From positions 64,001 through 128,000 of the IMG/VR virus record IMGVR_UViG_3300031555_004710: 64,000 nt of DNA; one strand, given 5' to 3'. The notes beneath the pieces were generated by a model. The model was given only the letters and a program-made list of their open reading frames with translations, was not told the origin of the DNA and made no database searches. Positions 1-64,000 of the stretch are shown here, piece by piece; positions within the stretch are counted from its first letter, which is position 1; each line of letters starts with the position of its first letter. This DNA is from a virus (taxonomy: Duplodnaviria; Caudoviricetes). Position numbers and translations under genes: made by a program.

Positions 1-786
1 AATTCCACTTTCAGTAGCTATTTCGGATTTACTAACTTCGGTTGATAGTGATTCTAAGAGATTGAAAAATTCCGTATAATCTTTTTCCACTATCTTAATA
101 TAATTTACATTCGACAATGATTTCATCAACTTATCTTTTTGTAATTCTTTAACTTTGTCAATCTTAAGAAGTTTTGGATGCATGTTAGTATTTTGCTTTA
201 TCTCAATTTCAAGATTAAGTGATGGAATATATGCGTCAGGAATAAAGAAATGTTTACCTTCATTTTCAATATCATTTGGATTTTTATAATCATATTCGTA
301 TGTGTGAGGAGAAGGCATCATTATTCCATCTGGGTCGAATTTTAAAAATCTATCAAGCATTATTAAAAAATCTTTTTCATAAGATCCAACATATCCTATT
401 TGCTTACCATTAGCAAATGTGTATTTTCCAGAAATTCTTCTACCAGCAAGCATTTTTCTCTGTTGCTCTGGGTCATTTAATAGGGTTTCTTTTCCATATT
501 TATTTATCATTCTGGATTTAAATTTTTCACGATATTTTTCTTTACATTCTGGATTATCACAAAATCTTTCATACTTCTGAGTAGTTTCATTCCAGTTCGT
601 ATCTTTCTTACATTCAATACAAACTCCATGAGTTTTATTAGTCAAAATATAATAGAAGTATCTAGAATATGACCATCCCAATGGAATTAATTCTGGATGA
701 GTATTTGCAACATGATTCCCCCATGTTTGCAATGATTTATATTTAACTCCACAATGAGGACATTTATAAGATTTAACTTTTTGCAT
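1..786 (-). CDS. Zn-finger plus PD-(D/E)XK (TnsA/T4 gp4-like) nuclease-domain protein, 3' end beyond window
   Basis: Not in ORF track (runs off edge). Translates MQKVKSYKCPHCGVKYKSLQTWGNHVANTH (C2H2), CIEC..FCDNPEC, GSYEKDF, FFIPDAYIPSLNLEIEIK; GGTGA SD; AACA-N6-TA promoter at 822-833. Confidence 0.7.
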   Translation of the reverse strand, partial: MQKVKSYKCPHCGVKYKSLQTWGNHVANTHPELIPLGWSYSRYFYYILTNKTHGVCIECKKDTNWNETTQKYERFCDNPECKEKYREKFKSRMINKYGKETLLNDPEQQRKMLAGRRISGKYTFANGKQIGYVGSYEKDFLIMLDRFLKFDPDGIMMPSPHTYEYDYKNPNDIENEGKHFFIPDAYIPSLNLEIEIKQNTNMHPKLLKIDKVKELQKDKLMKSLSNVNYIKIVEKDYTEFFNLLESLSTEVSKSEIATESGI

Positions 787-821
787 TATTTTCACCGTCC
801 TATAATACTATTTGTTATTAT

Positions 822-833
822 TAAAAATCTGTT
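822..833 (-). promoter_or_regulatory. late-type promoter AACA-N6-TA
   Basis: AACAgattttTA on minus strand between terminator and the 786 start. Confidence 0.55.
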
Positions 834-843
834 AAATGGACAC

Positions 844-875
844 AAAAAAGAAGAGGTTATTTCCTCTTCTTTTTT
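844..875. terminator. bidirectional intrinsic terminator
   Basis: AAAAAAGAAGAGG/CCTCTTCTTTTTT inverted repeat. Confidence 0.8.
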
Positions 876-881
876 ATTTAG

Positions 882-1421
882 TTACGATTTCTTAAATTTC
901 CTCTTAGCCTTCTTAAATCTAGTTTCGGCTTCGCTAATCATATATATCATTTTCTTTATGCTATCAGACATAAAGTTATGAACATATAACGGCCCAAATA
1001 AATGCATGTTGCTATGAGTGCCAATTGTTGGGTATGCGAAATTGAAATCAAATATAAGTTTATAATCCCCTTTAAATGTAGTTGCCCCATATATAGTATT
1101 ATTTTGTACACATTCCATCATTGATTGAAACCTTACATGATATGAAGGATTTGATGTTACATACTCCATAAAATAACCCATTAAAATCTCATCAAAATTT
1201 TGGTCGGGCTTAAAAATAATCGTAAACACATTGTCTATTATACTCATAGAATCAGGTATTAACCTCAAATGAGTAAACCGATTTATTAACTTTGAAAATT
1301 TAGCAGGTATTAAATATTCTCCAGTATCAGTTTCTTTACTATCTTTTCTAATAAGTGTAAATTTTTGTGAGTTATCGATGTTGACAGCAACAAGTGTTTT
1401 TAATTTCTTTTTCTTAGACAT
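882..1421 (-). CDS. hypothetical protein
   Basis: 179-aa ORF, AAGGAG SD, upstream TATATTGT early-like motif. Confidence 0.8.
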   Translation of the reverse strand: MSKKKKLKTLVAVNIDNSQKFTLIRKDSKETDTGEYLIPAKFSKLINRFTHLRLIPDSMSIIDNVFTIIFKPDQNFDEILMGYFMEYVTSNPSYHVRFQSMMECVQNNTIYGATTFKGDYKLIFDFNFAYPTIGTHSNMHLFGPLYVHNFMSDSIKKMIYMISEAETRFKKAKRKFKKS

Positions 1422-1514
1422 ATTTTATTATCTCCTTTAATGTAATAGTGATTAAATTATATTATTAATCACTATTACAATATATCACTGAAATACAATT
1501 ACACTTTACTAGAT

Positions 1515-4181
1515 TTAATAAAGTTGCATTGTCGACTGATTCGGATATGAATCTATTATTTCTGGAGTTGTCATTATAATATTTACAGGTAAACCACTCT
1601 GCTGGAAAATATCATTATGAGTTATTAAGAATACTTGCTCAGTACCAAGTGCCTGCATTTGTTTCGCTAGTATCATTATAAACTTCTCTCTATCAGCTTT
1701 ATAGATACTATTATCAATTTCATCCAATAGCATTATATTATAATCAAACATACTTTTTCTACAAAGAGCAAATGATAGTGCAATACTTATGACTGCCTGT
1801 TGACCTTGCGAAGCTAATTCAATATCCGAAACTTCATTTCCATTAATTTTATATGGTATCTTAAACTCATTACTTGATTCAGATATATCAAAGTTTACTA
1901 TTTCTAATTCATCTTCAAATATATCTGATATCAAATCATTAATGATTTCTTTACATTCATCTAGGAATACTTTTACCATTATTAACGGAATACCTTCCTT
2001 AGATGAGACTGCATCAAGTATTAATTTTAATGTATTTCTCTCATCTAAATATTCCTGATAAGATGATTTTGTTGAAGCTATATCTTGGAGTTGCATCTTT
2101 AATTTCATGGCCTTATTATTAGTCTCGGTATATATCATTTCTAATGAACTAGCTTCAGCCTCAAATATTTTCATATTCTGAATATTGGAACTAACTTTAG
2201 AAATCTTTTCAGTAATTTCTGCTAACTCTTTAGTATTCATTTCTATTGAATTAATTAATTCTTTTTTCTGAATATGATAATCTCCAGCATGTTGTAATAA
2301 AGCTAATCGTTTTTCAATACTATCTTTTTCACTTATTAACTCTTGATGAGTTTTCTGTTTATCACTCAATGTTTCTAATATAACTTCAGCATCCTTTTCC
2401 AAATCGGCTAATTCTATCTTCTTCATTTCAATATCAGTATTTTGAAGAGCTAGAATTTCATTTTCAGTTTTATAATATTCATTCTGAAGTTGCTCAAAAT
2501 CTTCTTTCATCTTTTCTTTCTCAGTTATATTAATTAATTTATCGTAATCATACCAATTACTTCTTGCATCGATAGAAGTAAGTAATCGATATAAATTTCT
2601 CTCATTTAATATTCCAAGAGTATCTAAGATAGAAGAAACTTTTTCCCACATCTTTTTCAAAAACTGCATTTTTGGATACTGAGTAATATATTCTTCATGA
2701 ATTGCTATTTCAACATCAAGAGCATCTATCTGATTTTTAATATCCATTATAGAATCATTTCTAGGGTCTTTACTCGCATTCTTAATAATTTGTGGATGAG
2801 ATTGTATGAATGGACAACTTTCAGTAGGACACATTGGGGGTCGATATAATGGTATTGGGCTTTCATATTCTGAAGAAAATTTAATATTAGAAAGAAGTTT
2901 TTGTAAATTAACCTGCCTTCCTATAAGTATATTTAATTTCTTTTTTGCCCAAGGAATTATAGTCGAATCAGAATTATATAATTTTCCAATAACTTCTCTT
3001 CGATTTAAACACATTTCCTCCATTATCATATCAAAATTTTTAATTACTTCAGGTAAACTAACAAGATATGAATAGGTATAACTACATTGAAAACCTTCTA
3101 GCATTCTTATACTATCATGATATTTAGTTTTAATATCATATGCTTTTTTCTGTAATTCAGCTAGCTGACTATCATTATTTTGTATTAATAGAAATTCTTT
3201 AATTTTATTACATCTAGTTTGATTATCAGAATACGATGTTTGCAGATTTAAAATATTCTCATGTATAGAATTTATCTTTGCCGATAACTCTCCATACTTA
3301 ATAGAAATATCTTGCATATTTTCAGTAGGAATATTTAATAGAATTTCTTCTATTTCTCCCAATTCATTCTTATCAGCTTCAATTTTATCTTCTATACTTT
3401 TAGAAAGTAATATTAAACTATCGGCCGATTCTTTTCCTATCATCGCGCTATTCATGCCTTGTAACTTAGCAATCTCGGCTTTAGCTTTATCTATCTTTTT
3501 ACGTAAATCAAATAAGCCATCTTCCAATTCTTCCAATTCTGCCTTTATCGAATTTTCATTATCTGAAGATAATCCTACTAATTTATTGGATAGTACTGAT
3601 AAAGCACTATTCATATTACGATAATCTTCCGAAAGCTTCTGATGTAGCATTGTATATATTTCAGTATCTTTTAACAGTGATGCAATAAATGATTTTCTTT
3701 CAGTTGACTTCATGTTTATTAGATTTGCAACATTTGGTCCTAATCTCAGAAGTCTTAAGAAATTTTGGTCTATGCCAAATTCAGTACGAATAATTTCTTT
3801 AAAAGTTCGAATATTTCCATTCTCATTTAATTCATTACCATTTAATTGAATAAACGATTTTGTAGAATGAGTTTGACCATTTTTATTCCAAGTATATTTA
3901 TGCTGTATAGTATAAATATTTCCATTATGAATATACTCAATTTCTTTTAATCCATCTTCTCCTGGAATAATTAATCCTTCTTGATTTCGAATATCTAAAG
4001 TCCCATACGTTGAAAATGGTTGTAGATGACCCAATATACTAGATTTCCCACTACCCATTTTCCCTATAAATATATTAATCTTTTGATTATTTTTAGAAAG
4101 ATTTAGTTCAATTTCATGCTTATGCATTCCTGCATATATATGAATAAAATTCTTTAAATAAAGTCTAGTTATTTTCCACAT
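1515..4181 (-). CDS. sbcC: SbcC/Rad50 (T4 gp46-like) SMC-family ATPase
   Basis: Walker A GKMGSGKS, long coiled coil with central CPTESCP hook-like motif, signature ASQGQ, Walker B MLLDEID, ITH; start placed at ATG 4181 after GAAAGGA. Confidence 0.9.
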   Translation of the reverse strand: MWKITRLYLKNFIHIYAGMHKHEIELNLSKNNQKINIFIGKMGSGKSSILGHLQPFSTYGTLDIRNQEGLIIPGEDGLKEIEYIHNGNIYTIQHKYTWNKNGQTHSTKSFIQLNGNELNENGNIRTFKEIIRTEFGIDQNFLRLLRLGPNVANLINMKSTERKSFIASLLKDTEIYTMLHQKLSEDYRNMNSALSVLSNKLVGLSSDNENSIKAELEELEDGLFDLRKKIDKAKAEIAKLQGMNSAMIGKESADSLILLSKSIEDKIEADKNELGEIEEILLNIPTENMQDISIKYGELSAKINSIHENILNLQTSYSDNQTRCNKIKEFLLIQNNDSQLAELQKKAYDIKTKYHDSIRMLEGFQCSYTYSYLVSLPEVIKNFDMIMEEMCLNRREVIGKLYNSDSTIIPWAKKKLNILIGRQVNLQKLLSNIKFSSEYESPIPLYRPPMCPTESCPFIQSHPQIIKNASKDPRNDSIMDIKNQIDALDVEIAIHEEYITQYPKMQFLKKMWEKVSSILDTLGILNERNLYRLLTSIDARSNWYDYDKLINITEKEKMKEDFEQLQNEYYKTENEILALQNTDIEMKKIELADLEKDAEVILETLSDKQKTHQELISEKDSIEKRLALLQHAGDYHIQKKELINSIEMNTKELAEITEKISKVSSNIQNMKIFEAEASSLEMIYTETNNKAMKLKMQLQDIASTKSSYQEYLDERNTLKLILDAVSSKEGIPLIMVKVFLDECKEIINDLISDIFEDELEIVNFDISESSNEFKIPYKINGNEVSDIELASQGQQAVISIALSFALCRKSMFDYNIMLLDEIDNSIYKADREKFIMILAKQMQALGTEQVFLITHNDIFQQSGLPVNIIMTTPEIIDSYPNQSTMQLY

Positions 4182-4206
4182 AATTTCATCATTTCCTTTC
4201 AATAAA

Positions 4207-4214
4207 ATAATATA
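4207..4214 (-). promoter_or_regulatory. early-type promoter TATATTAT
   Basis: motif just upstream of the sbcC SD. Confidence 0.5.
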
Positions 4215-4274
4215 TTAAAGGATTATTTTTTAAAATAATATAAAAAATGAATACCATAAAATTTATTTCTAAAT

Positions 4275-4286
4275 AACAATATACTA
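4275..4286 (+). promoter_or_regulatory. late-type promoter AACA-N6-TA driving an ORF-free unit
   Basis: AACAatatacTA. Confidence 0.5.
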
Positions 4287-4603
4287 ATGGATCCGAGAAG
4301 TTGATTCATTTCTATTAAATTTTTTAATTTAATAGACATTTCTTATTCTGCATCCGTCTTAAAACGGTAAAAGCTAATTTTTTCTCATTGTTCCCCTTGT
4401 GTTGATAGAGTTTTTTGTTGACATAGGCATGTAAGTCGAAAGTATTTTGCACCACATACGTTCTGCATTGACTATTCAGAGTTTTATGCTAGTATATGGT
4501 AAAAGTACTATAAAATAAGGGTCGTAGAAGAAACCCGTTGTTATCTTCTACGACCCGACCTTTCTGAATCTTTTTTAATGAAGTAGATTACTCTACTTCA
4601 TTA
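4286..4603 (+). ncRNA. candidate structured ncRNA (~320 nt)
   Basis: No SD-led ORF; helices TCTATTAAATT/AATTTAATAGA, ATTCAGA/TCTGAAT enclosing GGGTCGTAGAAGA/TCTTCTACGACCC; bounded by promoter and terminator. Confidence 0.5.
4576..4603. terminator. bidirectional intrinsic terminator
   Basis: TAATGAAGTAGA/TCTACTTCATTA followed by T tract. Confidence 0.75.
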
Positions 4604-4611
4604 TTTTCTTT

Positions 4612-5358
4612 TCAATCAATATTTGCATCAAATACATCCTGAGATGATATGATTAATTCAGAATCCAAAGGATGACCAATTGTTTCTCCTCCAGCTTCTT
4701 CTAATATAATTGTGTATTTTAAATTTAATGCTTCTGTACATCTATCAAATAAAAGCATTGATAGTCTATTAGGACCACGCAATACCTGCTTAGTATTGAA
4801 AAGCATGTTTTTAGAAGCAAATCTTATTTTATATTGATCAAGATCTACACCTTTATTGGTAATTGCTCGTTTAATAAGTTTCTTTAAAATATCGTCATCT
4901 AATGATTCAGGTGGTATTGATGAATGAGATGCGTCTGGTGTATTAAATATAACTATCTCATGATTTAATACAGCATTACGAATTTCATCGGCGTCTTGAC
5001 GAGTTATCTTATTTGCATAACGATATTCTTCAATTTCCTCTGGAGTTTCTGGATGGCATATGACATAGTTGCAACTTTCATCATCGTAGTAAACGCCAGG
5101 GCTTACTTTTTCAAAACCTTTAAGATCAGATAACTTTCCTTTATAGAAGTAATAATAATCTCCATTTAAATAAGCTATAGAAGGATCTAACTCTATACCA
5201 TTATCTAGTTTGAAATTTTTACCTTCATTACCAAAGCCATTGACTGTAAAATCCATTGGGCATAGTAATTTAGTTTGATAGTACTGCTCACCGATTTTTA
5301 ATAATGTGCTATTTGATAAAATTCTATTTGGGTTATCATTTAATAATTCATTTTTCAT
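4612..5358 (-). CDS. hypothetical protein, possible C-terminal XRE-like HTH
   Basis: 248-aa ORF; C-terminal LKKLIKRAITNKGVDL...LSMLLFDRCTEALNL pattern resembles XRE helices. Confidence 0.6.
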   Translation of the reverse strand: MKNELLNDNPNRILSNSTLLKIGEQYYQTKLLCPMDFTVNGFGNEGKNFKLDNGIELDPSIAYLNGDYYYFYKGKLSDLKGFEKVSPGVYYDDESCNYVICHPETPEEIEEYRYANKITRQDADEIRNAVLNHEIVIFNTPDASHSSIPPESLDDDILKKLIKRAITNKGVDLDQYKIRFASKNMLFNTKQVLRGPNRLSMLLFDRCTEALNLKYTIILEEAGGETIGHPLDSELIISSQDVFDANID

Positions 5359-5378
5359 TGATACTTACCTTCACTTTC

Positions 5379-6050
5379 TTAAAATCTAAAATTAGTATTA
5401 TATTGTCTTTGAGCATCCAATCTTTGCTGAACTTGTTCCCTACTTAAAATAGAACCAGTTACCAATGAATGTTGGAAGCATTGCATTGCAAATTGTGTAT
5501 ATGGAATAAAGTTAAAATCTAAAATAAATTTACCAAGACGTTTTAACTGATACTCTTGTAATATTATTCCATTTGCTGCCATATTTATGTAAAATATAAC
5601 TCCTGGAACCATTACATTTTGACCAACTTCTACAACGGTTGGTACTATTTTTAACGCTGTTTTAGCTTTACCATATTCATTAACGCAAATTGCATTTAAT
5701 TTCTGATATTCAGAATTAAACATTAACATATCTTCATCATTTCTACCATAAAGAATTTTCTTATTATCCTCAGTAAACCAAGATAGTGCTTCTCTAAACA
5801 TTTCTTTTACATCATCTAATATATTCTGAGTTATACAAAATGATAGTGCAGCTTGTGCATCTGGGTCTAATGATTGTCTTTCTGAATACTTTACAACTTT
5901 CTGGATATATAATGCCGTAAACGGATAATTTATTTTATATCTAGTATTCAAAGTATCCGTTGTAAATTGTCTCATCCAAAAGGTTACCTCAATATTAGGT
6001 AAATCTAAAGGAATATTAAAAGATATTGGCATTCCCTGATCATTACTCAT
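5379..6050 (-). CDS. hypothetical protein
   Basis: 223-aa ORF coupled to helicase, AAGGAG SD. Confidence 0.8.
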   Translation of the reverse strand: MSNDQGMPISFNIPLDLPNIEVTFWMRQFTTDTLNTRYKINYPFTALYIQKVVKYSERQSLDPDAQAALSFCITQNILDDVKEMFREALSWFTEDNKKILYGRNDEDMLMFNSEYQKLNAICVNEYGKAKTALKIVPTVVEVGQNVMVPGVIFYINMAANGIILQEYQLKRLGKFILDFNFIPYTQFAMQCFQHSLVTGSILSREQVQQRLDAQRQYNTNFRF

Positions 6051-6052
6051 AC

Positions 6053-7543
6053 TTAATCATCTCCTTTACCATGAATGTCTTGATTATACATGAATGTATA
6101 TGGATTATCATTCTTTGCTTTTGTTTCTGTAAGATACGCTAAGCGTATCTTTAATTTTCGTTTGCAATAAGTAAAACCATTATCAACAAACATAAAATAC
6201 ATTGCATCACTGCCATCGGATAATGGTCTAGCTCTACCAGCAGATTGATTGTCCATCACTTTATTACATTGGTTGGTAGATAATACATATTTTATATCTT
6301 TAGCATCCAATCCTGTACTAAATGAACTATATGTTGCAACTATAATATTTGCATTCTTTTTAACATTTTCTTTTTCGGTAGAACTAATATTACCATGAAA
6401 CCTGCCTACAAATAGATTTGGATATTTATTAGTAAGTATTTCATACATCTTATCTACGTGCTCTATATTTGTAAATAGAATTAATGCTCTATGATTCTTA
6501 TCTTTTATAAGAAAAGTATTGAGTACGTAAATAATTGCATCTAATAATATACCTTTTTTGAATTGATACTTCATATATAAATCAGGATTATATCCATATC
6601 TATTAAATGGTTCTTGTTGCTCTAATGCATCTGGATATGTGTTATAATTCATAACTACAAGTTTAGTATATTTCATAGTATTTTGTAGTTCTTTACTAGG
6701 AGTTAATACAGGCACATTTCTAAATATTTCTTTATACATTTTTTCTTTTTCATAACTACCTTGTCCAAAATCAGCAGAAAGATATACTTGATATCTAATA
6801 TTCATCAATGCATTTAACTTAACGATATTACTCACATTTCGATGTGCTTCATCATATATTAAGAATCCTATACCACATAGATTAAATAAATCTGCGATTC
6901 TACTATAATCAGATCTTTTACTCCCAAATCTATCTAGTAACATTGGTGTGCACATAAATATATCATATTCTAATGGATCTACTTTACCAGCAAGAATTTT
7001 GTCAATAATAGAACCTGTAACTCTCAATATTCTTTTCTGGTCAACATCGGTCTTCTCACAATATGCATCATACCATTGTACAAGAATATCATCTGAATAA
7101 CATAATACCCAAGTTTTCAAATTCAATTCAGTACTAAGATAAGTTGCTAATAATGTCTTACCTTGACCAGTTTGTAAATTAATAAACCAAACATTCTCAT
7201 TACTTTTTGTAGCCTCAATTTGTCGAATTATTTGACTTTGACCTTCCCAAAACTTATCAACATTCGTAAGATGAATGTTATTTGTAAAAGATTTACTCTT
7301 AATTATAGGCATCTTTTTAATTTCATATGTTGGAAACATTTTTATCAAATCTGAATATTCTCTATCATATGTCATAAACGATGACTCTCCATGGTACGGA
7401 AGGAGAAATCCTGTATATTCATCCCATCGATGATATACTTTATCGTATAATGCTGTATTATATTCTATAGCGCGACTTTGATGTTTTTTATAGGGAGTAA
7501 TTAAGCATCCTAATTTACTACGATATATAATACTCATAATCAA
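6053..7543 (-). CDS. SF2 DNA/RNA helicase (UvsW-like)
   Basis: motif I LQTGQGKT, motif II DEAH, motif III LSA, TGLD, motif VI QSAGRARP. Confidence 0.9.
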   Translation of the reverse strand: MIMSIIYRSKLGCLITPYKKHQSRAIEYNTALYDKVYHRWDEYTGFLLPYHGESSFMTYDREYSDLIKMFPTYEIKKMPIIKSKSFTNNIHLTNVDKFWEGQSQIIRQIEATKSNENVWFINLQTGQGKTLLATYLSTELNLKTWVLCYSDDILVQWYDAYCEKTDVDQKRILRVTGSIIDKILAGKVDPLEYDIFMCTPMLLDRFGSKRSDYSRIADLFNLCGIGFLIYDEAHRNVSNIVKLNALMNIRYQVYLSADFGQGSYEKEKMYKEIFRNVPVLTPSKELQNTMKYTKLVVMNYNTYPDALEQQEPFNRYGYNPDLYMKYQFKKGILLDAIIYVLNTFLIKDKNHRALILFTNIEHVDKMYEILTNKYPNLFVGRFHGNISSTEKENVKKNANIIVATYSSFSTGLDAKDIKYVLSTNQCNKVMDNQSAGRARPLSDGSDAMYFMFVDNGFTYCKRKLKIRLAYLTETKAKNDNPYTFMYNQDIHGKGDD

Positions 7544-7613
7544 TCACCTCTTCTCATATAAAAAATATACGTATAAATTTTTAAACGTTTAAAAATCTAT
7601 ATTTATAAAAAAA

Positions 7614-7647
7614 TAATGAGGTATAGTTAAAATTCTATACCTCATTA
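7614..7647. terminator. intrinsic terminator
   Basis: TAATGAGGTATAG/CTATACCTCATTA. Confidence 0.75.
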
Positions 7648-7650
7648 ATA

Positions 7651-7989
7651 TTAATACATTGTGACAAAAATCATTACATTATTGTCAATTTGATTCAGTA
7701 TAATATGATTATCAAAATTATTTTCATTAATACCATTTATATTTCCACAAAGTATATCATCATATACTTGTGAAACTGTCATATTTTCAGCAATAAACGT
7801 TCTAGTAGTTCCAGCAACCCAGCCATTTTCACATAAATATTTATCTCCTAAATATGATACGATATCTTTTGAAGTGTCCGTAAATGATTCTTCTGAATAA
7901 CTTAAAATTGAAGCATGATATGAATCATTTATAGATATAGTATCACTTATAACTGGCACAGGATTTGGTGGTGCAATTTCTTTAGCCAT
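7651..7989 (-). CDS. hypothetical protein
   Basis: start re-placed at ATG 7989 (MAKEIAPP) after GGAGG SD. Confidence 0.7.
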   Translation of the reverse strand: MAKEIAPPNPVPVISDTISINDSYHASILSYSEESFTDTSKDIVSYLGDKYLCENGWVAGTTRTFIAENMTVSQVYDDILCGNINGINENNFDNHIILNQIDNNVMIFVTMY

Positions 7990-7990
7990 A

Positions 7991-8617
7991 TTAAATTCCT
8001 CCTTCGACAAGTTTCTTATATCCAACGCTTTGTATAGTTTTTCTTTCATTATATTTACAATCGAAACTATCTTGATAGCGTATAAGTATCTTAATTCTAG
8101 GTTTTATACTATAATACTTTTCTACACGACCAGGATTAATAATGTTATCATTTAGTAATATAACTCCTTGCAAAGCATCGGTATATGTTTTAGCAAGATT
8201 ATCAAAATCTGGAGTTGATATTGGCCTTATTAACCCTTTTTCTGCTAATAGTATCTCCGTATTAGTCATAGAATTAACAGGAGTCGGTTGATAAGTAATC
8301 AATGTAAATTCGCATCTTGTGCAAATAATTCCTTGATTGTGAAGAAATTTACGAAACGTTTTCTTCATTTGACTAGCACCTTTAACATAAAAATGAGAAC
8401 CATCTGTTCTAGGTCTAGGAGTACCTTTTGGTATTAAGTAAAAAGTACATTCTTTCTCAATCCATTTGATTGAGCTTATTCTATTTTCTTCTTCAATAAG
8501 TTTATTATTATCAATTCTCATTGTACTTTCAAGATATTTAACTAATTCTTCCTGAGTATCAGGATATATTGAATACATCGATCTATATTCATAATTATCC
8601 GGTTTATATATTTCCAT
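7991..8617 (-). CDS. rusA: RusA-like Holliday junction resolvase
   Basis: PKGTPRPR, PDFDNLAK..DAL.G..LNDN motifs of the RusA family. Confidence 0.85.
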   Translation of the reverse strand: MEIYKPDNYEYRSMYSIYPDTQEELVKYLESTMRIDNNKLIEEENRISSIKWIEKECTFYLIPKGTPRPRTDGSHFYVKGASQMKKTFRKFLHNQGIICTRCEFTLITYQPTPVNSMTNTEILLAEKGLIRPISTPDFDNLAKTYTDALQGVILLNDNIINPGRVEKYYSIKPRIKILIRYQDSFDCKYNERKTIQSVGYKKLVEGGI

Positions 8618-8619
8618 AA

Positions 8620-8667
8620 ATAACTCACCATTCCTTATAATTATTAATATAAGGTTTGGTGAGTTAT
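8620..8667 (-). promoter_or_regulatory. SD-sequestering hairpin with an internal late-like promoter upstream of rusA
   Basis: ATAACTCACCA/TGGTGAGTTAT plus CCTTATA/TATAAGG; AACC-N6-TA at 8645-8656. Confidence 0.55.
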
Positions 8668-8682
8668 AGTTATTTATATTTT

Positions 8683-10875
8683 TTACATCGTGAAAAATGG
8701 ATTTAGTAAATTAAATAAGCTATCATTTATCTTATTCTCAATTCTTCCAGGAATATCTTTCCATAGGCCTTGAATAAAAGAAAAAGCTAATTCTGCTTTA
8801 GTATCTAAGTTAAATGCATATGCATCGAACCCGCAAAAGTTTGCAAGATATCCAAGTAATGCTTCATTTTTGCAAAATAATACTGGGTGAGTTGTATTAG
8901 TCATCATTAATTCATCTACTAATGGAGTAATTTCCATTTGAACTTCCCATTCTGTTGCAATCGAATCTATTGTATAACTAGTTTCATCATTTCCACCTTT
9001 AGTTATAGTTAAACTTGATATAATCCCTAGTTCAATATTAAACGATCCTGGTTGAATACATTTTACTAAAAATGGATATGTATACATATTATCAGATTGC
9101 TGTTTAGGCAATGCCATTGCTAATAAGTGACAAATTGGTACAATGCACTTTAAGAATACAGAATATTTATCACCATAAGGAGACATAAATTTCATGTTAC
9201 ACGAAATATTTTTTGCATATTCTGCCCTTTCCAGCATCTTAGGTAATACCATTTGACCACCATTCATAAAATTCTTTCCTAATGAGACAATCCCATCAAA
9301 TACATCGCCGCTACCATCTTTTAAAGCATTTAATGCACTATGAACATCTTCCATACCTACATCAAATCCACCACCAGAAAAGTAATTCAATGTTTTTGCA
9401 GCAGACGAGATTGTATCAACTACAGATGACAATGGACTATTAGTAACTCCATTCGTAATTGAATCTGTAACAGATGTTTCACTACCATTTAAAAAGAAAT
9501 TTATATATGCAGTATTATCGGTTGCAGCAGTAGCAATTGATTTTACATTACTTACTAAACCATCCCAAAATTTTCTAAATATAGACTTATCATTATCTGC
9601 GGCAATTGCTGGTTCTAATGTATATTTTTTTCTAATTGACCAATAAGAATAATCAAATTCTTTAAGTTTAGTTCTTGTATGAGGCATGAACTTATCACCA
9701 ATTCCAAGCATTATCGCACATGAACGACATAATGCATTTAAATATAATGCATATTCTTTAGTTGCTGCCTGAAATTCATAAAGTTTTCCAGAAAACATCG
9801 CAGGTTCATCTGCAACGATTTTATCATATAAAGATTGATTACCATATGCCATTTGTTTCAATCCATCAAAAATTGTATCTCTTTTACTACCAATAACATT
9901 TGGGAACATTTTTACGGTTCCTGGACAAATTGATAGTATTGCTGGATTTGAAAGTACTGTTTTATTCATAACCCTTCCGCCACCAGCAGTTAAATCATTA
10001 TTATATTGAACATCAATATCCATATTGAATTTAGGTGGAGCACCTAATGCATTCATATATTTATCTGCTAATCTTTTATAATATTCATCACCAGCAGTAT
10101 ATCTATTTTCATCACTTACACTCCAATAATCATATTGATAATTTGTAGCATCTGTCCACTCATTTGCGACTGGCACAGGAGTGGCATCGGTTTTAGATAC
10201 TGCAGCAGTTGGATTAGATCCTGTCACATTAACATATGAAGCACTAACCCAAACTTCTGTAAGGGTGCCCCATCCAGAAGTTCCAGATACTTTATGATAC
10301 CCATTTTTAGTTTCATGAATGGTTAATGAAGCATTATAATTAAAAGCTCCAACATATTTATTATTCACACCAGCACCATCTCTAGCTTTCAATCCACTTT
10401 TTGCAGTAACTACACCTGTACTAGTTGCTGGTGGAGTTGTATTTCGAGTCATCTTAAACATTTGTGGTGTTGGTTCATTATCTCTATAAATATATTTAGC
10501 ATCTACAAATCCTGTTAAAGTTCCTTCGGTAGTAACGGCTTCTATTGAGATTATATTTATATGTGTATCATCTACAATTTTACAAGTGGTACCATTATTA
10601 ACATTACCTATCCAATTAGATTTCTTCTCATCATCATACATTGCAACATATGGATGTGCTACTATAGTACCTGTCATACCTGTTCCACCATGAGTAACGT
10701 TTGGTTCCCCGTTATCATATTCTACCATATAATAATTACCACTAGTACCAACTACTTTTAACATAGTGCCTTTATCAACTGATGTTGCAACTTGAGAAGA
10801 ATCAGCATCTGTAAATAAAGATGTTTTAGTATCACCACTAGATGGTTTAATCATAATCATTTTAGCCATAATCAC
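8683..10875 (-). CDS. virion structural (tail/baseplate-associated) protein with N-terminal SH3b domains
   Basis: SH3b-like GVVTAKSGLKARDGAG...WVSASYV; next to tape measure gene; late-type promoter. Confidence 0.65.
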   Translation of the reverse strand: MIMAKMIMIKPSSGDTKTSLFTDADSSQVATSVDKGTMLKVVGTSGNYYMVEYDNGEPNVTHGGTGMTGTIVAHPYVAMYDDEKKSNWIGNVNNGTTCKIVDDTHINIISIEAVTTEGTLTGFVDAKYIYRDNEPTPQMFKMTRNTTPPATSTGVVTAKSGLKARDGAGVNNKYVGAFNYNASLTIHETKNGYHKVSGTSGWGTLTEVWVSASYVNVTGSNPTAAVSKTDATPVPVANEWTDATNYQYDYWSVSDENRYTAGDEYYKRLADKYMNALGAPPKFNMDIDVQYNNDLTAGGGRVMNKTVLSNPAILSICPGTVKMFPNVIGSKRDTIFDGLKQMAYGNQSLYDKIVADEPAMFSGKLYEFQAATKEYALYLNALCRSCAIMLGIGDKFMPHTRTKLKEFDYSYWSIRKKYTLEPAIAADNDKSIFRKFWDGLVSNVKSIATAATDNTAYINFFLNGSETSVTDSITNGVTNSPLSSVVDTISSAAKTLNYFSGGGFDVGMEDVHSALNALKDGSGDVFDGIVSLGKNFMNGGQMVLPKMLERAEYAKNISCNMKFMSPYGDKYSVFLKCIVPICHLLAMALPKQQSDNMYTYPFLVKCIQPGSFNIELGIISSLTITKGGNDETSYTIDSIATEWEVQMEITPLVDELMMTNTTHPVLFCKNEALLGYLANFCGFDAYAFNLDTKAELAFSFIQGLWKDIPGRIENKINDSLFNLLNPFFTM

Positions 10876-10913
10876 AAAATCTCCTTTCTTTTTTGAAAGT
10901 TTGTAAGATTGAT

Positions 10914-10925
10914 TAGATTTTTGTT
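10914..10925 (-). promoter_or_regulatory. late-type promoter AACA-N6-TA
   Basis: AACAaaaatcTA. Confidence 0.6.
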
Positions 10926-10939
10926 AAAATTGATTATTA

Positions 10940-10978
10940 ATGATACAAGAGAATGAATAATTCATTCTCTTGTATCAT
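10940..10978. terminator. intrinsic terminator
   Basis: 18-bp perfect inverted repeat ATGATACAAGAGAATGAA. Confidence 0.8.
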
Positions 10979-10985
10979 ATTTTTA

Positions 10986-13900
10986 TCACATTATATTATG
11001 AGCATTAAGTTTAGAAGCAACTAACATATGATGATTTGCTAGTGTTTCTTTATATTTTGATGTATTTGCAACTCTTTTTGGTGTTGAACCTCCAGATTGC
11101 GAAATATTTGTAGTATTAGATACTATATTATTAGTAGTAGCTGAACTTTGAGCAGATCCAGTAGTTTTCTTAGATTCAGCAAACCATTCAGATATTATTC
11201 CTATTACCTTATCAAGTTTACCATCAGTATTTGTCATATCAAATCCAGCATCTACAGTCATACCAGGACCGAAACCAATAGCTTCAAAATCTCTAGGCGT
11301 TACTTTAAATTCTTCTTGAGTGTCAATAGATTTACGTAACTGCTCACGATAAGCAGGGCTATCAATCTTAGTAGTTTTCTTAGCATTACCATAGCCTAAG
11401 CTAAGTAATGGAATATTTCCAAATCCATCAGCTGGCAGTTTTGTAAAATCAAATGACTTATTATCGCCAAGACTAACGACACCACTACCATAATTATATG
11501 TATCAGGATTAATATTATTTGTCTTATATGTCCAAGGTTTATTTCTAATCTCATAATGTAGATGATTTCCAGTACTACTTCCAGTTGTTCCAACTACACC
11601 AACGCATGTTCCAGCTTGATAATACTGTCCAATAGTTAAAGGAGATTTATTCTTCATATGAGCAAAATAATGTTTAGTACCATCATCAGCTTCAATAACA
11701 CAAAGATTACCATATCCACTATGATAATAGTTTTCAACGCATTTTCCAGCTACTGGTGTATATATATTTGGGCTTTTACCAGAAGTACCATAATCAATAC
11801 CAGCATGGAATTTATATTCACCACTAATTGGGTGAGTTCTATTTCCATAGTCTGATGTTTTTCTAGCATTTAGAGTATTTGTAAAGAATGCAGTTGCATT
11901 CTGAGAAGAGGTAGGTTTTGGTCCAGATTTTACAGGAGTGCTACCTGTATCTTCCGAACTACCACCTTCTTTATCTTTAGAAGTAGATAATCCCATAGCA
12001 TCAGTATCAAGTCCCATCTTGCCACCCATATGTCCAACAAGTATTTTATTTATTTCATTCATACCAGTAGAAAAAGTTTTAACTTTTTCCATATTATCTG
12101 TAGCATTTATAACTACATCACCAATTTTATCAAGACCTTCAGTTGGTTTACCAAATCCCAATGGATTAGTTTCTTTTGCAAAATATTGACTAAGTCCTCC
12201 AGGATCAGGAACGAATGATTTGAATTCGTAACCAGCAAGGTTTTCATAAGTGTCTTTAATTCTTTTTGTATATGAACTAGCATACTTGGAATTTGCCCAA
12301 TAAAGCTTTCTACTAAGTAATAAATTATAAGCTGCTGCCAATTCCTCATCCTTAGTTGTTAAATTAGCTTCTTGTGGCCAATGATACATAAATGCATTAT
12401 CTTTAGTTTTGCTAGTGATTAAATTTGGACCTGTATTACCAATATCAGCAAGTAATGGAAGAGTACGCAAATCTTTAATAAGACCAGTATCATAATAACC
12501 GGCAAAATGTGGATTATAAAATGTATCATGATAAAATTTCATTGCAGTAGCATCAATAGATGATCTTATAGCATCTTTATTTTGCTCATCACCTAATGCG
12601 CTAGAAAGATCATTCATCTGATCTTTAGTGAGAGCTTTACCATTATTAATTAAATTAGCATACTCAGTAAATTTACTCTTAAGTTCAAATGGAATACCTG
12701 AAGCATTAGCTAAGTTCTTAAGAAGTTTTACAGCGTTACCTGCATTTGCCTGATAAGGACCTACTGATGCCTTATTGTTAGTATCATTTATAACGGTGGC
12801 ATAATTTCCACCACTTTCACCGCGATATATATTCTCAATAGTTTTACCAAGTAATTCTTCCTGAATATTATTTGGGCTATTGATAGCATTAGTTAATGTA
12901 GTTGATGATCCTTTTAATATAGCACCTGATGATGCAGATGGATTTGTCTCCTCACGAGTAAGCTCTTCAAACTCTGTCCAGAAATCAGTTCCATTAAGAG
13001 TTGCATTTATTTTTGCTTGAGCAATGAATCCCAGCAACTTCAATTTACCAAAGAATTTCTTCTTTTTAGCAAATTCTGCAAGTTGTTCAGCATTCATTAT
13101 ACCTGTTTGCTCTACAACTGGAGTTGTTATTTCTGCACTTAATCCAGAAGCTTCTCTAGCAAGCTTTCTATAATCATCATCGTTTATATCAGTTATATAT
13201 GAACTAAATTTACTAGAATCTCTTGTAAATTCTAAAGTATTACCAACACCATACATTACACGACATGCATTACATAATGCAAGGAATTTTTCAGCATCGC
13301 TAAGAGGTGCCGATACAAATGTATTACCTTTACGATTTTCCGATACAATCGCAGCAGCATATATTTTAGCTACTAAGTCTTGTGTAAGACTGTGATATGT
13401 ATCAGTATATTTATTACCTAATTTCTTTGGAATAATTTGGATTGTTCCATAACTTCCACCATTCATTCCAAAGTATTGAGTTGATAAAACGTATCCTAAT
13501 CTTACTCTACTAATCGTACCACCAGTTCTATCTGCATATTTTATAATATTATTACTAGTTTTACCATGAACATCATCAGGATATTTATCAGTAAACCAGG
13601 TATCATTATCTTTAAAGTATTTATAGTTACTATTTAATATATTATCATCAATACCACTTGAATTGGTTTTATACCCACTTATAGTTCCATAATCAATAAG
13701 ACCATTTGATGCATAATCATCTACATATCTTGTAGTACCAGTATTAGAATATTTGATAGTTGCACTACCATCAGAATGTATTGTAGTAGTCGTATAAATT
13801 GGGTTACCTTTACGATCAGTACCAGTACGAACTCTAATAACTTTATCATATATAGGTTTACCTGACTCATCAACATCTGATTGAACATATATCACATTTG

Positions 13901-16900
13901 ATTTCGCAGGTGTAGATGTGGAAGTAGTGGATGTATTTGTATTTTTTCCAGTTAAATTTGTACTTTTACCAGGAGTTAAACCAACAGCTTTTTTATCTGA
14001 AGGTCTAGGACCATACCCAGCACTGTATGCCCAAGCATGTTCAGTATTCTTTGATACATTATTAATATCGTATAGTTTATGCTTACCAGTAATAGGATCC
14101 ATTACACTCATATTATTTCCATATATTCCATCAGCCATTACAATATGACCAGCTTGAGTATATGGGTCAGCTGAGCTACTAGATCTACCCGTCAATATTG
14201 TAGGTTTACCAGCAAGTAAATTATCCTTTAATTCATAAGAATTGTTAATAGGATTGCTTACGAGTCCCATTCTAGCAGCACCTTCAGTAAATAATCCAGC
14301 ATTTGCACCACCTTGGCTAATATAACCATTAGATGCAGCATATGCTCCCATATCTGCAGGTGTTATTGGACCGTATCCTATATTTCTTTCAGCAACAGTA
14401 TTTGCTGCAGCAGCTAATGCGGTAGGACCACAACCAGCTTTATCCATAGTAGCAACAGATCCATCTGGTAAATAACCTATTGGCATTTTACCCCATCTAG
14501 GATCTCCTTGCGCATACACACCATTTATAATAGCAGGATGCTTAGGTCCATATCCAAGACCTTGACCTAGACCTTTTTCTTTTTTATATGCAGCAATTTC
14601 ATCAGCAGTAACATCTTGTTTAGAATTCCATTGTGTTTCAAATTTAGTTCCAAATATAGCATTAGATGTCGCTTTAAAACCATCCCAGATGGTTCCACCA
14701 ATTCCCTTATTAACTTTATTATTATACTCTGTAGAAGATATATTTGTACCATGTTCTTTATTATATTTAGCAGTAGCAATTTCTAATGCAAGTTGTGAAT
14801 CTTCGAGACCTTTATCTCCCAGTAATCCAAAACCCCCATCTTCTGGAGCCATTGCTTTATATAATGCAGAAGCCCATTGGCATTTAAAATCAGTATCCAT
14901 TATTGCTTGTACTACTTCTAATACAATATTCAAAAGATATATTGGAGATAGTCCTAATACAAATTCAAATAATGCAGATATCAAACACATTAACCAGTCA
15001 GTTTCAGTTGTTCTAAATAGATTCTTTGCAGAAAATGCACCGTTTATTAAATCATATGCACCAAAAAGAACTGCCAGAGGAGTTGTCCTTAACCCCAGTT
15101 CAGCTAATCCACCTGCTATTTTTGTAGATAATTTCATCCATATTTTTTCATTAGAAAATACTTTTGTTGCAAGTTTTTCTATAATCTCTTTAAATCCTTT
15201 AATAAATTTACCAATTATTGAACTATCCGCAGTAAATTTACCTATGATTTTCATAACCTTTTCATTTTTAGATAATTTATCAATTGCACCCTTAATCTTT
15301 GCAAATAAGGATTTGATAACACCTTTTTTACTCTCTTTAACAGTAGCTTCCACTGCTTCAGTACCAGCTTCTTTAATTGCAGTAGTACCAGTTTTCTTCG
15401 CAAGTTTTTCAGCAAGTTCAGTAGCTGTTTCACTCTTAGTTTCTTTCATCAATCTCTCAGTTGATTCTTTAATAGCTTTTTCCATAGTCTCTTTAGAAGC
15501 AACTTGACCATTTTCAGAAAGAGTTGCAGAAATTGAAGCACCTATTGATTCAGAAAGTACTTTAGATGAAGCTTCTTCAGTTGAGAGTTTTAGTGCTAAC
15601 GCTCCTCCACCACTAGAAGCTTTTGCTAATGCAGAATCAGTAGCCTCTTTTATAGATTTTTCAAGTGCACCAGCATCAACATTCACAGTGCTTGAAGTTA
15701 CAGTTTTGGATAACTGCCTATTCATTCTCCAGTTACCAAGTGCAGATTTATTGCTAACTATTTCACTAGTAGCATCTGGAAGATAAGTAGCACCGAAACG
15801 AGATACTCCGTTAGAAACCTTATCTCCTACTTTGCCACCAGCTTTCCATCCAGCCTTTGCGCCTTTAAATCCACCAGTAGCCATTCCAGAAACTGTTCCA
15901 ACAGGACCACCAAAAGTACCAGCAACAGCACCACCAGTTGCACCAAGACTAGTACCTCCCATTACACCAACAGCTCTAAATGGCATTTTTACAGCAGCTC
16001 TACCTGCTTTACCATGAATTCCAGCTCTACCGGAATTTAAACCACCACGAATTATAGCATTTGAACCAGCAGTAATTAATCCAGTATTAGCTGTTTTATC
16101 TTGATTATATTCGATAATTACATTTCCATTTTCATCAATGGTTGCAGATTTTGCACTAACTTCAACCACTTCTCCAGTTTCAGAATCAATATAAGAAGCT
16201 TTACCGGAATTATTTTTCATTTCATCAACAAATGCTTGCTTATCAGATGAAGTTGAAAAACTACTATTAGATATAGTTTCTTTATCTCCATTTGGACGTT
16301 TCTTAAGTCCAAGAGCATATAATAATTCATTTCCTAAAGATTTTACAATCTCCCAAGAACCTTTTAATACAGCTCCCAAAATTTCAGGAGTTGATTTAAG
16401 GATTGCAGTTGCAAGAGGAGGAGCAATCTCAGAAATAACTGTACAGAATGCACTAATAATTTTAGGTGCATGGGTAGCAATAAGTTCTCCAGCCTTAACA
16501 ATTGTACCTGGAAGGTATTCAAAAATTATTTCTGGTACTTTACTTACTGCATCTTTAAGCCATGGGAATGCCTTATTATCCCACCATGGGGAAATTTTCT
16601 CATTCCACCATTCACCAACTACAGTGTCGTCAAACCATGTACCAAATTTAACACTAAAATCATGCATCACTTTTTTCATACTAAAATCATCAGAATTTAC
16701 ATAGTCATTAAATTCATCAATTTTATCACCAACTTTTTTCGCGGTTCCAGGTCTTATTAATTCAGCTACGGTAAATCCTAATGCGCCTAATAATCCTATA
16801 GAACCAGCAAATTTCATTCCTTTAAGAATGAATTGTCCAGCACCAGAGCCGCCAATAAGTTTTCCAACAGATTTTATTTTGCCCCAGATTCCACCAGTTT

Positions 16901-19900
16901 TTTCTTCTTCTTCATCTTCGGTTTTAGCATTTGGATCTACATCACCAGTCAATAATAATTGACCAGTACCTTTTCTAGCATATTCATCTTCAGCTTCTTC
17001 AGCATCAGCTCTACTTTTCTTTTTATTAAAGCCGAGCCAGCTTGTAAAAGCATTGAATTTACCCATTATTCTAGAACCAAAACTTTTACCTTTTCTCTTT
17101 TTAACAGCAGTATCATCAATTTCACCACTAGTAGAAATCTCTAGTTGTGCACTGTCTATTTCTTTATGCTCTTTATTAACATCTAAAAGATCTTTAATAT
17201 TAGCATTCATTTCACTAAGTATTTTAGTAGCTTGGTCTTCAGTAATATCTTTTCCAGCACCTTTTAATTTACCTCTTAATAAAGTCCATTCATTCGTAGC
17301 ATTTTCAATTTGCTCAGTTGAGTATTTGGAAGTAGCCATTCGACCATCGGTCATTATTTCACGCAATTTAGCTTGTCTATCAAATAACTCTTCTTTAGCA
17401 GATCTTTGAGGAGCTGGAAGGGCTAACAACTGCGAAGTTGTATTATTCATATTATTAACAATATCATTCTTGGAAGTTTTAGAACCTATCCAAGATTTAA
17501 ATTTACCCCACTTATTACTAAATCCGTTTTTAATTTTTGATCCATTTGCTCTCAAATTAAAATGGTTTGTATCAGTATTTGAACTTTCTGGAGTTTCTTC
17601 CCCAGATTTATATTTCGATTTTTGAGTAATTTTAAATTCTTTCATGAAACCAATGAAATCACCAGTTTCAGCATATTTAGAATATTTATAATCAGTTAAT
17701 CGATCAGAATCTACTTCATTAATATCAAAATCACGCATTTCGGGATTATTTAAATCTACATTAAATATTCCTGCACCATGTAATTTTGTACGAAGTTTTT
17801 TCTTATCTTTTCTCCATTTCTTATCAAAACTATCAGTATTATCTTTATCAAGTTTCTCTCTTGCGAAACCTGCAAAATCTTGTCTGATACCATCTAATAC
17901 GTCGAGTACATCATCTTGGAAATCTTCTGTCTTTTCTCTAGATCTTTTCTGTTCATCAGTTTCCTCAATGATCATCCCTCCACTAACTTTACTCTTAGAT
18001 GGATCCATTTTCTTTTTAAATTCATTCTTACGATAAATAATATCCATGATATCATCAGATGATTGTATATACTTTTCATCAATACCAAGTCTCTTAAATT
18101 TATCTCGTATTGCTTCAAACTTATAGTCATTGAATGTTAATTCTCGACCACCTAATTCATCACGTAACGTAGAACTAAATTTATCTATTTTACGCCATTT
18201 CTTTTCGTCGGCTTGACGAGCTTTTCGGTTTGCTTTAAGTGCACGATGTTCTTGATGAACCCCTCTCCAATTTAAATGATTTTTACCATCGGCGGCATGT
18301 TCGTCATTCCATCCTTCTCTAGCAGCATCTGCAATTTCACCATGACCAATATAAGTTCCAATAGTATCAGATATTTTACCAAATATATTTCGTTTATTAC
18401 CTTCAGCTTCTTCAGCGTCCCACTTCTCACGAAGTTTTCCACTTAAGTTACCTTTAGCATAGTAATTTTTATAGAATTCGGCATATTCCTTACGACGTTT
18501 ACCAGCAGTTAACATTCGTATTCCTTGTAAGCCTATACTTGCTGGAGCCATTGCTAATTTAGTAGCACCACTAGCAATACCTATCATTGATTTACCAACC
18601 CAACCAATTGCTTTAGTTATAGGGCTAAATATTGCTTTCGTTGTCTTACGGAATACATCCATTATACCGTTACCAATTGCCTCGAATTTTTCTTTAGCAA
18701 AATCAACGACATTATCCTTGATCCCTGTCAGTGAATCTAAAATAGGACCAAATGCTAATCTAAAAGGATATGTAATTTTCTCTTTAGTCCAATCAACTAA
18801 GTCTAACATTTTAGACTTGAATGTATCACTTATTGGTTGAACTACATTTGTCATGAGAATATTCTTAACCCTAGTTAACATTCCATCTTTTCTTCTACCT
18901 ATTACATTACCATTTTCATCAAGTTCTTCGGTACCAAATAACCATGCATTAAACTTACTAGTACTAGCAGCAATACCTAATCCAAGTCCAGCAATACCCA
19001 TACCAACAGGACCACCCAATGATAACATTGCAGGAAGATAACCGGCACTACTTAATACAGCTCCAGATAATGCACCAATTCCTAAACCAGCTCCAGCTTT
19101 TTTAATACCTGGCATAAGTTTAGAAAATCCACTTTTAACTTTATTAAAGGAATTCGAAATAATAGTACCACTTCGTTTTCCATCTTCACCTTTTTTACCA
19201 AGTAGCATTGTCTTAAAGCTTTCCGAATTCTTAAGAATACTAACTCCAGCTCCAAGTAATGCTCCGCCTAAAATACCTCCAGGAAGTATTTGCGTTCCTA
19301 ATATACCTAATCCGCTATTAAATCCAAGTGCTCCTTTTAAAAGACCTTTAAGTCCTCCAAGTACTGCACCACCAATAGCAAATGGCATAACTTTCTTAAA
19401 ACTAGCACGCATCTTTTCACTGATTAACCCACCTTCACGAGCCGAATTGGGATCATTTGGGTCGGATAATTTACCAAACATAAATGTCTTGAAAGCTTCA
19501 GTTTGTGATAATATTGTTAATCCACCACCAACTATAGCGCCGGCTATAGGACCACCAGGAAGAAACATGCTTCCAAGTAAACTGAATTGATTATTAAGAA
19601 GCCCAATACCTGCTCCAGCAACAGCACCAGCTAATGCTTTAGGCATTGTAGCTTTCATTTTCTTTAAGAAACCATCTTTATATGCCTTTTTCTTAGTTTC
19701 TACAGGTTTATCTATATCACCAACAGTAGATTCTGCAGCAGCTCTAACATGCTTCTCGGTTTTCTCACCAATTACCATAAGATTATTCTCAATAGTCTCT
19801 ATTGGCTTTTTAAGTCTGTCTTCAATTTCCTCATACTCTCTGTCGAATGCCATTGATTCATCTGTAGAATATTTAGATGTACCAAGTCGAGCTTCGATTC

Positions 19901-22763
19901 TCATCTTCTTTAACTCAGCTTTTCTCTTCTCTAAATCTGCTCTACTTCTAGGATCTACGTATGAAGATTTTTCAGGCAAACCTAATAATTGAGATGTAGT
20001 ATTATTTATATTATCTTCAGCAGCTTTCTTACCATTTTCAACTTCGTTCTCAACTTTTGCAGCTGCTTCAGCTTCAGCTTTTTTCTTCTTTTGCTCAGCT
20101 CGCCATTTTCTGTTAAGCTTTTGACTTAAGAAGGTATTATTTTTCCAATCATCATTATCTTGATAATTTTCACCATACATATATTGCATGGTATTATCAT
20201 ATAAGAACTCATAACCGTCTCCAAGATATCCTAAAGTTTTATCTTTTAGACTCTTTAATCCGGCTTTTGCTCCATCATATTGCTTTTTAAATATAGCATT
20301 TTCACCAGTAAATAATTTTTCTGTAGCTTTCTTTCTAGCTTCAGAATCCCACATTTTCTTAAAGAAACCTTCTTTACCAAAAAGACGAGAAGTGAAACCT
20401 TTAAAATTAGCTAGCATTGTACTAAGTGTAGCAAATACTATATTATTTGATTTTATTATAGACTCCTCTACAGTTGTAGCTGGAGGAGATTTCTGAAATA
20501 CTGCAATTGCATTAGATAAAATTTTCTGATCTCTATCATTAGCAGATTCAGTTTTCTTTTGATATGCATCATAATCTATAGTTGCAAGAGCGTTGATTTG
20601 CTCGACAGCTTTTTGTTCTTTATTATCAGTAGTGGAAGTTTTACTAGATAACCTAGTAGATGCACTTCCTACTGGAACTAAAGCAGTCGAAGTTGTAGGC
20701 TGAGATGATTTTTTACCATATCTTCCCATATATACAGAATCAAATGCCATGTCCTGCATTTTTCCACTATAGTAATCAACTCGATTACCAAATTCATCTA
20801 TTTTGCCTTTTGCTTTACTATAGATATCTTTAGCTCTACTAAAGATTTTTGATTTAGAACCAAAGCCAGACACATTATCTTTAACATTCTGCTTTGCAGC
20901 CTCTTTCTTGATTTCTCTAATAAGTTCAGCTTCAGTAGCACCACTTTTAGCTAATTTTATTATAAAATTGACAAAATCATCATCGAGACTAAGATCTACT
21001 TTAATATTTGCTTTATTTTGCAATGATTCAAAATATGCATTTATTCCCATGCTACCAGCGAAAGAGAATGAACGATAATCATTGCGCTTTATACCTTCTC
21101 TATCCCTAGATTCATAATCATGCATCTTTTTTATTGACTTAGTATATTCTGAACCATAAGTATTATTTATATTTCGATAAACGTGTTGAGTACTTCCTAT
21201 ATCATGATATAAATCATTTATTCTAGAAATAGCTCCTTCAAGTCCATCTTGGAATTCCATGATAAATTCTCTAATATGAGTATCAGAAACTCCTTCATTT
21301 TTAAGTTTACTAGCCATAGCTTGGCGAGCAGTCATTGTATCTTTCTTACCAGATATTTGATCATCGATTAATGCTTGTATACTGGTAAGAATACTTTCTT
21401 GATCTACGGATGATTTACCTGTAGCTTGAACAGCTTCAGTGAGTTTATCCATTGAATCCTTAAGAGATAATGAAAAAGTATCAAAGTATTCATTCCTCAT
21501 AGCTTTTTCAATTTCACTCTTAGATTTAAATTGACCTCTATCATAATCGTAATAACGTTTTTCGCTATTATCTAATTTAGAATCTATTGATGTTAATAAT
21601 TCAGGTATAACTTCAACAAGAGCTTTTTGTGCAATCCCATTCCATGGAGTTGCATTTTTCATATAATTAGAAAGATTTATATCTTTTATCTTCTCTCGTT
21701 TACTACCAAATACATCTCCTAATCCAAGCATTGCAAATAAAGGATTCGAGCTTAATTTATCTCCTAATTGCTTAAATCCTTCATCAAAGAATCTTGTAAG
21801 AGATTTATCGAATTTTTCTAAAGGTTCCTTCAAAGTTTTCGGAATCAAGAAATCTGTAAGAATTCCCATTATTCCAAAATCCTTTACATTACCACCAACA
21901 GATTTTGCCATCTCTGCGGCACTACCAAATAAAGAATCTTTAATACCTTCTTTAACGTAGTTAAAATATTCTTTTATATTAAAACCACCAGAGGTATCAA
22001 ATTTTCTATCTTTCTTTCGCATATCTGGCATCATAGATTTTTCAAAATTTTCAATCATTTTTCCAAGTCCAGATAGCATATCTATAGATTTACTATAATA
22101 CTCAATTGCATTTGTATTATTAAATTGCAAAATACCAGATAGATTTCGATTAATCATATCAAGTTTCTGGTTTTGAATATTAAGTGTAGTATTTATTGTG
22201 TTGAAACCATGTATCAAAGTATTATTAATTGACATACCTAAAGCTTGGGTACTTTTGATATTTGAATTAATTAAAGCCTTTGAACTAGCTTCAAGTCCTC
22301 TTAATTGTGCACTAGTACTTTGAATAACTGATTGTGCAACGCCTTTATTTCCAAGAAGAAGTATTTCTTCTGTAGACATATCTATGGCATCATCACCAGT
22401 TGGCATATTAAATGAACCGGATGTATCAGATTCATAATCATCAAACATCTCGTTATTTATTTTATCCATTGAAAAGTTTCCTGAATTTATATCATCAAAT
22501 GCAGACTTAAATAAATTTAGAGAGCGTTTATTTTGTGGAGAGTTATCTCTACTCGCCTGCTGTCTTTTAGTAACAGACTTTGTAGCTCTAGTTGCATTAC
22601 GGATATCCTTCAGGATAGCTGTTGTACTATTTACAGTATTAAATGTAGCTGGCATTACTGGTTCAAATAAAGCTTTTGCACCATTTCCAGCTTTTCCAAC
22701 AATTTTTGACCAGTTGATACGAGCAGTTTGCTGTGTACCAACATTTGAACTATTATTTTTCAC
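10986..22763 (-). CDS. giant tape-measure/tail-associated lysin (C39-like peptidase, lysozyme-like domain, M23 peptidase)
   Basis: 3925 aa, helical and Gly-rich hydrophobic segments; YAQGDPRW..GCGPTA..GHIV (C39-like); ESGGNY..SVGPYQ (lysozyme-like); HAGIDYG..HLHYE (M23). Confidence 0.85.
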   Translation of the reverse strand: MKNNSSNVGTQQTARINWSKIVGKAGNGAKALFEPVMPATFNTVNSTTAILKDIRNATRATKSVTKRQQASRDNSPQNKRSLNLFKSAFDDINSGNFSMDKINNEMFDDYESDTSGSFNMPTGDDAIDMSTEEILLLGNKGVAQSVIQSTSAQLRGLEASSKALINSNIKSTQALGMSINNTLIHGFNTINTTLNIQNQKLDMINRNLSGILQFNNTNAIEYYSKSIDMLSGLGKMIENFEKSMMPDMRKKDRKFDTSGGFNIKEYFNYVKEGIKDSLFGSAAEMAKSVGGNVKDFGIMGILTDFLIPKTLKEPLEKFDKSLTRFFDEGFKQLGDKLSSNPLFAMLGLGDVFGSKREKIKDINLSNYMKNATPWNGIAQKALVEVIPELLTSIDSKLDNSEKRYYDYDRGQFKSKSEIEKAMRNEYFDTFSLSLKDSMDKLTEAVQATGKSSVDQESILTSIQALIDDQISGKKDTMTARQAMASKLKNEGVSDTHIREFIMEFQDGLEGAISRINDLYHDIGSTQHVYRNINNTYGSEYTKSIKKMHDYESRDREGIKRNDYRSFSFAGSMGINAYFESLQNKANIKVDLSLDDDFVNFIIKLAKSGATEAELIREIKKEAAKQNVKDNVSGFGSKSKIFSRAKDIYSKAKGKIDEFGNRVDYYSGKMQDMAFDSVYMGRYGKKSSQPTTSTALVPVGSASTRLSSKTSTTDNKEQKAVEQINALATIDYDAYQKKTESANDRDQKILSNAIAVFQKSPPATTVEESIIKSNNIVFATLSTMLANFKGFTSRLFGKEGFFKKMWDSEARKKATEKLFTGENAIFKKQYDGAKAGLKSLKDKTLGYLGDGYEFLYDNTMQYMYGENYQDNDDWKNNTFLSQKLNRKWRAEQKKKKAEAEAAAKVENEVENGKKAAEDNINNTTSQLLGLPEKSSYVDPRSRADLEKRKAELKKMRIEARLGTSKYSTDESMAFDREYEEIEDRLKKPIETIENNLMVIGEKTEKHVRAAAESTVGDIDKPVETKKKAYKDGFLKKMKATMPKALAGAVAGAGIGLLNNQFSLLGSMFLPGGPIAGAIVGGGLTILSQTEAFKTFMFGKLSDPNDPNSAREGGLISEKMRASFKKVMPFAIGGAVLGGLKGLLKGALGFNSGLGILGTQILPGGILGGALLGAGVSILKNSESFKTMLLGKKGEDGKRSGTIISNSFNKVKSGFSKLMPGIKKAGAGLGIGALSGAVLSSAGYLPAMLSLGGPVGMGIAGLGLGIAASTSKFNAWLFGTEELDENGNVIGRRKDGMLTRVKNILMTNVVQPISDTFKSKMLDLVDWTKEKITYPFRLAFGPILDSLTGIKDNVVDFAKEKFEAIGNGIMDVFRKTTKAIFSPITKAIGWVGKSMIGIASGATKLAMAPASIGLQGIRMLTAGKRRKEYAEFYKNYYAKGNLSGKLREKWDAEEAEGNKRNIFGKISDTIGTYIGHGEIADAAREGWNDEHAADGKNHLNWRGVHQEHRALKANRKARQADEKKWRKIDKFSSTLRDELGGRELTFNDYKFEAIRDKFKRLGIDEKYIQSSDDIMDIIYRKNEFKKKMDPSKSKVSGGMIIEETDEQKRSREKTEDFQDDVLDVLDGIRQDFAGFAREKLDKDNTDSFDKKWRKDKKKLRTKLHGAGIFNVDLNNPEMRDFDINEVDSDRLTDYKYSKYAETGDFIGFMKEFKITQKSKYKSGEETPESSNTDTNHFNLRANGSKIKNGFSNKWGKFKSWIGSKTSKNDIVNNMNNTTSQLLALPAPQRSAKEELFDRQAKLREIMTDGRMATSKYSTEQIENATNEWTLLRGKLKGAGKDITEDQATKILSEMNANIKDLLDVNKEHKEIDSAQLEISTSGEIDDTAVKKRKGKSFGSRIMGKFNAFTSWLGFNKKKSRADAEEAEDEYARKGTGQLLLTGDVDPNAKTEDEEEEKTGGIWGKIKSVGKLIGGSGAGQFILKGMKFAGSIGLLGALGFTVAELIRPGTAKKVGDKIDEFNDYVNSDDFSMKKVMHDFSVKFGTWFDDTVVGEWWNEKISPWWDNKAFPWLKDAVSKVPEIIFEYLPGTIVKAGELIATHAPKIISAFCTVISEIAPPLATAILKSTPEILGAVLKGSWEIVKSLGNELLYALGLKKRPNGDKETISNSSFSTSSDKQAFVDEMKNNSGKASYIDSETGEVVEVSAKSATIDENGNVIIEYNQDKTANTGLITAGSNAIIRGGLNSGRAGIHGKAGRAAVKMPFRAVGVMGGTSLGATGGAVAGTFGGPVGTVSGMATGGFKGAKAGWKAGGKVGDKVSNGVSRFGATYLPDATSEIVSNKSALGNWRMNRQLSKTVTSSTVNVDAGALEKSIKEATDSALAKASSGGGALALKLSTEEASSKVLSESIGASISATLSENGQVASKETMEKAIKESTERLMKETKSETATELAEKLAKKTGTTAIKEAGTEAVEATVKESKKGVIKSLFAKIKGAIDKLSKNEKVMKIIGKFTADSSIIGKFIKGFKEIIEKLATKVFSNEKIWMKLSTKIAGGLAELGLRTTPLAVLFGAYDLINGAFSAKNLFRTTETDWLMCLISALFEFVLGLSPIYLLNIVLEVVQAIMDTDFKCQWASALYKAMAPEDGGFGLLGDKGLEDSQLALEIATAKYNKEHGTNISSTEYNNKVNKGIGGTIWDGFKATSNAIFGTKFETQWNSKQDVTADEIAAYKKEKGLGQGLGYGPKHPAIINGVYAQGDPRWGKMPIGYLPDGSVATMDKAGCGPTALAAAANTVAERNIGYGPITPADMGAYAASNGYISQGGANAGLFTEGAARMGLVSNPINNSYELKDNLLAGKPTILTGRSSSSADPYTQAGHIVMADGIYGNNMSVMDPITGKHKLYDINNVSKNTEHAWAYSAGYGPRPSDKKAVGLTPGKSTNLTGKNTNTSTTSTSTPAKSNVIYVQSDVDESGKPIYDKVIRVRTGTDRKGNPIYTTTTIHSDGSATIKYSNTGTTRYVDDYASNGLIDYGTISGYKTNSSGIDDNILNSNYKYFKDNDTWFTDKYPDDVHGKTSNNIIKYADRTGGTISRVRLGYVLSTQYFGMNGGSYGTIQIIPKKLGNKYTDTYHSLTQDLVAKIYAAAIVSENRKGNTFVSAPLSDAEKFLALCNACRVMYGVGNTLEFTRDSSKFSSYITDINDDDYRKLAREASGLSAEITTPVVEQTGIMNAEQLAEFAKKKKFFGKLKLLGFIAQAKINATLNGTDFWTEFEELTREETNPSASSGAILKGSSTTLTNAINSPNNIQEELLGKTIENIYRGESGGNYATVINDTNNKASVGPYQANAGNAVKLLKNLANASGIPFELKSKFTEYANLINNGKALTKDQMNDLSSALGDEQNKDAIRSSIDATAMKFYHDTFYNPHFAGYYDTGLIKDLRTLPLLADIGNTGPNLITSKTKDNAFMYHWPQEANLTTKDEELAAAYNLLLSRKLYWANSKYASSYTKRIKDTYENLAGYEFKSFVPDPGGLSQYFAKETNPLGFGKPTEGLDKIGDVVINATDNMEKVKTFSTGMNEINKILVGHMGGKMGLDTDAMGLSTSKDKEGGSSEDTGSTPVKSGPKPTSSQNATAFFTNTLNARKTSDYGNRTHPISGEYKFHAGIDYGTSGKSPNIYTPVAGKCVENYYHSGYGNLCVIEADDGTKHYFAHMKNKSPLTIGQYYQAGTCVGVVGTTGSSTGNHLHYEIRNKPWTYKTNNINPDTYNYGSGVVSLGDNKSFDFTKLPADGFGNIPLLSLGYGNAKKTTKIDSPAYREQLRKSIDTQEEFKVTPRDFEAIGFGPGMTVDAGFDMTNTDGKLDKVIGIISEWFAESKKTTGSAQSSATTNNIVSNTTNISQSGGSTPKRVANTSKYKETLANHHMLVASKLNAHNIM

Positions 22764-22809
22764 GTTATCACCTACTTTCTTAATAGGGTAAAACTTAGTT
22801 AGTTGACTT

Positions 22810-22821
22810 TAAGAATTTGTT
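22810..22821 (-). promoter_or_regulatory. late-type promoter AACA-N6-TA
   Basis: AACAaattctTA upstream of tape measure gene. Confidence 0.6.
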
Positions 22822-22847
22822 TTTACCCCTATATTTTAGGCAAATAA

Positions 22848-22882
22848 AGCATGAATAGTCTTATTAAAGGACTATTCATGCT
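22848..22882. terminator. intrinsic terminator
   Basis: AGCATGAATAGTC/GACTATTCATGCT. Confidence 0.7.
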
Positions 22883-23507
22883 ATTCAAATAATCTAAATT
22901 TTAGAATTTAAATATAATACAAAAACTATAAAGAAAAATAAATAATTATATCAAAACGATAATTCTTTCATAGTAGCACAATTATACATTTCTTAATATT
23001 TTTTCAAATTAAAGTAATATATAGATTATATTTATAACACTAGGCTTCCATAAAAAATAATATTTTTACTGATATAAATAATGACTACACAACTCCCTCT
23101 ATTCAAGGTGAGGCATGTAATTGTCAAAGTTCAATATAAAATATCAATATTTATTTTCACGCTAATATGATATTTATAAAAAGTATTATTTAAATCGAAA
23201 AACTTAATATGATATATTCTTACACATACTGAATCTAAAATCGATTTGCTATAAATAAAAACTATTCATAAAAATAATTATAGTATTATAATTTATCTTC
23301 ATTCATTTAAATTACTTTATATTTTTATAATATTTACTTTAATGATACCATATTTATCTTAATTGAGTATTATAAGATATTTTCATATTTCAATTACCAA
23401 TTGAAATAAATCAATTAAAAAATATAATATAGTACAAAGAGCAAAAATAAGCACCGCTTATTCAAAGTACAGCTCTTTCTACAATAATATAGATATTGTA
23501 GCATATT
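22848..23507 (-). ncRNA. candidate AU-rich ncRNA (~660 nt); alternatively a non-coding replication/packaging region
   Basis: ORF-free; AACA-N6-TA at 23507-23518; 5' hairpins CTACAATA/TATTGTAG and AAAGAGC/GCTCTTT enclosing AATAAGC/GCTTATT; own terminator. Confidence 0.35.
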
Positions 23508-23536
23508 AGAAAAATGTTAACCATCTAAAAAGATAC

Positions 23537-23571
23537 AAAAAAGAAGATAGTTCAACGACTATCTTCTTTTT
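23537..23571. terminator. intrinsic terminator
   Basis: AAAAAGAAGATAGT/ACTATCTTCTTTTT. Confidence 0.8.
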
Positions 23572-23582
23572 ATTATGTTCTA

Positions 23583-24170
23583 TTATTTCTGTACCTCTTT
23601 TAACCAATAAGGTATAGGATTCTTTGCTTTAAGTATTGCTCTTTCTTTAGTTACTGTAACAGTATCATCTGCTGTATCATCTTTCTTGAAACGATTACCC
23701 ACAGAGGTACGTTCAGGTGCAATAACACAATTAATTTCCATACGAGTTTCATCTGGCTCAGTAATAGGGAATGAGAATTTTCTACCTGCACGCATATAAT
23801 CATGAATAACTGTTGTGCTAACATCTATCATAGCGGCAGCATGTTCTTTTGTCATCGGAATATCATCGATTTTATCAGCATCGTGCTTATCTAATCCAAG
23901 ATTTCTAAGCATAGGTTTTAATGAATCACGATAACGTTTTGAAGGTTTCTTTGTGATACCAACAGGTTCACCAGTACCAGAAGTATCTTTAGCAGAATAA
24001 GAATAAACTGTTACTTCATGGTCAGGTGTGTTAAGAAGAGCAGTTGCCATAGATTCTAAATCAGATCTTGAAACGGCACTTGATGTGCGTCCCTTTGCAC
24101 GGTTACTGCTATCAATTTTTTCTTTGATTTCACTACATAATTGAGTGTACGCATTTTTGTTTTTAGACAT
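23583..24170 (-). CDS. putative HU/IHF-like DNA-binding protein with N-terminal extension
   Basis: C-half AAAMIDVSTTVIHDYMRAGRKFSF...APER...KERAILKAK...WLK follows the HU pattern; basic; GGAG SD. Confidence 0.45.
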   Translation of the reverse strand: MSKNKNAYTQLCSEIKEKIDSSNRAKGRTSSAVSRSDLESMATALLNTPDHEVTVYSYSAKDTSGTGEPVGITKKPSKRYRDSLKPMLRNLGLDKHDADKIDDIPMTKEHAAAMIDVSTTVIHDYMRAGRKFSFPITEPDETRMEINCVIAPERTSVGNRFKKDDTADDTVTVTKERAILKAKNPIPYWLKEVQK

Positions 24171-24320
24171 GTCTAGTATCTCCTTTACATTAAAAATATA
24201 GTATAATAATTATCATAATCTCGTACAATTATTATTAATATGAAGTTATCGTATCAATATTTTTATACACAGATTATCGATATTCAAGTAAATAATATAT
24301 GCTTAAAATAAGGATAAAAA

Positions 24321-24352
24321 AGAAATAGGTATTAATACAAATACCTATTTCT
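24321..24352. terminator. intrinsic terminator
   Basis: AGAAATAGGTATT/AATACCTATTTCT. Confidence 0.7.
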
Positions 24353-24359
24353 CTTAATT

Positions 24360-26693
24360 TTAAATGCCAAAGTTGCTAGTTGGTTCAGAAGATTCTTCGA
24401 TAGTTTCATCAGAATCATCATCTATTTCAACACGATATGTTAAATATTGTGAAACTTCTGCCGATGATGATATTGCTGAAAGGGTATCTCTTAACTGTAC
24501 TTTGAAATCTCCATTAACCGAAATATCATATTTAAGTTCTGATTTAGCATCATCTGATAATTCTGTTGTTGTAATTACTTTATGTCTCGTTTCGATATAT
24601 CCACATCTTCTACCAGATGCAAAGTATGATTCTGACATTACTTCTCCAGATACATCATTACTATTTAGATATTGCATAATATTACTATCATTTTGCAATC
24701 TAAAATAGGTGACAATATCTTGTATTAGTGGTGAGTTAAATATATTTTTAAGCTCATCATAAAAATCATCTTCATTTTCTTTAGCAAATATTATAATATT
24801 ATCTGGAATAACTTCAGGTGATGAATTGATTATTTTATCTAAAATATTTTCCTGCATTAGTTCATCATCTATAAATTTATATAATTCTTCCGATGCTTTA
24901 GAACCATCATTATTCATTATATATAATCCAAGACTATCGTTATTAGGATAGTTTATAAATCTAATATCTACTATAGTATTAGTACGATTATAGATATAAT
25001 CTGATACAATACACATCAACTTATTAATATGATGCACGCTTTTAGAACTGTATGACTTATCTCTATTGCTAATCTTTGATACATCAATATCATACATGAT
25101 ATCGCAATGCGCAACCAATACTTCAGGATCGATATATTTTGAGTCAATTCCTAAAATTTTAGAAATTTTATTAGCATGCTCATCGGTAATTTTGACTAAT
25201 GCATCTTTATCAATTATATCATAATCACCGGTTACTCTAATAGATACTCCAAGAGTAAATAAATGATCATATACTTTGGATGGTTTTAATGTGATAAATA
25301 TATCGGTTAAAATAATCCCAATTGCATGAAGATATCTGACCAGTTTATTATTTAAACTGATACGCTCATCTTCTATTTTACTGAAATCATTTATAATCCC
25401 ATCGATAATCATAGTATTTTCAACGGGAGATTCCATTCCAGATTTTGCTACAATTAAAGTTCCATTTGTACTTTCCATATCATCTATAACCTCTTTTTCA
25501 GAAACTATTGTAGAATATTTGCCCCCTATTGAATCAATAGGGGGCAAATAACTGCTATCGTCATTATTTTCTGAAACATCTTCAGATTTAACAGGACTCT
25601 TATTCTTTAATTGATTATGCATTTCTACAAGAGATTCCAATGATGTATCTTTTTGAACTGATGGTTTAGGTTTATTCTCTTTTTTCTTCGACTTATTCTC
25701 TGGTACTTTAGTAGTTGGAGTAGTATCTATATCAGGTATAACTACTTCTTTCTTTGCTTCTTCTTTATCTATGAATTCATCTAAAGATTCATATTTATTT
25801 AAAGTACCGTAGTTTGCAAATAACGGTCCCTTCTCAATTGGCTCACCGTTAAGTTTCTTTAAAAGTCTTTTATATATAATTTCAGTAATAGAATCTATCA
25901 TATCATCGGACTCTTTTCTGAAAAGTGATGCTGGAGTTTTTGGATAAATAGATTCAACATCGTCTTCATCATCATCTCCACATAAAAGTTCATCAAGTTC
26001 CGAATCTGTTAAATGACGACCTAATTTAGATTCAATTGCTGAAATTTCTTTAAGAATTTCTTCGTTACCACCTTTTTCAATTGCATGCTGTAAAGGATTT
26101 ATGAAACTAGGTTTATTTCGTTTCATCTCTGGGGGAATTTCCCCGTTTCTATATGCATTTAAACAGGTATCTGCAAATTCGCTATCACCAAACTCTGTAT
26201 CAGAATCAAAATAATCATCTTCATCATCGTCATCATAGTCATAATCGTCCATATTAGCAAAATCTCTTAAACTACGATACATTGACTTATATGATTCTTT
26301 ATTCTTACTACCGGTGATTAAACGAATTGTACGTTTAATTGCTTTACGATATAATTTCATTAAGTATTCATAAGCATCTCTAGATGAACGATTTTTATGA
26401 ATACGAAGTTTTATTGCCTCTACCAAAACCATTACCATTTCAATTCTTGCATCATGTAAAGAAGCATTAAAGAATCTCATAATAATGTCCCCTCGTGGAC
26501 CTCTTATTGCTCTTAAAATTATAGATAATGGTTTCTTTGAAGATAGAACGGTTGTGCAGAAGTTAGGAATCCCACAAGCGTCCTCAATTACTCTATCAGC
26601 ATATTTTACATATGTTGCATTTCCATATTGATCTCTTATCATAAAACGTATTTCACGTTCAATATAACGGAGACTTTGTTCCATCCCTGTCAT
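24360..26693 (-). CDS. hypothetical protein with acidic/disordered linker
   Basis: 777-aa ORF with SD. Confidence 0.8.
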   Translation of the reverse strand: MTGMEQSLRYIEREIRFMIRDQYGNATYVKYADRVIEDACGIPNFCTTVLSSKKPLSIILRAIRGPRGDIIMRFFNASLHDARIEMVMVLVEAIKLRIHKNRSSRDAYEYLMKLYRKAIKRTIRLITGSKNKESYKSMYRSLRDFANMDDYDYDDDDEDDYFDSDTEFGDSEFADTCLNAYRNGEIPPEMKRNKPSFINPLQHAIEKGGNEEILKEISAIESKLGRHLTDSELDELLCGDDDEDDVESIYPKTPASLFRKESDDMIDSITEIIYKRLLKKLNGEPIEKGPLFANYGTLNKYESLDEFIDKEEAKKEVVIPDIDTTPTTKVPENKSKKKENKPKPSVQKDTSLESLVEMHNQLKNKSPVKSEDVSENNDDSSYLPPIDSIGGKYSTIVSEKEVIDDMESTNGTLIVAKSGMESPVENTMIIDGIINDFSKIEDERISLNNKLVRYLHAIGIILTDIFITLKPSKVYDHLFTLGVSIRVTGDYDIIDKDALVKITDEHANKISKILGIDSKYIDPEVLVAHCDIMYDIDVSKISNRDKSYSSKSVHHINKLMCIVSDYIYNRTNTIVDIRFINYPNNDSLGLYIMNNDGSKASEELYKFIDDELMQENILDKIINSSPEVIPDNIIIFAKENEDDFYDELKNIFNSPLIQDIVTYFRLQNDSNIMQYLNSNDVSGEVMSESYFASGRRCGYIETRHKVITTTELSDDAKSELKYDISVNGDFKVQLRDTLSAISSSAEVSQYLTYRVEIDDDSDETIEESSEPTSNFGI

Positions 26694-26712
26694 ACTTATT
26701 CCCCCTTTCTAT

Positions 26713-27234
26713 TTAATAATCATCATCTTCATCTTCTTCGTATATGATATCTTCTTCTTCACTGTCATCGTCATCATTATCAATGTCAGAATCATCGTCA
26801 TCAATATCATATTCGTCAGAATCATCATTACCAAAAATTGCCATAGAAATACAATCGTCAAGTGATACTTCACCATCGTCCATAGGCGCCCAACCAACAG
26901 TATCCTTTACGACATTTATAAAGACTTTGCGGAGAACACTATCTCCAACATCTTCACTACATTCAAGAGTGCGTTCAATAATCTCTTCGCGTTTATTACG
27001 AAGCTGATCTTGTACTGAATAAGGTGCTCCGTGAATTAAGTCGTCAAACTGTTCGTCTATAGATTTTCTATCGAAATAATCAATAGGATTATATCCTAAG
27101 CAGTCTTCAAAATGGCTTCCCAATTCATCTTTAGAATCAAATTCATCCGGTGCTGCCATTTTTAATAAATCATCAGCAATATCATCTGCTGTCGCGTTGT
27201 TACATCTTACCATAAAATCCAGTAATTTTGCCAT
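26713..27234 (-). CDS. highly acidic hypothetical protein
   Basis: 173 aa, D/E-rich tail, AAGGAG SD. Confidence 0.8.
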   Translation of the reverse strand: MAKLLDFMVRCNNATADDIADDLLKMAAPDEFDSKDELGSHFEDCLGYNPIDYFDRKSIDEQFDDLIHGAPYSVQDQLRNKREEIIERTLECSEDVGDSVLRKVFINVVKDTVGWAPMDDGEVSLDDCISMAIFGNDDSDEYDIDDDDSDIDNDDDDSEEEDIIYEEDEDDDY

Positions 27235-27393
27235 GCTATTAACACTCCTTATTTTTTATTAAATCATTAGCTAATTTGGTGTAGAAGCTATTGAGTTTAT
27301 AAGAATGTAATGCTTAACTTAGAATCTTACTGGCAATATCGAAATAGGTCCGTAACGATATATCCCATTCCGTTCTTCTATAAGTCCACTATA

Positions 27394-27401
27394 ATAATAT
27401 A
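27394..27401 (-). promoter_or_regulatory. early-type promoter TATATTAT
   Basis: motif ~160 nt upstream of the 27234 start. Confidence 0.5.
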
Positions 27402-27454
27402 TGAATAAAATTTTTATTCAAATATACATCAGAGCTTAGAATATAAGCAATTTT

Positions 27455-27466
27455 AACAAAATCTTA
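27455..27466 (+). promoter_or_regulatory. late-type promoter AACA-N6-TA
   Basis: AACAaaatctTA upstream of RNAP gene. Confidence 0.6.
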
Positions 27467-27501
27467 AAGTTGACACCATATACTAAATATAAGAAAGGAC
27501 G

Positions 27502-30500
27502 GTGCCTAATATGCTTTTTGAGAATTATAGAGATAATTTAGTATATAATTCGCAATCTAAAATAAATTTTCCTCGTAGTGGTTTTAATTTAAAATTAGGT
27601 ACGGGGTCTGCACTATTTTTAATGTGCCCAAATCGTAATAAAGCAGTAGAAGCATTAAGTGACCCTATTATGAATCTAGTACCATCTTTAACAAAAAGAT
27701 TTGTTACTGATACTACTTATCGTGATAAAATCGGTACTAAGATCGTAATGAGTCTAGAACGCTCGACTACTGATAGATATTATCTAAAACAAAAAGATTT
27801 TCCATTATTTTATATTCCATATTCTAATAGAGCATCAGTATTAAGTAAAAAACTTAATATCGTTAATGATTTATCTAGATGGATGGAGATTTTCTTTTCT
27901 AGAATAGATAATCTGAGCACAAAGAAAATATGTAGTGAATTTATTAGAGTTCTTAAAGATAGATTAAACGACTCTAATTTCAATGGTTATGAAAAAACCT
28001 TAATATTTGATTTAAATTCTTGGTCTAATACTATAAAATCATGTATAATCATGAATAAGAAATTACTAAATAACCCACTGAGTATATTATTATTCTCAGC
28101 ATGTTATTTCCCGGAATTACTACAACAACTTCCAAATATTAGACTAATGATAATAAACCGTGCAAGTGGTCAAATATATTTAACAAGATTGGATTTTATT
28201 ACAAAAAATAATTATCCAAAGATTAAATCGAAATTAGGTGTATTTAAATCTATTATCTTTAGCGTTGAGGATGACTATAATCCAAACGCAGATTCTGAAA
28301 CTATTGAGGAAGAAGTTAAATCTGAAATACTCCATAGTTTTAAAGAAGATATTAAAAATAGACTTAGATACAACTTGCTTGGAAAAGGTGATGCTGATCC
28401 ATTCTCAGAGATTGAAGATATAACTTCCTCGACAGCCGAACCTTTTGATGATTTATTAAATGAATTAGAAACTTCTTTAGATGAAAATAAAGAAGACGAT
28501 GTAGCAACTCCAGAGTCAGAGTCAGATTCAACTTCACCTGACACATTTGGTGATTTTAATATTACTGATGAAGTATCGAGAGCTGTAGATGAAGCTTTTG
28601 ATGAAATAGATGATATTGATGAAATAGACCCTGAAGAGCTCACAATGACATTAGCTAATAAGGTTAAAAATGAAAAATATAAATCTACCTTTATTCCAGT
28701 AAGAAGTGAAAAAGAATTAGCTAAAATTGATAGATTAATGGCTGACCAATCTAAAGTTTTATCTATCCCAGATATAGATGATGTCAAACGTAAATCAATA
28801 TCTACTTCTACTACAGGGGGATTTATCAATACCACAAATCCTAATATAGTATCATCAAAATTTGTTAATTTTGATAAAGAGTATACTGAAAAGTGTCTCG
28901 TAAAGAATATTGATGATTCTGTAGCAATTTTATCAAAAGCATCTGATAAAATTTTCGTATCAGAGAAAATTGTAGAAGATAGCTCAACTCCAATGGATTT
29001 AAAAGAAACCTACACATATAAATTAGTTGGTGAAAAAGGAAATAAGATGACCGTATCTTTTGATGTTCCTAAAATAATCGACAATAGTTATGTGTACTTA
29101 AATGGAACGAAGAAGAATATTCGTCACCAATTTATATTAAAACCAATCGTAAAAACTGGACCAGATACAGTACAACTTGTAACTGCATATAATAAAGTTT
29201 TTATATATAGACGTGGTGCAGTAAATCAAAATATAAACAGGATTGACACTTATATGGAAAAGAATCCTGATAAATTTAAAGTTAAACTAGGTAACTGCTC
29301 AATGCAAAATGAAGGTTATATGGTTCCTTTAGATTTTTCAATGCTTTCTAGATATTTTTCTGAATTTACTATTGAAAATACTACTTTCTATATGTCAATC
29401 AATATATTAAAAGAAAGATATAAAAAACTTACAGGAAAAGATATTTCGTATGATGAAATTCATGAGATTCCTGTAGGAATTAATAAGAAAACTAAAGAAC
29501 CAGTTATACTTAAATTATCTGATTCTTATACAGATTTAGTATTCTCATATTTTAATGATGAAGATAAATCTAATATTTCTAAAATTAAACGTAAACCAAG
29601 ATTCGTTGTGGCATCAGCAAAAATAATGGGAAGATATCTCCCATTAATTCTATTCATGATGTTTTGTGAAGGTTTTTCTAAAGTAATGAAAAAAGCTAAT
29701 ATAAAATACGAATTTATTGATAAAAAACTTAGAAAAAACTATGATCCAATGAAATTTGATGCAATTGAATTAAACGATGGATATATTATGTGGGAAAAGA
29801 CACCGTTCAGAAATGAATTATTAATGAACGGGTTTAAGTATTGTGATTTATCAGATTTTGATTATGAAGACTTGGAATCTAAAGATACATTCATATCATT
29901 AATTTTCCCTTTCTATCCTGGTAATTCTAAAATATATAATGCACTTGATAACTATAGAGATTTCTTACTTGATGAGAAAGCTAAAGAAATACTTACCGAT
30001 TTTGGTTATCCTACAGATTTGGTATCTCTATTAGTTGTAGCAGCTGGACTTCTTACTGATACTAATTATCTTATCGAAAATAATATGAATAATATGAGAA
30101 TTCGTAGTAATGAAGTTATAGCTGATTTAGTATATAAAAATATTACAGCGGCTTATGCTGAATATAGAAATAGTGGAAAGAGATTATCTATTAAGAAATC
30201 TCAAATAATCGATGACTTATTAAATTCTGATACAAATATGATTGAAGAGTTTTCTAGTTTAAATCCTGTACTGGAATTAGAAAAACAAAGAGCAGTATCA
30301 TTTAAGGGTATTAGAGGAATACAGTTAGACCGAGCAATGACTCTTCCTAGAAGGGCTTATGATAAATCTATGGTTGGTACAATAGGAATGTCAACATCTC
30401 CTGATGCAAATGTCGGAGTTGTCCGCGAACTAACTTTAGAACCACAAATCACATCGACATATGGTTATATTGATACTAGTAAAAATGTTGATGAATTAAC

Positions 30501-31761
30501 CTCATCTAACTTATTTACAACTGCAGAATTACTTTCTCCATTGGGAGTAATGCATGATGACCCTGATAGAACTGCTATGAGTTACAAGCAGACAAAATAT
30601 ATGATACCAGTTCAAGATGCAGATCCTGTTCTTATAGGAAATAAAGTAGAATCAACTATACCATATTTATTATCAGATGAATTTGTCGTTGATGCTAAAG
30701 AAGATGGTAAAGTTCTGGATGTTTCAGATGGCTTCTGTGTTATTGAATATAAGTCTGGTAAAAAACAGGCTATCAATATTGCTCCACGAGCTCAGAAAAA
30801 TGCTTCTGCTGGTTTCTGGATAGATAATACGTTGGTATGTGATTTAAAACCTGGTGACAAATTTAAGCAAGGTCAAATATTAGCATATAATAATAAGCAT
30901 TTTACTAAGAATTCTGAGGATATGGGTGCTTCTATGAATTTAGGTGTACTATGTAAGATAGCAATCTCATCACAATGGGATGTGTTTGAAGATAGTGCTC
31001 CTATATCTAAAAGACTTTCAGAAAAACTTAGTTCCGAAATGGTTGATGAAAAGAGCTTAACATTTTCTCCATACACTTATATTGAATCTATTGCAAAAAT
31101 TGGTGATAAAGTAAATGCTGGTGATCCATTAATTATCTTCTCTGATGCAATGACAGCAGAAATGCAAAGGGCATTTACTTCTATGAGAGATGATAATAAA
31201 CAAGCAGTAATCGAATCATCAAAAACTACAATTCATAGTAAATATACCGGAGAAATTGTAGATATTAAAGTATATACAACTTCAGAACTCGACGAACTTG
31301 ATCCATCTTTAAGAAAAGTTGTAGAAGATTATTGGAAGAGAATCAAGAAAAGAAATAATATTCTTAATAAATATGCTAATGATGATGATTTAGAGTACTA
31401 TAAAGCTGGTCAAGTGATAAGTGAAGTTGCAGAAGTTGTAAAAATTGGTGATAATGGTAAGGTTCGAGGGGTTTCTATGAATCCTGGAGATGTATTAATC
31501 CTTTTCTACGTAAAATATAACGTACCTGCAAGTAAAGGTGATAAAGTTGTATGTAGTGTTTGTAAAGGTATTGTGTCTCATGTATTTGAAGAAGGGCTAG
31601 AACCATTCTCAGAATATAGAACAGACGAACCAATAGATACAATAGTTGCGCCTTTAGCAGTTGCGGCTAGAAAAGTTCCTGCAATATTTCTAACTATATT
31701 TGGTAATAAACTACTAATTGAACTGAAAAAACAATTAGAAGAAATATATTTAGATAATTAA
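27502..31761 (+). CDS. phage multisubunit RNA polymerase beta-like subunit (large N-terminal part; probably virion RNAP)
   Basis: YVYLNG, STSPDANVGVVREL, HDDPDRTAMSYKQ, FEDSAPIS, GDKV..KGIV, DTIVAPLAVAARK match beta conserved regions; stops before the extreme beta C-terminus. Confidence 0.9.
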   Translation: MPNMLFENYRDNLVYNSQSKINFPRSGFNLKLGTGSALFLMCPNRNKAVEALSDPIMNLVPSLTKRFVTDTTYRDKIGTKIVMSLERSTTDRYYLKQKDFPLFYIPYSNRASVLSKKLNIVNDLSRWMEIFFSRIDNLSTKKICSEFIRVLKDRLNDSNFNGYEKTLIFDLNSWSNTIKSCIIMNKKLLNNPLSILLFSACYFPELLQQLPNIRLMIINRASGQIYLTRLDFITKNNYPKIKSKLGVFKSIIFSVEDDYNPNADSETIEEEVKSEILHSFKEDIKNRLRYNLLGKGDADPFSEIEDITSSTAEPFDDLLNELETSLDENKEDDVATPESESDSTSPDTFGDFNITDEVSRAVDEAFDEIDDIDEIDPEELTMTLANKVKNEKYKSTFIPVRSEKELAKIDRLMADQSKVLSIPDIDDVKRKSISTSTTGGFINTTNPNIVSSKFVNFDKEYTEKCLVKNIDDSVAILSKASDKIFVSEKIVEDSSTPMDLKETYTYKLVGEKGNKMTVSFDVPKIIDNSYVYLNGTKKNIRHQFILKPIVKTGPDTVQLVTAYNKVFIYRRGAVNQNINRIDTYMEKNPDKFKVKLGNCSMQNEGYMVPLDFSMLSRYFSEFTIENTTFYMSINILKERYKKLTGKDISYDEIHEIPVGINKKTKEPVILKLSDSYTDLVFSYFNDEDKSNISKIKRKPRFVVASAKIMGRYLPLILFMMFCEGFSKVMKKANIKYEFIDKKLRKNYDPMKFDAIELNDGYIMWEKTPFRNELLMNGFKYCDLSDFDYEDLESKDTFISLIFPFYPGNSKIYNALDNYRDFLLDEKAKEILTDFGYPTDLVSLLVVAAGLLTDTNYLIENNMNNMRIRSNEVIADLVYKNITAAYAEYRNSGKRLSIKKSQIIDDLLNSDTNMIEEFSSLNPVLELEKQRAVSFKGIRGIQLDRAMTLPRRAYDKSMVGTIGMSTSPDANVGVVRELTLEPQITSTYGYIDTSKNVDELTSSNLFTTAELLSPLGVMHDDPDRTAMSYKQTKYMIPVQDADPVLIGNKVESTIPYLLSDEFVVDAKEDGKVLDVSDGFCVIEYKSGKKQAINIAPRAQKNASAGFWIDNTLVCDLKPGDKFKQGQILAYNNKHFTKNSEDMGASMNLGVLCKIAISSQWDVFEDSAPISKRLSEKLSSEMVDEKSLTFSPYTYIESIAKIGDKVNAGDPLIIFSDAMTAEMQRAFTSMRDDNKQAVIESSKTTIHSKYTGEIVDIKVYTTSELDELDPSLRKVVEDYWKRIKKRNNILNKYANDDDLEYYKAGQVISEVAEVVKIGDNGKVRGVSMNPGDVLILFYVKYNVPASKGDKVVCSVCKGIVSHVFEEGLEPFSEYRTDEPIDTIVAPLAVAARKVPAIFLTIFGNKLLIELKKQLEEIYLDN

Positions 31762-31765
31762 AAAT

Positions 31766-31801
31766 AATTAGAGATGTAGATTCTATTCTACATCTCTAAT
31801 T
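31766..31801 (+). terminator. intrinsic terminator
   Basis: AATTAGAGATGTAGA/TCTACATCTCTAATT plus T tract. Confidence 0.8.
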
Positions 31802-31808
31802 TTATTGA

Positions 31809-31816
31809 TATATTAT
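31809..31816 (+). promoter_or_regulatory. early-type promoter TATATTAT
   Basis: motif immediately upstream of AAGGAG SD. Confidence 0.55.
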
Positions 31817-31820
31817 TATA

Positions 31821-33476
31821 TTGAAGGAAGGAGTTGATGATATGATGGATAATATTAATTTTCGAATGCTTAAAAAGTCCGAGCAAAAATTTATTATAAA
31901 ACACGGATTATTTGAAAATATTGGAAAACCTATTAAACTTGGGGGCGATATATATTATCCCATTCTATATAGGAATTTATTTCTACGATATTATATTACA
32001 TTCAATGGATGTGTCTATGATATTGTAACTAATCAAACCAAAAAATATAATATATATGATAGTATAGTATTAATCGACATTAATACAAATTTTAAAAAAA
32101 TGTATACCATAAGAGAACTAATATTTGCATCATTTTATAGATTTCCTGAAGGTTCAGATATTACGATGACAAACGAGCATACACATGATATTGAATATGC
32201 TTATCATATTGAATCTGGGACGGTTGGTTTTTATACTATTTTAGGAGTGGAATTTAGAAAAGTCATAGTACCAAAACATAATAGATATTATAAGGCAGTA
32301 ACTAAAAGTAGGAAATTTGTATTAATAGTTTCGGAAAATGGTGCTGTCTATGATATACAAAAGAAACGATTTTTAAATATTAACATTGATGATGATGGGA
32401 TTCCTTATATAATACTAAAGCATACTGTAAGGATTACTATTGATGAGATATTATTATATAGCTGGAATGAGCATTTAGAAGTTGACCCAGAACTTTATCA
32501 ACTAATAAACACCTCTCCAATAAAATTATTTGTGAATCGACATACATTAGTATTATTCAATGATAAAAGTAATATATATCTACCATTAAACAATGCAGTC
32601 GTTTCTCAAAATATTAGCCCATTTATATCTAGCGAAAATCTTCCTCGCTCATTTAAACGTAATAATAGATATTATGATAAATGGTTAATTGATGATTTAG
32701 GTAATCTTAGTCAAATACCTATAGATGGACTATCTGAATATTATATATCTAAATGCGGAATAATACTTAATCAAAATAATGCAATACTAAATCCTTATAA
32801 GATAATATATAATAATGAAAATATATCAGATGTATTGTATAAATTTCCGAATATCGATAAAGTATTTTCAATTGGTGATATATTAATATGGACATATTTT
32901 AGATTAAATTATTCAGCAATTGAAAAATCTTTTATACAATTTACATTTCATAAAAGATTCAATATACCAATAGTATATAATTTACACATAATATCTAAAT
33001 TCTTTCAAATAGGAAATACTACTCCATTAATAGGTGAAATGATATTTACACCAATTAGTGGATTTCCAAATTTCTTCATATCTACAACAGGTGCAATTTT
33101 TAATGCTAAGCATCGATATTTTATTCAGATGCACAATCAATCTAGAGATGACGGGACTACTCATATTCAGTTACCAATAGGAAACGAGTTACGCTGGATA
33201 GATATAAATAAAACAATGTATCGTAGCTGGTATGGTTCGATTCCACATGGAGCCAGAGTTAGCATGAAAAATATGATACGTGGAGATTATAGTTTAGCAA
33301 ATATACAACTAAATATTTCTTCATCAACTAATTGTAATATAAATAAAGTTAGAAAAATTCATGCATCAATTAATAAAAGTAGAGATCGTGAAAGAAAAAT
33401 AATAGAGAGTATTCAATCTATAACAATAGATGAATACTCTAATAAATTTCCTATACCAGAAATAATTGATATTTAA
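31821..33476 (+). CDS. protein of tandem degenerate NUMOD4/HNH-like repeats (true start probably ATG ~31842)
   Basis: four units YYITFNGCVYD, IVSENGAVYD, YYISKCGIILN, FFISTTGAIFN; last unit ends in an HNH_3-like segment lacking the catalytic His. Confidence 0.55.
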   Translation: MKEGVDDMMDNINFRMLKKSEQKFIIKHGLFENIGKPIKLGGDIYYPILYRNLFLRYYITFNGCVYDIVTNQTKKYNIYDSIVLIDINTNFKKMYTIRELIFASFYRFPEGSDITMTNEHTHDIEYAYHIESGTVGFYTILGVEFRKVIVPKHNRYYKAVTKSRKFVLIVSENGAVYDIQKKRFLNINIDDDGIPYIILKHTVRITIDEILLYSWNEHLEVDPELYQLINTSPIKLFVNRHTLVLFNDKSNIYLPLNNAVVSQNISPFISSENLPRSFKRNNRYYDKWLIDDLGNLSQIPIDGLSEYYISKCGIILNQNNAILNPYKIIYNNENISDVLYKFPNIDKVFSIGDILIWTYFRLNYSAIEKSFIQFTFHKRFNIPIVYNLHIISKFFQIGNTTPLIGEMIFTPISGFPNFFISTTGAIFNAKHRYFIQMHNQSRDDGTTHIQLPIGNELRWIDINKTMYRSWYGSIPHGARVSMKNMIRGDYSLANIQLNISSSTNCNINKVRKIHASINKSRDRERKIIESIQSITIDEYSNKFPIPEIIDI

Positions 33477-33483
33477 AAAGAAT

Positions 33484-33511
33484 GGGATAGCGACTATTTA
33501 TTCGCTATCCC
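33484..33511. terminator. terminator-like hairpin
   Basis: GGGATAGCGA/TCGCTATCCC directly after stop; weak T tract. Confidence 0.6.
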
Positions 33512-33778
33512 AAATATATAGTATATGATTTACTATTCTCCCACCTCAATCAGTTCTATTAACCGTTTTATATTAGTATCTCATAAAGAGATGCTACCCT
33601 GAAATAATTTGAAAATATTACATATCTTTATTTTTTTATATTATACACGAATAGGTCGTGGGGCCTTGATATAGATTTTTCAAATTAATAATTTTAGTAA
33701 ACTGAAATTCTCAAAAAAGAGAGAAAATAAATCATTAATTTAATGTTATGTATTAAAATTAAAAAATAAAACACTTGT

Positions 33779-33790
33779 AACATATGAGTA
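33779..33790 (+). promoter_or_regulatory. late-type promoter AACA-N6-TA driving an ORF-free unit
   Basis: AACAtatgagTA where the GC-richer structured stretch begins. Confidence 0.5.
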
Positions 33791-34555
33791 AACCTATCGA
33801 ATAGAAATTCATACTAGGTGTAATGAATGGTATTCGAAGGAGCAGTGAAAAATAGGATAAATGATTATCCTATCGGTTGATTATTCTTACAGGATTTTGA
33901 TAAACATTGAAATATTAATCATAGATGAAACGTGACTGCGATATCGGTTCATAAAAATGAAAAGAGCGTCAAAGCGCGGTATGGGATTAGGGGGGAAGCT
34001 CTCTATGATACAGCGGGTAAGTTTCTGCGTGCAGATGGATCCATGATTGATTAATATTTACAATTTCTATTTTTAATAGTGAGTTGGTTGTTTACTTTTC
34101 GGTAAGGTATGCACAGGAGTATAAACGGCATTAGTGGTAATTGGTGAGATGGAGGTCAACGAGCACCCATCAAATGGAATTGTAAGATAACTAGATTAAA
34201 AATCCTAGTTCTAGATATTTTGACAATGGTTACTATTTTACTATATGTATTATAGAGCGCATTGTTTTAAATTTTATTTAAACAATTTTCAGCCAATTAC
34301 CGCCATAAACGGTAACTCGGTAATTGCTTAGCCTCTAATGCACCCGTTTATTTATTTTTTATTTAATTTAGTAGACATGGTAGGGTACATTATCGGCACT
34401 CTTAGATTTTATAATTTAGTAGAAATATGGTTTCAGTTAAATACAGAAACTATATTTCTTTTTCATGCGTAAAGAATTTATTTCCAACTTGTTTGGAAAT
34501 AAATTATGCGCAAAATGAAAAAGTAAAACATCCTATCATAGATAGGATGTTTTTT
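33790..34555 (+). ncRNA. candidate large structured ncRNA (~765 nt)
   Basis: ORF-free, GC above background, nested long-range helices (33910-33921/34048-34059; 34121-34144/34293-34351), about ten stems, 3' terminator. Confidence 0.65.
34525..34555 (+). terminator. intrinsic terminator
   Basis: AAAACATCCTATC/GATAGGATGTTTT plus T tract, with no ORF ending upstream. Confidence 0.8.
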
Positions 34556-34604
34556 CTTATTTTTAATTTATTATAAATATTTTAAATAACCAAATATATA
34601 ATCG

Positions 34605-34612
34605 TATATTAT
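34605..34612 (+). promoter_or_regulatory. early-type promoter TATATTAT
   Basis: CGTATATTAT; second copy at 34627. Confidence 0.5.
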
Positions 34613-34681
34613 TCTACTGATAATGATATATTATTTTAATGAATAATATAAAAATAATTGTAATTAGGAGATTAATATAAA

Positions 34682-35248
34682 ATGAAAAATGTATGTTTAA
34701 TATATATAGGTTATTTGACTGGATATCGTTATTCTGACCCGATCTTATTATGTGTATCTGATGAAAAGATTAAAGTTAAATATTATTTAAAAAATGTAAG
34801 AAATTTATCTAATAAAGAATATGATATTCGAGAAGTAGTATTAGATTTTGATACGGCAATGATATTATACGAAGATTATGTATTACAAGATTTTGAAAAA
34901 GATTGTTTATTTTTAACTAATCGAGATATTGAATATTTAAATACAGAAATACAAACTACAATTCAACAATTAGAAATATCATATGATAATCTAAAAAGAT
35001 ATTGTGAGATTGTAAGAAAAGTACCATCTATGAAAGATTCTTTAAATACATTGTATTCTTCGTTAAAAATAATGGAAAAACAGTTATCGAAAGTAAAAAC
35101 ATTACGAAAATTATGTAATGCAGATATAAAAGACTCTCCAATATTTTCAAGAAATATTTTAGAGTATTTAAAATACATGGATATATTACAAGAAGATAAA
35201 GAACTAACCGAAATGTTTTATAGAAAGGTGTGTGATGAAAATGAGTAA
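34682..35248 (+). CDS. hypothetical protein
   Basis: 188-aa ORF, GGAG SD. Confidence 0.8.
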   Translation: MKNVCLIYIGYLTGYRYSDPILLCVSDEKIKVKYYLKNVRNLSNKEYDIREVVLDFDTAMILYEDYVLQDFEKDCLFLTNRDIEYLNTEIQTTIQQLEISYDNLKRYCEIVRKVPSMKDSLNTLYSSLKIMEKQLSKVKTLRKLCNADIKDSPIFSRNILEYLKYMDILQEDKELTEMFYRKVCDENE

Positions 35249-35489
35249 AAAAGATTATAGTCTTAAATTTTATAAAGGTTTAATGACTAATACAAATGAA
35301 GAAAAATATAATTTCTATCTTGCAGGAAGAACTGAATCAGAAGCTAAAGCCTGTTTAGAAAATTATATTATAAATCACAGTACAAAATACCATATAATAC
35401 CAGACGAAAACGACATTGATCAAATTTCAATAAAAGAAGTTTCATCAGAAGATTATGGTAAAGAATATGGTTATGAAATAATTAACTAA
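35241..35489 (+). CDS. small hypothetical protein (paralog of next gene)
   Basis: FYLAGRTESEA...ISIKEV..EDYG. Confidence 0.75.
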   Translation: MSKKDYSLKFYKGLMTNTNEEKYNFYLAGRTESEAKACLENYIINHSTKYHIIPDENDIDQISIKEVSSEDYGKEYGYEIIN

Positions 35490-35513
35490 TGATACAAAGG
35501 AGTATGATTAACA

Positions 35514-35738
35514 ATGCAAAACATTCATTTCTATTTAGGCGAAGTTAAAGGGTCAGAGGATGAATATAGTTTCTATATTGAAGCTAAAACAGCAACAGAA
35601 GCTGAAAATAAACTAATATCATATTATGATAACTATTTAATGTCAACCTCAGGAGAAATGACATCTATAAGTATAGTTGAAGTAGAAGCAGCTGAATATT
35701 ACGGTAAATTAAAAATAGATAAATATTCATTTATCTAA
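35514..35738 (+). CDS. small hypothetical protein (paralog of previous gene)
   Basis: FYIEAKTATEA...ISIVEV..EYYG; AAGGAG SD. Confidence 0.75.
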   Translation: MQNIHFYLGEVKGSEDEYSFYIEAKTATEAENKLISYYDNYLMSTSGEMTSISIVEVEAAEYYGKLKIDKYSFI

Positions 35739-35745
35739 AGAATTT

Positions 35746-35780
35746 AAAAGATAACGAGATTTGATTTCTCGTTATCTTTT
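35746..35780. terminator. bidirectional terminator between convergent genes
   Basis: AAAAGATAACGAGA/TCTCGTTATCTTTT. Confidence 0.85.
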
Positions 35781-35785
35781 ATTTT

Positions 35786-36304
35786 TTAATCAACTTTTCT
35801 TCTACCTTTATTTGTAAATCCTTCAGGAATATAAAGTAATCCTAATTCACTCATTCCTTTCATTAATGAATGAGAATTATCTGGAGACTTCCAATATTTA
35901 TCGCTATTAGAATCAAGACTTAAATTCTTACATAGATTAGAATTTAAAAATTCAACAAATTTTGGATATTCCATATTACAAAAGTTAGCTATACATGTAT
36001 CGAAATATTCTTTATGTAAATTATTTTTTACTGCATATCGATATGCTGGAATAGCTCTATTTGTATATAAGAAAGGACTATCCCAAATTATGAATCTTTT
36101 TCCTTTTTTATATCCTTCGAATATTACTAAATAATCTATTTTTAATTCTGAATCAAAATTTAATGCCGCATAAAGCATTTTTAAATTAGGACAAAATATT
36201 TTATAATTTTCAACTAAGTTTAAAAATAATTGCTGTCGTTGTTTTGGGTAAACTATAAGTCTTTCATTAATTGGTACATCTATTTCTTTTTTACTATCAA
36301 ACAT
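35786..36304 (-). CDS. hypothetical protein
   Basis: 172-aa ORF, GGTGGTGA SD. Confidence 0.75.
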   Translation of the reverse strand: MFDSKKEIDVPINERLIVYPKQRQQLFLNLVENYKIFCPNLKMLYAALNFDSELKIDYLVIFEGYKKGKRFIIWDSPFLYTNRAIPAYRYAVKNNLHKEYFDTCIANFCNMEYPKFVEFLNSNLCKNLSLDSNSDKYWKSPDNSHSLMKGMSELGLLYIPEGFTNKGRRKVD

Positions 36305-36459
36305 AAATTATTCACCACCTATAAAAAATAATATTAATTATAAGTTATAGAGAATAAAAATATTCTAGGGTTAACCCTAGAATATTTTTTCCCATATATT
36401 TTAAATTGAGGCGGGGAATTCACTCCACATAGTGAATTTACTATATATGTTTTTATTCA

Positions 36460-36467
36460 TATATTAT
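36460..36467 (+). promoter_or_regulatory. early-type promoter TATATTAT
   Basis: motif at head of the 36493-39908 operon. Confidence 0.5.
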
Positions 36468-36492
36468 TATATAAAGAAAAAGAATAAATGAG

Positions 36493-37680
36493 GTGAACGA
36501 TATGAAAAATTTAAATATTTTAATTCTTTATAAAGATAAGAGAAGTAAAATAATTGATGCTAAAAAGATAAAGAAATTTAATTTATCTGATAGAAATATT
36601 AAAATTATTTTTATTCCACTATATGATAACCCAAACACATATATTCCGATAAAACCTAATCAACTATTTAATTTTAATAAAGTACATGTTGATATATCAT
36701 ATCAAGCATTCATGTACGATTATGAAGAAGAAACTGGTGTATCATTTGATATTCAAAATTTTAGTAAAACTTGTGATAATATTATCGATTTTATAAATGC
36801 AATTTATAATCTATATAAATTTAGAGGAGTTACTTTATATTTAGAAAATTCATATCAAATGACAACTTCACAATCTTCAAATCTTATAATGGTGCCTAGA
36901 GAAATAAACATTAAATTCTATGATAAAAATAATTGTATCTGTAATAAAATAGAATCTGGTTTAATGGATGATTTATCAGATTATCATTATACAGTTTTTA
37001 GAAAGACTCCACCTGCATATATTTGTGAAGATAGATTAAACTGTCTAAAAGATATTATGTATGTGCCAGATGATATTGATGGAAGTTGCTCACCTGATAC
37101 TGAAAAATTACCATTATGCATTCAGCTAGTAGATGATAATACTTGGAAAACAGTAAAGAAAAGTAGTAATTTATTAAATAGTGATTATATTTTATATAAG
37201 ATTCCAGATTTTGAAGTATACTATTTGATGGAGTATGGATTATATTTAGAACTTTTACATTTTGAAAGATTTGATATTAATTTTATTAGTACTCCTATAG
37301 ATACTTCAGTAATGGATGAAAACTATCTTCCAAGTATTGATAAAAATAAAATTCCATCATTATTTGAAAAGCAAGAAGCATATGAAGCATTCTATGATGC
37401 TAGATTATTTAGTATAGTTAATGCCGAAGTTATAATATGCTCTGCAGATACTCTTATTGAATCAATTATATTCTTTAGTACAATAATGAGTTATATTAAA
37501 TACTTTGGAATATACTGTTATGCGAGTAATTCAAGCTTTATAAAGATAAAGAATTTTGCAATATTTAATAGAGATTGCTGTGGAGAATTTAGAGATAATA
37601 TTGTATTAACTGATTTAGAGTTAGATTATGATTCGGTCAATAATACATTCTTAAGAATGATTACAGGAGGTAAGTATTAA
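36493..37680 (+). CDS. hypothetical protein
   Basis: 395-aa ORF. Confidence 0.75.
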   Translation: MNDMKNLNILILYKDKRSKIIDAKKIKKFNLSDRNIKIIFIPLYDNPNTYIPIKPNQLFNFNKVHVDISYQAFMYDYEEETGVSFDIQNFSKTCDNIIDFINAIYNLYKFRGVTLYLENSYQMTTSQSSNLIMVPREINIKFYDKNNCICNKIESGLMDDLSDYHYTVFRKTPPAYICEDRLNCLKDIMYVPDDIDGSCSPDTEKLPLCIQLVDDNTWKTVKKSSNLLNSDYILYKIPDFEVYYLMEYGLYLELLHFERFDINFISTPIDTSVMDENYLPSIDKNKIPSLFEKQEAYEAFYDARLFSIVNAEVIICSADTLIESIIFFSTIMSYIKYFGIYCYASNSSFIKIKNFAIFNRDCCGEFRDNIVLTDLELDYDSVNNTFLRMITGGKY

Positions 37681-38676
37681 ATGTCTATATTACAAACTAA
37701 TTTAAAAGAAATTAAGTGCTTTAAAATTGATAATTATCGAAAAATTATAAAAACCTCTTTACAGGACATCGATAACTCAGACAATGATTCTACTGTCTTA
37801 GTAGAAATGAACTTCTTTGGAATTAATCAAGTATATTCCCTCATGAATATTAATAAAATAAAGAAATTCGTTTCTAAAATAAAAGACATCCGAGATATTG
37901 GTAATATGCTATCATTGAGTAGAGTTATTGAAGATTCTCCAATTGAAGAAGGAATAAATCTAAAAACTAGAAGTATTTATTTAAATGAATTGAATCATAT
38001 TGATTGGATATCAATTTATCAATTAAATATTATTTTAGAAGGAATGAATTGTATATCTGATTTAGATATACAATATGATTTACAAATAGGTAAATATTTA
38101 GACCTTCCAACTATAAATTTATCTAAATTGGATTTCTCTCCAGATGAAGATATTAATTATAAATATATCTTTAGGTTTAATGATAATAGTTGTAGATTCT
38201 CTAATGAACTTTCTGAGTACTCAATAGATAATGAAAACCTTATCGGGATATTTATATATCTGAAAGAATTTAATTGCTGGCAGTATCTTTCTAAAAAGAG
38301 GTTTAAGACCTTAAATTATCCTAATAGTATTGAGATTAAATATGCCATAACTGATAGCCCTAGATGCTTTTCTAAAATTGGATATCATAACTTATATTCA
38401 ATAAGTGATTTTTATAATCTACTACTATATTCTATATATTTACCTGTGGATATTTATTTTAAGAAAGAATTTGAAGATTTACAGTATAAGATATCAAATA
38501 AAATATATGATGCTTTAGAAATCAGTGTCAGTTTTGAAAATTATACTACCACTGTATTATTAACTCATGATGAATTAGGTATTGATAATATTACTCAGAA
38601 TACTGGAATTTTGTATATGGATAAATTTTGGTTATTAAAATTGATTAATAATATCATTTGCTTAAAACCTTATTAA
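37681..38676 (+). CDS. hypothetical protein
   Basis: 331-aa ORF, GGAGG SD, abuts previous stop. Confidence 0.8.
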   Translation: MSILQTNLKEIKCFKIDNYRKIIKTSLQDIDNSDNDSTVLVEMNFFGINQVYSLMNINKIKKFVSKIKDIRDIGNMLSLSRVIEDSPIEEGINLKTRSIYLNELNHIDWISIYQLNIILEGMNCISDLDIQYDLQIGKYLDLPTINLSKLDFSPDEDINYKYIFRFNDNSCRFSNELSEYSIDNENLIGIFIYLKEFNCWQYLSKKRFKTLNYPNSIEIKYAITDSPRCFSKIGYHNLYSISDFYNLLLYSIYLPVDIYFKKEFEDLQYKISNKIYDALEISVSFENYTTTVLLTHDELGIDNITQNTGILYMDKFWLLKLINNIICLKPY

Positions 38677-38691
38677 TAAGAGGTGATTAGC

Positions 38692-38859
38692 ATGAGTGAA
38701 AAGAAAAACTTTTCTGATGAAATGCTAAAAGATTACATTTCATCAGAAATTTCAATTATTAAAAAAGAAAAAGAGGATAAATCAAATTGGAAATTAAATG
38801 AAGATTTTCATTCTCAATTAACTATTCGTAAGGAAGAAGGTGACTGTGATGTATCATAA
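38692..38859 (+). CDS. small hypothetical protein (55 aa, not in ORF track)
   Basis: GAGGTGA SD; MSEKKNFSDEMLKDY...; fills operon gap. Confidence 0.6.
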   Translation: MSEKKNFSDEMLKDYISSEISIIKKEKEDKSNWKLNEDFHSQLTIRKEEGDCDVS

Positions 38860-39358
38860 ATCCCCAATGGAAAAATTTAATAAAAATAATCCATATATAA
38901 TAATTGCTAAAAAGGTTTATGACTCAATTATAGACAAAATTCAGATTTTTGGAAAACTCTGTGTGCTTTCAACTATTATATTTATAATTGCTCAATGTAT
39001 AATAACAAGTGTACTTATAATAAATATGATTTTTAATAAGCAGTATTTATTTAATATAATTGCGATAATAATATTATTTCTATCACATGTAAGTTATATT
39101 ATTAGCATAAGAAATAAAATACAGTATTTTATATCATCGAGTCCAGCAATTAAAGAGTTTAGTCGAATTTCTGAATTAGAAGTCAATGATATCCTTGCAT
39201 TGAATAATGAAGATGTTTTAAAATGTGTGCATGGTTTATACGAGTTACGAGGAGAGCTAACTACTACTAATAAATTCTACAATTTTATGTTTTATGTAAA
39301 TATTGGTATTGAAGTAGTTCTTTTAATATTTATTATAATAATCTTATTAGGAATATAA
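38840..39358 (+). CDS. membrane protein (about 3 TM segments)
   Basis: long hydrophobic stretches. Confidence 0.75.
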   Translation: MTVMYHKSPMEKFNKNNPYIIIAKKVYDSIIDKIQIFGKLCVLSTIIFIIAQCIITSVLIINMIFNKQYLFNIIAIIILFLSHVSYIISIRNKIQYFISSSPAIKEFSRISELEVNDILALNNEDVLKCVHGLYELRGELTTTNKFYNFMFYVNIGIEVVLLIFIIIILLGI

Positions 39359-39377
39359 ATGGAAGGAGTGAAAAATA

Positions 39378-39908
39378 ATGACTGGTTTACCATTACTAAA
39401 TGCATTAGATGCTAAATATAAGGGTTCGTTTACATTAATGAATGCAATAAACGATTCTTTAATATCTGAAAATGTGGAAAAATTCTATGTTCCTCAAGTA
39501 GAAATTAAAAGTTCAATATTTATTAAAAAAGATGAAAGTATTGCAATTACACCTACAGGACCTAGAAGAATAAGATTTGTATATTTAAATCCTCAGGGAA
39601 AAAATCTTACAAATCCAGATTCATCATTTATTCAAATAGCCCCAAGTCGTAAAGGATTTCTTGCTAGACTTAGTATATCTAGAAATACTTATACTGCAGT
39701 AAATTTAGAGTTGGACTATTTTATAGATATTGAAAATATTAAGTATAAAATAGATAGTGTAATGATGAGTGAAAATAATGAGATTCTTTTAAGAGATGTA
39801 TTAAAGTTTGATAATTTGGATTTTAACGAATATTCAAAAATTAATTTCGATCCATTGATAAAAGATTTCATTATCCACAAAGAAGAATTATTCGAAATGT
39901 ATTTTTAA
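39378..39908 (+). CDS. hypothetical protein
   Basis: 176 aa, AAGGAG SD. Confidence 0.8.
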   Translation: MTGLPLLNALDAKYKGSFTLMNAINDSLISENVEKFYVPQVEIKSSIFIKKDESIAITPTGPRRIRFVYLNPQGKNLTNPDSSFIQIAPSRKGFLARLSISRNTYTAVNLELDYFIDIENIKYKIDSVMMSENNEILLRDVLKFDNLDFNEYSKINFDPLIKDFIIHKEELFEMYF

Positions 39909-39914
39909 ATAAAA

Positions 39915-39950
39915 AAAATAAGAAGAGGTTTTTATACCTCTTCTTATTTT
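39915..39950. terminator. bidirectional terminator
   Basis: AAAATAAGAAGAGGT/ACCTCTTCTTATTTT. Confidence 0.85.
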
Positions 39951-39957
39951 TATGCCA

Positions 39958-40125
39958 TTAGATGGCAGCTGGGTCTACAAGTTCTTCTACACAATCGTCG
40001 CAGCATTCAAGACAGCATTCTTTATTAGCTTTAACGTCTTTGATTGCTGAAACAGTTGTAGCAATAGCACCTGCTACTGTTACACCCATAAGGATTTTTG
40101 TTGTTAATGATACGTTTTCGAACAT
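39958..40125 (-). CDS. small single-TM protein with Cys-rich acidic tail (55 aa, not in ORF track)
   Basis: AAGGAGG SD; MFENVSLTTKILMGVTVAGAIATTVSAIKDVKANKECCLECCDDCVEELVDPAAI. Confidence 0.75.
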   Translation of the reverse strand: MFENVSLTTKILMGVTVAGAIATTVSAIKDVKANKECCLECCDDCVEELVDPAAI

Positions 40126-40213
40126 TGTCATGTCCTCCTTTATTAAAATTATTTTTTCTCCCCTCCAATAGAAGAGGTTTTACATTATTGTGGAATACGA
40201 ATTATTTTTTTAA

Positions 40214-40438
40214 TTAGAATTCGATAACTTCTGCAGCAGCATCAGTAGCTTCTTCTATAGAAGAAGCTATCTGTTCTACTCCATCGGTTACATCTTCAAG
40301 TAATACAGCTTCGTTTTCGATTTCTTTAATTTCTTTGAAATCTCTTGCTGCACTAATTGCAGTTCCAATTCCTAACAGAATTGTCATTCCACCAATCACC
40401 TTTGTACGATTACTAAATTTGCTACCAATGTTTTTCAT
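40214..40438 (-). CDS. small single-TM protein with acidic tail
   Basis: AAGGAGG SD before ATG 40438; TKVIGGMTILLGIGTAISAARD. Confidence 0.7.
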   Translation of the reverse strand: MKNIGSKFSNRTKVIGGMTILLGIGTAISAARDFKEIKEIENEAVLLEDVTDGVEQIASSIEEATDAAAEVIEF

Positions 40439-40626
40439 TTGAGTTTCCTCCTTAAATTTTTTTAGTTTATTTGGTTTTTCTTTTAGCACATATAAAGTTG
40501 CTATTAACTGAGCTCTATTTAATGTAGTCAATACATTATCGGTCTTTTTCTCTATTCTAGAGATGTCTGACAATAGAGCAATGTTTGTCAGACCAGACAT
40601 GATTGCGGTTGCTGCTAATAGTTTAT

Positions 40627-40860
40627 TTATCCCATATCTATTATCACCCCCTCAGATGTTTCAGGTGTATCTTGAATATTATTAGCAATATCATTAGATA
40701 ATGATTTTGCAGCATCAATTCCTTCTTTAACCTGTTTTGCAGTATTGACAATTGTTTTAGAGTTAGCAATTAATTTTATTATTGTGCCTATTAATGTAGG
40801 TGCACTAAATCCTACAACTGCTGCAACCCCTAAACATTTTGGTGCTTTCTTTTCGAACAT
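40627..40860 (-). CDS. small membrane-associated protein
   Basis: 77 aa, GGGGG SD, hydrophobic N-half. Confidence 0.7.
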   Translation of the reverse strand: MFEKKAPKCLGVAAVVGFSAPTLIGTIIKLIANSKTIVNTAKQVKEGIDAAKSLSNDIANNIQDTPETSEGVIIDMG

Positions 40861-41042
40861 TATAATGTCCCCCTTTTTATTAATTTTTATTTGGTTAACC
40901 TAAATTTGTCTATAACCTTCACAAAAATAATACACCATTAAATTTCGCTAATTATACGCAAAATATATCACTTATATTATAGCCAAGAACAAATCTATTA
41001 ATACAAGCAAACTATGTTGCCTTAATGTGAGGTGAATTTAAT

Positions 41043-41684
41043 ATGAATATTCCAAATATAACTTATAATGGTAATCTTGCAAAGAATATTTCTGCCGAAG
41101 ATGACTATTATGAATCGATATCATACTTTAAAACAATTGAAGACTTTATAGATGAAGCTAGTTACTCTAAATTTGTGAAAGCTGTTGAAAATTTAGTTAG
41201 AACTAGTAATGATTATAAAGTATTTATTAATTATATTAAAAATACACTAGGTTTAGACTTTTGCCAAGTGTTTTCGAAAATCTTTGATGGTGTCGATGCA
41301 AGTGTAGAATTTCATCATGGGCCTATCTTTACGTTATATGATATATGTGAAGTGGAACTTACAAAATTTATTCAGACTGGTCAGCGAATAAACACCTTTA
41401 GAGTAGCTGATTCTGTATTAGATTTACATTTTGCTATGAAGGTTAATGGAGTTTTATTATGTAAAACGGCACATGAAATGGTTCATGAGCAAGATGTGTT
41501 TATAAATATTAATCAATCAATTGGTGATGTTAATACTTATATTAAAGAAAATGGAAGATATTTTACACCAGAAGTAAAATATAAAATATGGACATATTTA
41601 AATATGTGCGAATCCAATGATAGTTTTGATAAAGGTGGTCTTGATTTATCTATAGTCAAAACTTATGTTAAACCTATAGGTTAA
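41043..41684 (+). CDS. HNH-like motif protein (paralog of 49058-49780)
   Basis: VEFHHGPIFTLYDI...LCKTAHEMVH. Confidence 0.6.
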   Translation: MNIPNITYNGNLAKNISAEDDYYESISYFKTIEDFIDEASYSKFVKAVENLVRTSNDYKVFINYIKNTLGLDFCQVFSKIFDGVDASVEFHHGPIFTLYDICEVELTKFIQTGQRINTFRVADSVLDLHFAMKVNGVLLCKTAHEMVHEQDVFININQSIGDVNTYIKENGRYFTPEVKYKIWTYLNMCESNDSFDKGGLDLSIVKTYVKPIG

Positions 41685-41689
41685 AAAGT

Positions 41690-41722
41690 ATAAATCTAGA
41701 GTATTTAGTACTCTAGATTTAT
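41690..41722 (+). terminator. intrinsic terminator
   Basis: ATAAATCTAGAGTA/TACTCTAGATTTAT. Confidence 0.75.
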
Positions 41723-41784
41723 TTTATTTGAATAAATAAATAAGATAAATAAATTAAATAACCTTTTGAAAGGATGAATTAATT

Positions 41785-42204
41785 ATGGAAAAAATGACTC
41801 CTCAAGATTATATTGAAGTAGAAGCTGCAATGGAATCTGTTTTAGATACAGCAATGGAAAATGTAAGATATAATGTGTTAGATGCTAAGACTAGAGATTC
41901 TCTTCCAGATGATGCTTTTGCTATTGTATTCACAGATGGAGATGGAAAAAGACAAAGAAAATATCCAATGCGAGTTAAGAACGATCCTGAAGCTACAGAG
42001 AAATTAATAACTAAAGCGGTTACTTATTTCCATTTCTGCCGTCCAGACTGGAAGCCTGAATTAGCTAAGGCAATTCTTAAAGCACTTAAATCTGAGAAAG
42101 TAAAGATTACTATTAGTAGAAGATCTCAGTTATTTAAATATATTAATGAGAAAGATCTTCCTATAACTGTAACTGTTACTTCACAAATCCCTGAAAAGAA
42201 ATAA
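41785..42204 (+). CDS. hypothetical protein, possible head protein
   Basis: N-terminal AME motifs; LDAKTRDSLPDDAFA...RKYP motif. Confidence 0.6.
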   Translation: MEKMTPQDYIEVEAAMESVLDTAMENVRYNVLDAKTRDSLPDDAFAIVFTDGDGKRQRKYPMRVKNDPEATEKLITKAVTYFHFCRPDWKPELAKAILKALKSEKVKITISRRSQLFKYINEKDLPITVTVTSQIPEKK

Positions 42205-42205
42205 T

Positions 42206-42237
42206 AAATAAGCTAGTGAGTAATCACTAGCTTATTT
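42206..42237. terminator. bidirectional terminator
   Basis: AAATAAGCTAGTGA/TCACTAGCTTATTT. Confidence 0.8.
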
Positions 42238-42242
42238 TAAAA

Positions 42243-42926
42243 CTACTCTTCTACTGTAGTTTCTACAGATTCGGGAGCTACTTCATCTATCTTTTCAATA
42301 GATTCTTTAACTTCAATAGCAAGTTCATAACGATATACACCAAGTAATGCTGAGATAGGTAAGGATATTTTTCTGATATCTCTAACCCCATGATTTGATA
42401 TATATCTTGTAAATGCTATCTTACCATTATCAGAATCAACATCTGTGATGTGACCATAATATGAACGAGATTTCTTGTTCGGTTCATTTATATCTTTAAC
42501 CGCAAGAGAAACGAATTCACCAGCATTTACTGTAATACGATATTTTGAAGAATACTTTTCAGTATCGAATGCAAATGTGAAAGATTTTTCTTCATCAATA
42601 TCTTTATTGCGATTTGAATTTGTAGATTTTACATATTTACTAATAATAGGTATAATATCTGTTACTGTATCAAGATCAATAAGAAGCTTTTCAGCATCTT
42701 TAATTACATATTTTGTACCAGCATTTAATAACACTTTAGCAACAATATAATTTTTGTTTTCTTCTGTTTTGATTCCTGAAACCGAAACGTTATATGTTTC
42801 TCCATTAGAAACGATAGCGTATTCAGCGTTTACACGAAGTTCTGTATCTTTATGTTCATTACCATTTAAATCGACATAAGATACTTTCCAGTTACGAGGT
42901 ACATAAACCATTTTTTGTTTAGACAT
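42243..42926 (-). CDS. hypothetical protein
   Basis: 227 aa, AAGGAG SD. Confidence 0.8.
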   Translation of the reverse strand: MSKQKMVYVPRNWKVSYVDLNGNEHKDTELRVNAEYAIVSNGETYNVSVSGIKTEENKNYIVAKVLLNAGTKYVIKDAEKLLIDLDTVTDIIPIISKYVKSTNSNRNKDIDEEKSFTFAFDTEKYSSKYRITVNAGEFVSLAVKDINEPNKKSRSYYGHITDVDSDNGKIAFTRYISNHGVRDIRKISLPISALLGVYRYELAIEVKESIEKIDEVAPESVETTVEE

Positions 42927-43146
42927 AAGACATATCTCCTTTTTAGTATTTTATTTTTTTTTTGTATAGCATAAAGCTATAATATTAAGTATTAAAAGTA
43001 TTATAAATCTTAATATTATATTATTTCATTAATAAAATAATATGCATTTCGACTTAATCAATTATTTTAAAATCTATAAATTTATAAACTCATATAATAA
43101 AAATACTAAAAAAATATATATTATAATAATGAAAGGGTTGATAGTA

Positions 43147-43305
43147 ATGAAATACATTCCTATTTGGTATAATCAGGAGACGGTAGTAAAAGAAGATGCT
43201 CCAATTGAGGCGGCTAGCATGGAAGAAGCTAGAGATAAAGCATATATTAAATATAATGGAAACCCTCCAGCGCCTTTATTATCATTAAAGGAAGTGGGGT
43301 GTTAA
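43147..43305 (+). CDS. small hypothetical protein
   Basis: start re-placed at ATG 43147 after TATATTAT (43117) and AAGGG; IEAASMEEARDKA motif. Confidence 0.65.
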   Translation: MKYIPIWYNQETVVKEDAPIEAASMEEARDKAYIKYNGNPPAPLLSLKEVGC

Positions 43306-43307
43306 TA

Positions 43308-43703
43308 ATGGTTGATGCTATTGATTACATTATGATAGTAGTTACATTTGCATTAATACTTGCAATGTTGTATTTTACAGCGGATAATTTCTTTAAAAGA
43401 ATTTATATACCATATAAAAAACAAATTATCGATTTGAATTTTGATTCGGCATTATTTATTCTTAAGACAATTATCAATAGTGAATTAGAAGCATATGAGA
43501 ATGATGTCTTTTTAAGTAAAGGAAGTATCACAAATTCAAATTTTGATAATTACTATAAAGATATAACTAGAAAGATTATTAAAAATATTTCTCCAGCTTT
43601 AATAAGTCATCTATCTCTATATATAACTGAGGATATGATATATACTATAGTTGCTAGAGCTGTTAAGAAATTTTTAACAGAAAAAATTACTGGCACAATT
43701 TAA
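43308..43703 (+). CDS. N-terminally membrane-anchored hypothetical protein
   Basis: hydrophobic N-terminus. Confidence 0.75.
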   Translation: MVDAIDYIMIVVTFALILAMLYFTADNFFKRIYIPYKKQIIDLNFDSALFILKTIINSELEAYENDVFLSKGSITNSNFDNYYKDITRKIIKNISPALISHLSLYITEDMIYTIVARAVKKFLTEKITGTI

Positions 43704-43717
43704 ATAAAAAAATAATA

Positions 43718-43789
43718 GTAAGATGACGGGAGTCGAACCCGCAACCTCCGGGAAAGCCCCGGCGCTCTACCACCTGAAGCTACATCTGT
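43718..43789 (-). tRNA. atypical tRNA-like gene (collapsed anticodon loop, no CCA; at best pseudo-Lys CTT)
   Basis: D arm GCTT/GAGC with TGG; T arm GCGGG-TTCGACT-CCCGT; anticodon stem CCGGG/CCCGG with 5-nt loop GCTTT; acceptor stem only 5 bp. Confidence 0.7.
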
Positions 43790-43805
43790 ATTACTATTCA
43801 CAATA

Positions 43806-43813
43806 ATAATATA
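43806..43813 (-). promoter_or_regulatory. early-type promoter TATATTAT for tRNA-like gene
   Basis: motif between upstream terminator and tRNA-like 5' end. Confidence 0.5.
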
Positions 43814-43840
43814 CTAATGAAAATTTATAATAATACGATA

Positions 43841-43873
43841 AAAAAAGAAGGAACATAACGTTCCTTCTTTTTT
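43841..43873. terminator. intrinsic terminator
   Basis: AAAAAAGAAGGAAC/GTTCCTTCTTTTTT. Confidence 0.8.
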
Positions 43874-44610
43874 TAAAATGTCTTTTTATAAGCCTTGTGC
43901 CACTTCTCAATTAATTCTGCAACGAGTAAATAATCTGTAGTGTGGTATTCTATAATATTTTCATAAATCCATTTTTTGAATTCTTTAAGGTTTCCAACGA
44001 AGTCATATCGGTGACACGCAATTGATAGCTTTCTATCACTATTTCTAAAAATGACTACATTCGCTCTATCTGGTAAGAAATTTGCTATTTCACGATAATG
44101 ATTGCGACTAAATATTTCAGCATTATTGGATATCATAAAATCCCCTCCAAGTCTAAGATCTCCACCAATTTTTGCGTCCCCATATATTTTTGTATTACCA
44201 AATATTGCTACATCCCCTTGTATATAGGCGTTATCATATATTCTAGCAACTCCATATATATTAGAAGTTCCCATAACAGATCCATCACCATGAATCCAAG
44301 CGTTCCCATGAATTTTTGCTTGCTGTGATATTTTAGCATTTTCATAAATGAATGCACGTTCAAATATCTTTGCAGAATCTATTATTAATGCATTTCCACT
44401 TACTTTTGCATTATCAAATACTTCAGCATCTTTAGCAACCCAGCAAGTTCCATTATGGCTTAGATTTTCTTCATTTTCAATCCATCCACCAAGGTCTCCC
44501 GCTGTTACTCCATATGTAAAGCATTTAAAATCTTTTAAAGCTTTTATTCTATATAAAGTTTTTCCGTACTCATTGACTTTAGTTTCATTAGTTAATTCAT
44601 ATTTTAACAT
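43873..44610 (-). CDS. left-handed beta-helix (hexapeptide repeat) phage protein
   Basis: KYELT..TLYRIKAL..GDLGGWIE..NL followed by (A/G)xIxGN-type hexapeptide repeats. Confidence 0.85.
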   Translation of the reverse strand: MLKYELTNETKVNEYGKTLYRIKALKDFKCFTYGVTAGDLGGWIENEENLSHNGTCWVAKDAEVFDNAKVSGNALIIDSAKIFERAFIYENAKISQQAKIHGNAWIHGDGSVMGTSNIYGVARIYDNAYIQGDVAIFGNTKIYGDAKIGGDLRLGGDFMISNNAEIFSRNHYREIANFLPDRANVVIFRNSDRKLSIACHRYDFVGNLKEFKKWIYENIIEYHTTDYLLVAELIEKWHKAYKKTF

Positions 44611-44642
44611 TTGTATCAAGTCCTTTCATCTCATTTAAAAAT

Positions 44643-44679
44643 AAATAAGAGAAGATAATGATATTATCTTCTCTTATTT
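44643..44679. terminator. intrinsic terminator
   Basis: AAATAAGAGAAGATAAT/ATTATCTTCTCTTATTT. Confidence 0.75.
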
Positions 44680-45432
44680 TGCAATTGCTTTTAATGTTGG
44701 TAAGAATATCTTAGTATAATTATATCCTATATCAGTACATTCGATCATATCTTCATCAATCTCATCCATCATTATTTCGTTTCCATAAAGATTTACTCTG
44801 AATTTTGAAGATGATGTAAATTCTCGATATGCATTAAATGGTAGCTGCCTATTCTTATATGCTAAAGAATATTCTTTCATGAATTGATTAAGTTCTACCC
44901 AATTATTGCTTTCTTGCATCATAGTTGATATAAATGCCAGAGTTCCATCTTCATGTAACGACAATACTTCATCAGAAATACCTTTAACATCAATTATATC
45001 TTTTGAATAATAGAATTCATAATTTGGTATTAGTAGACAACCTGTATATGAATTCTTTTTAATAAATTTGACAGCGCCATTTCCAAATTCATTATATTTA
45101 ATATTTTTATTCTTAATAAAGACTGCATCTTTCTTAATAGATATTATATCAGTTTCATATTCCAGCATATTTACATTAATGAATTCTTCTATAATATCAG
45201 TAAAAGCTTTTTCAAGAGCAGTAGCAAACTCTCGATTTTTCTTAATTAACATACCAACTGATACTTCCCTATCTCTCTTGTCCATTTTTTCAAATTTTGA
45301 TATTAATTTTGGACTTGCTAAGTTATAATATTTCATTAGTGAAGTATTAGCAGAACGAATATCCCACTCCTCAATCATTTCATGATGTATGAATGGGATA
45401 TTTGTATTTGTTTTATTAATACTCATCGTCAT
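44674..45432 (-). CDS. small DNA polymerase B palm-like protein
   Basis: motif A-like EWDIRSANTSL, motif C-like SIKKDAVF, downstream VKGI. Confidence 0.55.
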   Translation of the reverse strand: MTMSINKTNTNIPFIHHEMIEEWDIRSANTSLMKYYNLASPKLISKFEKMDKRDREVSVGMLIKKNREFATALEKAFTDIIEEFINVNMLEYETDIISIKKDAVFIKNKNIKYNEFGNGAVKFIKKNSYTGCLLIPNYEFYYSKDIIDVKGISDEVLSLHEDGTLAFISTMMQESNNWVELNQFMKEYSLAYKNRQLPFNAYREFTSSSKFRVNLYGNEIMMDEIDEDMIECTDIGYNYTKIFLPTLKAIAK

Positions 45433-45997
45433 CCTGAAGGAATTTTAATTCATGTTTCTTTTCAATCTTTTTTGTTAATTGATCAATTTCCTTCATTTCC
45501 TTTGGAGATAATAATTTCTTTAAACTTTTAATATCTTCGTCGAGAGTATCCTGAGAGTATATAAATTCAAAATCAACGTCTGCGATTTTATTCATCTTTT
45601 TAATTATCTTCTTTCCAAGATATTTATACACAATATTTGGAAGAACTATAAAGATATTAAGCGGTGAATTTTGTCCATTTGCAATTAAAGCTTTGAAGGC
45701 TACATTGACTGCAACGATAAAACTTTTATCTTTAATAAACTGCTTAATTTCCTTTTCTAATTTATCTGAATTTACTTCATCACCACGCTTAAGCTTTCTA
45801 AGCATTCCATAGAGTTTCACTTCTGGGCAGAACCCTCCAACCGAGTGTGCTCTATTAAACTTTGTAGCAATTGCTACTGTATCATTTGATCTTCCAGTTA
45901 CAGCAAAATTTTCTCCATCCAATATAAAGTATGGATTATATTCTGCCATCTTTTCAATTTTCTTTTTAAAGAATTTTTGATTCATTACGTAAATCAT
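45416..45997 (-). CDS. hypothetical protein
   Basis: 193 aa, AAGGAG SD. Confidence 0.8.
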   Translation of the reverse strand: MIYVMNQKFFKKKIEKMAEYNPYFILDGENFAVTGRSNDTVAIATKFNRAHSVGGFCPEVKLYGMLRKLKRGDEVNSDKLEKEIKQFIKDKSFIVAVNVAFKALIANGQNSPLNIFIVLPNIVYKYLGKKIIKKMNKIADVDFEFIYSQDTLDEDIKSLKKLLSPKEMKEIDQLTKKIEKKHELKFLQDDDEY

Positions 45998-46034
45998 TAT
46001 TTGTAACTCCTTTTTTACTTAATTATAATAATTA

Positions 46035-46892
46035 TTAGTCTCGTAGTGTAATCTTACTCAACTCTTGCTCAATCTTACTAAGATTTGGCATTTTTAGACT
46101 TCCTAAAGATGCAACTAATTTATTCTCCATCTCTTCATAATCCAGATTCATCTTTCTTCTAAGATTCATTGGTGAGGTTTGGAATGAGCACTGGCTATTT
46201 GTGCAACCAAGCATAGTATAATTACTATTCCATTTTAACTTATGCTGACATTTTGGGCATCTTAATAACTTATCCTTTTGATCATGAAGAGGATATAGAT
46301 AGCCATAGTCTAAGATACAAATGTCGTATAGATATTCAGAGTCTTCAGCATCATAGTAATCTCTCTCTTCAGGAGTTAATTTAGCTTCACGGCATCCCCA
46401 ATTATATGAATTCTTTAATGTGAAACCAATATCATCAAATAAATAGCTTTTACTCAAATCTTCTAAGATTTGCTTAATGCCAGCTTCATTAATGATAAAT
46501 TTATCTTGGTCCATAACTTCAATATATTCGCAAATATTTATGAGATAATTTGTCTCATATGTTTTTGCCAGATAACTTGGCAATTCGGTACTTCTTTTAA
46601 ACTCCTGGAAATTATCTACAAGACCTCTTCTATCGAGTGCAACCTTAACAACCACGCCATTATGAAGAAATGCTATTCGATTAGTTCCAGTACCAATTTC
46701 AGAAAATGTATTTCCAAGTATTTCGGCACATAATTCTGCTTTAATATTATTATCTGCAATATCTAATCGCATACAATTATAAAATAGTGCTTTCATTGTA
46801 GTATTATCAATAAAATATGATAGAATGTTTGGTACGACTTTTACGTCTCCAACCATTCCAGTTAACATATTTCCATTAAATATATTTTTCAT
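46035..46892 (-). CDS. protein kinase-like fold protein with C-terminal zinc ribbon
   Basis: IGTGTNR, VVVK, NFQE, DDIG..NWG, ILDYG; CPKC..CTNSQC; start at ATG 46892 after GGAGG. Confidence 0.7.
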   Translation of the reverse strand: MKNIFNGNMLTGMVGDVKVVPNILSYFIDNTTMKALFYNCMRLDIADNNIKAELCAEILGNTFSEIGTGTNRIAFLHNGVVVKVALDRRGLVDNFQEFKRSTELPSYLAKTYETNYLINICEYIEVMDQDKFIINEAGIKQILEDLSKSYLFDDIGFTLKNSYNWGCREAKLTPEERDYYDAEDSEYLYDICILDYGYLYPLHDQKDKLLRCPKCQHKLKWNSNYTMLGCTNSQCSFQTSPMNLRRKMNLDYEEMENKLVASLGSLKMPNLSKIEQELSKITLRD

Positions 46893-46893
46893 T

Positions 46894-48060
46894 TTAATAA
46901 TCCTCCGGTATAACATCACTAAGTCTGAAGTTTAAATTATCGTCTCTTGAAAAATGTGCTCTATTTCTTAAAAGAGCATCCTGTAATCTTCGATCACCAA
47001 TCATTCGTTCAGTAGAACGTTTTCTTCTTTTGGCTTCTTTCTTCTTTAGCTTCTTAATTTGCTTAGGTGTAAGATTACTATAATCAGTCTGATATTTTCC
47101 ATATTTTCTAGTAACTGCTCTTACAACTTCTTTATCCATTCCACTTGTAGCAGATTTATCTAAGAATCCAAATCCTGCCTCAGTTAGAGCCGATAATATT
47201 TCCTGCTGTCTCTGCCTTTCAGGATTCATTAAATATGCACTAGAAATATAGCTTGTTTTTGGAGCAAACATATCATCTATTACATCCTGTGGAAGATAAT
47301 CAAATTCATGTGAATTTTCCATTTCTTCTGTAAATGATGAAGCTACTCTTCCCCTATCTTCAACTGAATCTGTATTAGGATTATTTAAGAAATTGATAAT
47401 CGCATCCATTCCTTGCATATTACTTGTGGTTCTAGCATAAATTGAACTTATACGATCATTCTTAACTCTAGCACTTTCTTCCTTAGAATGTAATTTAGCA
47501 ATTCTTTTAGGTAATTCATAATCTTTATCATCAGATATTTCTTTATTAGGTATATCATCAATGGCCTGATTTATTATTTTTTCATCGATAATAAAATCTT
47601 CAATAATTCTACTGGGAGTAAATCCAGAACGAATAAGATTCTTGTTAGATTTCTTATTCGTTAATTTTGGTTTCTTTGGAATATAAATTGTAGAAACACC
47701 ATTATCTGCAGCATTTTTCATCATTTCAAAGCTACCATATGCCGAATCAATATATTCGACATAGTCTAAATATGCTTCATACGCATCTAAATAATCCCAA
47801 TAATTTGAATATTTTCTTCTAATTGTATATGCTTTAAGAACATTTGGATTTGTACATGTTCCTCTTAGTTTATAATCATCTCCATCATAATCATTTAATT
47901 GAACTCCCCATAAGAATTCTGGAAATATATCATCTGGGGCCAATTCTGCCAACTGAATAGTCTCTTTTGCAATGTCACGGATTTCTTCGAGATGCTGATT
48001 TTGATTTGCTAAACTATTTTCGGTATCAGTATCAACGTAAAATAATCCCATTATAATCAC
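46894..48060 (-). CDS. hypothetical protein with basic C-terminus
   Basis: 388-aa ORF, first gene of operon after TATATTAT at 48089-48096. Confidence 0.8.
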   Translation of the reverse strand: MIIMGLFYVDTDTENSLANQNQHLEEIRDIAKETIQLAELAPDDIFPEFLWGVQLNDYDGDDYKLRGTCTNPNVLKAYTIRRKYSNYWDYLDAYEAYLDYVEYIDSAYGSFEMMKNAADNGVSTIYIPKKPKLTNKKSNKNLIRSGFTPSRIIEDFIIDEKIINQAIDDIPNKEISDDKDYELPKRIAKLHSKEESARVKNDRISSIYARTTSNMQGMDAIINFLNNPNTDSVEDRGRVASSFTEEMENSHEFDYLPQDVIDDMFAPKTSYISSAYLMNPERQRQQEILSALTEAGFGFLDKSATSGMDKEVVRAVTRKYGKYQTDYSNLTPKQIKKLKKKEAKRRKRSTERMIGDRRLQDALLRNRAHFSRDDNLNFRLSDVIPEDY

Positions 48061-48123
48061 CCTTCCATTTCATTTATCATGCATATAAATAATATATGAT
48101 TAAAAAATAATTCGGGTTTAAAA

Positions 48124-48165
48124 ATATCTGTATATAGAGCAATAAAATACTCTATATACAGATAT
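48124..48165. terminator. intrinsic terminator
   Basis: ATATCTGTATATAGAG/CTCTATATACAGATAT. Confidence 0.75.
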
Positions 48166-48167
48166 AA

Positions 48168-48641
48168 TTAATAACCTGAAGATGTATAATCATCTTCATA
48201 TAATTCAGTTTCATTATATACAAATTTTCTATAAAAATCTGGAAGATTTCTCATCATTTCATAATAATTTTTAATTAAATATCCAGTAATATCATCCATT
48301 AGATCCATTAAAGATTCTTCGGTTCTAATTCTTTGCTCAGAAATACATAATACAATATAGTTTCTTGATAGAATATTTACTTCTAAATCTTTTTCGCAAA
48401 CTAAAAGAAATACCCCACTATAAGGTTCTAGGGTTTCTGATTTACATAACACTCCTAATGCCATCTCCCCAGATTCAATTAAATGCCTATTTTTTGAATT
48501 TGGTGGATAAAGTTTATTTAGATTTCTTAATATATCTGAAAATGATAAATCGGTGATATCTAAATTTATTTGAGTGTAATCAATTTCCTTTACCGATTCC
48601 GGAAGAAATGTTTTTAAAAAATCAATTTTATTTTCAATCAT
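48168..48641 (-). CDS. hypothetical protein
   Basis: 157 aa; TATATTAT at 48685-48692. Confidence 0.75.
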   Translation of the reverse strand: MIENKIDFLKTFLPESVKEIDYTQINLDITDLSFSDILRNLNKLYPPNSKNRHLIESGEMALGVLCKSETLEPYSGVFLLVCEKDLEVNILSRNYIVLCISEQRIRTEESLMDLMDDITGYLIKNYYEMMRNLPDFYRKFVYNETELYEDDYTSSGY

Positions 48642-48745
48642 TAAAAATCACATCCAATCAAAATAAAAATAAAAAAATAACTTTATAATATATGTATAGT
48701 AAAAAATAAAATACATACGATCATTTGATCGTATGTATTATTTAC

Positions 48746-49027
48746 TCACATATCGGCAAGTTTATACCTTCCGTCAACTAATTCGTATATACCATATTGT
48801 CCACATGCTCTTGGTTCTTTACCACTATGTAAAAGTACATCGAATGTGGAAAATATGTTGGAATCGTCAATATACTTTGCATTATTTAATTTATTTTCTC
48901 TATATTTTAGAAACTCTGTAAAAGCTTCTTCAATAGTTCCATCAAAATCATCGGGAAGGATAAATGTGCAATCTTTTATCATTAATATTTTTTTAGGAAG
49001 ATTTTCTCTTCGCATATTGGTCACCAA
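48746..49027 (-). CDS. hypothetical protein
   Basis: 93 aa, AAGGAG SD. Confidence 0.7.
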   Translation of the reverse strand: MVTNMRRENLPKKILMIKDCTFILPDDFDGTIEEAFTEFLKYRENKLNNAKYIDDSNIFSTFDVLLHSGKEPRACGQYGIYELVDGRYKLADM

Positions 49028-49057
49028 CTCCTTTCCAATAATGATATAAAATAAACA

Positions 49058-49780
49058 CTAGTCTGTATCTTCTAATGCCTTTTCGGAATCAGAAGGTGTA
49101 AAAATTGAATTTTTCCATTCTTCAGGAATTTCAGGAAAACTAAATCCATCGACATTTAAATATACAAATTCAACATCCAATGAATCCGATACCAAATCTT
49201 GAGTCTGTAGACTTAGATTAACTTTTGCTTCAATTTTTTCAATTAATGAAGTATTCATATAAGGTTCATATTCTTTAAAGAATTCATTATATTTATGATA
49301 AATGTATTGTAATGGAATAAATATTCTTCCATTATGAACTAGTTCATGCATTGTTGAAGTCAGTGGTACCAACCCTACCAATCCAGAATAATGAAGGTCC
49401 ATTACTTCATCGGCAACATTTAAAGCATTAATAGATTCACCATGCTCTAAACGCCTTGATATAACTGTTTCAACTATATCAAATAGTGTAAAGGGTTCAT
49501 GATGTATCTCTATATGATATCTTTTACCATTACCATTTTTTATATTTGATAAAATAATACATGCATCCATATTAAGATTATTTTTTAAAAATCTAATATA
49601 ATCTTTATATTCTGTAGATTTTCGTATTACTGTCTCACATGTCTTTATAAACTTCTCTCTATCTCTTGGAGTAACATATTTTGGTATAGGACGTTTTGGA
49701 AGTTCTTCAATTTTAACATCTATCTCTCTCTTTGCCCTATCTTTCTTACCTTCTGAGAAACTTTTTTTATACAGAATCAT
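49058..49780 (-). CDS. HNH-like motif protein (paralog of 41043-41684)
   Basis: IEIHHEPFTLFDI...LVPLTSTMHELVH. Confidence 0.6.
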   Translation of the reverse strand: MILYKKSFSEGKKDRAKREIDVKIEELPKRPIPKYVTPRDREKFIKTCETVIRKSTEYKDYIRFLKNNLNMDACIILSNIKNGNGKRYHIEIHHEPFTLFDIVETVISRRLEHGESINALNVADEVMDLHYSGLVGLVPLTSTMHELVHNGRIFIPLQYIYHKYNEFFKEYEPYMNTSLIEKIEAKVNLSLQTQDLVSDSLDVEFVYLNVDGFSFPEIPEEWKNSIFTPSDSEKALEDTD

Positions 49781-50508
49781 TTATTATATACACCTCCAAT
49801 TTGAATTCCTCTAGATTTTGCATATGAGAATTCTTCGCTAGAGGCAAACTGATTACAATATATTTTATTGACTAATGCTGGATATTTTTTAAGTAATTCA
49901 TTATGAGTCATTCCACCGTAATTTCCAGTAATATATGGCATATGAACTTCATCATATACACTCTTATTCTCATTAAGGAAATTGGCTTTATGATCATTCA
50001 TTTCTCCAACAAATAATCTTTTCTTATAAGTGTCATTAACAATAATATCACATGAGAAAGGAGCAGCTGATGATACATATTCTTTTGTAAGAGAAATATT
50101 TATTGTACCAATATCTTTATTTGATCTAGGTACATATAACGAAATATTATCATTTTCAGTTCGAATAATATCACTTTTAAAATCTGCTCTAACGTAGTTC
50201 TCGATCATATATTTTGAAAAAATCTTACATGTCTTACGAAATGTATTAGTAATAGTATCCCATGCAAGATAATAATCAGATGCAAAAGTAACTCCAATAT
50301 CAGGAGCAACTAAATATATATTTCTTGCAATGTGATTTTTTACTATATTTATAACGTCCCTATAAAATGCTGGAACTAACGGAATTACTATTAGTACAGT
50401 ATTATATAAATCTGACATACAGTATATTGAAGATTTATATGAAGGATTTGTTAGTGAATATGGCGGACGAAATAATCCATAATATCCACTATGAACAAAA
50501 TTTTGCAT
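49777..50508 (-). CDS. hypothetical protein, possibly a degenerate metallo-beta-lactamase fold
   Basis: 243 aa, GGAGG SD; weak MBL-like spacing without HxHxDH. Confidence 0.5.
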   Translation of the reverse strand: MQNFVHSGYYGLFRPPYSLTNPSYKSSIYCMSDLYNTVLIVIPLVPAFYRDVINIVKNHIARNIYLVAPDIGVTFASDYYLAWDTITNTFRKTCKIFSKYMIENYVRADFKSDIIRTENDNISLYVPRSNKDIGTINISLTKEYVSSAAPFSCDIIVNDTYKKRLFVGEMNDHKANFLNENKSVYDEVHMPYITGNYGGMTHNELLKKYPALVNKIYCNQFASSEEFSYAKSRGIQIGGVYNK

Positions 50509-50549
50509 ATAGACTACCTCCTTTAATAGAATGGTTAAATCTAAGATAT

Positions 50550-50604
50550 TAAAAATCTGTTCCCTGTATATTTATCACAAAATATGTAGAAAAACAGCCA
50601 AATA
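50550..50604. promoter_or_regulatory. divergent pair of late-type promoters
   Basis: AACAgattttTA (minus, 50550-50561) and AACAgccaaaTA (plus, 50593-50604). Confidence 0.6.
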
Positions 50605-50653
50605 ATTTATTACAACCAATGATTTTTTACATAGAAAGAGGTGTAAAAAGAAT

Positions 50654-53600
50654 ATGACAAATGGTACTCAATCAAATGTATTATATTCGAATGAATTATT
50701 TAAGCAATATATAATGCAAATGTCAACAGGTATAATTTGGAAAAATTTATCAAAAGCATTAGAGAATGAATCAACTGATTTAGTTGATTTATATCTGATA
50801 GAACTTTTTATAAATGCTAATCGTGGACTTCTTAATTTTGATATAATTAAATCATTTCCTAGAAAAATTTTAGAAGAAGTGTTTGTATCTCCTAGTGAAA
50901 AGGAGATGATAGAAGTATATGCAGCAGATAAAAATAAAATACCTGTAGATATGAGAAATAGTGTTGTAAAAGCATATGAAACAGCTTTATCATCATATGA
51001 TACTGAATCTGGATATCCAGTATTCTATACTGAGACAAATGACTATTATAGAATGCTTATGGGACTTCCAAATAAAGATGATAAAGATTTTGTCTATGTC
51101 AATAATTCAAAAACTCCAATTCATGAACTTCCGAGAGTAACAAGACTCGAATTAGAAAATGATGGAATTCTTGAAGATTTAATTAAGAAATACCCAGATA
51201 AAGAATATTTAAAACACATTGGTAGAAAAAGTATAAACCCATTTAAGGCAAGAGTTGCCGATAAATTTGATTTATTGTATCATGATAATTCATCATCCGA
51301 TACATTAGACAGAGATTTTGTTGATACTTATAATAGCGCTAAACAGTTAGCATTACATGTATATTATAGTAAATCATTAAGTAAATCTAATGGTTTATAT
51401 GAGAATTTTTTAGCGATGTCAATTTTATTTATTACAATACAATCAATGCAGTATAAATATTTAAAGGTCGATATTACTAGAGACTTCTACGATATTGAAT
51501 CATTAAAACTTATTTATGATTCTTATGGTATTCCTTTTTATGATGAAATTCCTCTAGAATATCATCGAAAAATTGTAAAAAATATTAATAAATTAATATC
51601 ATATAAAGGTTCATCTCAAGTTTTCTTTGATTTATTTGATATTTTTGATATTGGTTCTATAGATGTGTACCAATACTTTTTAACAAAAACCCATATATTC
51701 GATGATAAAGGAAACCCTAAATTTGAATTTAAAAAAGATGCATCTGGTAATATTATAAAAGATATTAATGGCAATCCAATTTATGATGATAAAGCTAATT
51801 ATAAAATACAATTTTCTAGAGCTAAAATATACGATGACCCAGCATTGGCTGTATCTGATGAAGCAAATGACACAGAATATGAATTAATCACTTCTCAAGA
51901 TCCGTATTGGGTTGATGATGATGAACTTATGTCGAAACTTGCTGGAGAAGATTTTAATTATTTAGAATCTAAATATATTGGTATTCAAACAGTTTTTGAT
52001 TTAATGAAAATAACATATGAAAATGCTTATATTTTTAGAATGATTATTGATAATAGAGAATTAACCGACAATTTAACATTTACTTGGACTGATATCGGTA
52101 TTGAATGCTCTATTTTTGATGCATTTATTTATCTAGCAACACTTTATTGTGCTAGACGAGGATATAAAGGAATAATAAATAAAGAATCATATTTACAAGA
52201 TTTATATTCAGATAGAGAAGTTGCAAAAAATTCAGATAATACTGAACTAGTTAAAAAACTTGATGAAGAAATCAAAAGTATTGAATCTGATGAAAGTATT
52301 AATGGAATACCTGCAGTAATGGATACTCTTGGTTATAATTTTAAAGAAGCAATTAATATAATTAATAATGCTAAATCTAATAGTCCATATATTGCTGAGA
52401 ATCGCGAATTAATTGAATTAATAAGCAGTAATAAGATAACTAATTTAAGTAGTATTGATACAATATACGATAATATTGAGAAAATTAGAAATTTTCTTAT
52501 AAATGGATACACCAATGCAACTACTATAGAAGAATATCATGCATATAGAGATTTGTACAAATCACTTATGGTTTCTAAAGAAATTGAATCTGTATATAGA
52601 AAATTTAAAAGAGATGATAATAATAAAATTGTGTATGATAAATATTCTGGTAAACCATTGTATTCAGATGCGATTCATAGCGATTTTGAATCTGTGTTAG
52701 ATGATATCTCACCGGAGTTAATGGAAAGATATATACTACTAATACCAACCGATGATGCTAATATAGATTATACAGCAATAGATACAGAAATGACTATTGT
52801 CATAGATCAGATAGAGTCGATTATTACAAAATTAAAATATACTTCAATGTCTATTGGATTAGGTAATAGTAATTTAATAGATTCATTATTTAAAATACTT
52901 AACTTTTTTAAATCTGCTAAAGCAGAACTTGTTGGGTATAATATAATATATACCATTACAATGAGAGGAACTAATTTCTTTAAGATGTTAGATAAGATGC
53001 ATAGCTATATTTATGAAAGTGGAAAAGATGATGAATTAAAATTTAAAGAGATTCTTAAGATTGTAGCTGACATATTTTATCATAAACATGAAATAATGTC
53101 TCTAATTGAAGATATAAAAGATAAAGAAACCAGAGTATACCTAGAAGAATATCTTGAATCATTAGATGTACATCTAGTATACGCATTGGAAACTCTCGAT
53201 CATATTTTTAAAGATGATACTTGGTATATTGATTTTATGCATTCTATAAATACTACAGCAAAATTATCATCTAAAATGATTCTAGAAGATATTTCTAACT
53301 TATCATTAACGTCATTAGATATATTAGAACCTAGACATTTTGGTTTGCTTATAGATAATATGGTTATACTAAAAGATGCATTATCATTAGACCCATCGTT
53401 AATTAATACATATAATATTCTAGATATTATAAAATCTATCGATAAATTGTATCGTAGTATAGTTACTTCTAATGATAAATCTTTATCAAGTACATTAAAA
53501 ATTGATAGTGATAAAGTAATATCAACCGAAAGTACTTTGACTATAAATGATAATATCAATGATTCATATGAATCATTAATGATATTATGTAATTTTATAA

Positions 53601-53791
53601 AAGATGAAATTAGTAAATATTCCGATAATATAACATATAATGAATTTATAACTAATATGAGACGCGATAATCAATATATTATTGATATCTCTACATTAAT
53701 GAATGAATATATTGAGAAGATAGATACATCAATAGTTGTGGACAGTTTATTCGAATTTAACTCTAATGGAGAAATGATATTGATTAAATAA
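50654..53791 (+). CDS. virion structural protein, baseplate wedge-like
   Basis: 1045 aa; KNINKLISYKGSSQVF resembles the KGT motif of baseplate wedge proteins; late-type promoter. Confidence 0.55.
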   Translation: MTNGTQSNVLYSNELFKQYIMQMSTGIIWKNLSKALENESTDLVDLYLIELFINANRGLLNFDIIKSFPRKILEEVFVSPSEKEMIEVYAADKNKIPVDMRNSVVKAYETALSSYDTESGYPVFYTETNDYYRMLMGLPNKDDKDFVYVNNSKTPIHELPRVTRLELENDGILEDLIKKYPDKEYLKHIGRKSINPFKARVADKFDLLYHDNSSSDTLDRDFVDTYNSAKQLALHVYYSKSLSKSNGLYENFLAMSILFITIQSMQYKYLKVDITRDFYDIESLKLIYDSYGIPFYDEIPLEYHRKIVKNINKLISYKGSSQVFFDLFDIFDIGSIDVYQYFLTKTHIFDDKGNPKFEFKKDASGNIIKDINGNPIYDDKANYKIQFSRAKIYDDPALAVSDEANDTEYELITSQDPYWVDDDELMSKLAGEDFNYLESKYIGIQTVFDLMKITYENAYIFRMIIDNRELTDNLTFTWTDIGIECSIFDAFIYLATLYCARRGYKGIINKESYLQDLYSDREVAKNSDNTELVKKLDEEIKSIESDESINGIPAVMDTLGYNFKEAINIINNAKSNSPYIAENRELIELISSNKITNLSSIDTIYDNIEKIRNFLINGYTNATTIEEYHAYRDLYKSLMVSKEIESVYRKFKRDDNNKIVYDKYSGKPLYSDAIHSDFESVLDDISPELMERYILLIPTDDANIDYTAIDTEMTIVIDQIESIITKLKYTSMSIGLGNSNLIDSLFKILNFFKSAKAELVGYNIIYTITMRGTNFFKMLDKMHSYIYESGKDDELKFKEILKIVADIFYHKHEIMSLIEDIKDKETRVYLEEYLESLDVHLVYALETLDHIFKDDTWYIDFMHSINTTAKLSSKMILEDISNLSLTSLDILEPRHFGLLIDNMVILKDALSLDPSLINTYNILDIIKSIDKLYRSIVTSNDKSLSSTLKIDSDKVISTESTLTINDNINDSYESLMILCNFIKDEISKYSDNITYNEFITNMRRDNQYIIDISTLMNEYIEKIDTSIVVDSLFEFNSNGEMILIK

Positions 53792-53877
53792 TACAATTAT
53801 ATTTAGTAAAAACAAAATAATTAATTATAACGAATAATCAACAACTAATTTTTGAAGAAAGTGAGGTACATTTAAAT

Positions 53878-54708
53878 ATGAACCCTATTAGAATAAATGA
53901 TTTTATGGTAAGTAATGATGATCTCGTTATTACAAATAAGATAAAAACAGAATGTGCTGCACCTCATGGAAGATTATTTCAGGTTTTAGGTGTAGATAAT
54001 GGACGTAGAGTAGTTAAAGAAATTGCATGTAATACCGTTGTTGTGGGTGGTGCTATAACAGCTTTAGAAAATCTTACAGGAGCAACTGCTAACTGGAAAC
54101 CTAGCACATTAAATGCTACTTATGGTATAAATGCGCCAGTTGCAAGTGGAACTCCAAAATTAGCATTATTTGGCATAGGTAAAGGTAGTGCAAATCTTGA
54201 CTTTGGTTCATATGTAGATCCAAATGTTAAGCAAAAAGATATCTTAGATCCAATTCCATTAAGATACTGCGAAAGTGTTACTGGCGATGATGCAAGTAAA
54301 TACTTTATGAAAGTTAAAAATTCTGATGGTATTACAAATAGTTGGTATTTAAAACAATTTTCTTCCACACCTATAATAAAAACATGCTGGAAAAATTCAG
54401 TTAATGATGAAACCGGTACAGAAATTTTATCTGGAGATATTCATGAAAGTCAGAATACTGAAGGAATTGAAACATTTACAGAACTTCAGATAGATATGAA
54501 TACTTTTGATGGAAGAGAATATTTTGAAGCAACTGGAAAACTTAAAGAAGCTAGATATAATACATTTGGTTTTTATACAGGATCATACGATCCAAAAACA
54601 AATGAATATGCTGATGTTAGATTATATTCAGCAGTTGCATTTAATAATAGAGGTTTAGATTTATCATCAAAATCTCAGTTTATCTATAGAATATATAGTT
54701 TAATTTAG
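53878..54708 (+). CDS. virion structural protein (baseplate/tail-fibre attachment-like)
   Basis: NTVVVGG, FGIGKG, NTFGFY, FIYRI pattern of tail-fibre N-terminal-like domains. Confidence 0.5.
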   Translation: MNPIRINDFMVSNDDLVITNKIKTECAAPHGRLFQVLGVDNGRRVVKEIACNTVVVGGAITALENLTGATANWKPSTLNATYGINAPVASGTPKLALFGIGKGSANLDFGSYVDPNVKQKDILDPIPLRYCESVTGDDASKYFMKVKNSDGITNSWYLKQFSSTPIIKTCWKNSVNDETGTEILSGDIHESQNTEGIETFTELQIDMNTFDGREYFEATGKLKEARYNTFGFYTGSYDPKTNEYADVRLYSAVAFNNRGLDLSSKSQFIYRIYSLI

Positions 54709-54730
54709 GTAAAATAAATTTTTATAAGTT

Positions 54731-54765
54731 AAAAAAGAAGAAATCAAATTGATTTCTTCTTTTTT
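54731..54765. terminator. bidirectional terminator
   Basis: AAAAAAGAAGAAATCAA/TTGATTTCTTCTTTTTT. Confidence 0.85.
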
Positions 54766-54799
54766 ATTTCTTGAATTATTTATGAAATTCATTGTAATA

Positions 54800-55999
54800 T
54801 TAATCTGCTGTACATATATCTTCTTCATTTAATTGACCTGCACACATTATTATTTTTTCAAAATGTTGCATATTAAATATTGATGCATTTACATACGGGA
54901 TAGTAAATCCGGCAGCTTCTTTATGTCCTCCACCACCAAATATCTTAGCTATATTAGAAACATCTATTTCAGGTTTATTGGAATATATTGACACTTGGTT
55001 ATTAGACACAACTGCACAGAAATCTAAATCAGTATTTCTTTCAAGTGTTGTATTTGCTATTACTGGACTGGATTTTTCTGCAAAAATTACACCAATTTCA
55101 TAATCGAGTTCATGAACTTTTCCATCTTTATAGATGGTATATTTGAATGGAGTTCTAACCATTCTACGTATAGCAGATTCGACATATTTTTCATTTTTAT
55201 TCTGCTCAAGTTCTAATACCTTTGTAATCCATGTATAGTTACCATTTGATTGAGTAAGACATTCCCAATTAGGAGAGTATAAATATTCTCTTATATAAGA
55301 TTTAAACTCATCACGGTCCATAATATGGAAGAGAGTATTTAGTCTAGGAGCATCAAAGTATGTCATATCAATTTCATTTATTGAATCATTTCTGGTATTC
55401 CAGAATTCGAATGTGTCATAGACTCTAACGCATTCGACAAAATAAGCAATGGCTTTACGAATATTTTGATTATGAATCAATGAATATACTTTATCATTTC
55501 TAATAAAGTTGTAGTAAAGCTCGGTTGCGCATGTTAGTTTATTTTCGCGAATTGGGCTCTTCTCAGTAACAGTAAAATTACTAGGAAGATCTGCAACTTC
55601 GCATAGATGATGGTCAAATACTTTAACTTTATTTCCTTTAGGATGAGCATTTATCATATCAACAAGTTTTTGATTAACCGCTAAGTCTGTAATGACCACC
55701 AAATCATAATTATCTATATTATTGAAAGTCTCTTCCATTTCAGCAGATAATTTATTAGGTAATATATTAGCAGTTTCAAGTGTCATTGCGCCATCAGGAT
55801 AGAAATGCATAAGAATTTCTGAAAGTATAGTTGAACCATATCCATCAAGGTCTAGGTGACTAATATGTTTCATTCTTAATAAAGGTGAAACTGGTGGTTC
55901 TGGCTCATCTAAACTCTTATTCATCGCCTCAATTAATTTTGCTTCATCGATAGAAATATTTTCGACTTGGTTATTTTGCAAGTTTGTAGTATTTTCCAT
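54800..55999 (-). CDS. DHH/DHHA1 family phosphoesterase
   Basis: SHLDLDG, ITDL, FDHH, GGGGHKEAAGF. Confidence 0.9.
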   Translation of the reverse strand: MENTTNLQNNQVENISIDEAKLIEAMNKSLDEPEPPVSPLLRMKHISHLDLDGYGSTILSEILMHFYPDGAMTLETANILPNKLSAEMEETFNNIDNYDLVVITDLAVNQKLVDMINAHPKGNKVKVFDHHLCEVADLPSNFTVTEKSPIRENKLTCATELYYNFIRNDKVYSLIHNQNIRKAIAYFVECVRVYDTFEFWNTRNDSINEIDMTYFDAPRLNTLFHIMDRDEFKSYIREYLYSPNWECLTQSNGNYTWITKVLELEQNKNEKYVESAIRRMVRTPFKYTIYKDGKVHELDYEIGVIFAEKSSPVIANTTLERNTDLDFCAVVSNNQVSIYSNKPEIDVSNIAKIFGGGGHKEAAGFTIPYVNASIFNMQHFEKIIMCAGQLNEEDICTAD

Positions 56000-56063
56000 A
56001 TAATTTCATCTCGCTTTCTTAATTATACTTTAATTCATTGTACATTGTCTAATAAATTAAAAA

Positions 56064-56101
56064 TAATTACAGAATATCCAATTATGGATATTCTGTAATT
56101 A
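56064..56101. terminator. intrinsic terminator
   Basis: TAATTACAGAATATCCA/TGGATATTCTGTAATTA. Confidence 0.75.
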
Positions 56102-56113
56102 TATTAAAATATT

Positions 56114-56566
56114 TTACTCTTCTACAGCTTCTTCTTTAGTTTCAGGTTTCTCCTTAATCATAAGATCAAAGATTGAATTAACCGGTGCTGCTGTAATTGC
56201 TAAGGTCATTCCTTCAGGAATTATAGCATAGTTTCCGTATGCTTTAGCAAAGTCTGCTACGATAGTCGTTACAAGATCAGTAGGGATCTGTTCACCATAT
56301 TTTTCAGTAATCATTTCTGCAGTCATTGCACCAGCACCACCACAAGAAAGTGCAAAGTCAATAAAAGGTTTCTTTAATAAACCTAAAATTGCCCCATTTT
56401 CAAAATTTTCCTGAGAAGGATATGTTACAATATCAAGATGAGTAGCATCATCAATTACTACGCTAGTTGTAACACCATCTTTTATTTGCATTTTATTTGC
56501 AAGATGATTGTCAACCATTTCATTTTTCATAACTAAAGCCATGATTAAATACCTCCTTAAATTCAA
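56114..56566 (-). CDS. hypothetical protein (true start probably MALVMK after AAGGAGG)
   Basis: 150-aa ORF. Confidence 0.75.
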   Translation of the reverse strand: MNLRRYLIMALVMKNEMVDNHLANKMQIKDGVTTSVVIDDATHLDIVTYPSQENFENGAILGLLKKPFIDFALSCGGAGAMTAEMITEKYGEQIPTDLVTTIVADFAKAYGNYAIIPEGMTLAITAAPVNSIFDLMIKEKPETKEEAVEE

Positions 56567-56696
56567 TACTTATTTAATTCATAATAATTATAATATTGTA
56601 TTCATATAAATAGAAATTAAAAGTATTATTTAAATGTTAAATTTAATTGTTATATTAAGGACAATTATATAATTTTATTACTAATGTACTATAATT

Positions 56697-57419
56697 ATGA
56701 AAGGATGTGCTATTATGCAAGACCCATTCAACATAATTATGATAATAATGTATTTCATATTTATATTACTAATAGGCTTTCAATATCTTAAACGTAAAAA
56801 TCCTAATATATCTCATGATAAAGAATATAGAATTAATGAAAGAAATGATTCGGTGTTGGGTATTCCATTAAATCTTATTAGAAATCAATATTTCCCATAT
56901 GATAAATTACCAGATAGAGATTTCTATATCACGTCTTTCATGCAGGAAGTATTTAATATTTTTCTAAAACTTTCACCAAACATGATATCTACTCTATCTA
57001 AGGTAGAACGTCGAATGGTTGGGTTAAAGGTTGCAATTGATAATCCTATATCTAATGATGAGCATATAAAATCTGAAATAGAATATCTAGATAATATTTT
57101 AGATGAAATGGTAAAGGTTTCTCATTCCATGATAGAAAAGCTCGAAGAGCACATCTTAGATGATCAACCTAATCAAGTAAAAGTATATCTGAGTAAAGAT
57201 ATGGTTCAATTATATATGAATGCAGTAAATCTATTGATGGATTTAACTGATAATCATGCTATGCTGAATTATGAAATTCATGGAAAACTAGTAAACAGTT
57301 ATCCAGACTTAGTAGAACCATTCAGAATTATTTCTGGAAAAGTAACGTATTTATTTTTTATAAATCTTATTAGTTATAGTAACAAAATAGATGAGAATCT
57401 ATATTTATCTGATGAATAA
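56697..57419 (+). CDS. N-terminally membrane-anchored hypothetical protein
   Basis: hydrophobic N-terminal helix. Confidence 0.75.
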   Translation: MKGCAIMQDPFNIIMIIMYFIFILLIGFQYLKRKNPNISHDKEYRINERNDSVLGIPLNLIRNQYFPYDKLPDRDFYITSFMQEVFNIFLKLSPNMISTLSKVERRMVGLKVAIDNPISNDEHIKSEIEYLDNILDEMVKVSHSMIEKLEEHILDDQPNQVKVYLSKDMVQLYMNAVNLLMDLTDNHAMLNYEIHGKLVNSYPDLVEPFRIISGKVTYLFFINLISYSNKIDENLYLSDE

Positions 57420-57434
57420 ACTACATCTTAAAAA

Positions 57435-57764
57435 ATGAAAGGAGCATACAAAATTATGACTAACGAAGCACTTCAAGCAATGATTGATGAATTTGGTGAA
57501 AGAATATCTATTATTATCTTTGATAATAATTTTAAAGTATATATTGGATATCCTTCATCTACAATAAAAAGTGTAAATGAGATTCAATTCAAGAAATTTG
57601 GAGATACTGATATGATAGGAATTCCTAAAAAATGTAGTAATCCAAAAATGGATAGAATGGGTGTTAGTACTACAATATGGCATCCTACTGAATGTATACA
57701 GTATATTGCTACTCTTGATGAAGGCTTTGAAAACTTCCGTATTGATCCAATGGAGATCGGATAA
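57435..57764 (+). CDS. hypothetical protein
   Basis: 109 aa, AAGGAG SD. Confidence 0.75.
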   Translation: MKGAYKIMTNEALQAMIDEFGERISIIIFDNNFKVYIGYPSSTIKSVNEIQFKKFGDTDMIGIPKKCSNPKMDRMGVSTTIWHPTECIQYIATLDEGFENFRIDPMEIG

Positions 57765-57932
57765 AAAAATGAATTAAATTTTTTATCGTATATTATTAAT
57801 ATGAATAAGTTGATATTTTATTTAAGTTATGAATATATAGTGTAGATTTCTATATTTACAGTAATATAAAAATAACAAATAGAATATCAACTTGTTATTA
57901 TTTATTATTTATAAAGAAAGGGTGTGTTAGCT

Positions 57933-58412
57933 ATGGCAAATTCACACAAATCGTTAGTCACACAGATTCAGGCAGATGAGAAATTATTGCTTGCAAATCG
58001 TCGTGCAATGGATAAGGTCCAGCTTCAGTTTCAGTGCAAATGTGCACACAGAGACTCGAATGGTAGTTTCGCTTTAAGCGTACCTTCAGGTCAGAATCCT
58101 AAGAAATCTCAGTTTACAGGAGCGCCTCTGTACAGATGTCGTGTTTGTAAGAAAGAACTCGATATTTCAAACATATCTGAAGATGAATTTAATAAAGCTT
58201 TAGACCTTATTAACAGAGTATGTGACCTAAGCAAAATGTATCTTGATTTACGTAGTGAAAAAGATCAGGAAACATTAAAAGCTTTTAGTAAATTACAATA
58301 TCGTATGAACTCAATGGTTCCAGATGCATATAAGACTATCCGTAAAGGCGGTCATAAGAAGAAGAAGGGTAATAATAACCCAATGAGTGGAATGATTGAA
58401 GTTAGTCGTTAA
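57933..58412 (+). CDS. zinc-ribbon hypothetical protein
   Basis: CKCAH...CRVC, basic tail; TATATTAT at 57789. Confidence 0.7.
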   Translation: MANSHKSLVTQIQADEKLLLANRRAMDKVQLQFQCKCAHRDSNGSFALSVPSGQNPKKSQFTGAPLYRCRVCKKELDISNISEDEFNKALDLINRVCDLSKMYLDLRSEKDQETLKAFSKLQYRMNSMVPDAYKTIRKGGHKKKKGNNNPMSGMIEVSR

Positions 58413-58519
58413 AGAATAAATAATGATTGTGAGCGCGCGCAATTATTATCAGATTATACTATAGGAGAAAGTTAATGCTTTCTCCTATATATTTATTTTT
58501 AGAAAGGACTTGTAGAAAA

Positions 58520-59521
58520 ATGAGTAATGTAGTAGAATTCCCTAATAAGGAAAATGATGTAAGAAACGAAATTGTTAAACAGAATGAAAATTTCATTGCT
58601 AGCATTCGTGAGAAAATGAAAAATGAATATGATGCTCTTTTAAGAACTCAAAATGAAACGGCTATTCAAATGGGTAGATCAGTTCAATTTATTGTAAATT
58701 CTGTAATTGCTGTACTTAGTAAAACATTTATAGAATCTCCTGAAATGAACGAAAAGATATCTGCTCCATATTTTATGAATCACTGTATGCAATCAGTAAA
58801 TGCTATCCTTGCAGGAGGAGTTATATCCCCAATTACTGGATGTGATGAGGAGTGGGTTGATACAACAGTCCCTGAAGATGTTGGTCAAGAATTTAAATGT
58901 ACTTATCGTGGAAGAGAGTATTCTGTAAAAATAGAATCTGTTCAGGTAAATAAACGTTATCCTAAAATTTTCCGTTTAAATAACGATAATAATCTTGCAC
59001 ATAGAATTGATTTCTTCCAGTTCCATGATGCAACTAATCCAGAACATATACATCTCACAGAAGATTCAATAAGATTTATAAAATTCCCTTATTCAATGCA
59101 GTCCGCACATTCTCAGTGCATATTAGAAGATAATAAGATATCCGATTATCTTGATTTTGATTATGATGAAATTGTGAATGGATTAGTTTATATTGATCAG
59201 ACAAATGATGATCCAAATAGCTATATCGTAGCTCCAAAGATTCCATTTAATGCTTTGGAAGGATTTGGAATCGATGTTGAAGATGAAGTTAGTGAATATC
59301 TTAAAATCATGAGTGGTACTGACGGAGATTTATCCGTATTTGATGAAGATGACAATTATCCAGACTACGATGATGATTTTGATGATGATGATGAAGATAA
59401 TATGGATCTTAACGCATTTGGTAGCCCTCTACCTAATGAAGATTTTGATGAAGACGAAGGTAGCACATTATATGATACAGTTGGCAATCCTCTTCCAAAT
59501 GTGAATATAGATGAGGAGTAA
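58520..59521 (+). CDS. hypothetical protein with acidic tail
   Basis: ATG 58520 after GAAAGGA; ISPITGCDEEW motif. Confidence 0.75.
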   Translation: MSNVVEFPNKENDVRNEIVKQNENFIASIREKMKNEYDALLRTQNETAIQMGRSVQFIVNSVIAVLSKTFIESPEMNEKISAPYFMNHCMQSVNAILAGGVISPITGCDEEWVDTTVPEDVGQEFKCTYRGREYSVKIESVQVNKRYPKIFRLNNDNNLAHRIDFFQFHDATNPEHIHLTEDSIRFIKFPYSMQSAHSQCILEDNKISDYLDFDYDEIVNGLVYIDQTNDDPNSYIVAPKIPFNALEGFGIDVEDEVSEYLKIMSGTDGDLSVFDEDDNYPDYDDDFDDDDEDNMDLNAFGSPLPNEDFDEDEGSTLYDTVGNPLPNVNIDEE

Positions 59522-59523
59522 TT

Positions 59524-59769
59524 ATGCCAGATAATAATTTACCATATACTCACGTAAGTGAAGAATTGAATAAAATAATCACTGAATTAATGAATGATTA
59601 TAATAATCTTTTATCTAAAGCAAAGAGTTATGGTCTAGATATCAAATTTGCTCCAGATAGTAAAAATAGTCTAGAATTATATTTTAACGATGATTATCCA
59701 GATACAATTCTTGTTGATAAGTTTTCATCGTGTGATAGAGGTGAACATAATCATGCATCTAACAATTAA
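59524..59769 (+). CDS. small hypothetical protein (tandem paralog)
   Basis: TELMNDYNNLLSKAKSYGLDIK. Confidence 0.75.
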   Translation: MPDNNLPYTHVSEELNKIITELMNDYNNLLSKAKSYGLDIKFAPDSKNSLELYFNDDYPDTILVDKFSSCDRGEHNHASNN

Positions 59770-59938
59770 AGAAAGATTGACAGAACTTATGTCAGATTAT
59801 AGAGATCTTGTTACTAAAGCAAAGAGTTATGGATTTGAAATAAAAGTTGCCAAATCCGATGATGGTAACTTAGATCTATACTTTTATGTAGATGAATCTA
59901 TTGCTGATGAGTTAGAAGAAGGTTTTATATCCAATTAA
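59753..59938 (+). CDS. small hypothetical protein (tandem paralog)
   Basis: TELMSDYRDLVTKAKSYGFEIK; GAGGTGA SD. Confidence 0.75.
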   Translation: MHLTIKERLTELMSDYRDLVTKAKSYGFEIKVAKSDDGNLDLYFYVDESIADELEEGFISN

Positions 59939-59940
59939 TT

Positions 59941-59975
59941 AAAAATAGAGAATGAATATTCATTCTCTATTTTTT
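59941..59975 (+). terminator. intrinsic terminator
   Basis: AAAAATAGAGAATGAA/TTCATTCTCTATTTTT. Confidence 0.8.
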
Positions 59976-59995
59976 TGTATTCGATTTATATTTGA

Positions 59996-60042
59996 TATAT
60001 TATTAAAGTGTAAGTATCTATACTCACGCAAACAATTATTTA
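59996..60042 (+). promoter_or_regulatory. tandem early-type (TATATTAT 59996) and late-type (AACA-N6-TA 60031) promoters of the topoisomerase operon
   Basis: both motifs present upstream of gyrB. Confidence 0.5.
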
Positions 60043-60133
60043 GCTTTAAATAGAAAGGATGATGATTAATTATTACTGAATTAAAGCTAAATTTACAAGT
60101 AAATTATATTAAAATATAAAGGAGGTCTATATT

Positions 60134-62614
60134 TTGGCTGAGAAAAATACTAAAGGTGTAGTTACATTGGATAGTAGAGATACTATCGAAGGCATTAAAG
60201 ATGACCAATTTTTCTATACGCAAGATGAGTTAGAAGCAATTCGTAGGCATCGAGGGATGTATGTACCAAGAGACCAAACTGATGGTGCTGTGCATTTATT
60301 TAAAGAAATATTTGCAAACTCAATAGACGAATGTAATAACGATAATTCTCACTGGGATAAAACCAAGAAAGAGATAACCATAATCTATTATGAAAGTGAA
60401 AGAAAAATAGTAGTAATGGATAATGGTAGAGGAATTCCTGCTGATATACTAACTAGTGTAGTAATGAAGAAACATGCTTCTACAAAAACTATTGGTTTAT
60501 CAGAATCTAGAAATAAGAAAGTTACAGGACTTAACGGTGTTGGTCTAACTGTATGTGCCGCATTAACTGACTATATGTATATAACTACTTATAGAGGTAA
60601 TAATTCTAAAACCATTGAACTCTTTGATGGTGAATTGAAAGAGCATCCAATCGTAAAGAGTAAAGAATTTAGAACTGGTACAGAAATAGGAGTTATACCA
60701 TCTGAAAAATATTTAGGTCCTATTAATTTGACTACTGATATAATTGAAGACTATATCAGAAATATGTCATATATCATTGAAAGTGATATTAAGATGACAT
60801 TTATTGGAGAGAAAAATCCAGAAGAAAAGAATCCTAAAAAGAGAAAGTATTTTACTCATAATTATGCTGCTCAAGGATTAGGAGCTGCTGTAAAATATAT
60901 GAGTAGTTCATTAGAGTTTGCTCCTATTGAAGCAAAGTTTATATCTGAAGATTACGATATTTCTATGGCTTTCTCATATGATAGGTCTTTGGATGATACT
61001 TCTATAGCATCATTTGGTAACTACGTTATCACTACTGAAGGAGGTTGTCACGAAGCTATAGCTACAAGAGCAATATGTGACTATTTTAGTAGAGAAGCTA
61101 AGAGACAAGAACCAAATGCAAAATATGAAGTTGCGTTTGATGATTGTAAGAAAGGTTTAGTATTAGCAGTAAATTTAGAGCACATAAGTCCTAAATTTGA
61201 AGGTCAGCATAAAACTAAAATTTCAAATAATGAAATTATGTCAGATGCTAAGAAAGGATTATATGATGCAATTTATAAGATAATGAATAATAATCCTCAG
61301 ACAATGAAAAAGATTATTACTTATCTTAGACAGATTGCTAGGGCTAGACAAGAATCTAGAAAAATTCGTGGAGTGTCAGTTAAGAAAACTACGACATTCT
61401 TAGAGGATGCTGAAATTGAAAAATATTTTACAGTATCAAATAGAAACTCTACAGGTTATAAAGAATTATTCCTATGTGAAGGTGACTCTGCAGCTGGTGG
61501 AATATTGAATTCTCGTAATCCTGCATATCAAGCAGTTTATACTGTACAGGGTGTAACAGATAACGTTCATGATTTATCACTCAATCAACTTTTACAGAAA
61601 AAGATGTTTAGTGAACTTATAACAATTCTTGGAACTGGTATTGGTAAGAACTTTGATATCACTAATTTGCGTTATGATAAGATTATTATATGCTCAGATA
61701 TGGATATCGATGGTTTTAACATTACTTCATTGCTACTATGCTTCTTCTTTGTATTCATGCCAGACTTAATAAGAGAAGGAAAGATATACAAAGCGATGCC
61801 GCCATTATACTTGATGGATTTACGTTCCCTTCGTAAATATTATAATGGTAGAGAATGGTTATATGATAAGATAGAATATTATAACATGATAAATGGTATA
61901 ATTGCAGATAATTGTGAAGTTGCTTTAGAAGTAGCTAATACTTCTAAAGGTGGAAAATCTAGACAGCCAGAAGTATATCCTATGTCTAAGAAAGAGATTA
62001 TTAATTGGCTTAATATGAATAGTGAATATAAACTCGAATTAGATAACTTAGGAAAGAAAGCTGCATGCGACCCTAGAATTTTAGAAAATGTATGTTATCT
62101 AAAAGTAAATACTAAAAGTCCTGCAGAGTTCCAAAAGAAATTAGAAGAAATATATCCTGAAATGACTTATGATAAGAATGCGTGTTCTTTAATAGGGTCA
62201 TGGGATGGTAACTTCTTTAGTTTAATATGCGATAGTCTCTTTGATAAGAGTGCAATGAGATTTATCAATGAGATGAAGAAAAACTCATCAATGTATGTAT
62301 GGTATAGAAATAAGAAAAATCCTAACGATAAGATGACTCGTGCAACTATCGGAGAATTCCTTACTGAAATGGATAAAGCATTCAATATCAAGATAGACCA
62401 GCGTTTCAAAGGACTTGGAGAAGCTGATGCGGATTTATTATTCAGAACTACTACAAATCCTAAATATCGTAAACTTCTTAAAATTGATATTAATGATTTT
62501 GATACTACTTCAGAAGTATTCGAATTACTTCATGGTAAATCTCCTAAACTTAGAGAAGCTCGTAGAGAACTGATCGATAGTACACCACTATCATATGCAG
62601 ATATCGATAACTAA
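60134..62614 (+). CDS. gyrB: type IIA topoisomerase/DNA gyrase subunit B
   Basis: EIFANSIDE, DNGRGIP, GLNGVG, EGDSA, DMDIDG, PPLY, QRFKGLGE; TTG start after AAGGAGG. Confidence 0.92.
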   Translation: MAEKNTKGVVTLDSRDTIEGIKDDQFFYTQDELEAIRRHRGMYVPRDQTDGAVHLFKEIFANSIDECNNDNSHWDKTKKEITIIYYESERKIVVMDNGRGIPADILTSVVMKKHASTKTIGLSESRNKKVTGLNGVGLTVCAALTDYMYITTYRGNNSKTIELFDGELKEHPIVKSKEFRTGTEIGVIPSEKYLGPINLTTDIIEDYIRNMSYIIESDIKMTFIGEKNPEEKNPKKRKYFTHNYAAQGLGAAVKYMSSSLEFAPIEAKFISEDYDISMAFSYDRSLDDTSIASFGNYVITTEGGCHEAIATRAICDYFSREAKRQEPNAKYEVAFDDCKKGLVLAVNLEHISPKFEGQHKTKISNNEIMSDAKKGLYDAIYKIMNNNPQTMKKIITYLRQIARARQESRKIRGVSVKKTTTFLEDAEIEKYFTVSNRNSTGYKELFLCEGDSAAGGILNSRNPAYQAVYTVQGVTDNVHDLSLNQLLQKKMFSELITILGTGIGKNFDITNLRYDKIIICSDMDIDGFNITSLLLCFFFVFMPDLIREGKIYKAMPPLYLMDLRSLRKYYNGREWLYDKIEYYNMINGIIADNCEVALEVANTSKGGKSRQPEVYPMSKKEIINWLNMNSEYKLELDNLGKKAACDPRILENVCYLKVNTKSPAEFQKKLEEIYPEMTYDKNACSLIGSWDGNFFSLICDSLFDKSAMRFINEMKKNSSMYVWYRNKKNPNDKMTRATIGEFLTEMDKAFNIKIDQRFKGLGEADADLLFRTTTNPKYRKLLKIDINDFDTTSEVFELLHGKSPKLREARRELIDSTPLSYADIDN

Positions 62615-62629
62615 GGAGGATTTTTATTT

Positions 62630-62830
62630 ATGAAAATATTTTCAAAAAAGCACACTTATTTGATATCATATGTAATACCAAATCAATATGGTGACCCTAA
62701 TAAACTCGGATTCGGTAATTCTACTCTTTATTCATCATCTAAAGGATTAGATTTAATAGACCAAGCTATCGAAGGTGCACAGCGAGTTGATGCAAATGCA
62801 ATCTTGATGAGTATTTGCAAAGTAGATTAA
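62630..62830 (+). CDS. small hypothetical protein between gyrB and gyrA
   Basis: 66 aa, AAGGAGG SD. Confidence 0.75.
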   Translation: MKIFSKKHTYLISYVIPNQYGDPNKLGFGNSTLYSSSKGLDLIDQAIEGAQRVDANAILMSICKVD

Positions 62831-62848
62831 ATAGGAGGTGGTTAAAAT

Positions 62849-64000
62849 ATGAGTAAAAATGATAAAAAGATAGAAAAACGTATCTGGGATGGAGTCTTTG
62901 AAAATGACTTCCAGAATGAAAGAGATATTGAAGATGTTGATATTGCGGAATATGATAAAAAGAATATGACATTATATGCAAGTAATGTAAACATTTTCCG
63001 TCAGATAATTAGACTTTCTGATAGTTTAAAACCTGTAGAACGTAGAATACTTTATGCATTATTCTTAGCTAAGGCATTCCCTGGTCATAAACTTAAGTCT
63101 ACTATGATTGGAGGCTACACTGCTGTATATCACTGTCATGGAGATTCTTATCCTGCAATGGTTGGTATGGCACAGAGTTGGAAGAAGCCTTGTCCATTAA
63201 TAGATGGTAAAGGTAACTTTGGAAGTGCAACTAGCGAATTTTATGCAGCAAGTCGTTACACTGAAGCATCAATGAGTAAATATGCGAAAGAATGTTTCTT
63301 TGATGATTATGATGATGATTGTGTTGAAATGATTTTCAATAGTGCAAGTGATTTAAATGAGCCAATGAGTTTACCTGCAAAATTTCCAAATATATTGGTT
63401 AATGGCGGAATGGGTATTGCTTTTGGTAATGCTTTTAGAATACCTACTTATAATATAGTAGATATAGTTGATGTATGTAAAAGGGTTATAGAAAATCCTG
63501 AAACTGCAAATGTATTTATGATTCCTGATTTACCTAGTGAATGTCAAATTATCGATGATGGCCAGAGTTTTAAAGATATTATCGATACTGGTAAAGGTGT
63601 ATTAAAAATGCGTGCTGATGCAGAAATTATTGAAGGTAATCGTAATTGGATTATAAAGATTACAAGTCTTCCTTGGATGACTTCTCTTATAAGTATCAAG
63701 GATAAAATAGTTTCATCGGTAAAAGCAGGTGTATTACCTATTAAAGATATTCAAGACCATTCATATATGGTAAAGGATAAGGATGGAAACGTTAAAACTA
63801 AAGTAGATTTCCGTTTAGTGTTTGATAAAGCTCATGACCCACATACTATATTGAATAAACTATATACTACAACCGACTTGCAGAAATCTGTATCCATAGA
63901 TTTTAAAGTAGTCTTAGATAATTTAACTGTAAGAAGATTAAATATGCGTGAGTTAATAAATTCTTGGTTAGATGAACGTAGAAGTTATAAACGTCGTTTA
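62849..64000 (+). CDS. gyrA: type IIA topoisomerase/DNA gyrase subunit A (partial, runs off window)
   Basis: Not in ORF track. DSLKPVERRILY, YHCHGDS, LIDGKGNFGS, AASRYTE (catalytic Tyr), PNILVNGGMGIA; GGAGG SD. Confidence 0.92.
   Translation, partial: MSKNDKKIEKRIWDGVFENDFQNERDIEDVDIAEYDKKNMTLYASNVNIFRQIIRLSDSLKPVERRILYALFLAKAFPGHKLKSTMIGGYTAVYHCHGDSYPAMVGMAQSWKKPCPLIDGKGNFGSATSEFYAASRYTEASMSKYAKECFFDDYDDDCVEMIFNSASDLNEPMSLPAKFPNILVNGGMGIAFGNAFRIPTYNIVDIVDVCKRVIENPETANVFMIPDLPSECQIIDDGQSFKDIIDTGKGVLKMRADAEIIEGNRNWIIKITSLPWMTSLISIKDKIVSSVKAGVLPIKDIQDHSYMVKDKDGNVKTKVDFRLVFDKAHDPHTILNKLYTTTDLQKSVSIDFKVVLDNLTVRRLNMRELINSWLDERRSYKRRL

Follow-up and report, generated by a model that had tools for sequence, protein, structure and literature searches.

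Four candidate genes for conserved, structured RNAs in late-promoter gaps of an AR9-like jumbo phage

Three large gaps in the phage DNA analysed here appear to hold four real RNA genes, conserved, folded and protein-less, each with a late promoter and a terminator. Judged from their sequence, these units are very probably noncoding RNA genes, with expression predicted alongside the late (virion) genes. The window, that is, the whole stretch analysed, comprises 64,000 nt (positions 64,001 to 128,000 of record IMGVR_UViG_3300031555_004710) of the 236,671-bp (236.7-kb) genome of an uncultured jumbo phage (Duplodnaviria, Caudoviricetes). The phage is AR9-like and encodes multisubunit RNA polymerases of the AR9/PBS1 type; its 1419-aa RNAP β-like protein is 28–31% identical over ~950 aa to the β-like subunits encoded by PBS1 and by jumbo phages of Staphylococcus and Listeria. 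In a genome-wide ranking of gaps by size, based on a greedy ORF map, ORF-free gap 3 (33477–34681, 1205 nt) came first, gap 2 (22764–23582, 819 nt) third and gap 1 (4203–4611, 409 nt) fifth, and within the window the three were the biggest ORF-free intervals, as an earlier sequence-only reading had stated. That reading took each gap for one late-promoter noncoding RNA unit and raised the possibility that they form one multi-RNA system. The units were indeed conserved, ORF-free and structured, with late promoter and terminator at opposite ends; the layout of one unit per gap applied to gaps 1 and 2 but not to gap 3, which contained two divergent late units, and the single coordinated set was not upheld.

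Late promoters at the gap sites

The late promoter of AR9 is AACA-(6N)-TA/G, the last base being the transcription start (PMC5312081). In the present genome AACA-N6-TA occurred at 135 sites, 64 of them in the intergenic DNA that makes up 8.2% of the total, giving 3.28 sites per kb of intergenic versus 0.33 per kb of coding DNA, and 48 sites lay 30–110 nt upstream of a same-strand ORF. This 10-fold enrichment confirmed the positional bias that had been suspected, and control motifs with other spacing or other tetramers had no intergenic or upstream bias. The earlier caution that the bare motif can arise by chance about once per kb was well founded, base composition predicting ~0.8 sites per kb per strand, but the genomic context of the sites was far from chance. 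The consensus could be extended by an A after the TA, present in 45/48 sites. When scored against the 48 true promoters with a flank weight matrix, the sites of gaps 1, 2 and 3 ranked 23, 34 and 32, respectively; coding sites and all other orphan sites but one scored far lower than the gap sites, the single high-scoring exception lying 15 nt before an ORF.

The motif was found exactly where it had been placed, at 4275–4286 (+), 23518–23507 (−) and 33779–33790 (+). It also preceded the three genes that had been called tape measure, baseplate-like and RNAP, the first two labels being putative: the site at 22821 (−) precedes the gene for a giant 3925-aa, lysin-like protein with M23 and C39-like peptidase domains, that at 10925 (−) the gene for a 730-aa protein matching the PHROG 'virion structural protein', and that at 27455 (+) the RNAP β-like gene. 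Exact motifs at 4275, 23518, 33779 and 33747, the enrichment before genes and the presence of the RNAP genes together mark these sites as predicted AR9-type late promoters. At the three gap sites the promoter stayed in place in every relative having the homologous unit, with L016 (N7 spacing) as a possible exception.

Structure and conservation of the four predicted RNAs

The gaps were compared with those of relatives labelled L005, L007, L009, L010, L011, L013, L016, L018, L019 and L021/L023, in which the neighbouring proteins were only 30–83% identical. Position, promoter, terminator and compensatory pairs were all kept, the combination of synteny and structure that the sequence-only reading had proposed to look for. 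Compensatory changes affected 8/18, 34/73 and 22/55 consensus pairs of RNA-1, RNA-2 and RNA-3, compared with at most 1 in column shuffles, a lenient control; the counts come from only 4–6 distinct sequences per RNA. The MFE z-scores of the same three RNAs ranged from −5 to −7 (−6.9, −5.1 and −6.6, respectively), and the proposed strand folded better than its complement by 8 to 41 kcal/mol, with the smallest margin for RNA-1 (−143 versus −104 kcal/mol for RNA-2 and −212 versus −171 kcal/mol for RNA-3). G-U pairs were compatible with the proposed strand only. Helices had also been noted near the predicted starts; these were unusually stable, the first 50 nt of RNA-1, RNA-2 and RNA-3 exceeding in stability 47/48, 40/48 and 48/48 late mRNA leaders, and the 5' helices covaried. 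At the far ends the intrinsic terminators were present as described, at 4576–4603, 22880–22850 (−) and 34525–34553, each with a T tract, and in each of RNA-1 to RNA-4 the transcribed strand carries a GC-containing hairpin and, after it, a T tract, predicting termination there. Compensatory pairs among homologues occurred together with the lack of a conserved reading frame: similarity detected by tblastx was short, equal in six frames and without a preferred frame, the longest gap ORFs were unrelated between relatives, and no single stop reassignment produced an open frame of more than 103 codons in the gaps.

RNA-1 (~330 nt, 4286..4613, +) is an orphan unit: both neighbouring genes lie on the other strand. 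Its late promoter (4275..4286, +; predicted start A4286) was at the same place in six lineages, being retained in L010, L011, L013, L019 and L021/L023. The 5'-terminal hairpin (4286..4310, +) has an invariant upper stem and loop; 4 of its 10 pairs showed changes of both partners, and one invariant G-U pair is compatible with the + strand only. The middle part aligned poorly and has no consensus fold. Within the 3' part lies a GC-rich 13-bp hairpin (4519..4556), the inner part of which appears as a minus-strand terminator-like match (4536–4519) and which probably ends the convergent 248-aa mRNA. The predicted terminator of RNA-1 itself (4576..4613, +), with a 12-bp stem and a T tract, was retained in L019. 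Two tandem early-promoter-like motifs (4203..4253, −), judged by the AR9 early consensus (PMC5312081), belong to the SbcC-like gene and lie outside RNA-1. Neither tblastx nor ORF comparison among relatives revealed a conserved ORF in RNA-1.

RNA-2 (~665 nt, 22841..23507, −; 19% GC) is structured in its 5' domain and AU-rich in its body, where conserved islands occur; one hairpin is invariant. Its promoter (23507..23518, −; predicted start A23507) was located ~60 nt into the gap in 6/6 lineages, and relatives with 38–40% GC retained the same layout. The 5' domain (23437..23501, −) consists of a hairpin and nested helices, with covarying pairs in alignment columns 12–36 and 38–79; the middle part, like that of RNA-1, aligned poorly and has no consensus fold. 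A 36-nt hairpin (23084..23119, −) had the same sequence in L005 and L007 as in the window and varied in L016 and L018. The predicted terminator (22841..22880, −), an 11-bp stem with a T tract, was missed by the terminator scan because its loop is 9 nt; it was identified by reading the sequence and from compensatory changes, which upheld the stem in L005, L007 and L016. Directly past it is a separate late promoter for the giant gene (22810..22821, −), present in 6/6 lineages ~55 nt before the start codon.

RNA-3 (~770 nt, 33790..34563, +) is a large structured RNA. Its promoter (33779..33790, +; predicted start A33790) was at the same place in 4/5 lineages that have the homologous RNA, being retained in L005, L007 and L009, and L016 may use N7 spacing, as judged by eye. 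A long-range helix (34134–34147 with 34289–34303, span 34134..34303, +) encloses a hairpin at 34148–34171; over its 19 pairs 76/76 cells were paired, with 6 pairs changed on both sides, whereas only 17–51% of cells paired in slid controls. The 3' module hairpin (34462..34520, +) carried compensatory changes in L009 and was near-identical in L007 (87% identity over 63 nt), whose neighbouring protein is only 33% identical. The predicted terminator (34525..34563, +), a 13-bp stem with a T tract, has equivalent hairpins in L007 and L009, and two tandem early promoters of a 188-aa gene (34598..34641, +) follow outside RNA-3. The fourth unit, RNA-4 (~260 nt, 33473..33736, −), is divergent from RNA-3 and has a consensus fold with paired 5' and 3' ends (z-score −4.0). 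Its promoter (33736..33747, −) was found in 4/4 lineages, being retained in L005, L007 and L009, and had a low flank-matrix score; the T tract of its predicted terminator (33512–33483, −) is on the minus strand only.

Mode of action and alternatives

We consider it likely that the gaps are four independent genes for stable structured noncoding RNAs, transcribed late by the non-virion RNA polymerase and acting separately in trans as folded RNAs. The starts, ends, abundance and timing of all four are predictions from the DNA. In the mechanism we propose, the non-virion RNA polymerase of the phage would transcribe RNA-1 to RNA-4 late in infection from AACA-N6-TAA promoters, and all four RNAs would end at their intrinsic terminators. 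In RNA-1, RNA-2 and RNA-3 a stable hairpin, of the kind that shields a 5' end, would lie at the start or no more than 8 nt from it; RNA-4, back to back with RNA-3, would have its 5' end paired with its 3' end. Recognition would depend on the shape of the RNAs and on their invariant hairpins or loops, and their late-phase function would be to bind proteins or act as scaffolds, not antisense regulation, a reading we prefer because base-pairing targets were not found within the phage, which is evidence of a negative kind.

That the RNAs would work separately is consistent with their comparison with one another. The multi-RNA system suggested earlier found no support: no sequence similarity was found among the RNAs, their longest complementary runs were within the shuffled range, and their phyletic ranges among relatives differed, the L013/L018 lineage having RNA-1 and RNA-2 and lacking RNA-3 and RNA-4. 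Complementarity between the RNAs and phage mRNAs was likewise not above chance. The sequence-only reading had also raised a role in RNAP regulation; a 6S-like decoy of the phage RNAP found no support, as a copy of the promoter template strand (TA-N6-TGTT) had no conserved occurrence in the four RNAs or their homologues. The other roles it named, in assembly, packaging or decoying of defences, are guesses.

It is unlikely that the units are cis-acting leaders, with RNA-2 a long leader or a processive-antitermination element (like put of HK022) that would let the polymerase pass the terminator and complete the 11.8-kb giant gene, and RNA-3 a late leader giving continuous expression to the downstream early operon. 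Both do face a same-strand gene, and two or three stem-loops in the 5' domain of RNA-2 lie directly past its start. Between RNA and gene, however, stands a terminator kept by compensatory changes and then a second, separately conserved promoter (the late promoter of the giant gene after RNA-2, the early promoters of the 188-aa gene after RNA-3), so that neither RNA is placed as an mRNA 5' UTR, and the length of the units, 665–770 nt, exceeds that of every AR9 leader. For RNA-1 and RNA-4 a leader function is excluded by the lack of a following same-strand gene, the next such ORF being 23 kb and 6.5 kb away, respectively.

We give a similarly small chance to trans-acting antisense RNAs that would pair through short seeds with host mRNAs, host rRNA or phage mRNAs. 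Conserved single-stranded islands in RNA-1 and RNA-2 would suit such a function, and the invariant RNA-2 hairpin bears an anti-Shine-Dalgarno-like tract, but this tract is paired within the hairpin. In a search of the phage genome, the sites complementary to ten conserved blocks did not exceed the number expected from composition, and near start codons there were just two 1-mismatch sites, without pattern; in addition, seed-type sRNAs do not usually have lengths of 330–770 nt or long-range helices.

Far less probable is a role of the gaps, and of the 19%-GC gap 2 above all, as DNA-level elements such as replication origins or packaging sites, where the promoter would serve only to open or prime the DNA. 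Transcription-primed origins exist in T4 and T7, and gap 2 is very AT-rich with a promoter and conserved sequence islands; against this, iterons and tandem repeats were not found in the gaps, conservation obeyed the rules of RNA pairing, with G-U pairs compatible with a single strand, the terminators were conserved, and the layout persisted in the relatives of 38–40% GC. Decayed or hidden genes (pseudogenes, genes for small proteins or genes using a reassigned stop codon) are the least credible explanation, for the 60–79-codon ORFs in gap 1 equivalents of some relatives were unrelated in sequence, strand and position, tblastx gave no preferred frame, stop reassignment did not open the gaps, and gap size, promoter and terminator were kept although flanking proteins had diverged to 30–60% identity.

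Comparison with known RNAs and with AR9

The four RNAs appear unrelated to one another and without a match in catalogued families. Searched against Rfam 15 (GOLLD, ROOL, group I/II introns, 6S, tmRNA, RNase P and others), the gaps had no match at the gathering threshold, and with the limit relaxed to E = 10 for gap 3 and E = 1 for gap 2 only chance-level matches appeared; the gaps of the relatives had no Rfam match, nor did RNA-3 match the group I models. Deposited phage records, AR9 and PBS1 included, had no sequence match to the RNAs. Nor did the four resemble in sequence other candidate RNA genes of this genome, namely a group I-like RNA, a 365-nt early RNA and late small RNAs of ~190 and ~100 nt.

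The put RNAs of phage HK022 are cis-acting antitermination RNAs, and the 5' domain of RNA-2 shares with them stem-loops right after a promoter facing a very long gene. Unlike RNA-2, put RNAs are ~70 nt long and lack a terminator plus promoter before their genes, and no sequence or Rfam relation was found; the comparison is an analogy only.

GOLLD (RF01998) and ROOL (RF03087) belong to the large ornate RNAs that phages and prophages encode (PMC5737381; cryo-EM 10.1101/2024.12.08.627333). RNA-2 and RNA-3 resemble them in being ~600–800 nt long and phage-borne, with no ORF, long-range helices and no assigned function, although the AU content of RNA-2 is far higher and its structure less even. Neighbouring tRNA genes, frequent for GOLLD and ROOL, were not seen beside RNA-2 or RNA-3. 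By this analogy RNA-2, RNA-3 and perhaps RNA-1 might add new classes to the large ornate RNAs of phages, ones that build RNA-only or RNA-protein assemblies, are made with the virion parts and are used as scaffolds, packaged cargo or decoys in late infection of a gut Firmicute, an idea we regard as speculative and improbable.

The late units of AR9, among them orphan and antisense late transcripts, use the same promoter in front of late and virion genes, AACA-N6-TA with transcription starting at the A. Some late promoters of AR9 drive transcripts other than mRNA (antisense) (PMC5312081; Lavysh et al. 2017). Those antisense RNAs overlap genes and are not described as conserved structured RNAs; the RNAs predicted here, in contrast, occupy dedicated intergenic slots and have their own terminators and covarying helices.

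Relatives of the phage and its late promoter

The window corresponds to bases 64001-128000 of a 236,671-bp IMG/VR virus record that is about 94% complete and 29.7% GC. Its 1419-aa protein (27502-31761) is a multisubunit RNA polymerase beta-like subunit with 28-31% identity to those of PBS1 and of Staphylococcus, Listeria and Yersinia jumbo phages; at the DNA level, megablast and blastn found no genuine match among 50,697 phage records. Three proteins gave access to relatives: the 551-aa protein beside gap 3, the 248-aa protein beside gap 1, and the RNAP beta-like subunit. All of these relatives were uncultured metagenome contigs, taken from ENA and Logan assemblies, and several were 218-255 kb long (locus L052, 99% identical to L007, added no information). 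Searches of IMG/VR with proteins, alignments and four DNA patterns turned up no closer relative, none exceeding 46% identity for the 248-aa protein. A pattern scan of GTDB genomes yielded 10 matches, which we rejected as chance because none adjoined the flanking genes. In relative L018 the RNAP beta-like gene is broken up by a group I intron (L018:13081-13400; Rfam 79.9 bits), leaving ORFs of 1065 and 389 aa, unlike the uninterrupted gene of the window.

In phage AR9, 94 late starts were mapped to AACA-(6N)-TA/G, with the start at the last base; for early starts the element was AT-rich, TATATTAT-(6N)-G (Lavysh et al., PMC5312081). AACA-N6-TA is also the late promoter of the phage studied here. 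It occurred 135 times in the whole genome, and 64 of the 135 sites lay outside ORFs, in 8.2% of the DNA, giving densities of 3.28 per kb outside ORFs versus 0.33 per kb in coding DNA (both strands). Forty-eight sites were located 30-110 nt upstream of a same-strand ORF, 45 of them with a TAA continuation. The sequence-only reading, which treated the three gaps as late-promoter ncRNA units, had relied on the position of the motif, and this positional enrichment was borne out by the gene-proximal clustering and by control motifs with altered spacings or tetramers, which showed no intergenic bias. Its caveat about chance occurrence applies to the motif taken bare, since base composition gives an expectation of about 0.8 sites per kb on each strand (about 1.6 per kb on both strands). 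Relative to that prediction the motif is about fivefold rarer in coding DNA, which suggests selection against stray late promoters within genes. A weight matrix trained on sequence flanking the 48 gene-proximal sites placed the three gap sites (4275, +; 23518, -; 33779, +) at ranks 23, 34 and 32 of 48; the median flank score of the 71 coding sites was far under the true-promoter range, and the sole other orphan site with a comparable score sits 15 nt upstream of an ORF. For annotation, flank score combined with conservation tells real orphan promoters from noise, even though the 6-base motif by itself often arises by chance.

Architecture and conservation of the gap units

Synteny in relatives also proved favorable to the earlier proposal, as the gaps were kept as units with the late motif placed alike. 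Gap 1 (4203-4611) measured 274-386 nt in L010, L011/L012, L013/L014 and L021/L023, where identity of the 248-aa protein is 56% or more, and was also present in L019; all these relatives carried the late motif at the same end and on the same strand, and an invariant 10-mer followed it at +8 in five lineages. Where the 248-aa protein was at most 46% identical, the gap shrank to 0-107 nt, except in L031 (492 nt) and L068 (268 nt), and the unit was unrecognisable. The predicted transcript of this gap, RNA-1, runs from 4286 to about 4613 (+) between two minus-strand genes. It carries one hairpin at its 5' terminus and another besides, plus a pair of conserved single-stranded 10-mers; these are followed by a GC-rich hairpin, which the convergent 248-aa mRNA shares at its end, and by a terminator. 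Early-promoter motifs occur in tandem pairs 22-28 nt apart at 4203-4253 (-), for an SbcC-like gene, and at 34598-34641 (+), for the 188-aa gene; since the SbcC-like gene has its own promoters, RNA-1 does not overlap its leader.

Gap 2 (22764-23582) measured 756-855 nt in L005, L007, L016, L017 and L018, and two late motifs, one about 60 nt into the gap and one about 55 nt upstream of the giant gene, were found in 6/6 lineages. Predicted RNA-2 extends from 23507, directly after the terminator of the 195-aa gene, to about 22841 (-), and comprises a covarying 5' domain, an AU-rich body in which islands are conserved, a hairpin whose 36 nt are identical across three lineages, and a terminator; the giant gene's own late promoter follows immediately 3'. 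The 30 nt upstream of that promoter (22822-22850, -) are near-invariant in four lineages, far more conserved than the upstream regions of other late promoters, and could be an additional control element. The giant ORF itself (10986-22763, -) encodes 3925 aa with M23 and C39-like peptidase domains, and its homologues in relatives (3823-4431 aa) additionally have CHAP and lysozyme domains; it resembles a very large protein of the virion that degrades cell walls more than a proven tape measure.

Gap 3 (33477-34681) measured 1197-1693 nt in L007, L009 and L016 and was cut by the contig end in L005/L006. It contains two predicted back-to-back units, with about 30 nt between their promoters. RNA-4 (33736 to about 33475, -; promoter 33736..33747) has pairing 5' and 3' ends and a terminator hairpin with a T tract on the minus strand only. 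RNA-3 (33790 to about 34563, +) contains several covarying hairpins and a long-range helix and ends at a strong terminator, and the early promoter pair of the 188-aa gene (34598-34641, +) occupies the remainder of the gap. The RNA-3 late motif was kept in L005, L007 and L009; the L016 gap contained homologous blocks, but its motif was, by eye, at best N7-spaced. The 3' hairpin module of RNA-3 is 87% identical in L007, though the neighbouring protein is only 33% identical there. Alternative pairing, as in a switch, through a duplicated segment (34121-34143 and 34305-34326) was rejected; the second copy was not kept in L005, L007 and L009, and the long-range helix was.

The 551-aa protein (31821-33476, +) contains four NUMOD4-like repeats; PHROG matched it weakly to the HNH family (E 1e-5), at the C-terminus alone, Pfam gave no match, and an early-promoter motif lies at 31809. 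Among the relatives seen, RNA-3 and RNA-4 were present exactly where this protein was (five lineages with both, two with neither), which we regard as a lead rather than evidence because the two lineages without them are also the most distant. In L017 and L018, which lack the 551-aa gene, gap 3 is replaced by different, GC-rich sequence. These strongly self-complementary stretches (L017:14440-14600 and L018:15640-16100), at the gap 3 site upstream of the 188-aa gene, matched no Rfam family and could represent further RNA genes occupying that slot.

It is possible that some of these units are cis-acting leader or antitermination elements, RNA-2 for the giant gene and RNA-3 for the 188-aa operon. 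The conserved terminator-plus-promoter arrangement opposes this reading, and for RNA-1 and RNA-4 it is impossible.

RNA folding and coding potential

Compared with dinucleotide shuffles, the minimum free energies of RNA-1, RNA-2 and RNA-3 had z-scores of -6.9, -5.1 and -6.6. The proposed strand folded better than the opposite one in each case (-88.6 vs -80.6, -143 vs -104, and -212 vs -171 kcal/mol, respectively), the signature of G-U pairs. In E-INS-i alignments folded with RNAalifold, 8/18 consensus pairs of RNA-1, 34/73 of RNA-2 and 22/55 of RNA-3 were compensatory, versus at most one in column-shuffled controls; MAFFT-based folds concurred for the RNA-1 5' hairpin, for the RNA-2 5' domain, long-range helix and central hairpin, and for the RNA-3 core. 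The RNA-3 core helix, set by hand on an end-anchored alignment, has 19 pairs, with 76/76 cells paired and six pairs altered on both sides, whereas pairing dropped to 17-51% of cells when partners were shifted by 1-3 columns. In folding stability over the first 50 nt, RNA-1, RNA-2 and RNA-3 surpassed 47, 40 and 48, respectively, of the 48 late mRNA leaders, so the helices that had been noticed near the predicted starts are real and distinctive. It is unlikely that the gaps are DNA elements such as origins, as no iterons were found in them and their conservation obeys strand-specific pairing rules. To the extent that sequence can show it, decayed or recoded genes are excluded: tblastx among relatives gave only short pieces spread evenly over six frames and no conserved frame, the longest ORFs in the gaps varied in strand, position and sequence with none shared, and no single stop-codon reassignment opened more than 103 codons.

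The original observation of motif, helices and gaps was confirmed. Its reading as ncRNA units gained comparative evidence from the conserved gaps, motif and terminators, the covariation and the lack of coding signal, and folded non-coding RNAs are well supported by the alignments; its extension to a coordinated system did not.

Relationships among the RNAs and to known families

Nothing was found to link the RNAs as a multi-RNA system beyond promoter class and general design. The units had no sequence similarity to each other or to the rest of the genome, their longest mutually complementary runs (9-11 nt) were inside the shuffled range, and their distributions differ, RNA-1 and RNA-2 being present and RNA-3 and RNA-4 absent in the L013/L018 lineage. 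Ten conserved blocks showed no excess of complementary sites in the phage genome; only two sites with one mismatch lay near a start codon, with no pattern. A 6S-like RNAP decoy was rejected, the RNAs containing no copy of the promoter template strand, and a role in RNAP regulation by way of such a mimic was not supported. The roles proposed for the RNAs are unsupported.

No Rfam 15 family was found in the gaps of the window or of relatives (seven related loci), at gathering scores or at permissive E-values. Rfam matches in the window and these loci were limited to the intron in the L018 RNAP gene and, at 43721-43787 (-), a tRNA-like element missed by ARAGORN (34.4 bits, E 0.002). Its anticodon arm is unusual, reading either as a 5-nt loop or as a 4-bp stem that puts G at position 33; an early-promoter-like motif is present at 43813 (-), and a T tract follows the element. 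This may be a phage tRNA of non-canonical form, or an RNA resembling a tRNA, transcribed from an early promoter of its own.

To our knowledge, jumbo phages with their own RNAP have been studied almost solely through proteins; here, about 2 kb of the 64-kb window would be four conserved late RNA genes. Since AR9 has defined this promoter class, the predicted RNAs lend themselves to direct tests of their exact starts, ends and timing. Nearest among known RNAs are GOLLD and ROOL, large ornate RNAs of phages that have no homology to the units described here but are similar in size and setting, RNA-2 and RNA-3 falling within their size range, and the late and antisense transcripts of AR9, which arise from the same promoter as these units.

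Follow-up and report, generated by a model that had tools for sequence, protein, structure and literature searches.

What is encoded in a stretch of about 1.2 kb of a phage genome that contains only reading frames of 40-49 aa and is richer in GC than the DNA on either side of it? The stretch lies at positions 33477-34681 of the window, by which we mean the whole 64,000 nucleotides analysed here, bases 64001-128000 of a 236.7-kb IMG/VR virus record from a phage that is known from metagenomes only. Coding DNA in the window is AT-rich, at about 20-28% GC, and the GC content of the gap is 0.30-0.365 across 33800-34400 versus 0.155-0.28 in the flanking bins. An original prediction, made from the letters of the window, had recognized both the absence of genes and the GC-richer part, and had proposed that the latter specifies a large structured noncoding RNA (ncRNA) with its own late-type promoter and terminator. 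The large structured RNA is borne out for the plus strand, where conservation, folding and covariation make a real, independently transcribed RNA, here called RNA-1, quite probable; not anticipated was that universality among relatives is limited to the 3' half (core domain and 3' hairpin), the 5' domain differing between two subtypes.

Large structured RNAs without a known function are rare in bacteria and phages, and GOLLD, ROOL and OLE showed unprecedented RNA-only architectures; the present locus adds to these few large, ornate RNAs an unrelated new family with clear covariation. GOLLD is a phage and prophage ncRNA of ~800 nt with a conserved 3' and a variable 5' region, whose expression rises at lysis and whose function is unknown, and ROOL is a large ornate phage and prophage RNA first obtained from rumen samples; both assemble into RNA-only cages (PMC12286853).

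In the window, the gap is preceded by the gene for a multisubunit-type RNA polymerase beta subunit and a 551-aa HNH-like ORF, and is followed by an ORF of 188 aa (Table 1). The polymerase beta gene is uninterrupted, its profile match extending to position 1420 of 1424, and the nearest isolates by this protein, at ~31% identity, are Listeria phage LPJP1, the Staphylococcus S6/MarsHill group and Yersinia phiR1-37. By its sequence, the phage is a member of the AR9/PBS1-like branch of jumbo phages with virion and non-virion RNA polymerases. No GC-skew switch occurs at the gap.

Relatives were reached via homologs of both flanking proteins in a larger protein collection, and are contigs of ENA and Logan metagenome assemblies that we take, from their sample codes, to be probably of animal-gut origin. 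Nine of these related phage contigs have kept the gap, both in its position and in blocks of its sequence. The order polymerase beta, HNH-like ORF, ORF-free gap of 1.2-1.7 kb and 188-aa gene recurs in L009, L010, L034, L037, L038, L039, L040 and L047, and in part in L007 and L008, with HNH-like homologs 28-47% identical to that of the window and 188-aa homologs 62-73% identical. The L007 gap matches the window at 70% nucleotide identity over 657 nt, next to a protein that is 47% identical; close to the 3' end, a block of 62 nt is 75-87% identical in six further loci (BLAST) that have otherwise diverged, and RNA-1 measures 740-956 nt in the relatives. Neither blastn of the gap nor tblastn of the HNH-like ORF gave a match among 50,697 phage records. 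In IMG/VR, three kinds of query (the flanking proteins, a profile built from 16 sequences of the 188-aa protein, and a 20-nt pattern taken from the 3' hairpin) returned only the record of the window itself; the 20-nt pattern also occurred in 23 stretches of JGI metagenomes, none of which extended past ~25 nt, and these are thus chance matches.

A hidden gene in the gap was considered and rejected. Six-frame peptide comparison among the relatives gave no conserved reading frame in the gap, merely matches of 11-38 aa that were scattered over frames and strands. ARAGORN called no tRNA or tmRNA gene anywhere in the window. The sole Rfam match at gathering level in the whole window is a weak tRNA match at 43721-43787 on the minus strand (34.4 bits), which ARAGORN does not call.

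Table 1. Features of the locus in window coordinates, with the evidence on which each assignment rests
Feature	Position	Strand	Evidence or remark
Multisubunit-type RNA polymerase beta subunit, 1419 aa	27502-31761		PHROG E 1.9e-154
551-aa protein of repeated I-HmuI-like/NUMOD4-like units, degenerate HNH motif	31821-33476	+	PHROG HNH match E 1e-5; syntenic homologs
RNA-2, second predicted structured ncRNA, ~250 nt, divergent from RNA-1	33480-33736	-	Alignment A8
Late promoter motif AACA-N6-TA, predicted for RNA-2	33736-33747	-	Only such motif between gap start and RNA-1 start
AR9-type late promoter motif AACA-N6-TA, predicted for RNA-1	33779-33790	+	At aligned position in 7 of 9 relatives; published AR9 consensus
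RNA-1, predicted large structured ncRNA, ~766 nt	33790-34555	+	Start placed at last base of late motif, end at end of terminator hairpin; fold z, synteny, covariation, no ORF, no Rfam match
5' hairpin, subtype 1	33793-33840	+	5 compensatory double changes, window vs L007
9-bp hairpin	33852-33873	+	2 compensatory double changes vs L007
Domain A, closed by 12-bp long-range helix 33910-33921/34048-34059	33910-34059	+	Closing helix: 2 compensatory changes
GAAG-loop hairpin inside domain A	33988-34005	+	2 compensatory changes and 1 one-sided change
Universal core, domain B	34136-34301	+	R1 scores 78-167 bits in all 8 members
Core helix P_b	34136-34145/34292-34301	+	Well supported
Core helix P_c, with conserved 14-nt loop	34148-34152/34167-34171	+	Well supported
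Core helix P_d	34177-34183/34282-34288	+	Well supported
Core inner helix P_f	34224-34228/34260-34264	+	1 compensatory change
Long 3' hairpin, most sequence-conserved element of RNA-1	34459-34522	+	BLAST 75-87% identity; pair counts of alignment A7
Terminator hairpin, 13 bp, followed by a T run in the window	34525-34553	+	8 of 10 pairs with double changes
AR9-type early-promoter-like motif before the 188-aa gene	34600-34619	+	Nearly invariant block in all full-length relatives; early consensus (PMC5312081)

Folding energies set the region apart from sequences of the same composition. The plus strand of 33779-34560 folds at -215 kcal/mol versus -159 +/- 5.5 in dinucleotide shuffles (z -10.2), and the minus strand of the same region at -173 kcal/mol (z -6.4); a repeat with 12 shuffles gave z -4.3 for the plus strand (shuffle mean -166, sd 10.7). 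A comparison with dinucleotide shuffles had been proposed together with the original prediction, and it speaks for a fold in every relative as well, with z values from -2.7 to -10.4 in a smaller repeat. In each of the relatives the minimum free energy of the plus strand lies 19-60 kcal/mol below that of the minus strand. One invariant U-G pair and common G-U pairs are present in the core, and RNA-1 is therefore assigned to the plus strand.

The conservation and covariation that a genuine RNA was expected to show in relatives are both found, the former in nine contigs and the latter on the plus strand. The core, domain B, is described by a covariance model, R1, that matches all eight members and comprises four helices, three of them (P_b, P_c and P_d), nested and with conserved junctions, well supported. 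Thirteen of the 26 core pairs have changed on both sides, a count that includes inherited changes, as do those given below, because the covariation sets hold 8-9 sequences only, two of them near-duplicates; none of 500 shuffles reaches the observed pairing or covariation. Core cells are paired in 89.8% of cases versus 77.9% with shuffled partners and 23-50% with slid strands, in an alignment that was fitted to the covariance model and is so biased toward the model structure. The nested pairing first proposed for this domain is represented by P_b and P_c, both of which carry compensatory changes in the core alignment. A further predicted hairpin, 34261-34267/34280-34286, had to be given up, as it conflicts with the covarying P_d and P_f and, in the closest relative, would contain a C-A mismatch. 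Candidate outer pairings between 34121-34134 and 34335-34351 are peculiar to this phage, the contig of its only close relative stopping before them. Further candidate helices from the original prediction are the pairings 33919-33923/34004-34008 and 34189-34194/34205-34210 and a hairpin at 34417-34458.

A partial direct repeat links 34121-34144 with 34305-34328, such that the 3' strand of P_b can pair with either copy. Where the second copy lies, the relatives carry a conserved motif for which the 5' strand of P_c is a possible alternative partner, as in a putative switch; in L039 the two do not covary.

Downstream of the core, the 3' hairpin and the terminator together have double changes in 14 of 30 pairs, and again none of 500 shuffles reaches that number. 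The sequence of the terminator stem differs in every relative and its pairing is kept, so that the U-tailed terminator suggested for the window can be recognized as a covarying hairpin with its T run; most of the relatives' terminators are without a clear U run. The long hairpin before it, likewise anticipated, also shows compensatory changes. In L034 the 3' hairpin is kept and the core is not detectable. Pairing of the terminator strands with upstream sequence, either as an antiterminator or as a contact between the 5' and 3' parts of the RNA, was tried and rejected, as candidate matches of 7-8 nt occur in the window and L009 only and are hence not conserved.

The 5' half is comparable between the window and L007 only, and there 19 of the 76 predicted pairs have compensatory double changes. 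Among them are pairs of the 9-bp hairpin and of the 12-bp long-range helix, two elements that had been picked out from the window sequence before relatives were at hand; a 5-bp pairing of 33963-33967 with 33998-34002 from the same source is not retained, since its 3' strand belongs to the covarying GAAG-loop hairpin. Domain A differs between subtypes. Five other full-length members share another domain A, whose model, R2, covaries among them, yet R2 matches these five seeds only and finds nothing in the window, L007 or L039. It follows that domain A of the window is not demonstrably homologous to that of subtype 2, and that RNA-1, as modelled here, is modular, with a conserved 3' half (core, 3' hairpin and terminator) and a 5' domain that varies, at least two versions of it looking unrelated.

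With compensatory changes above controls and no conserved frame, RNA-1 behaves as a conserved structured ncRNA; its relation to known families is a separate matter. At the gathering threshold, Rfam gives nothing in the gap across a scan of the whole window. Relaxed scans, at E up to 10 on 33450-34700 and at E up to 5 on the loci of six relatives, yield no match to GOLLD (RF01998), ROOL (RF03087), OLE (RF01071), raiA (RF03072) or HEARO (RF02033), and the gap has no match to group I (RF00028), group II, RNase P or tmRNA models. The earlier failure to see tmRNA, RNase P or intron signatures thus agrees with the null results of Rfam and ARAGORN in the gap. As a positive control, the same search finds RF00028 at 86.7 bits inside the polymerase beta gene of L040 and a partial match in L047; since true introns are detected in relatives, divergence of the phage group does not explain the Rfam null, and the suggestion of an undescribed class stands. 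R1 likewise gave no match in LPJP1, S6, AR9 or Fusobacterium phage JD-Fnp4, a search of limited sensitivity because a loose first look had yielded no candidates in those four, and it finds one copy only in the window's own genome. In our reading, RNA-1 probably belongs to a new family of large phage ncRNAs that is absent from curated RNA libraries and is closest in kind to GOLLD and ROOL.

RNA-1 resembles GOLLD in size class, in being phage-borne, in combining a conserved 3' half with a 5' domain that varies, and in its predicted late promoter. It differs in giving no covariance-model match even at E up to 10, in not lying beside tRNA islands (no tRNA within ~9 kb) and in residing in a jumbo phage of virulent type that has RNA polymerases of its own. 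ROOL is also large and ornate, but its model does not match RNA-1, which has another secondary structure. HEARO and the omega RNA of IscB resemble RNA-1 as structured RNAs genetically linked to an HNH-domain gene; however, RNA-1 is three times larger than HEARO, is not fused to the 5' end of an ORF and has no Rfam match, and the neighbouring protein matches the I-HmuI fold only, with no RuvC detected and the first catalytic His missing. The group I introns of AR9-like polymerase genes are structured RNAs of a few hundred nt that, within this phage group, likewise adjoin an ORF of HNH type, and a short motif of the RNA-1 core appears to resemble the P3-J3/4 segment of such introns. In RNA-1, by contrast, this motif sits in a local covarying hairpin and not in a long-range P3, and there are no exons. 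Nor does the arrangement fit a group II intron, the 551-aa ORF lying upstream of RNA-1 and not within it.

Signals for transcription are provided by comparison with phage AR9, whose late promoters have the form AACA-N6-TA/G with the last base as the start, whose early promoters consist of an extended AT-rich element followed by N6-G, and in which genes expressed continuously are preceded by an early as well as a late promoter (PMC5312081). The AACA-N6-TA sequence that had been noticed upstream of RNA-1 is present and corresponds to this published late motif, and most relatives keep it. By itself the motif is weak, with 48 matches in the 64-kb window and only ~2-fold enrichment before ORFs; being so common, it counts as evidence by its conservation and not by its mere presence. 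Another copy, at 27455-27466, lies 36 nt before the polymerase beta start. At the level of motifs, the locus has what an AR9-type late transcription unit calls for, a kept late motif in a genome that encodes an AR9/S6/LPJP1-like polymerase beta, and the promoter logic of AR9 seems to apply to this uncultivated phage.

The gap holds a second RNA candidate. Exactly one minus-strand late motif is found in 8 of 9 gaps, 45-61 nt from the RNA-1 start (~45 nt in the window), and it faces a predicted ncRNA, RNA-2, that is transcribed away from RNA-1. A 16-bp terminal helix joins the two ends of RNA-2, a small hairpin at 33646-33660 is conserved, and a covarying terminator hairpin at 33484-33511 is accompanied by a minus-strand T run in all relatives. 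Double changes are present in 22 of 38 RNA-2 pairs, and cells are paired in 86% of cases versus 74% with shuffled partners and 39-48% with slid strands. RNA-2 is as well supported as the large RNA.

Immediately upstream lies the gene for the 551-aa protein. The AlphaFold model of this protein (pLDDT 80) gives a sole meaningful Foldseek match, to I-HmuI (1u3e, probability 1.00), and Pfam and PHROGs contain no nuclease family except HNH that matches it, with no RuvC, reverse transcriptase or maturase domain detected. Where the first catalytic His of the canonical HNH motif is expected, all nine homologs have Asn and Asp. The protein is vertically conserved and is therefore not an active homing gene; from its sequence it looks like a domesticated, catalytically degenerate homing endonuclease. 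In the loci examined, the 551-aa gene and the RNA-1 core either occur together or are missing together, the latter in the one related lineage examined, that of L041.

Four other accounts of the gap deserve consideration. RNA-1 could be a very long structured 5' leader or attenuator, with the late promoter serving the 188-aa operon by regulated read-through of the terminator and the RNA acting in cis as a sensor. The pairing of early and late promoters ahead of continuously expressed AR9 genes (PMC5312081) would suit such a scheme, as would the succession of a conserved hairpin and a terminator hairpin, which resembles attenuators, the lack of a strong U run in most of the relatives' terminators, and the identity of the best sub-threshold Rfam match, a leader-peptide attenuator at 25.5 bits against a gathering score of 55. 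A leader of this kind would, however, span ~890 nt, far beyond known leaders. No leader ORF is conserved, and no antiterminator is either: the upstream matches of the window and L009 have no equivalent at a comparable 5' position in L010, L037, L039 or L040. Moreover, the 188-aa gene has its own conserved early-promoter-like block after the RNA-1 terminator, so that the downstream operon would not need the RNA-1 promoter. We consider a leader improbable. Very unlikely indeed is a relic of a homing element that stayed behind with the adjoining gene, be it a self-splicing intron that has decayed or lacks its ORF or another RNA of such an element. That gene does derive from an I-HmuI-type HNH homing endonuclease and comes and goes with the RNA-1 core, and group I introns do occur in the polymerase genes of these phages; yet the model that scores so highly on the L040 intron is without a match in every relative's gap at E up to 5-10, group II models give no match, and the genes on either side are complete rather than exons, polymerase beta being matched almost to the end of its profile. 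Protein identities of 28-47% indicate vertical conservation of the module and not patchy mobility, and the unit has its own predicted promoter and terminator.

Two further accounts would dispense with a functional RNA. The conserved site might act as DNA, for example as an origin of replication or a site for packaging that carries divergent promoters, its hairpins forming in single-stranded DNA or its transcripts serving as primers only. Two divergent promoter motifs ~45 nt apart around an AT-rich spacer, and metagenomic contigs that repeatedly begin or end inside the locus, could be read in this way, but the strand-asymmetric G-U pairing and the long-range nested helices with compensatory changes fit an RNA fold, the GC skew does not switch at the site, and the contigs break at different points, for which dense hairpins are an alternative cause; we judge the probability of a purely DNA-level role to be very small. 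Least credible of all is a dispensable, functionless spacer in which AT-rich hairpins have built up by chance. AT-rich intergenic phage DNA often folds somewhat better than shuffles, and unrelated gaps of LPJP1 and S6 have z of ~-3, but chance does not account for position-specific conservation and covariation across relatives whose flanking proteins are 28-47% identical, nor for a gap that keeps 70% nucleotide identity over 657 nt beside a protein that keeps 47%.

We therefore return to RNA-1 as an independent RNA. Late in infection, the phage's non-virion RNA polymerase would start at the AR9-type late promoter and stop at the terminator of RNA-1, which would be a transcription unit complete in itself. 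The product would accumulate late as a stable, trans-acting structural RNA, not as an mRNA leader or a ribozyme. The most likely use of such an RNA, put forward tentatively and by analogy, is as a scaffold or in assembly. RNA-1 might serve alone as a homo-oligomer, like GOLLD and ROOL, or the nucleic-acid-binding protein encoded next to it, and perhaps RNA-2 as well, might join it in a ribonucleoprotein (RNP). A precedent for an RNA at the assembly stage is the pRNA of phi29, a phage-encoded structural RNA that oligomerizes and acts in virion assembly; with its ~174 nt, unrelated fold and different phage group, it resembles RNA-1 as a precedent only and is not evidence for packaging. More doubtful still is a new class of ornate RNA in which RNA-1, RNA-2 and the dead homing-endonuclease protein might form a three-part RNP or self-assembling particle, for instance in the virion, in packaging or in host takeover; if true, this particle would be a phage RNA machine without a described counterpart. 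The two candidate partners, RNA-2 and the degenerate HNH protein, make binding and assembly experiments concrete, and the universal core of ~170 nt is a compact target for structure determination and for metagenome searches for further members.

The lineage that lacks both the 551-aa gene and the RNA-1 core has a different arrangement. In L041-L044 the 188-aa homolog directly follows the C-terminal exon of polymerase beta (73% identical over the aligned 383 aa), and neither an HNH-like ORF nor an R1 or R2 match is found in the L041 lineage. Before the 188-aa homolog there is a gap of 623 nt (L041:1946-2568, also in L042-L044) that has z of ~-13 on both strands and one minus-strand late motif, and the C-terminal polymerase beta ORF of this lineage carries an extra 240 aa. 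Group I introns split polymerase beta at about residue 1034 in L040 (514-854) and L047 (1-116), and the L041 ORF begins at the same residue (~1034), which suggests an intron there too.

Six independent metagenomic contigs start or stop within or beside the RNA locus, at differing points: L006, L007 and L008 end there, and L045, L048 and L049 begin there. Two assembly pairs break alike, L048 and L049 at the same base and L007 and L008 within 10 nt. The breaks could have their cause in dense hairpins, in strain variation or in something else. The last 62 nt of L006 have 48% GC and appear to be a ribosomal RNA fragment, so this contig is probably chimeric.
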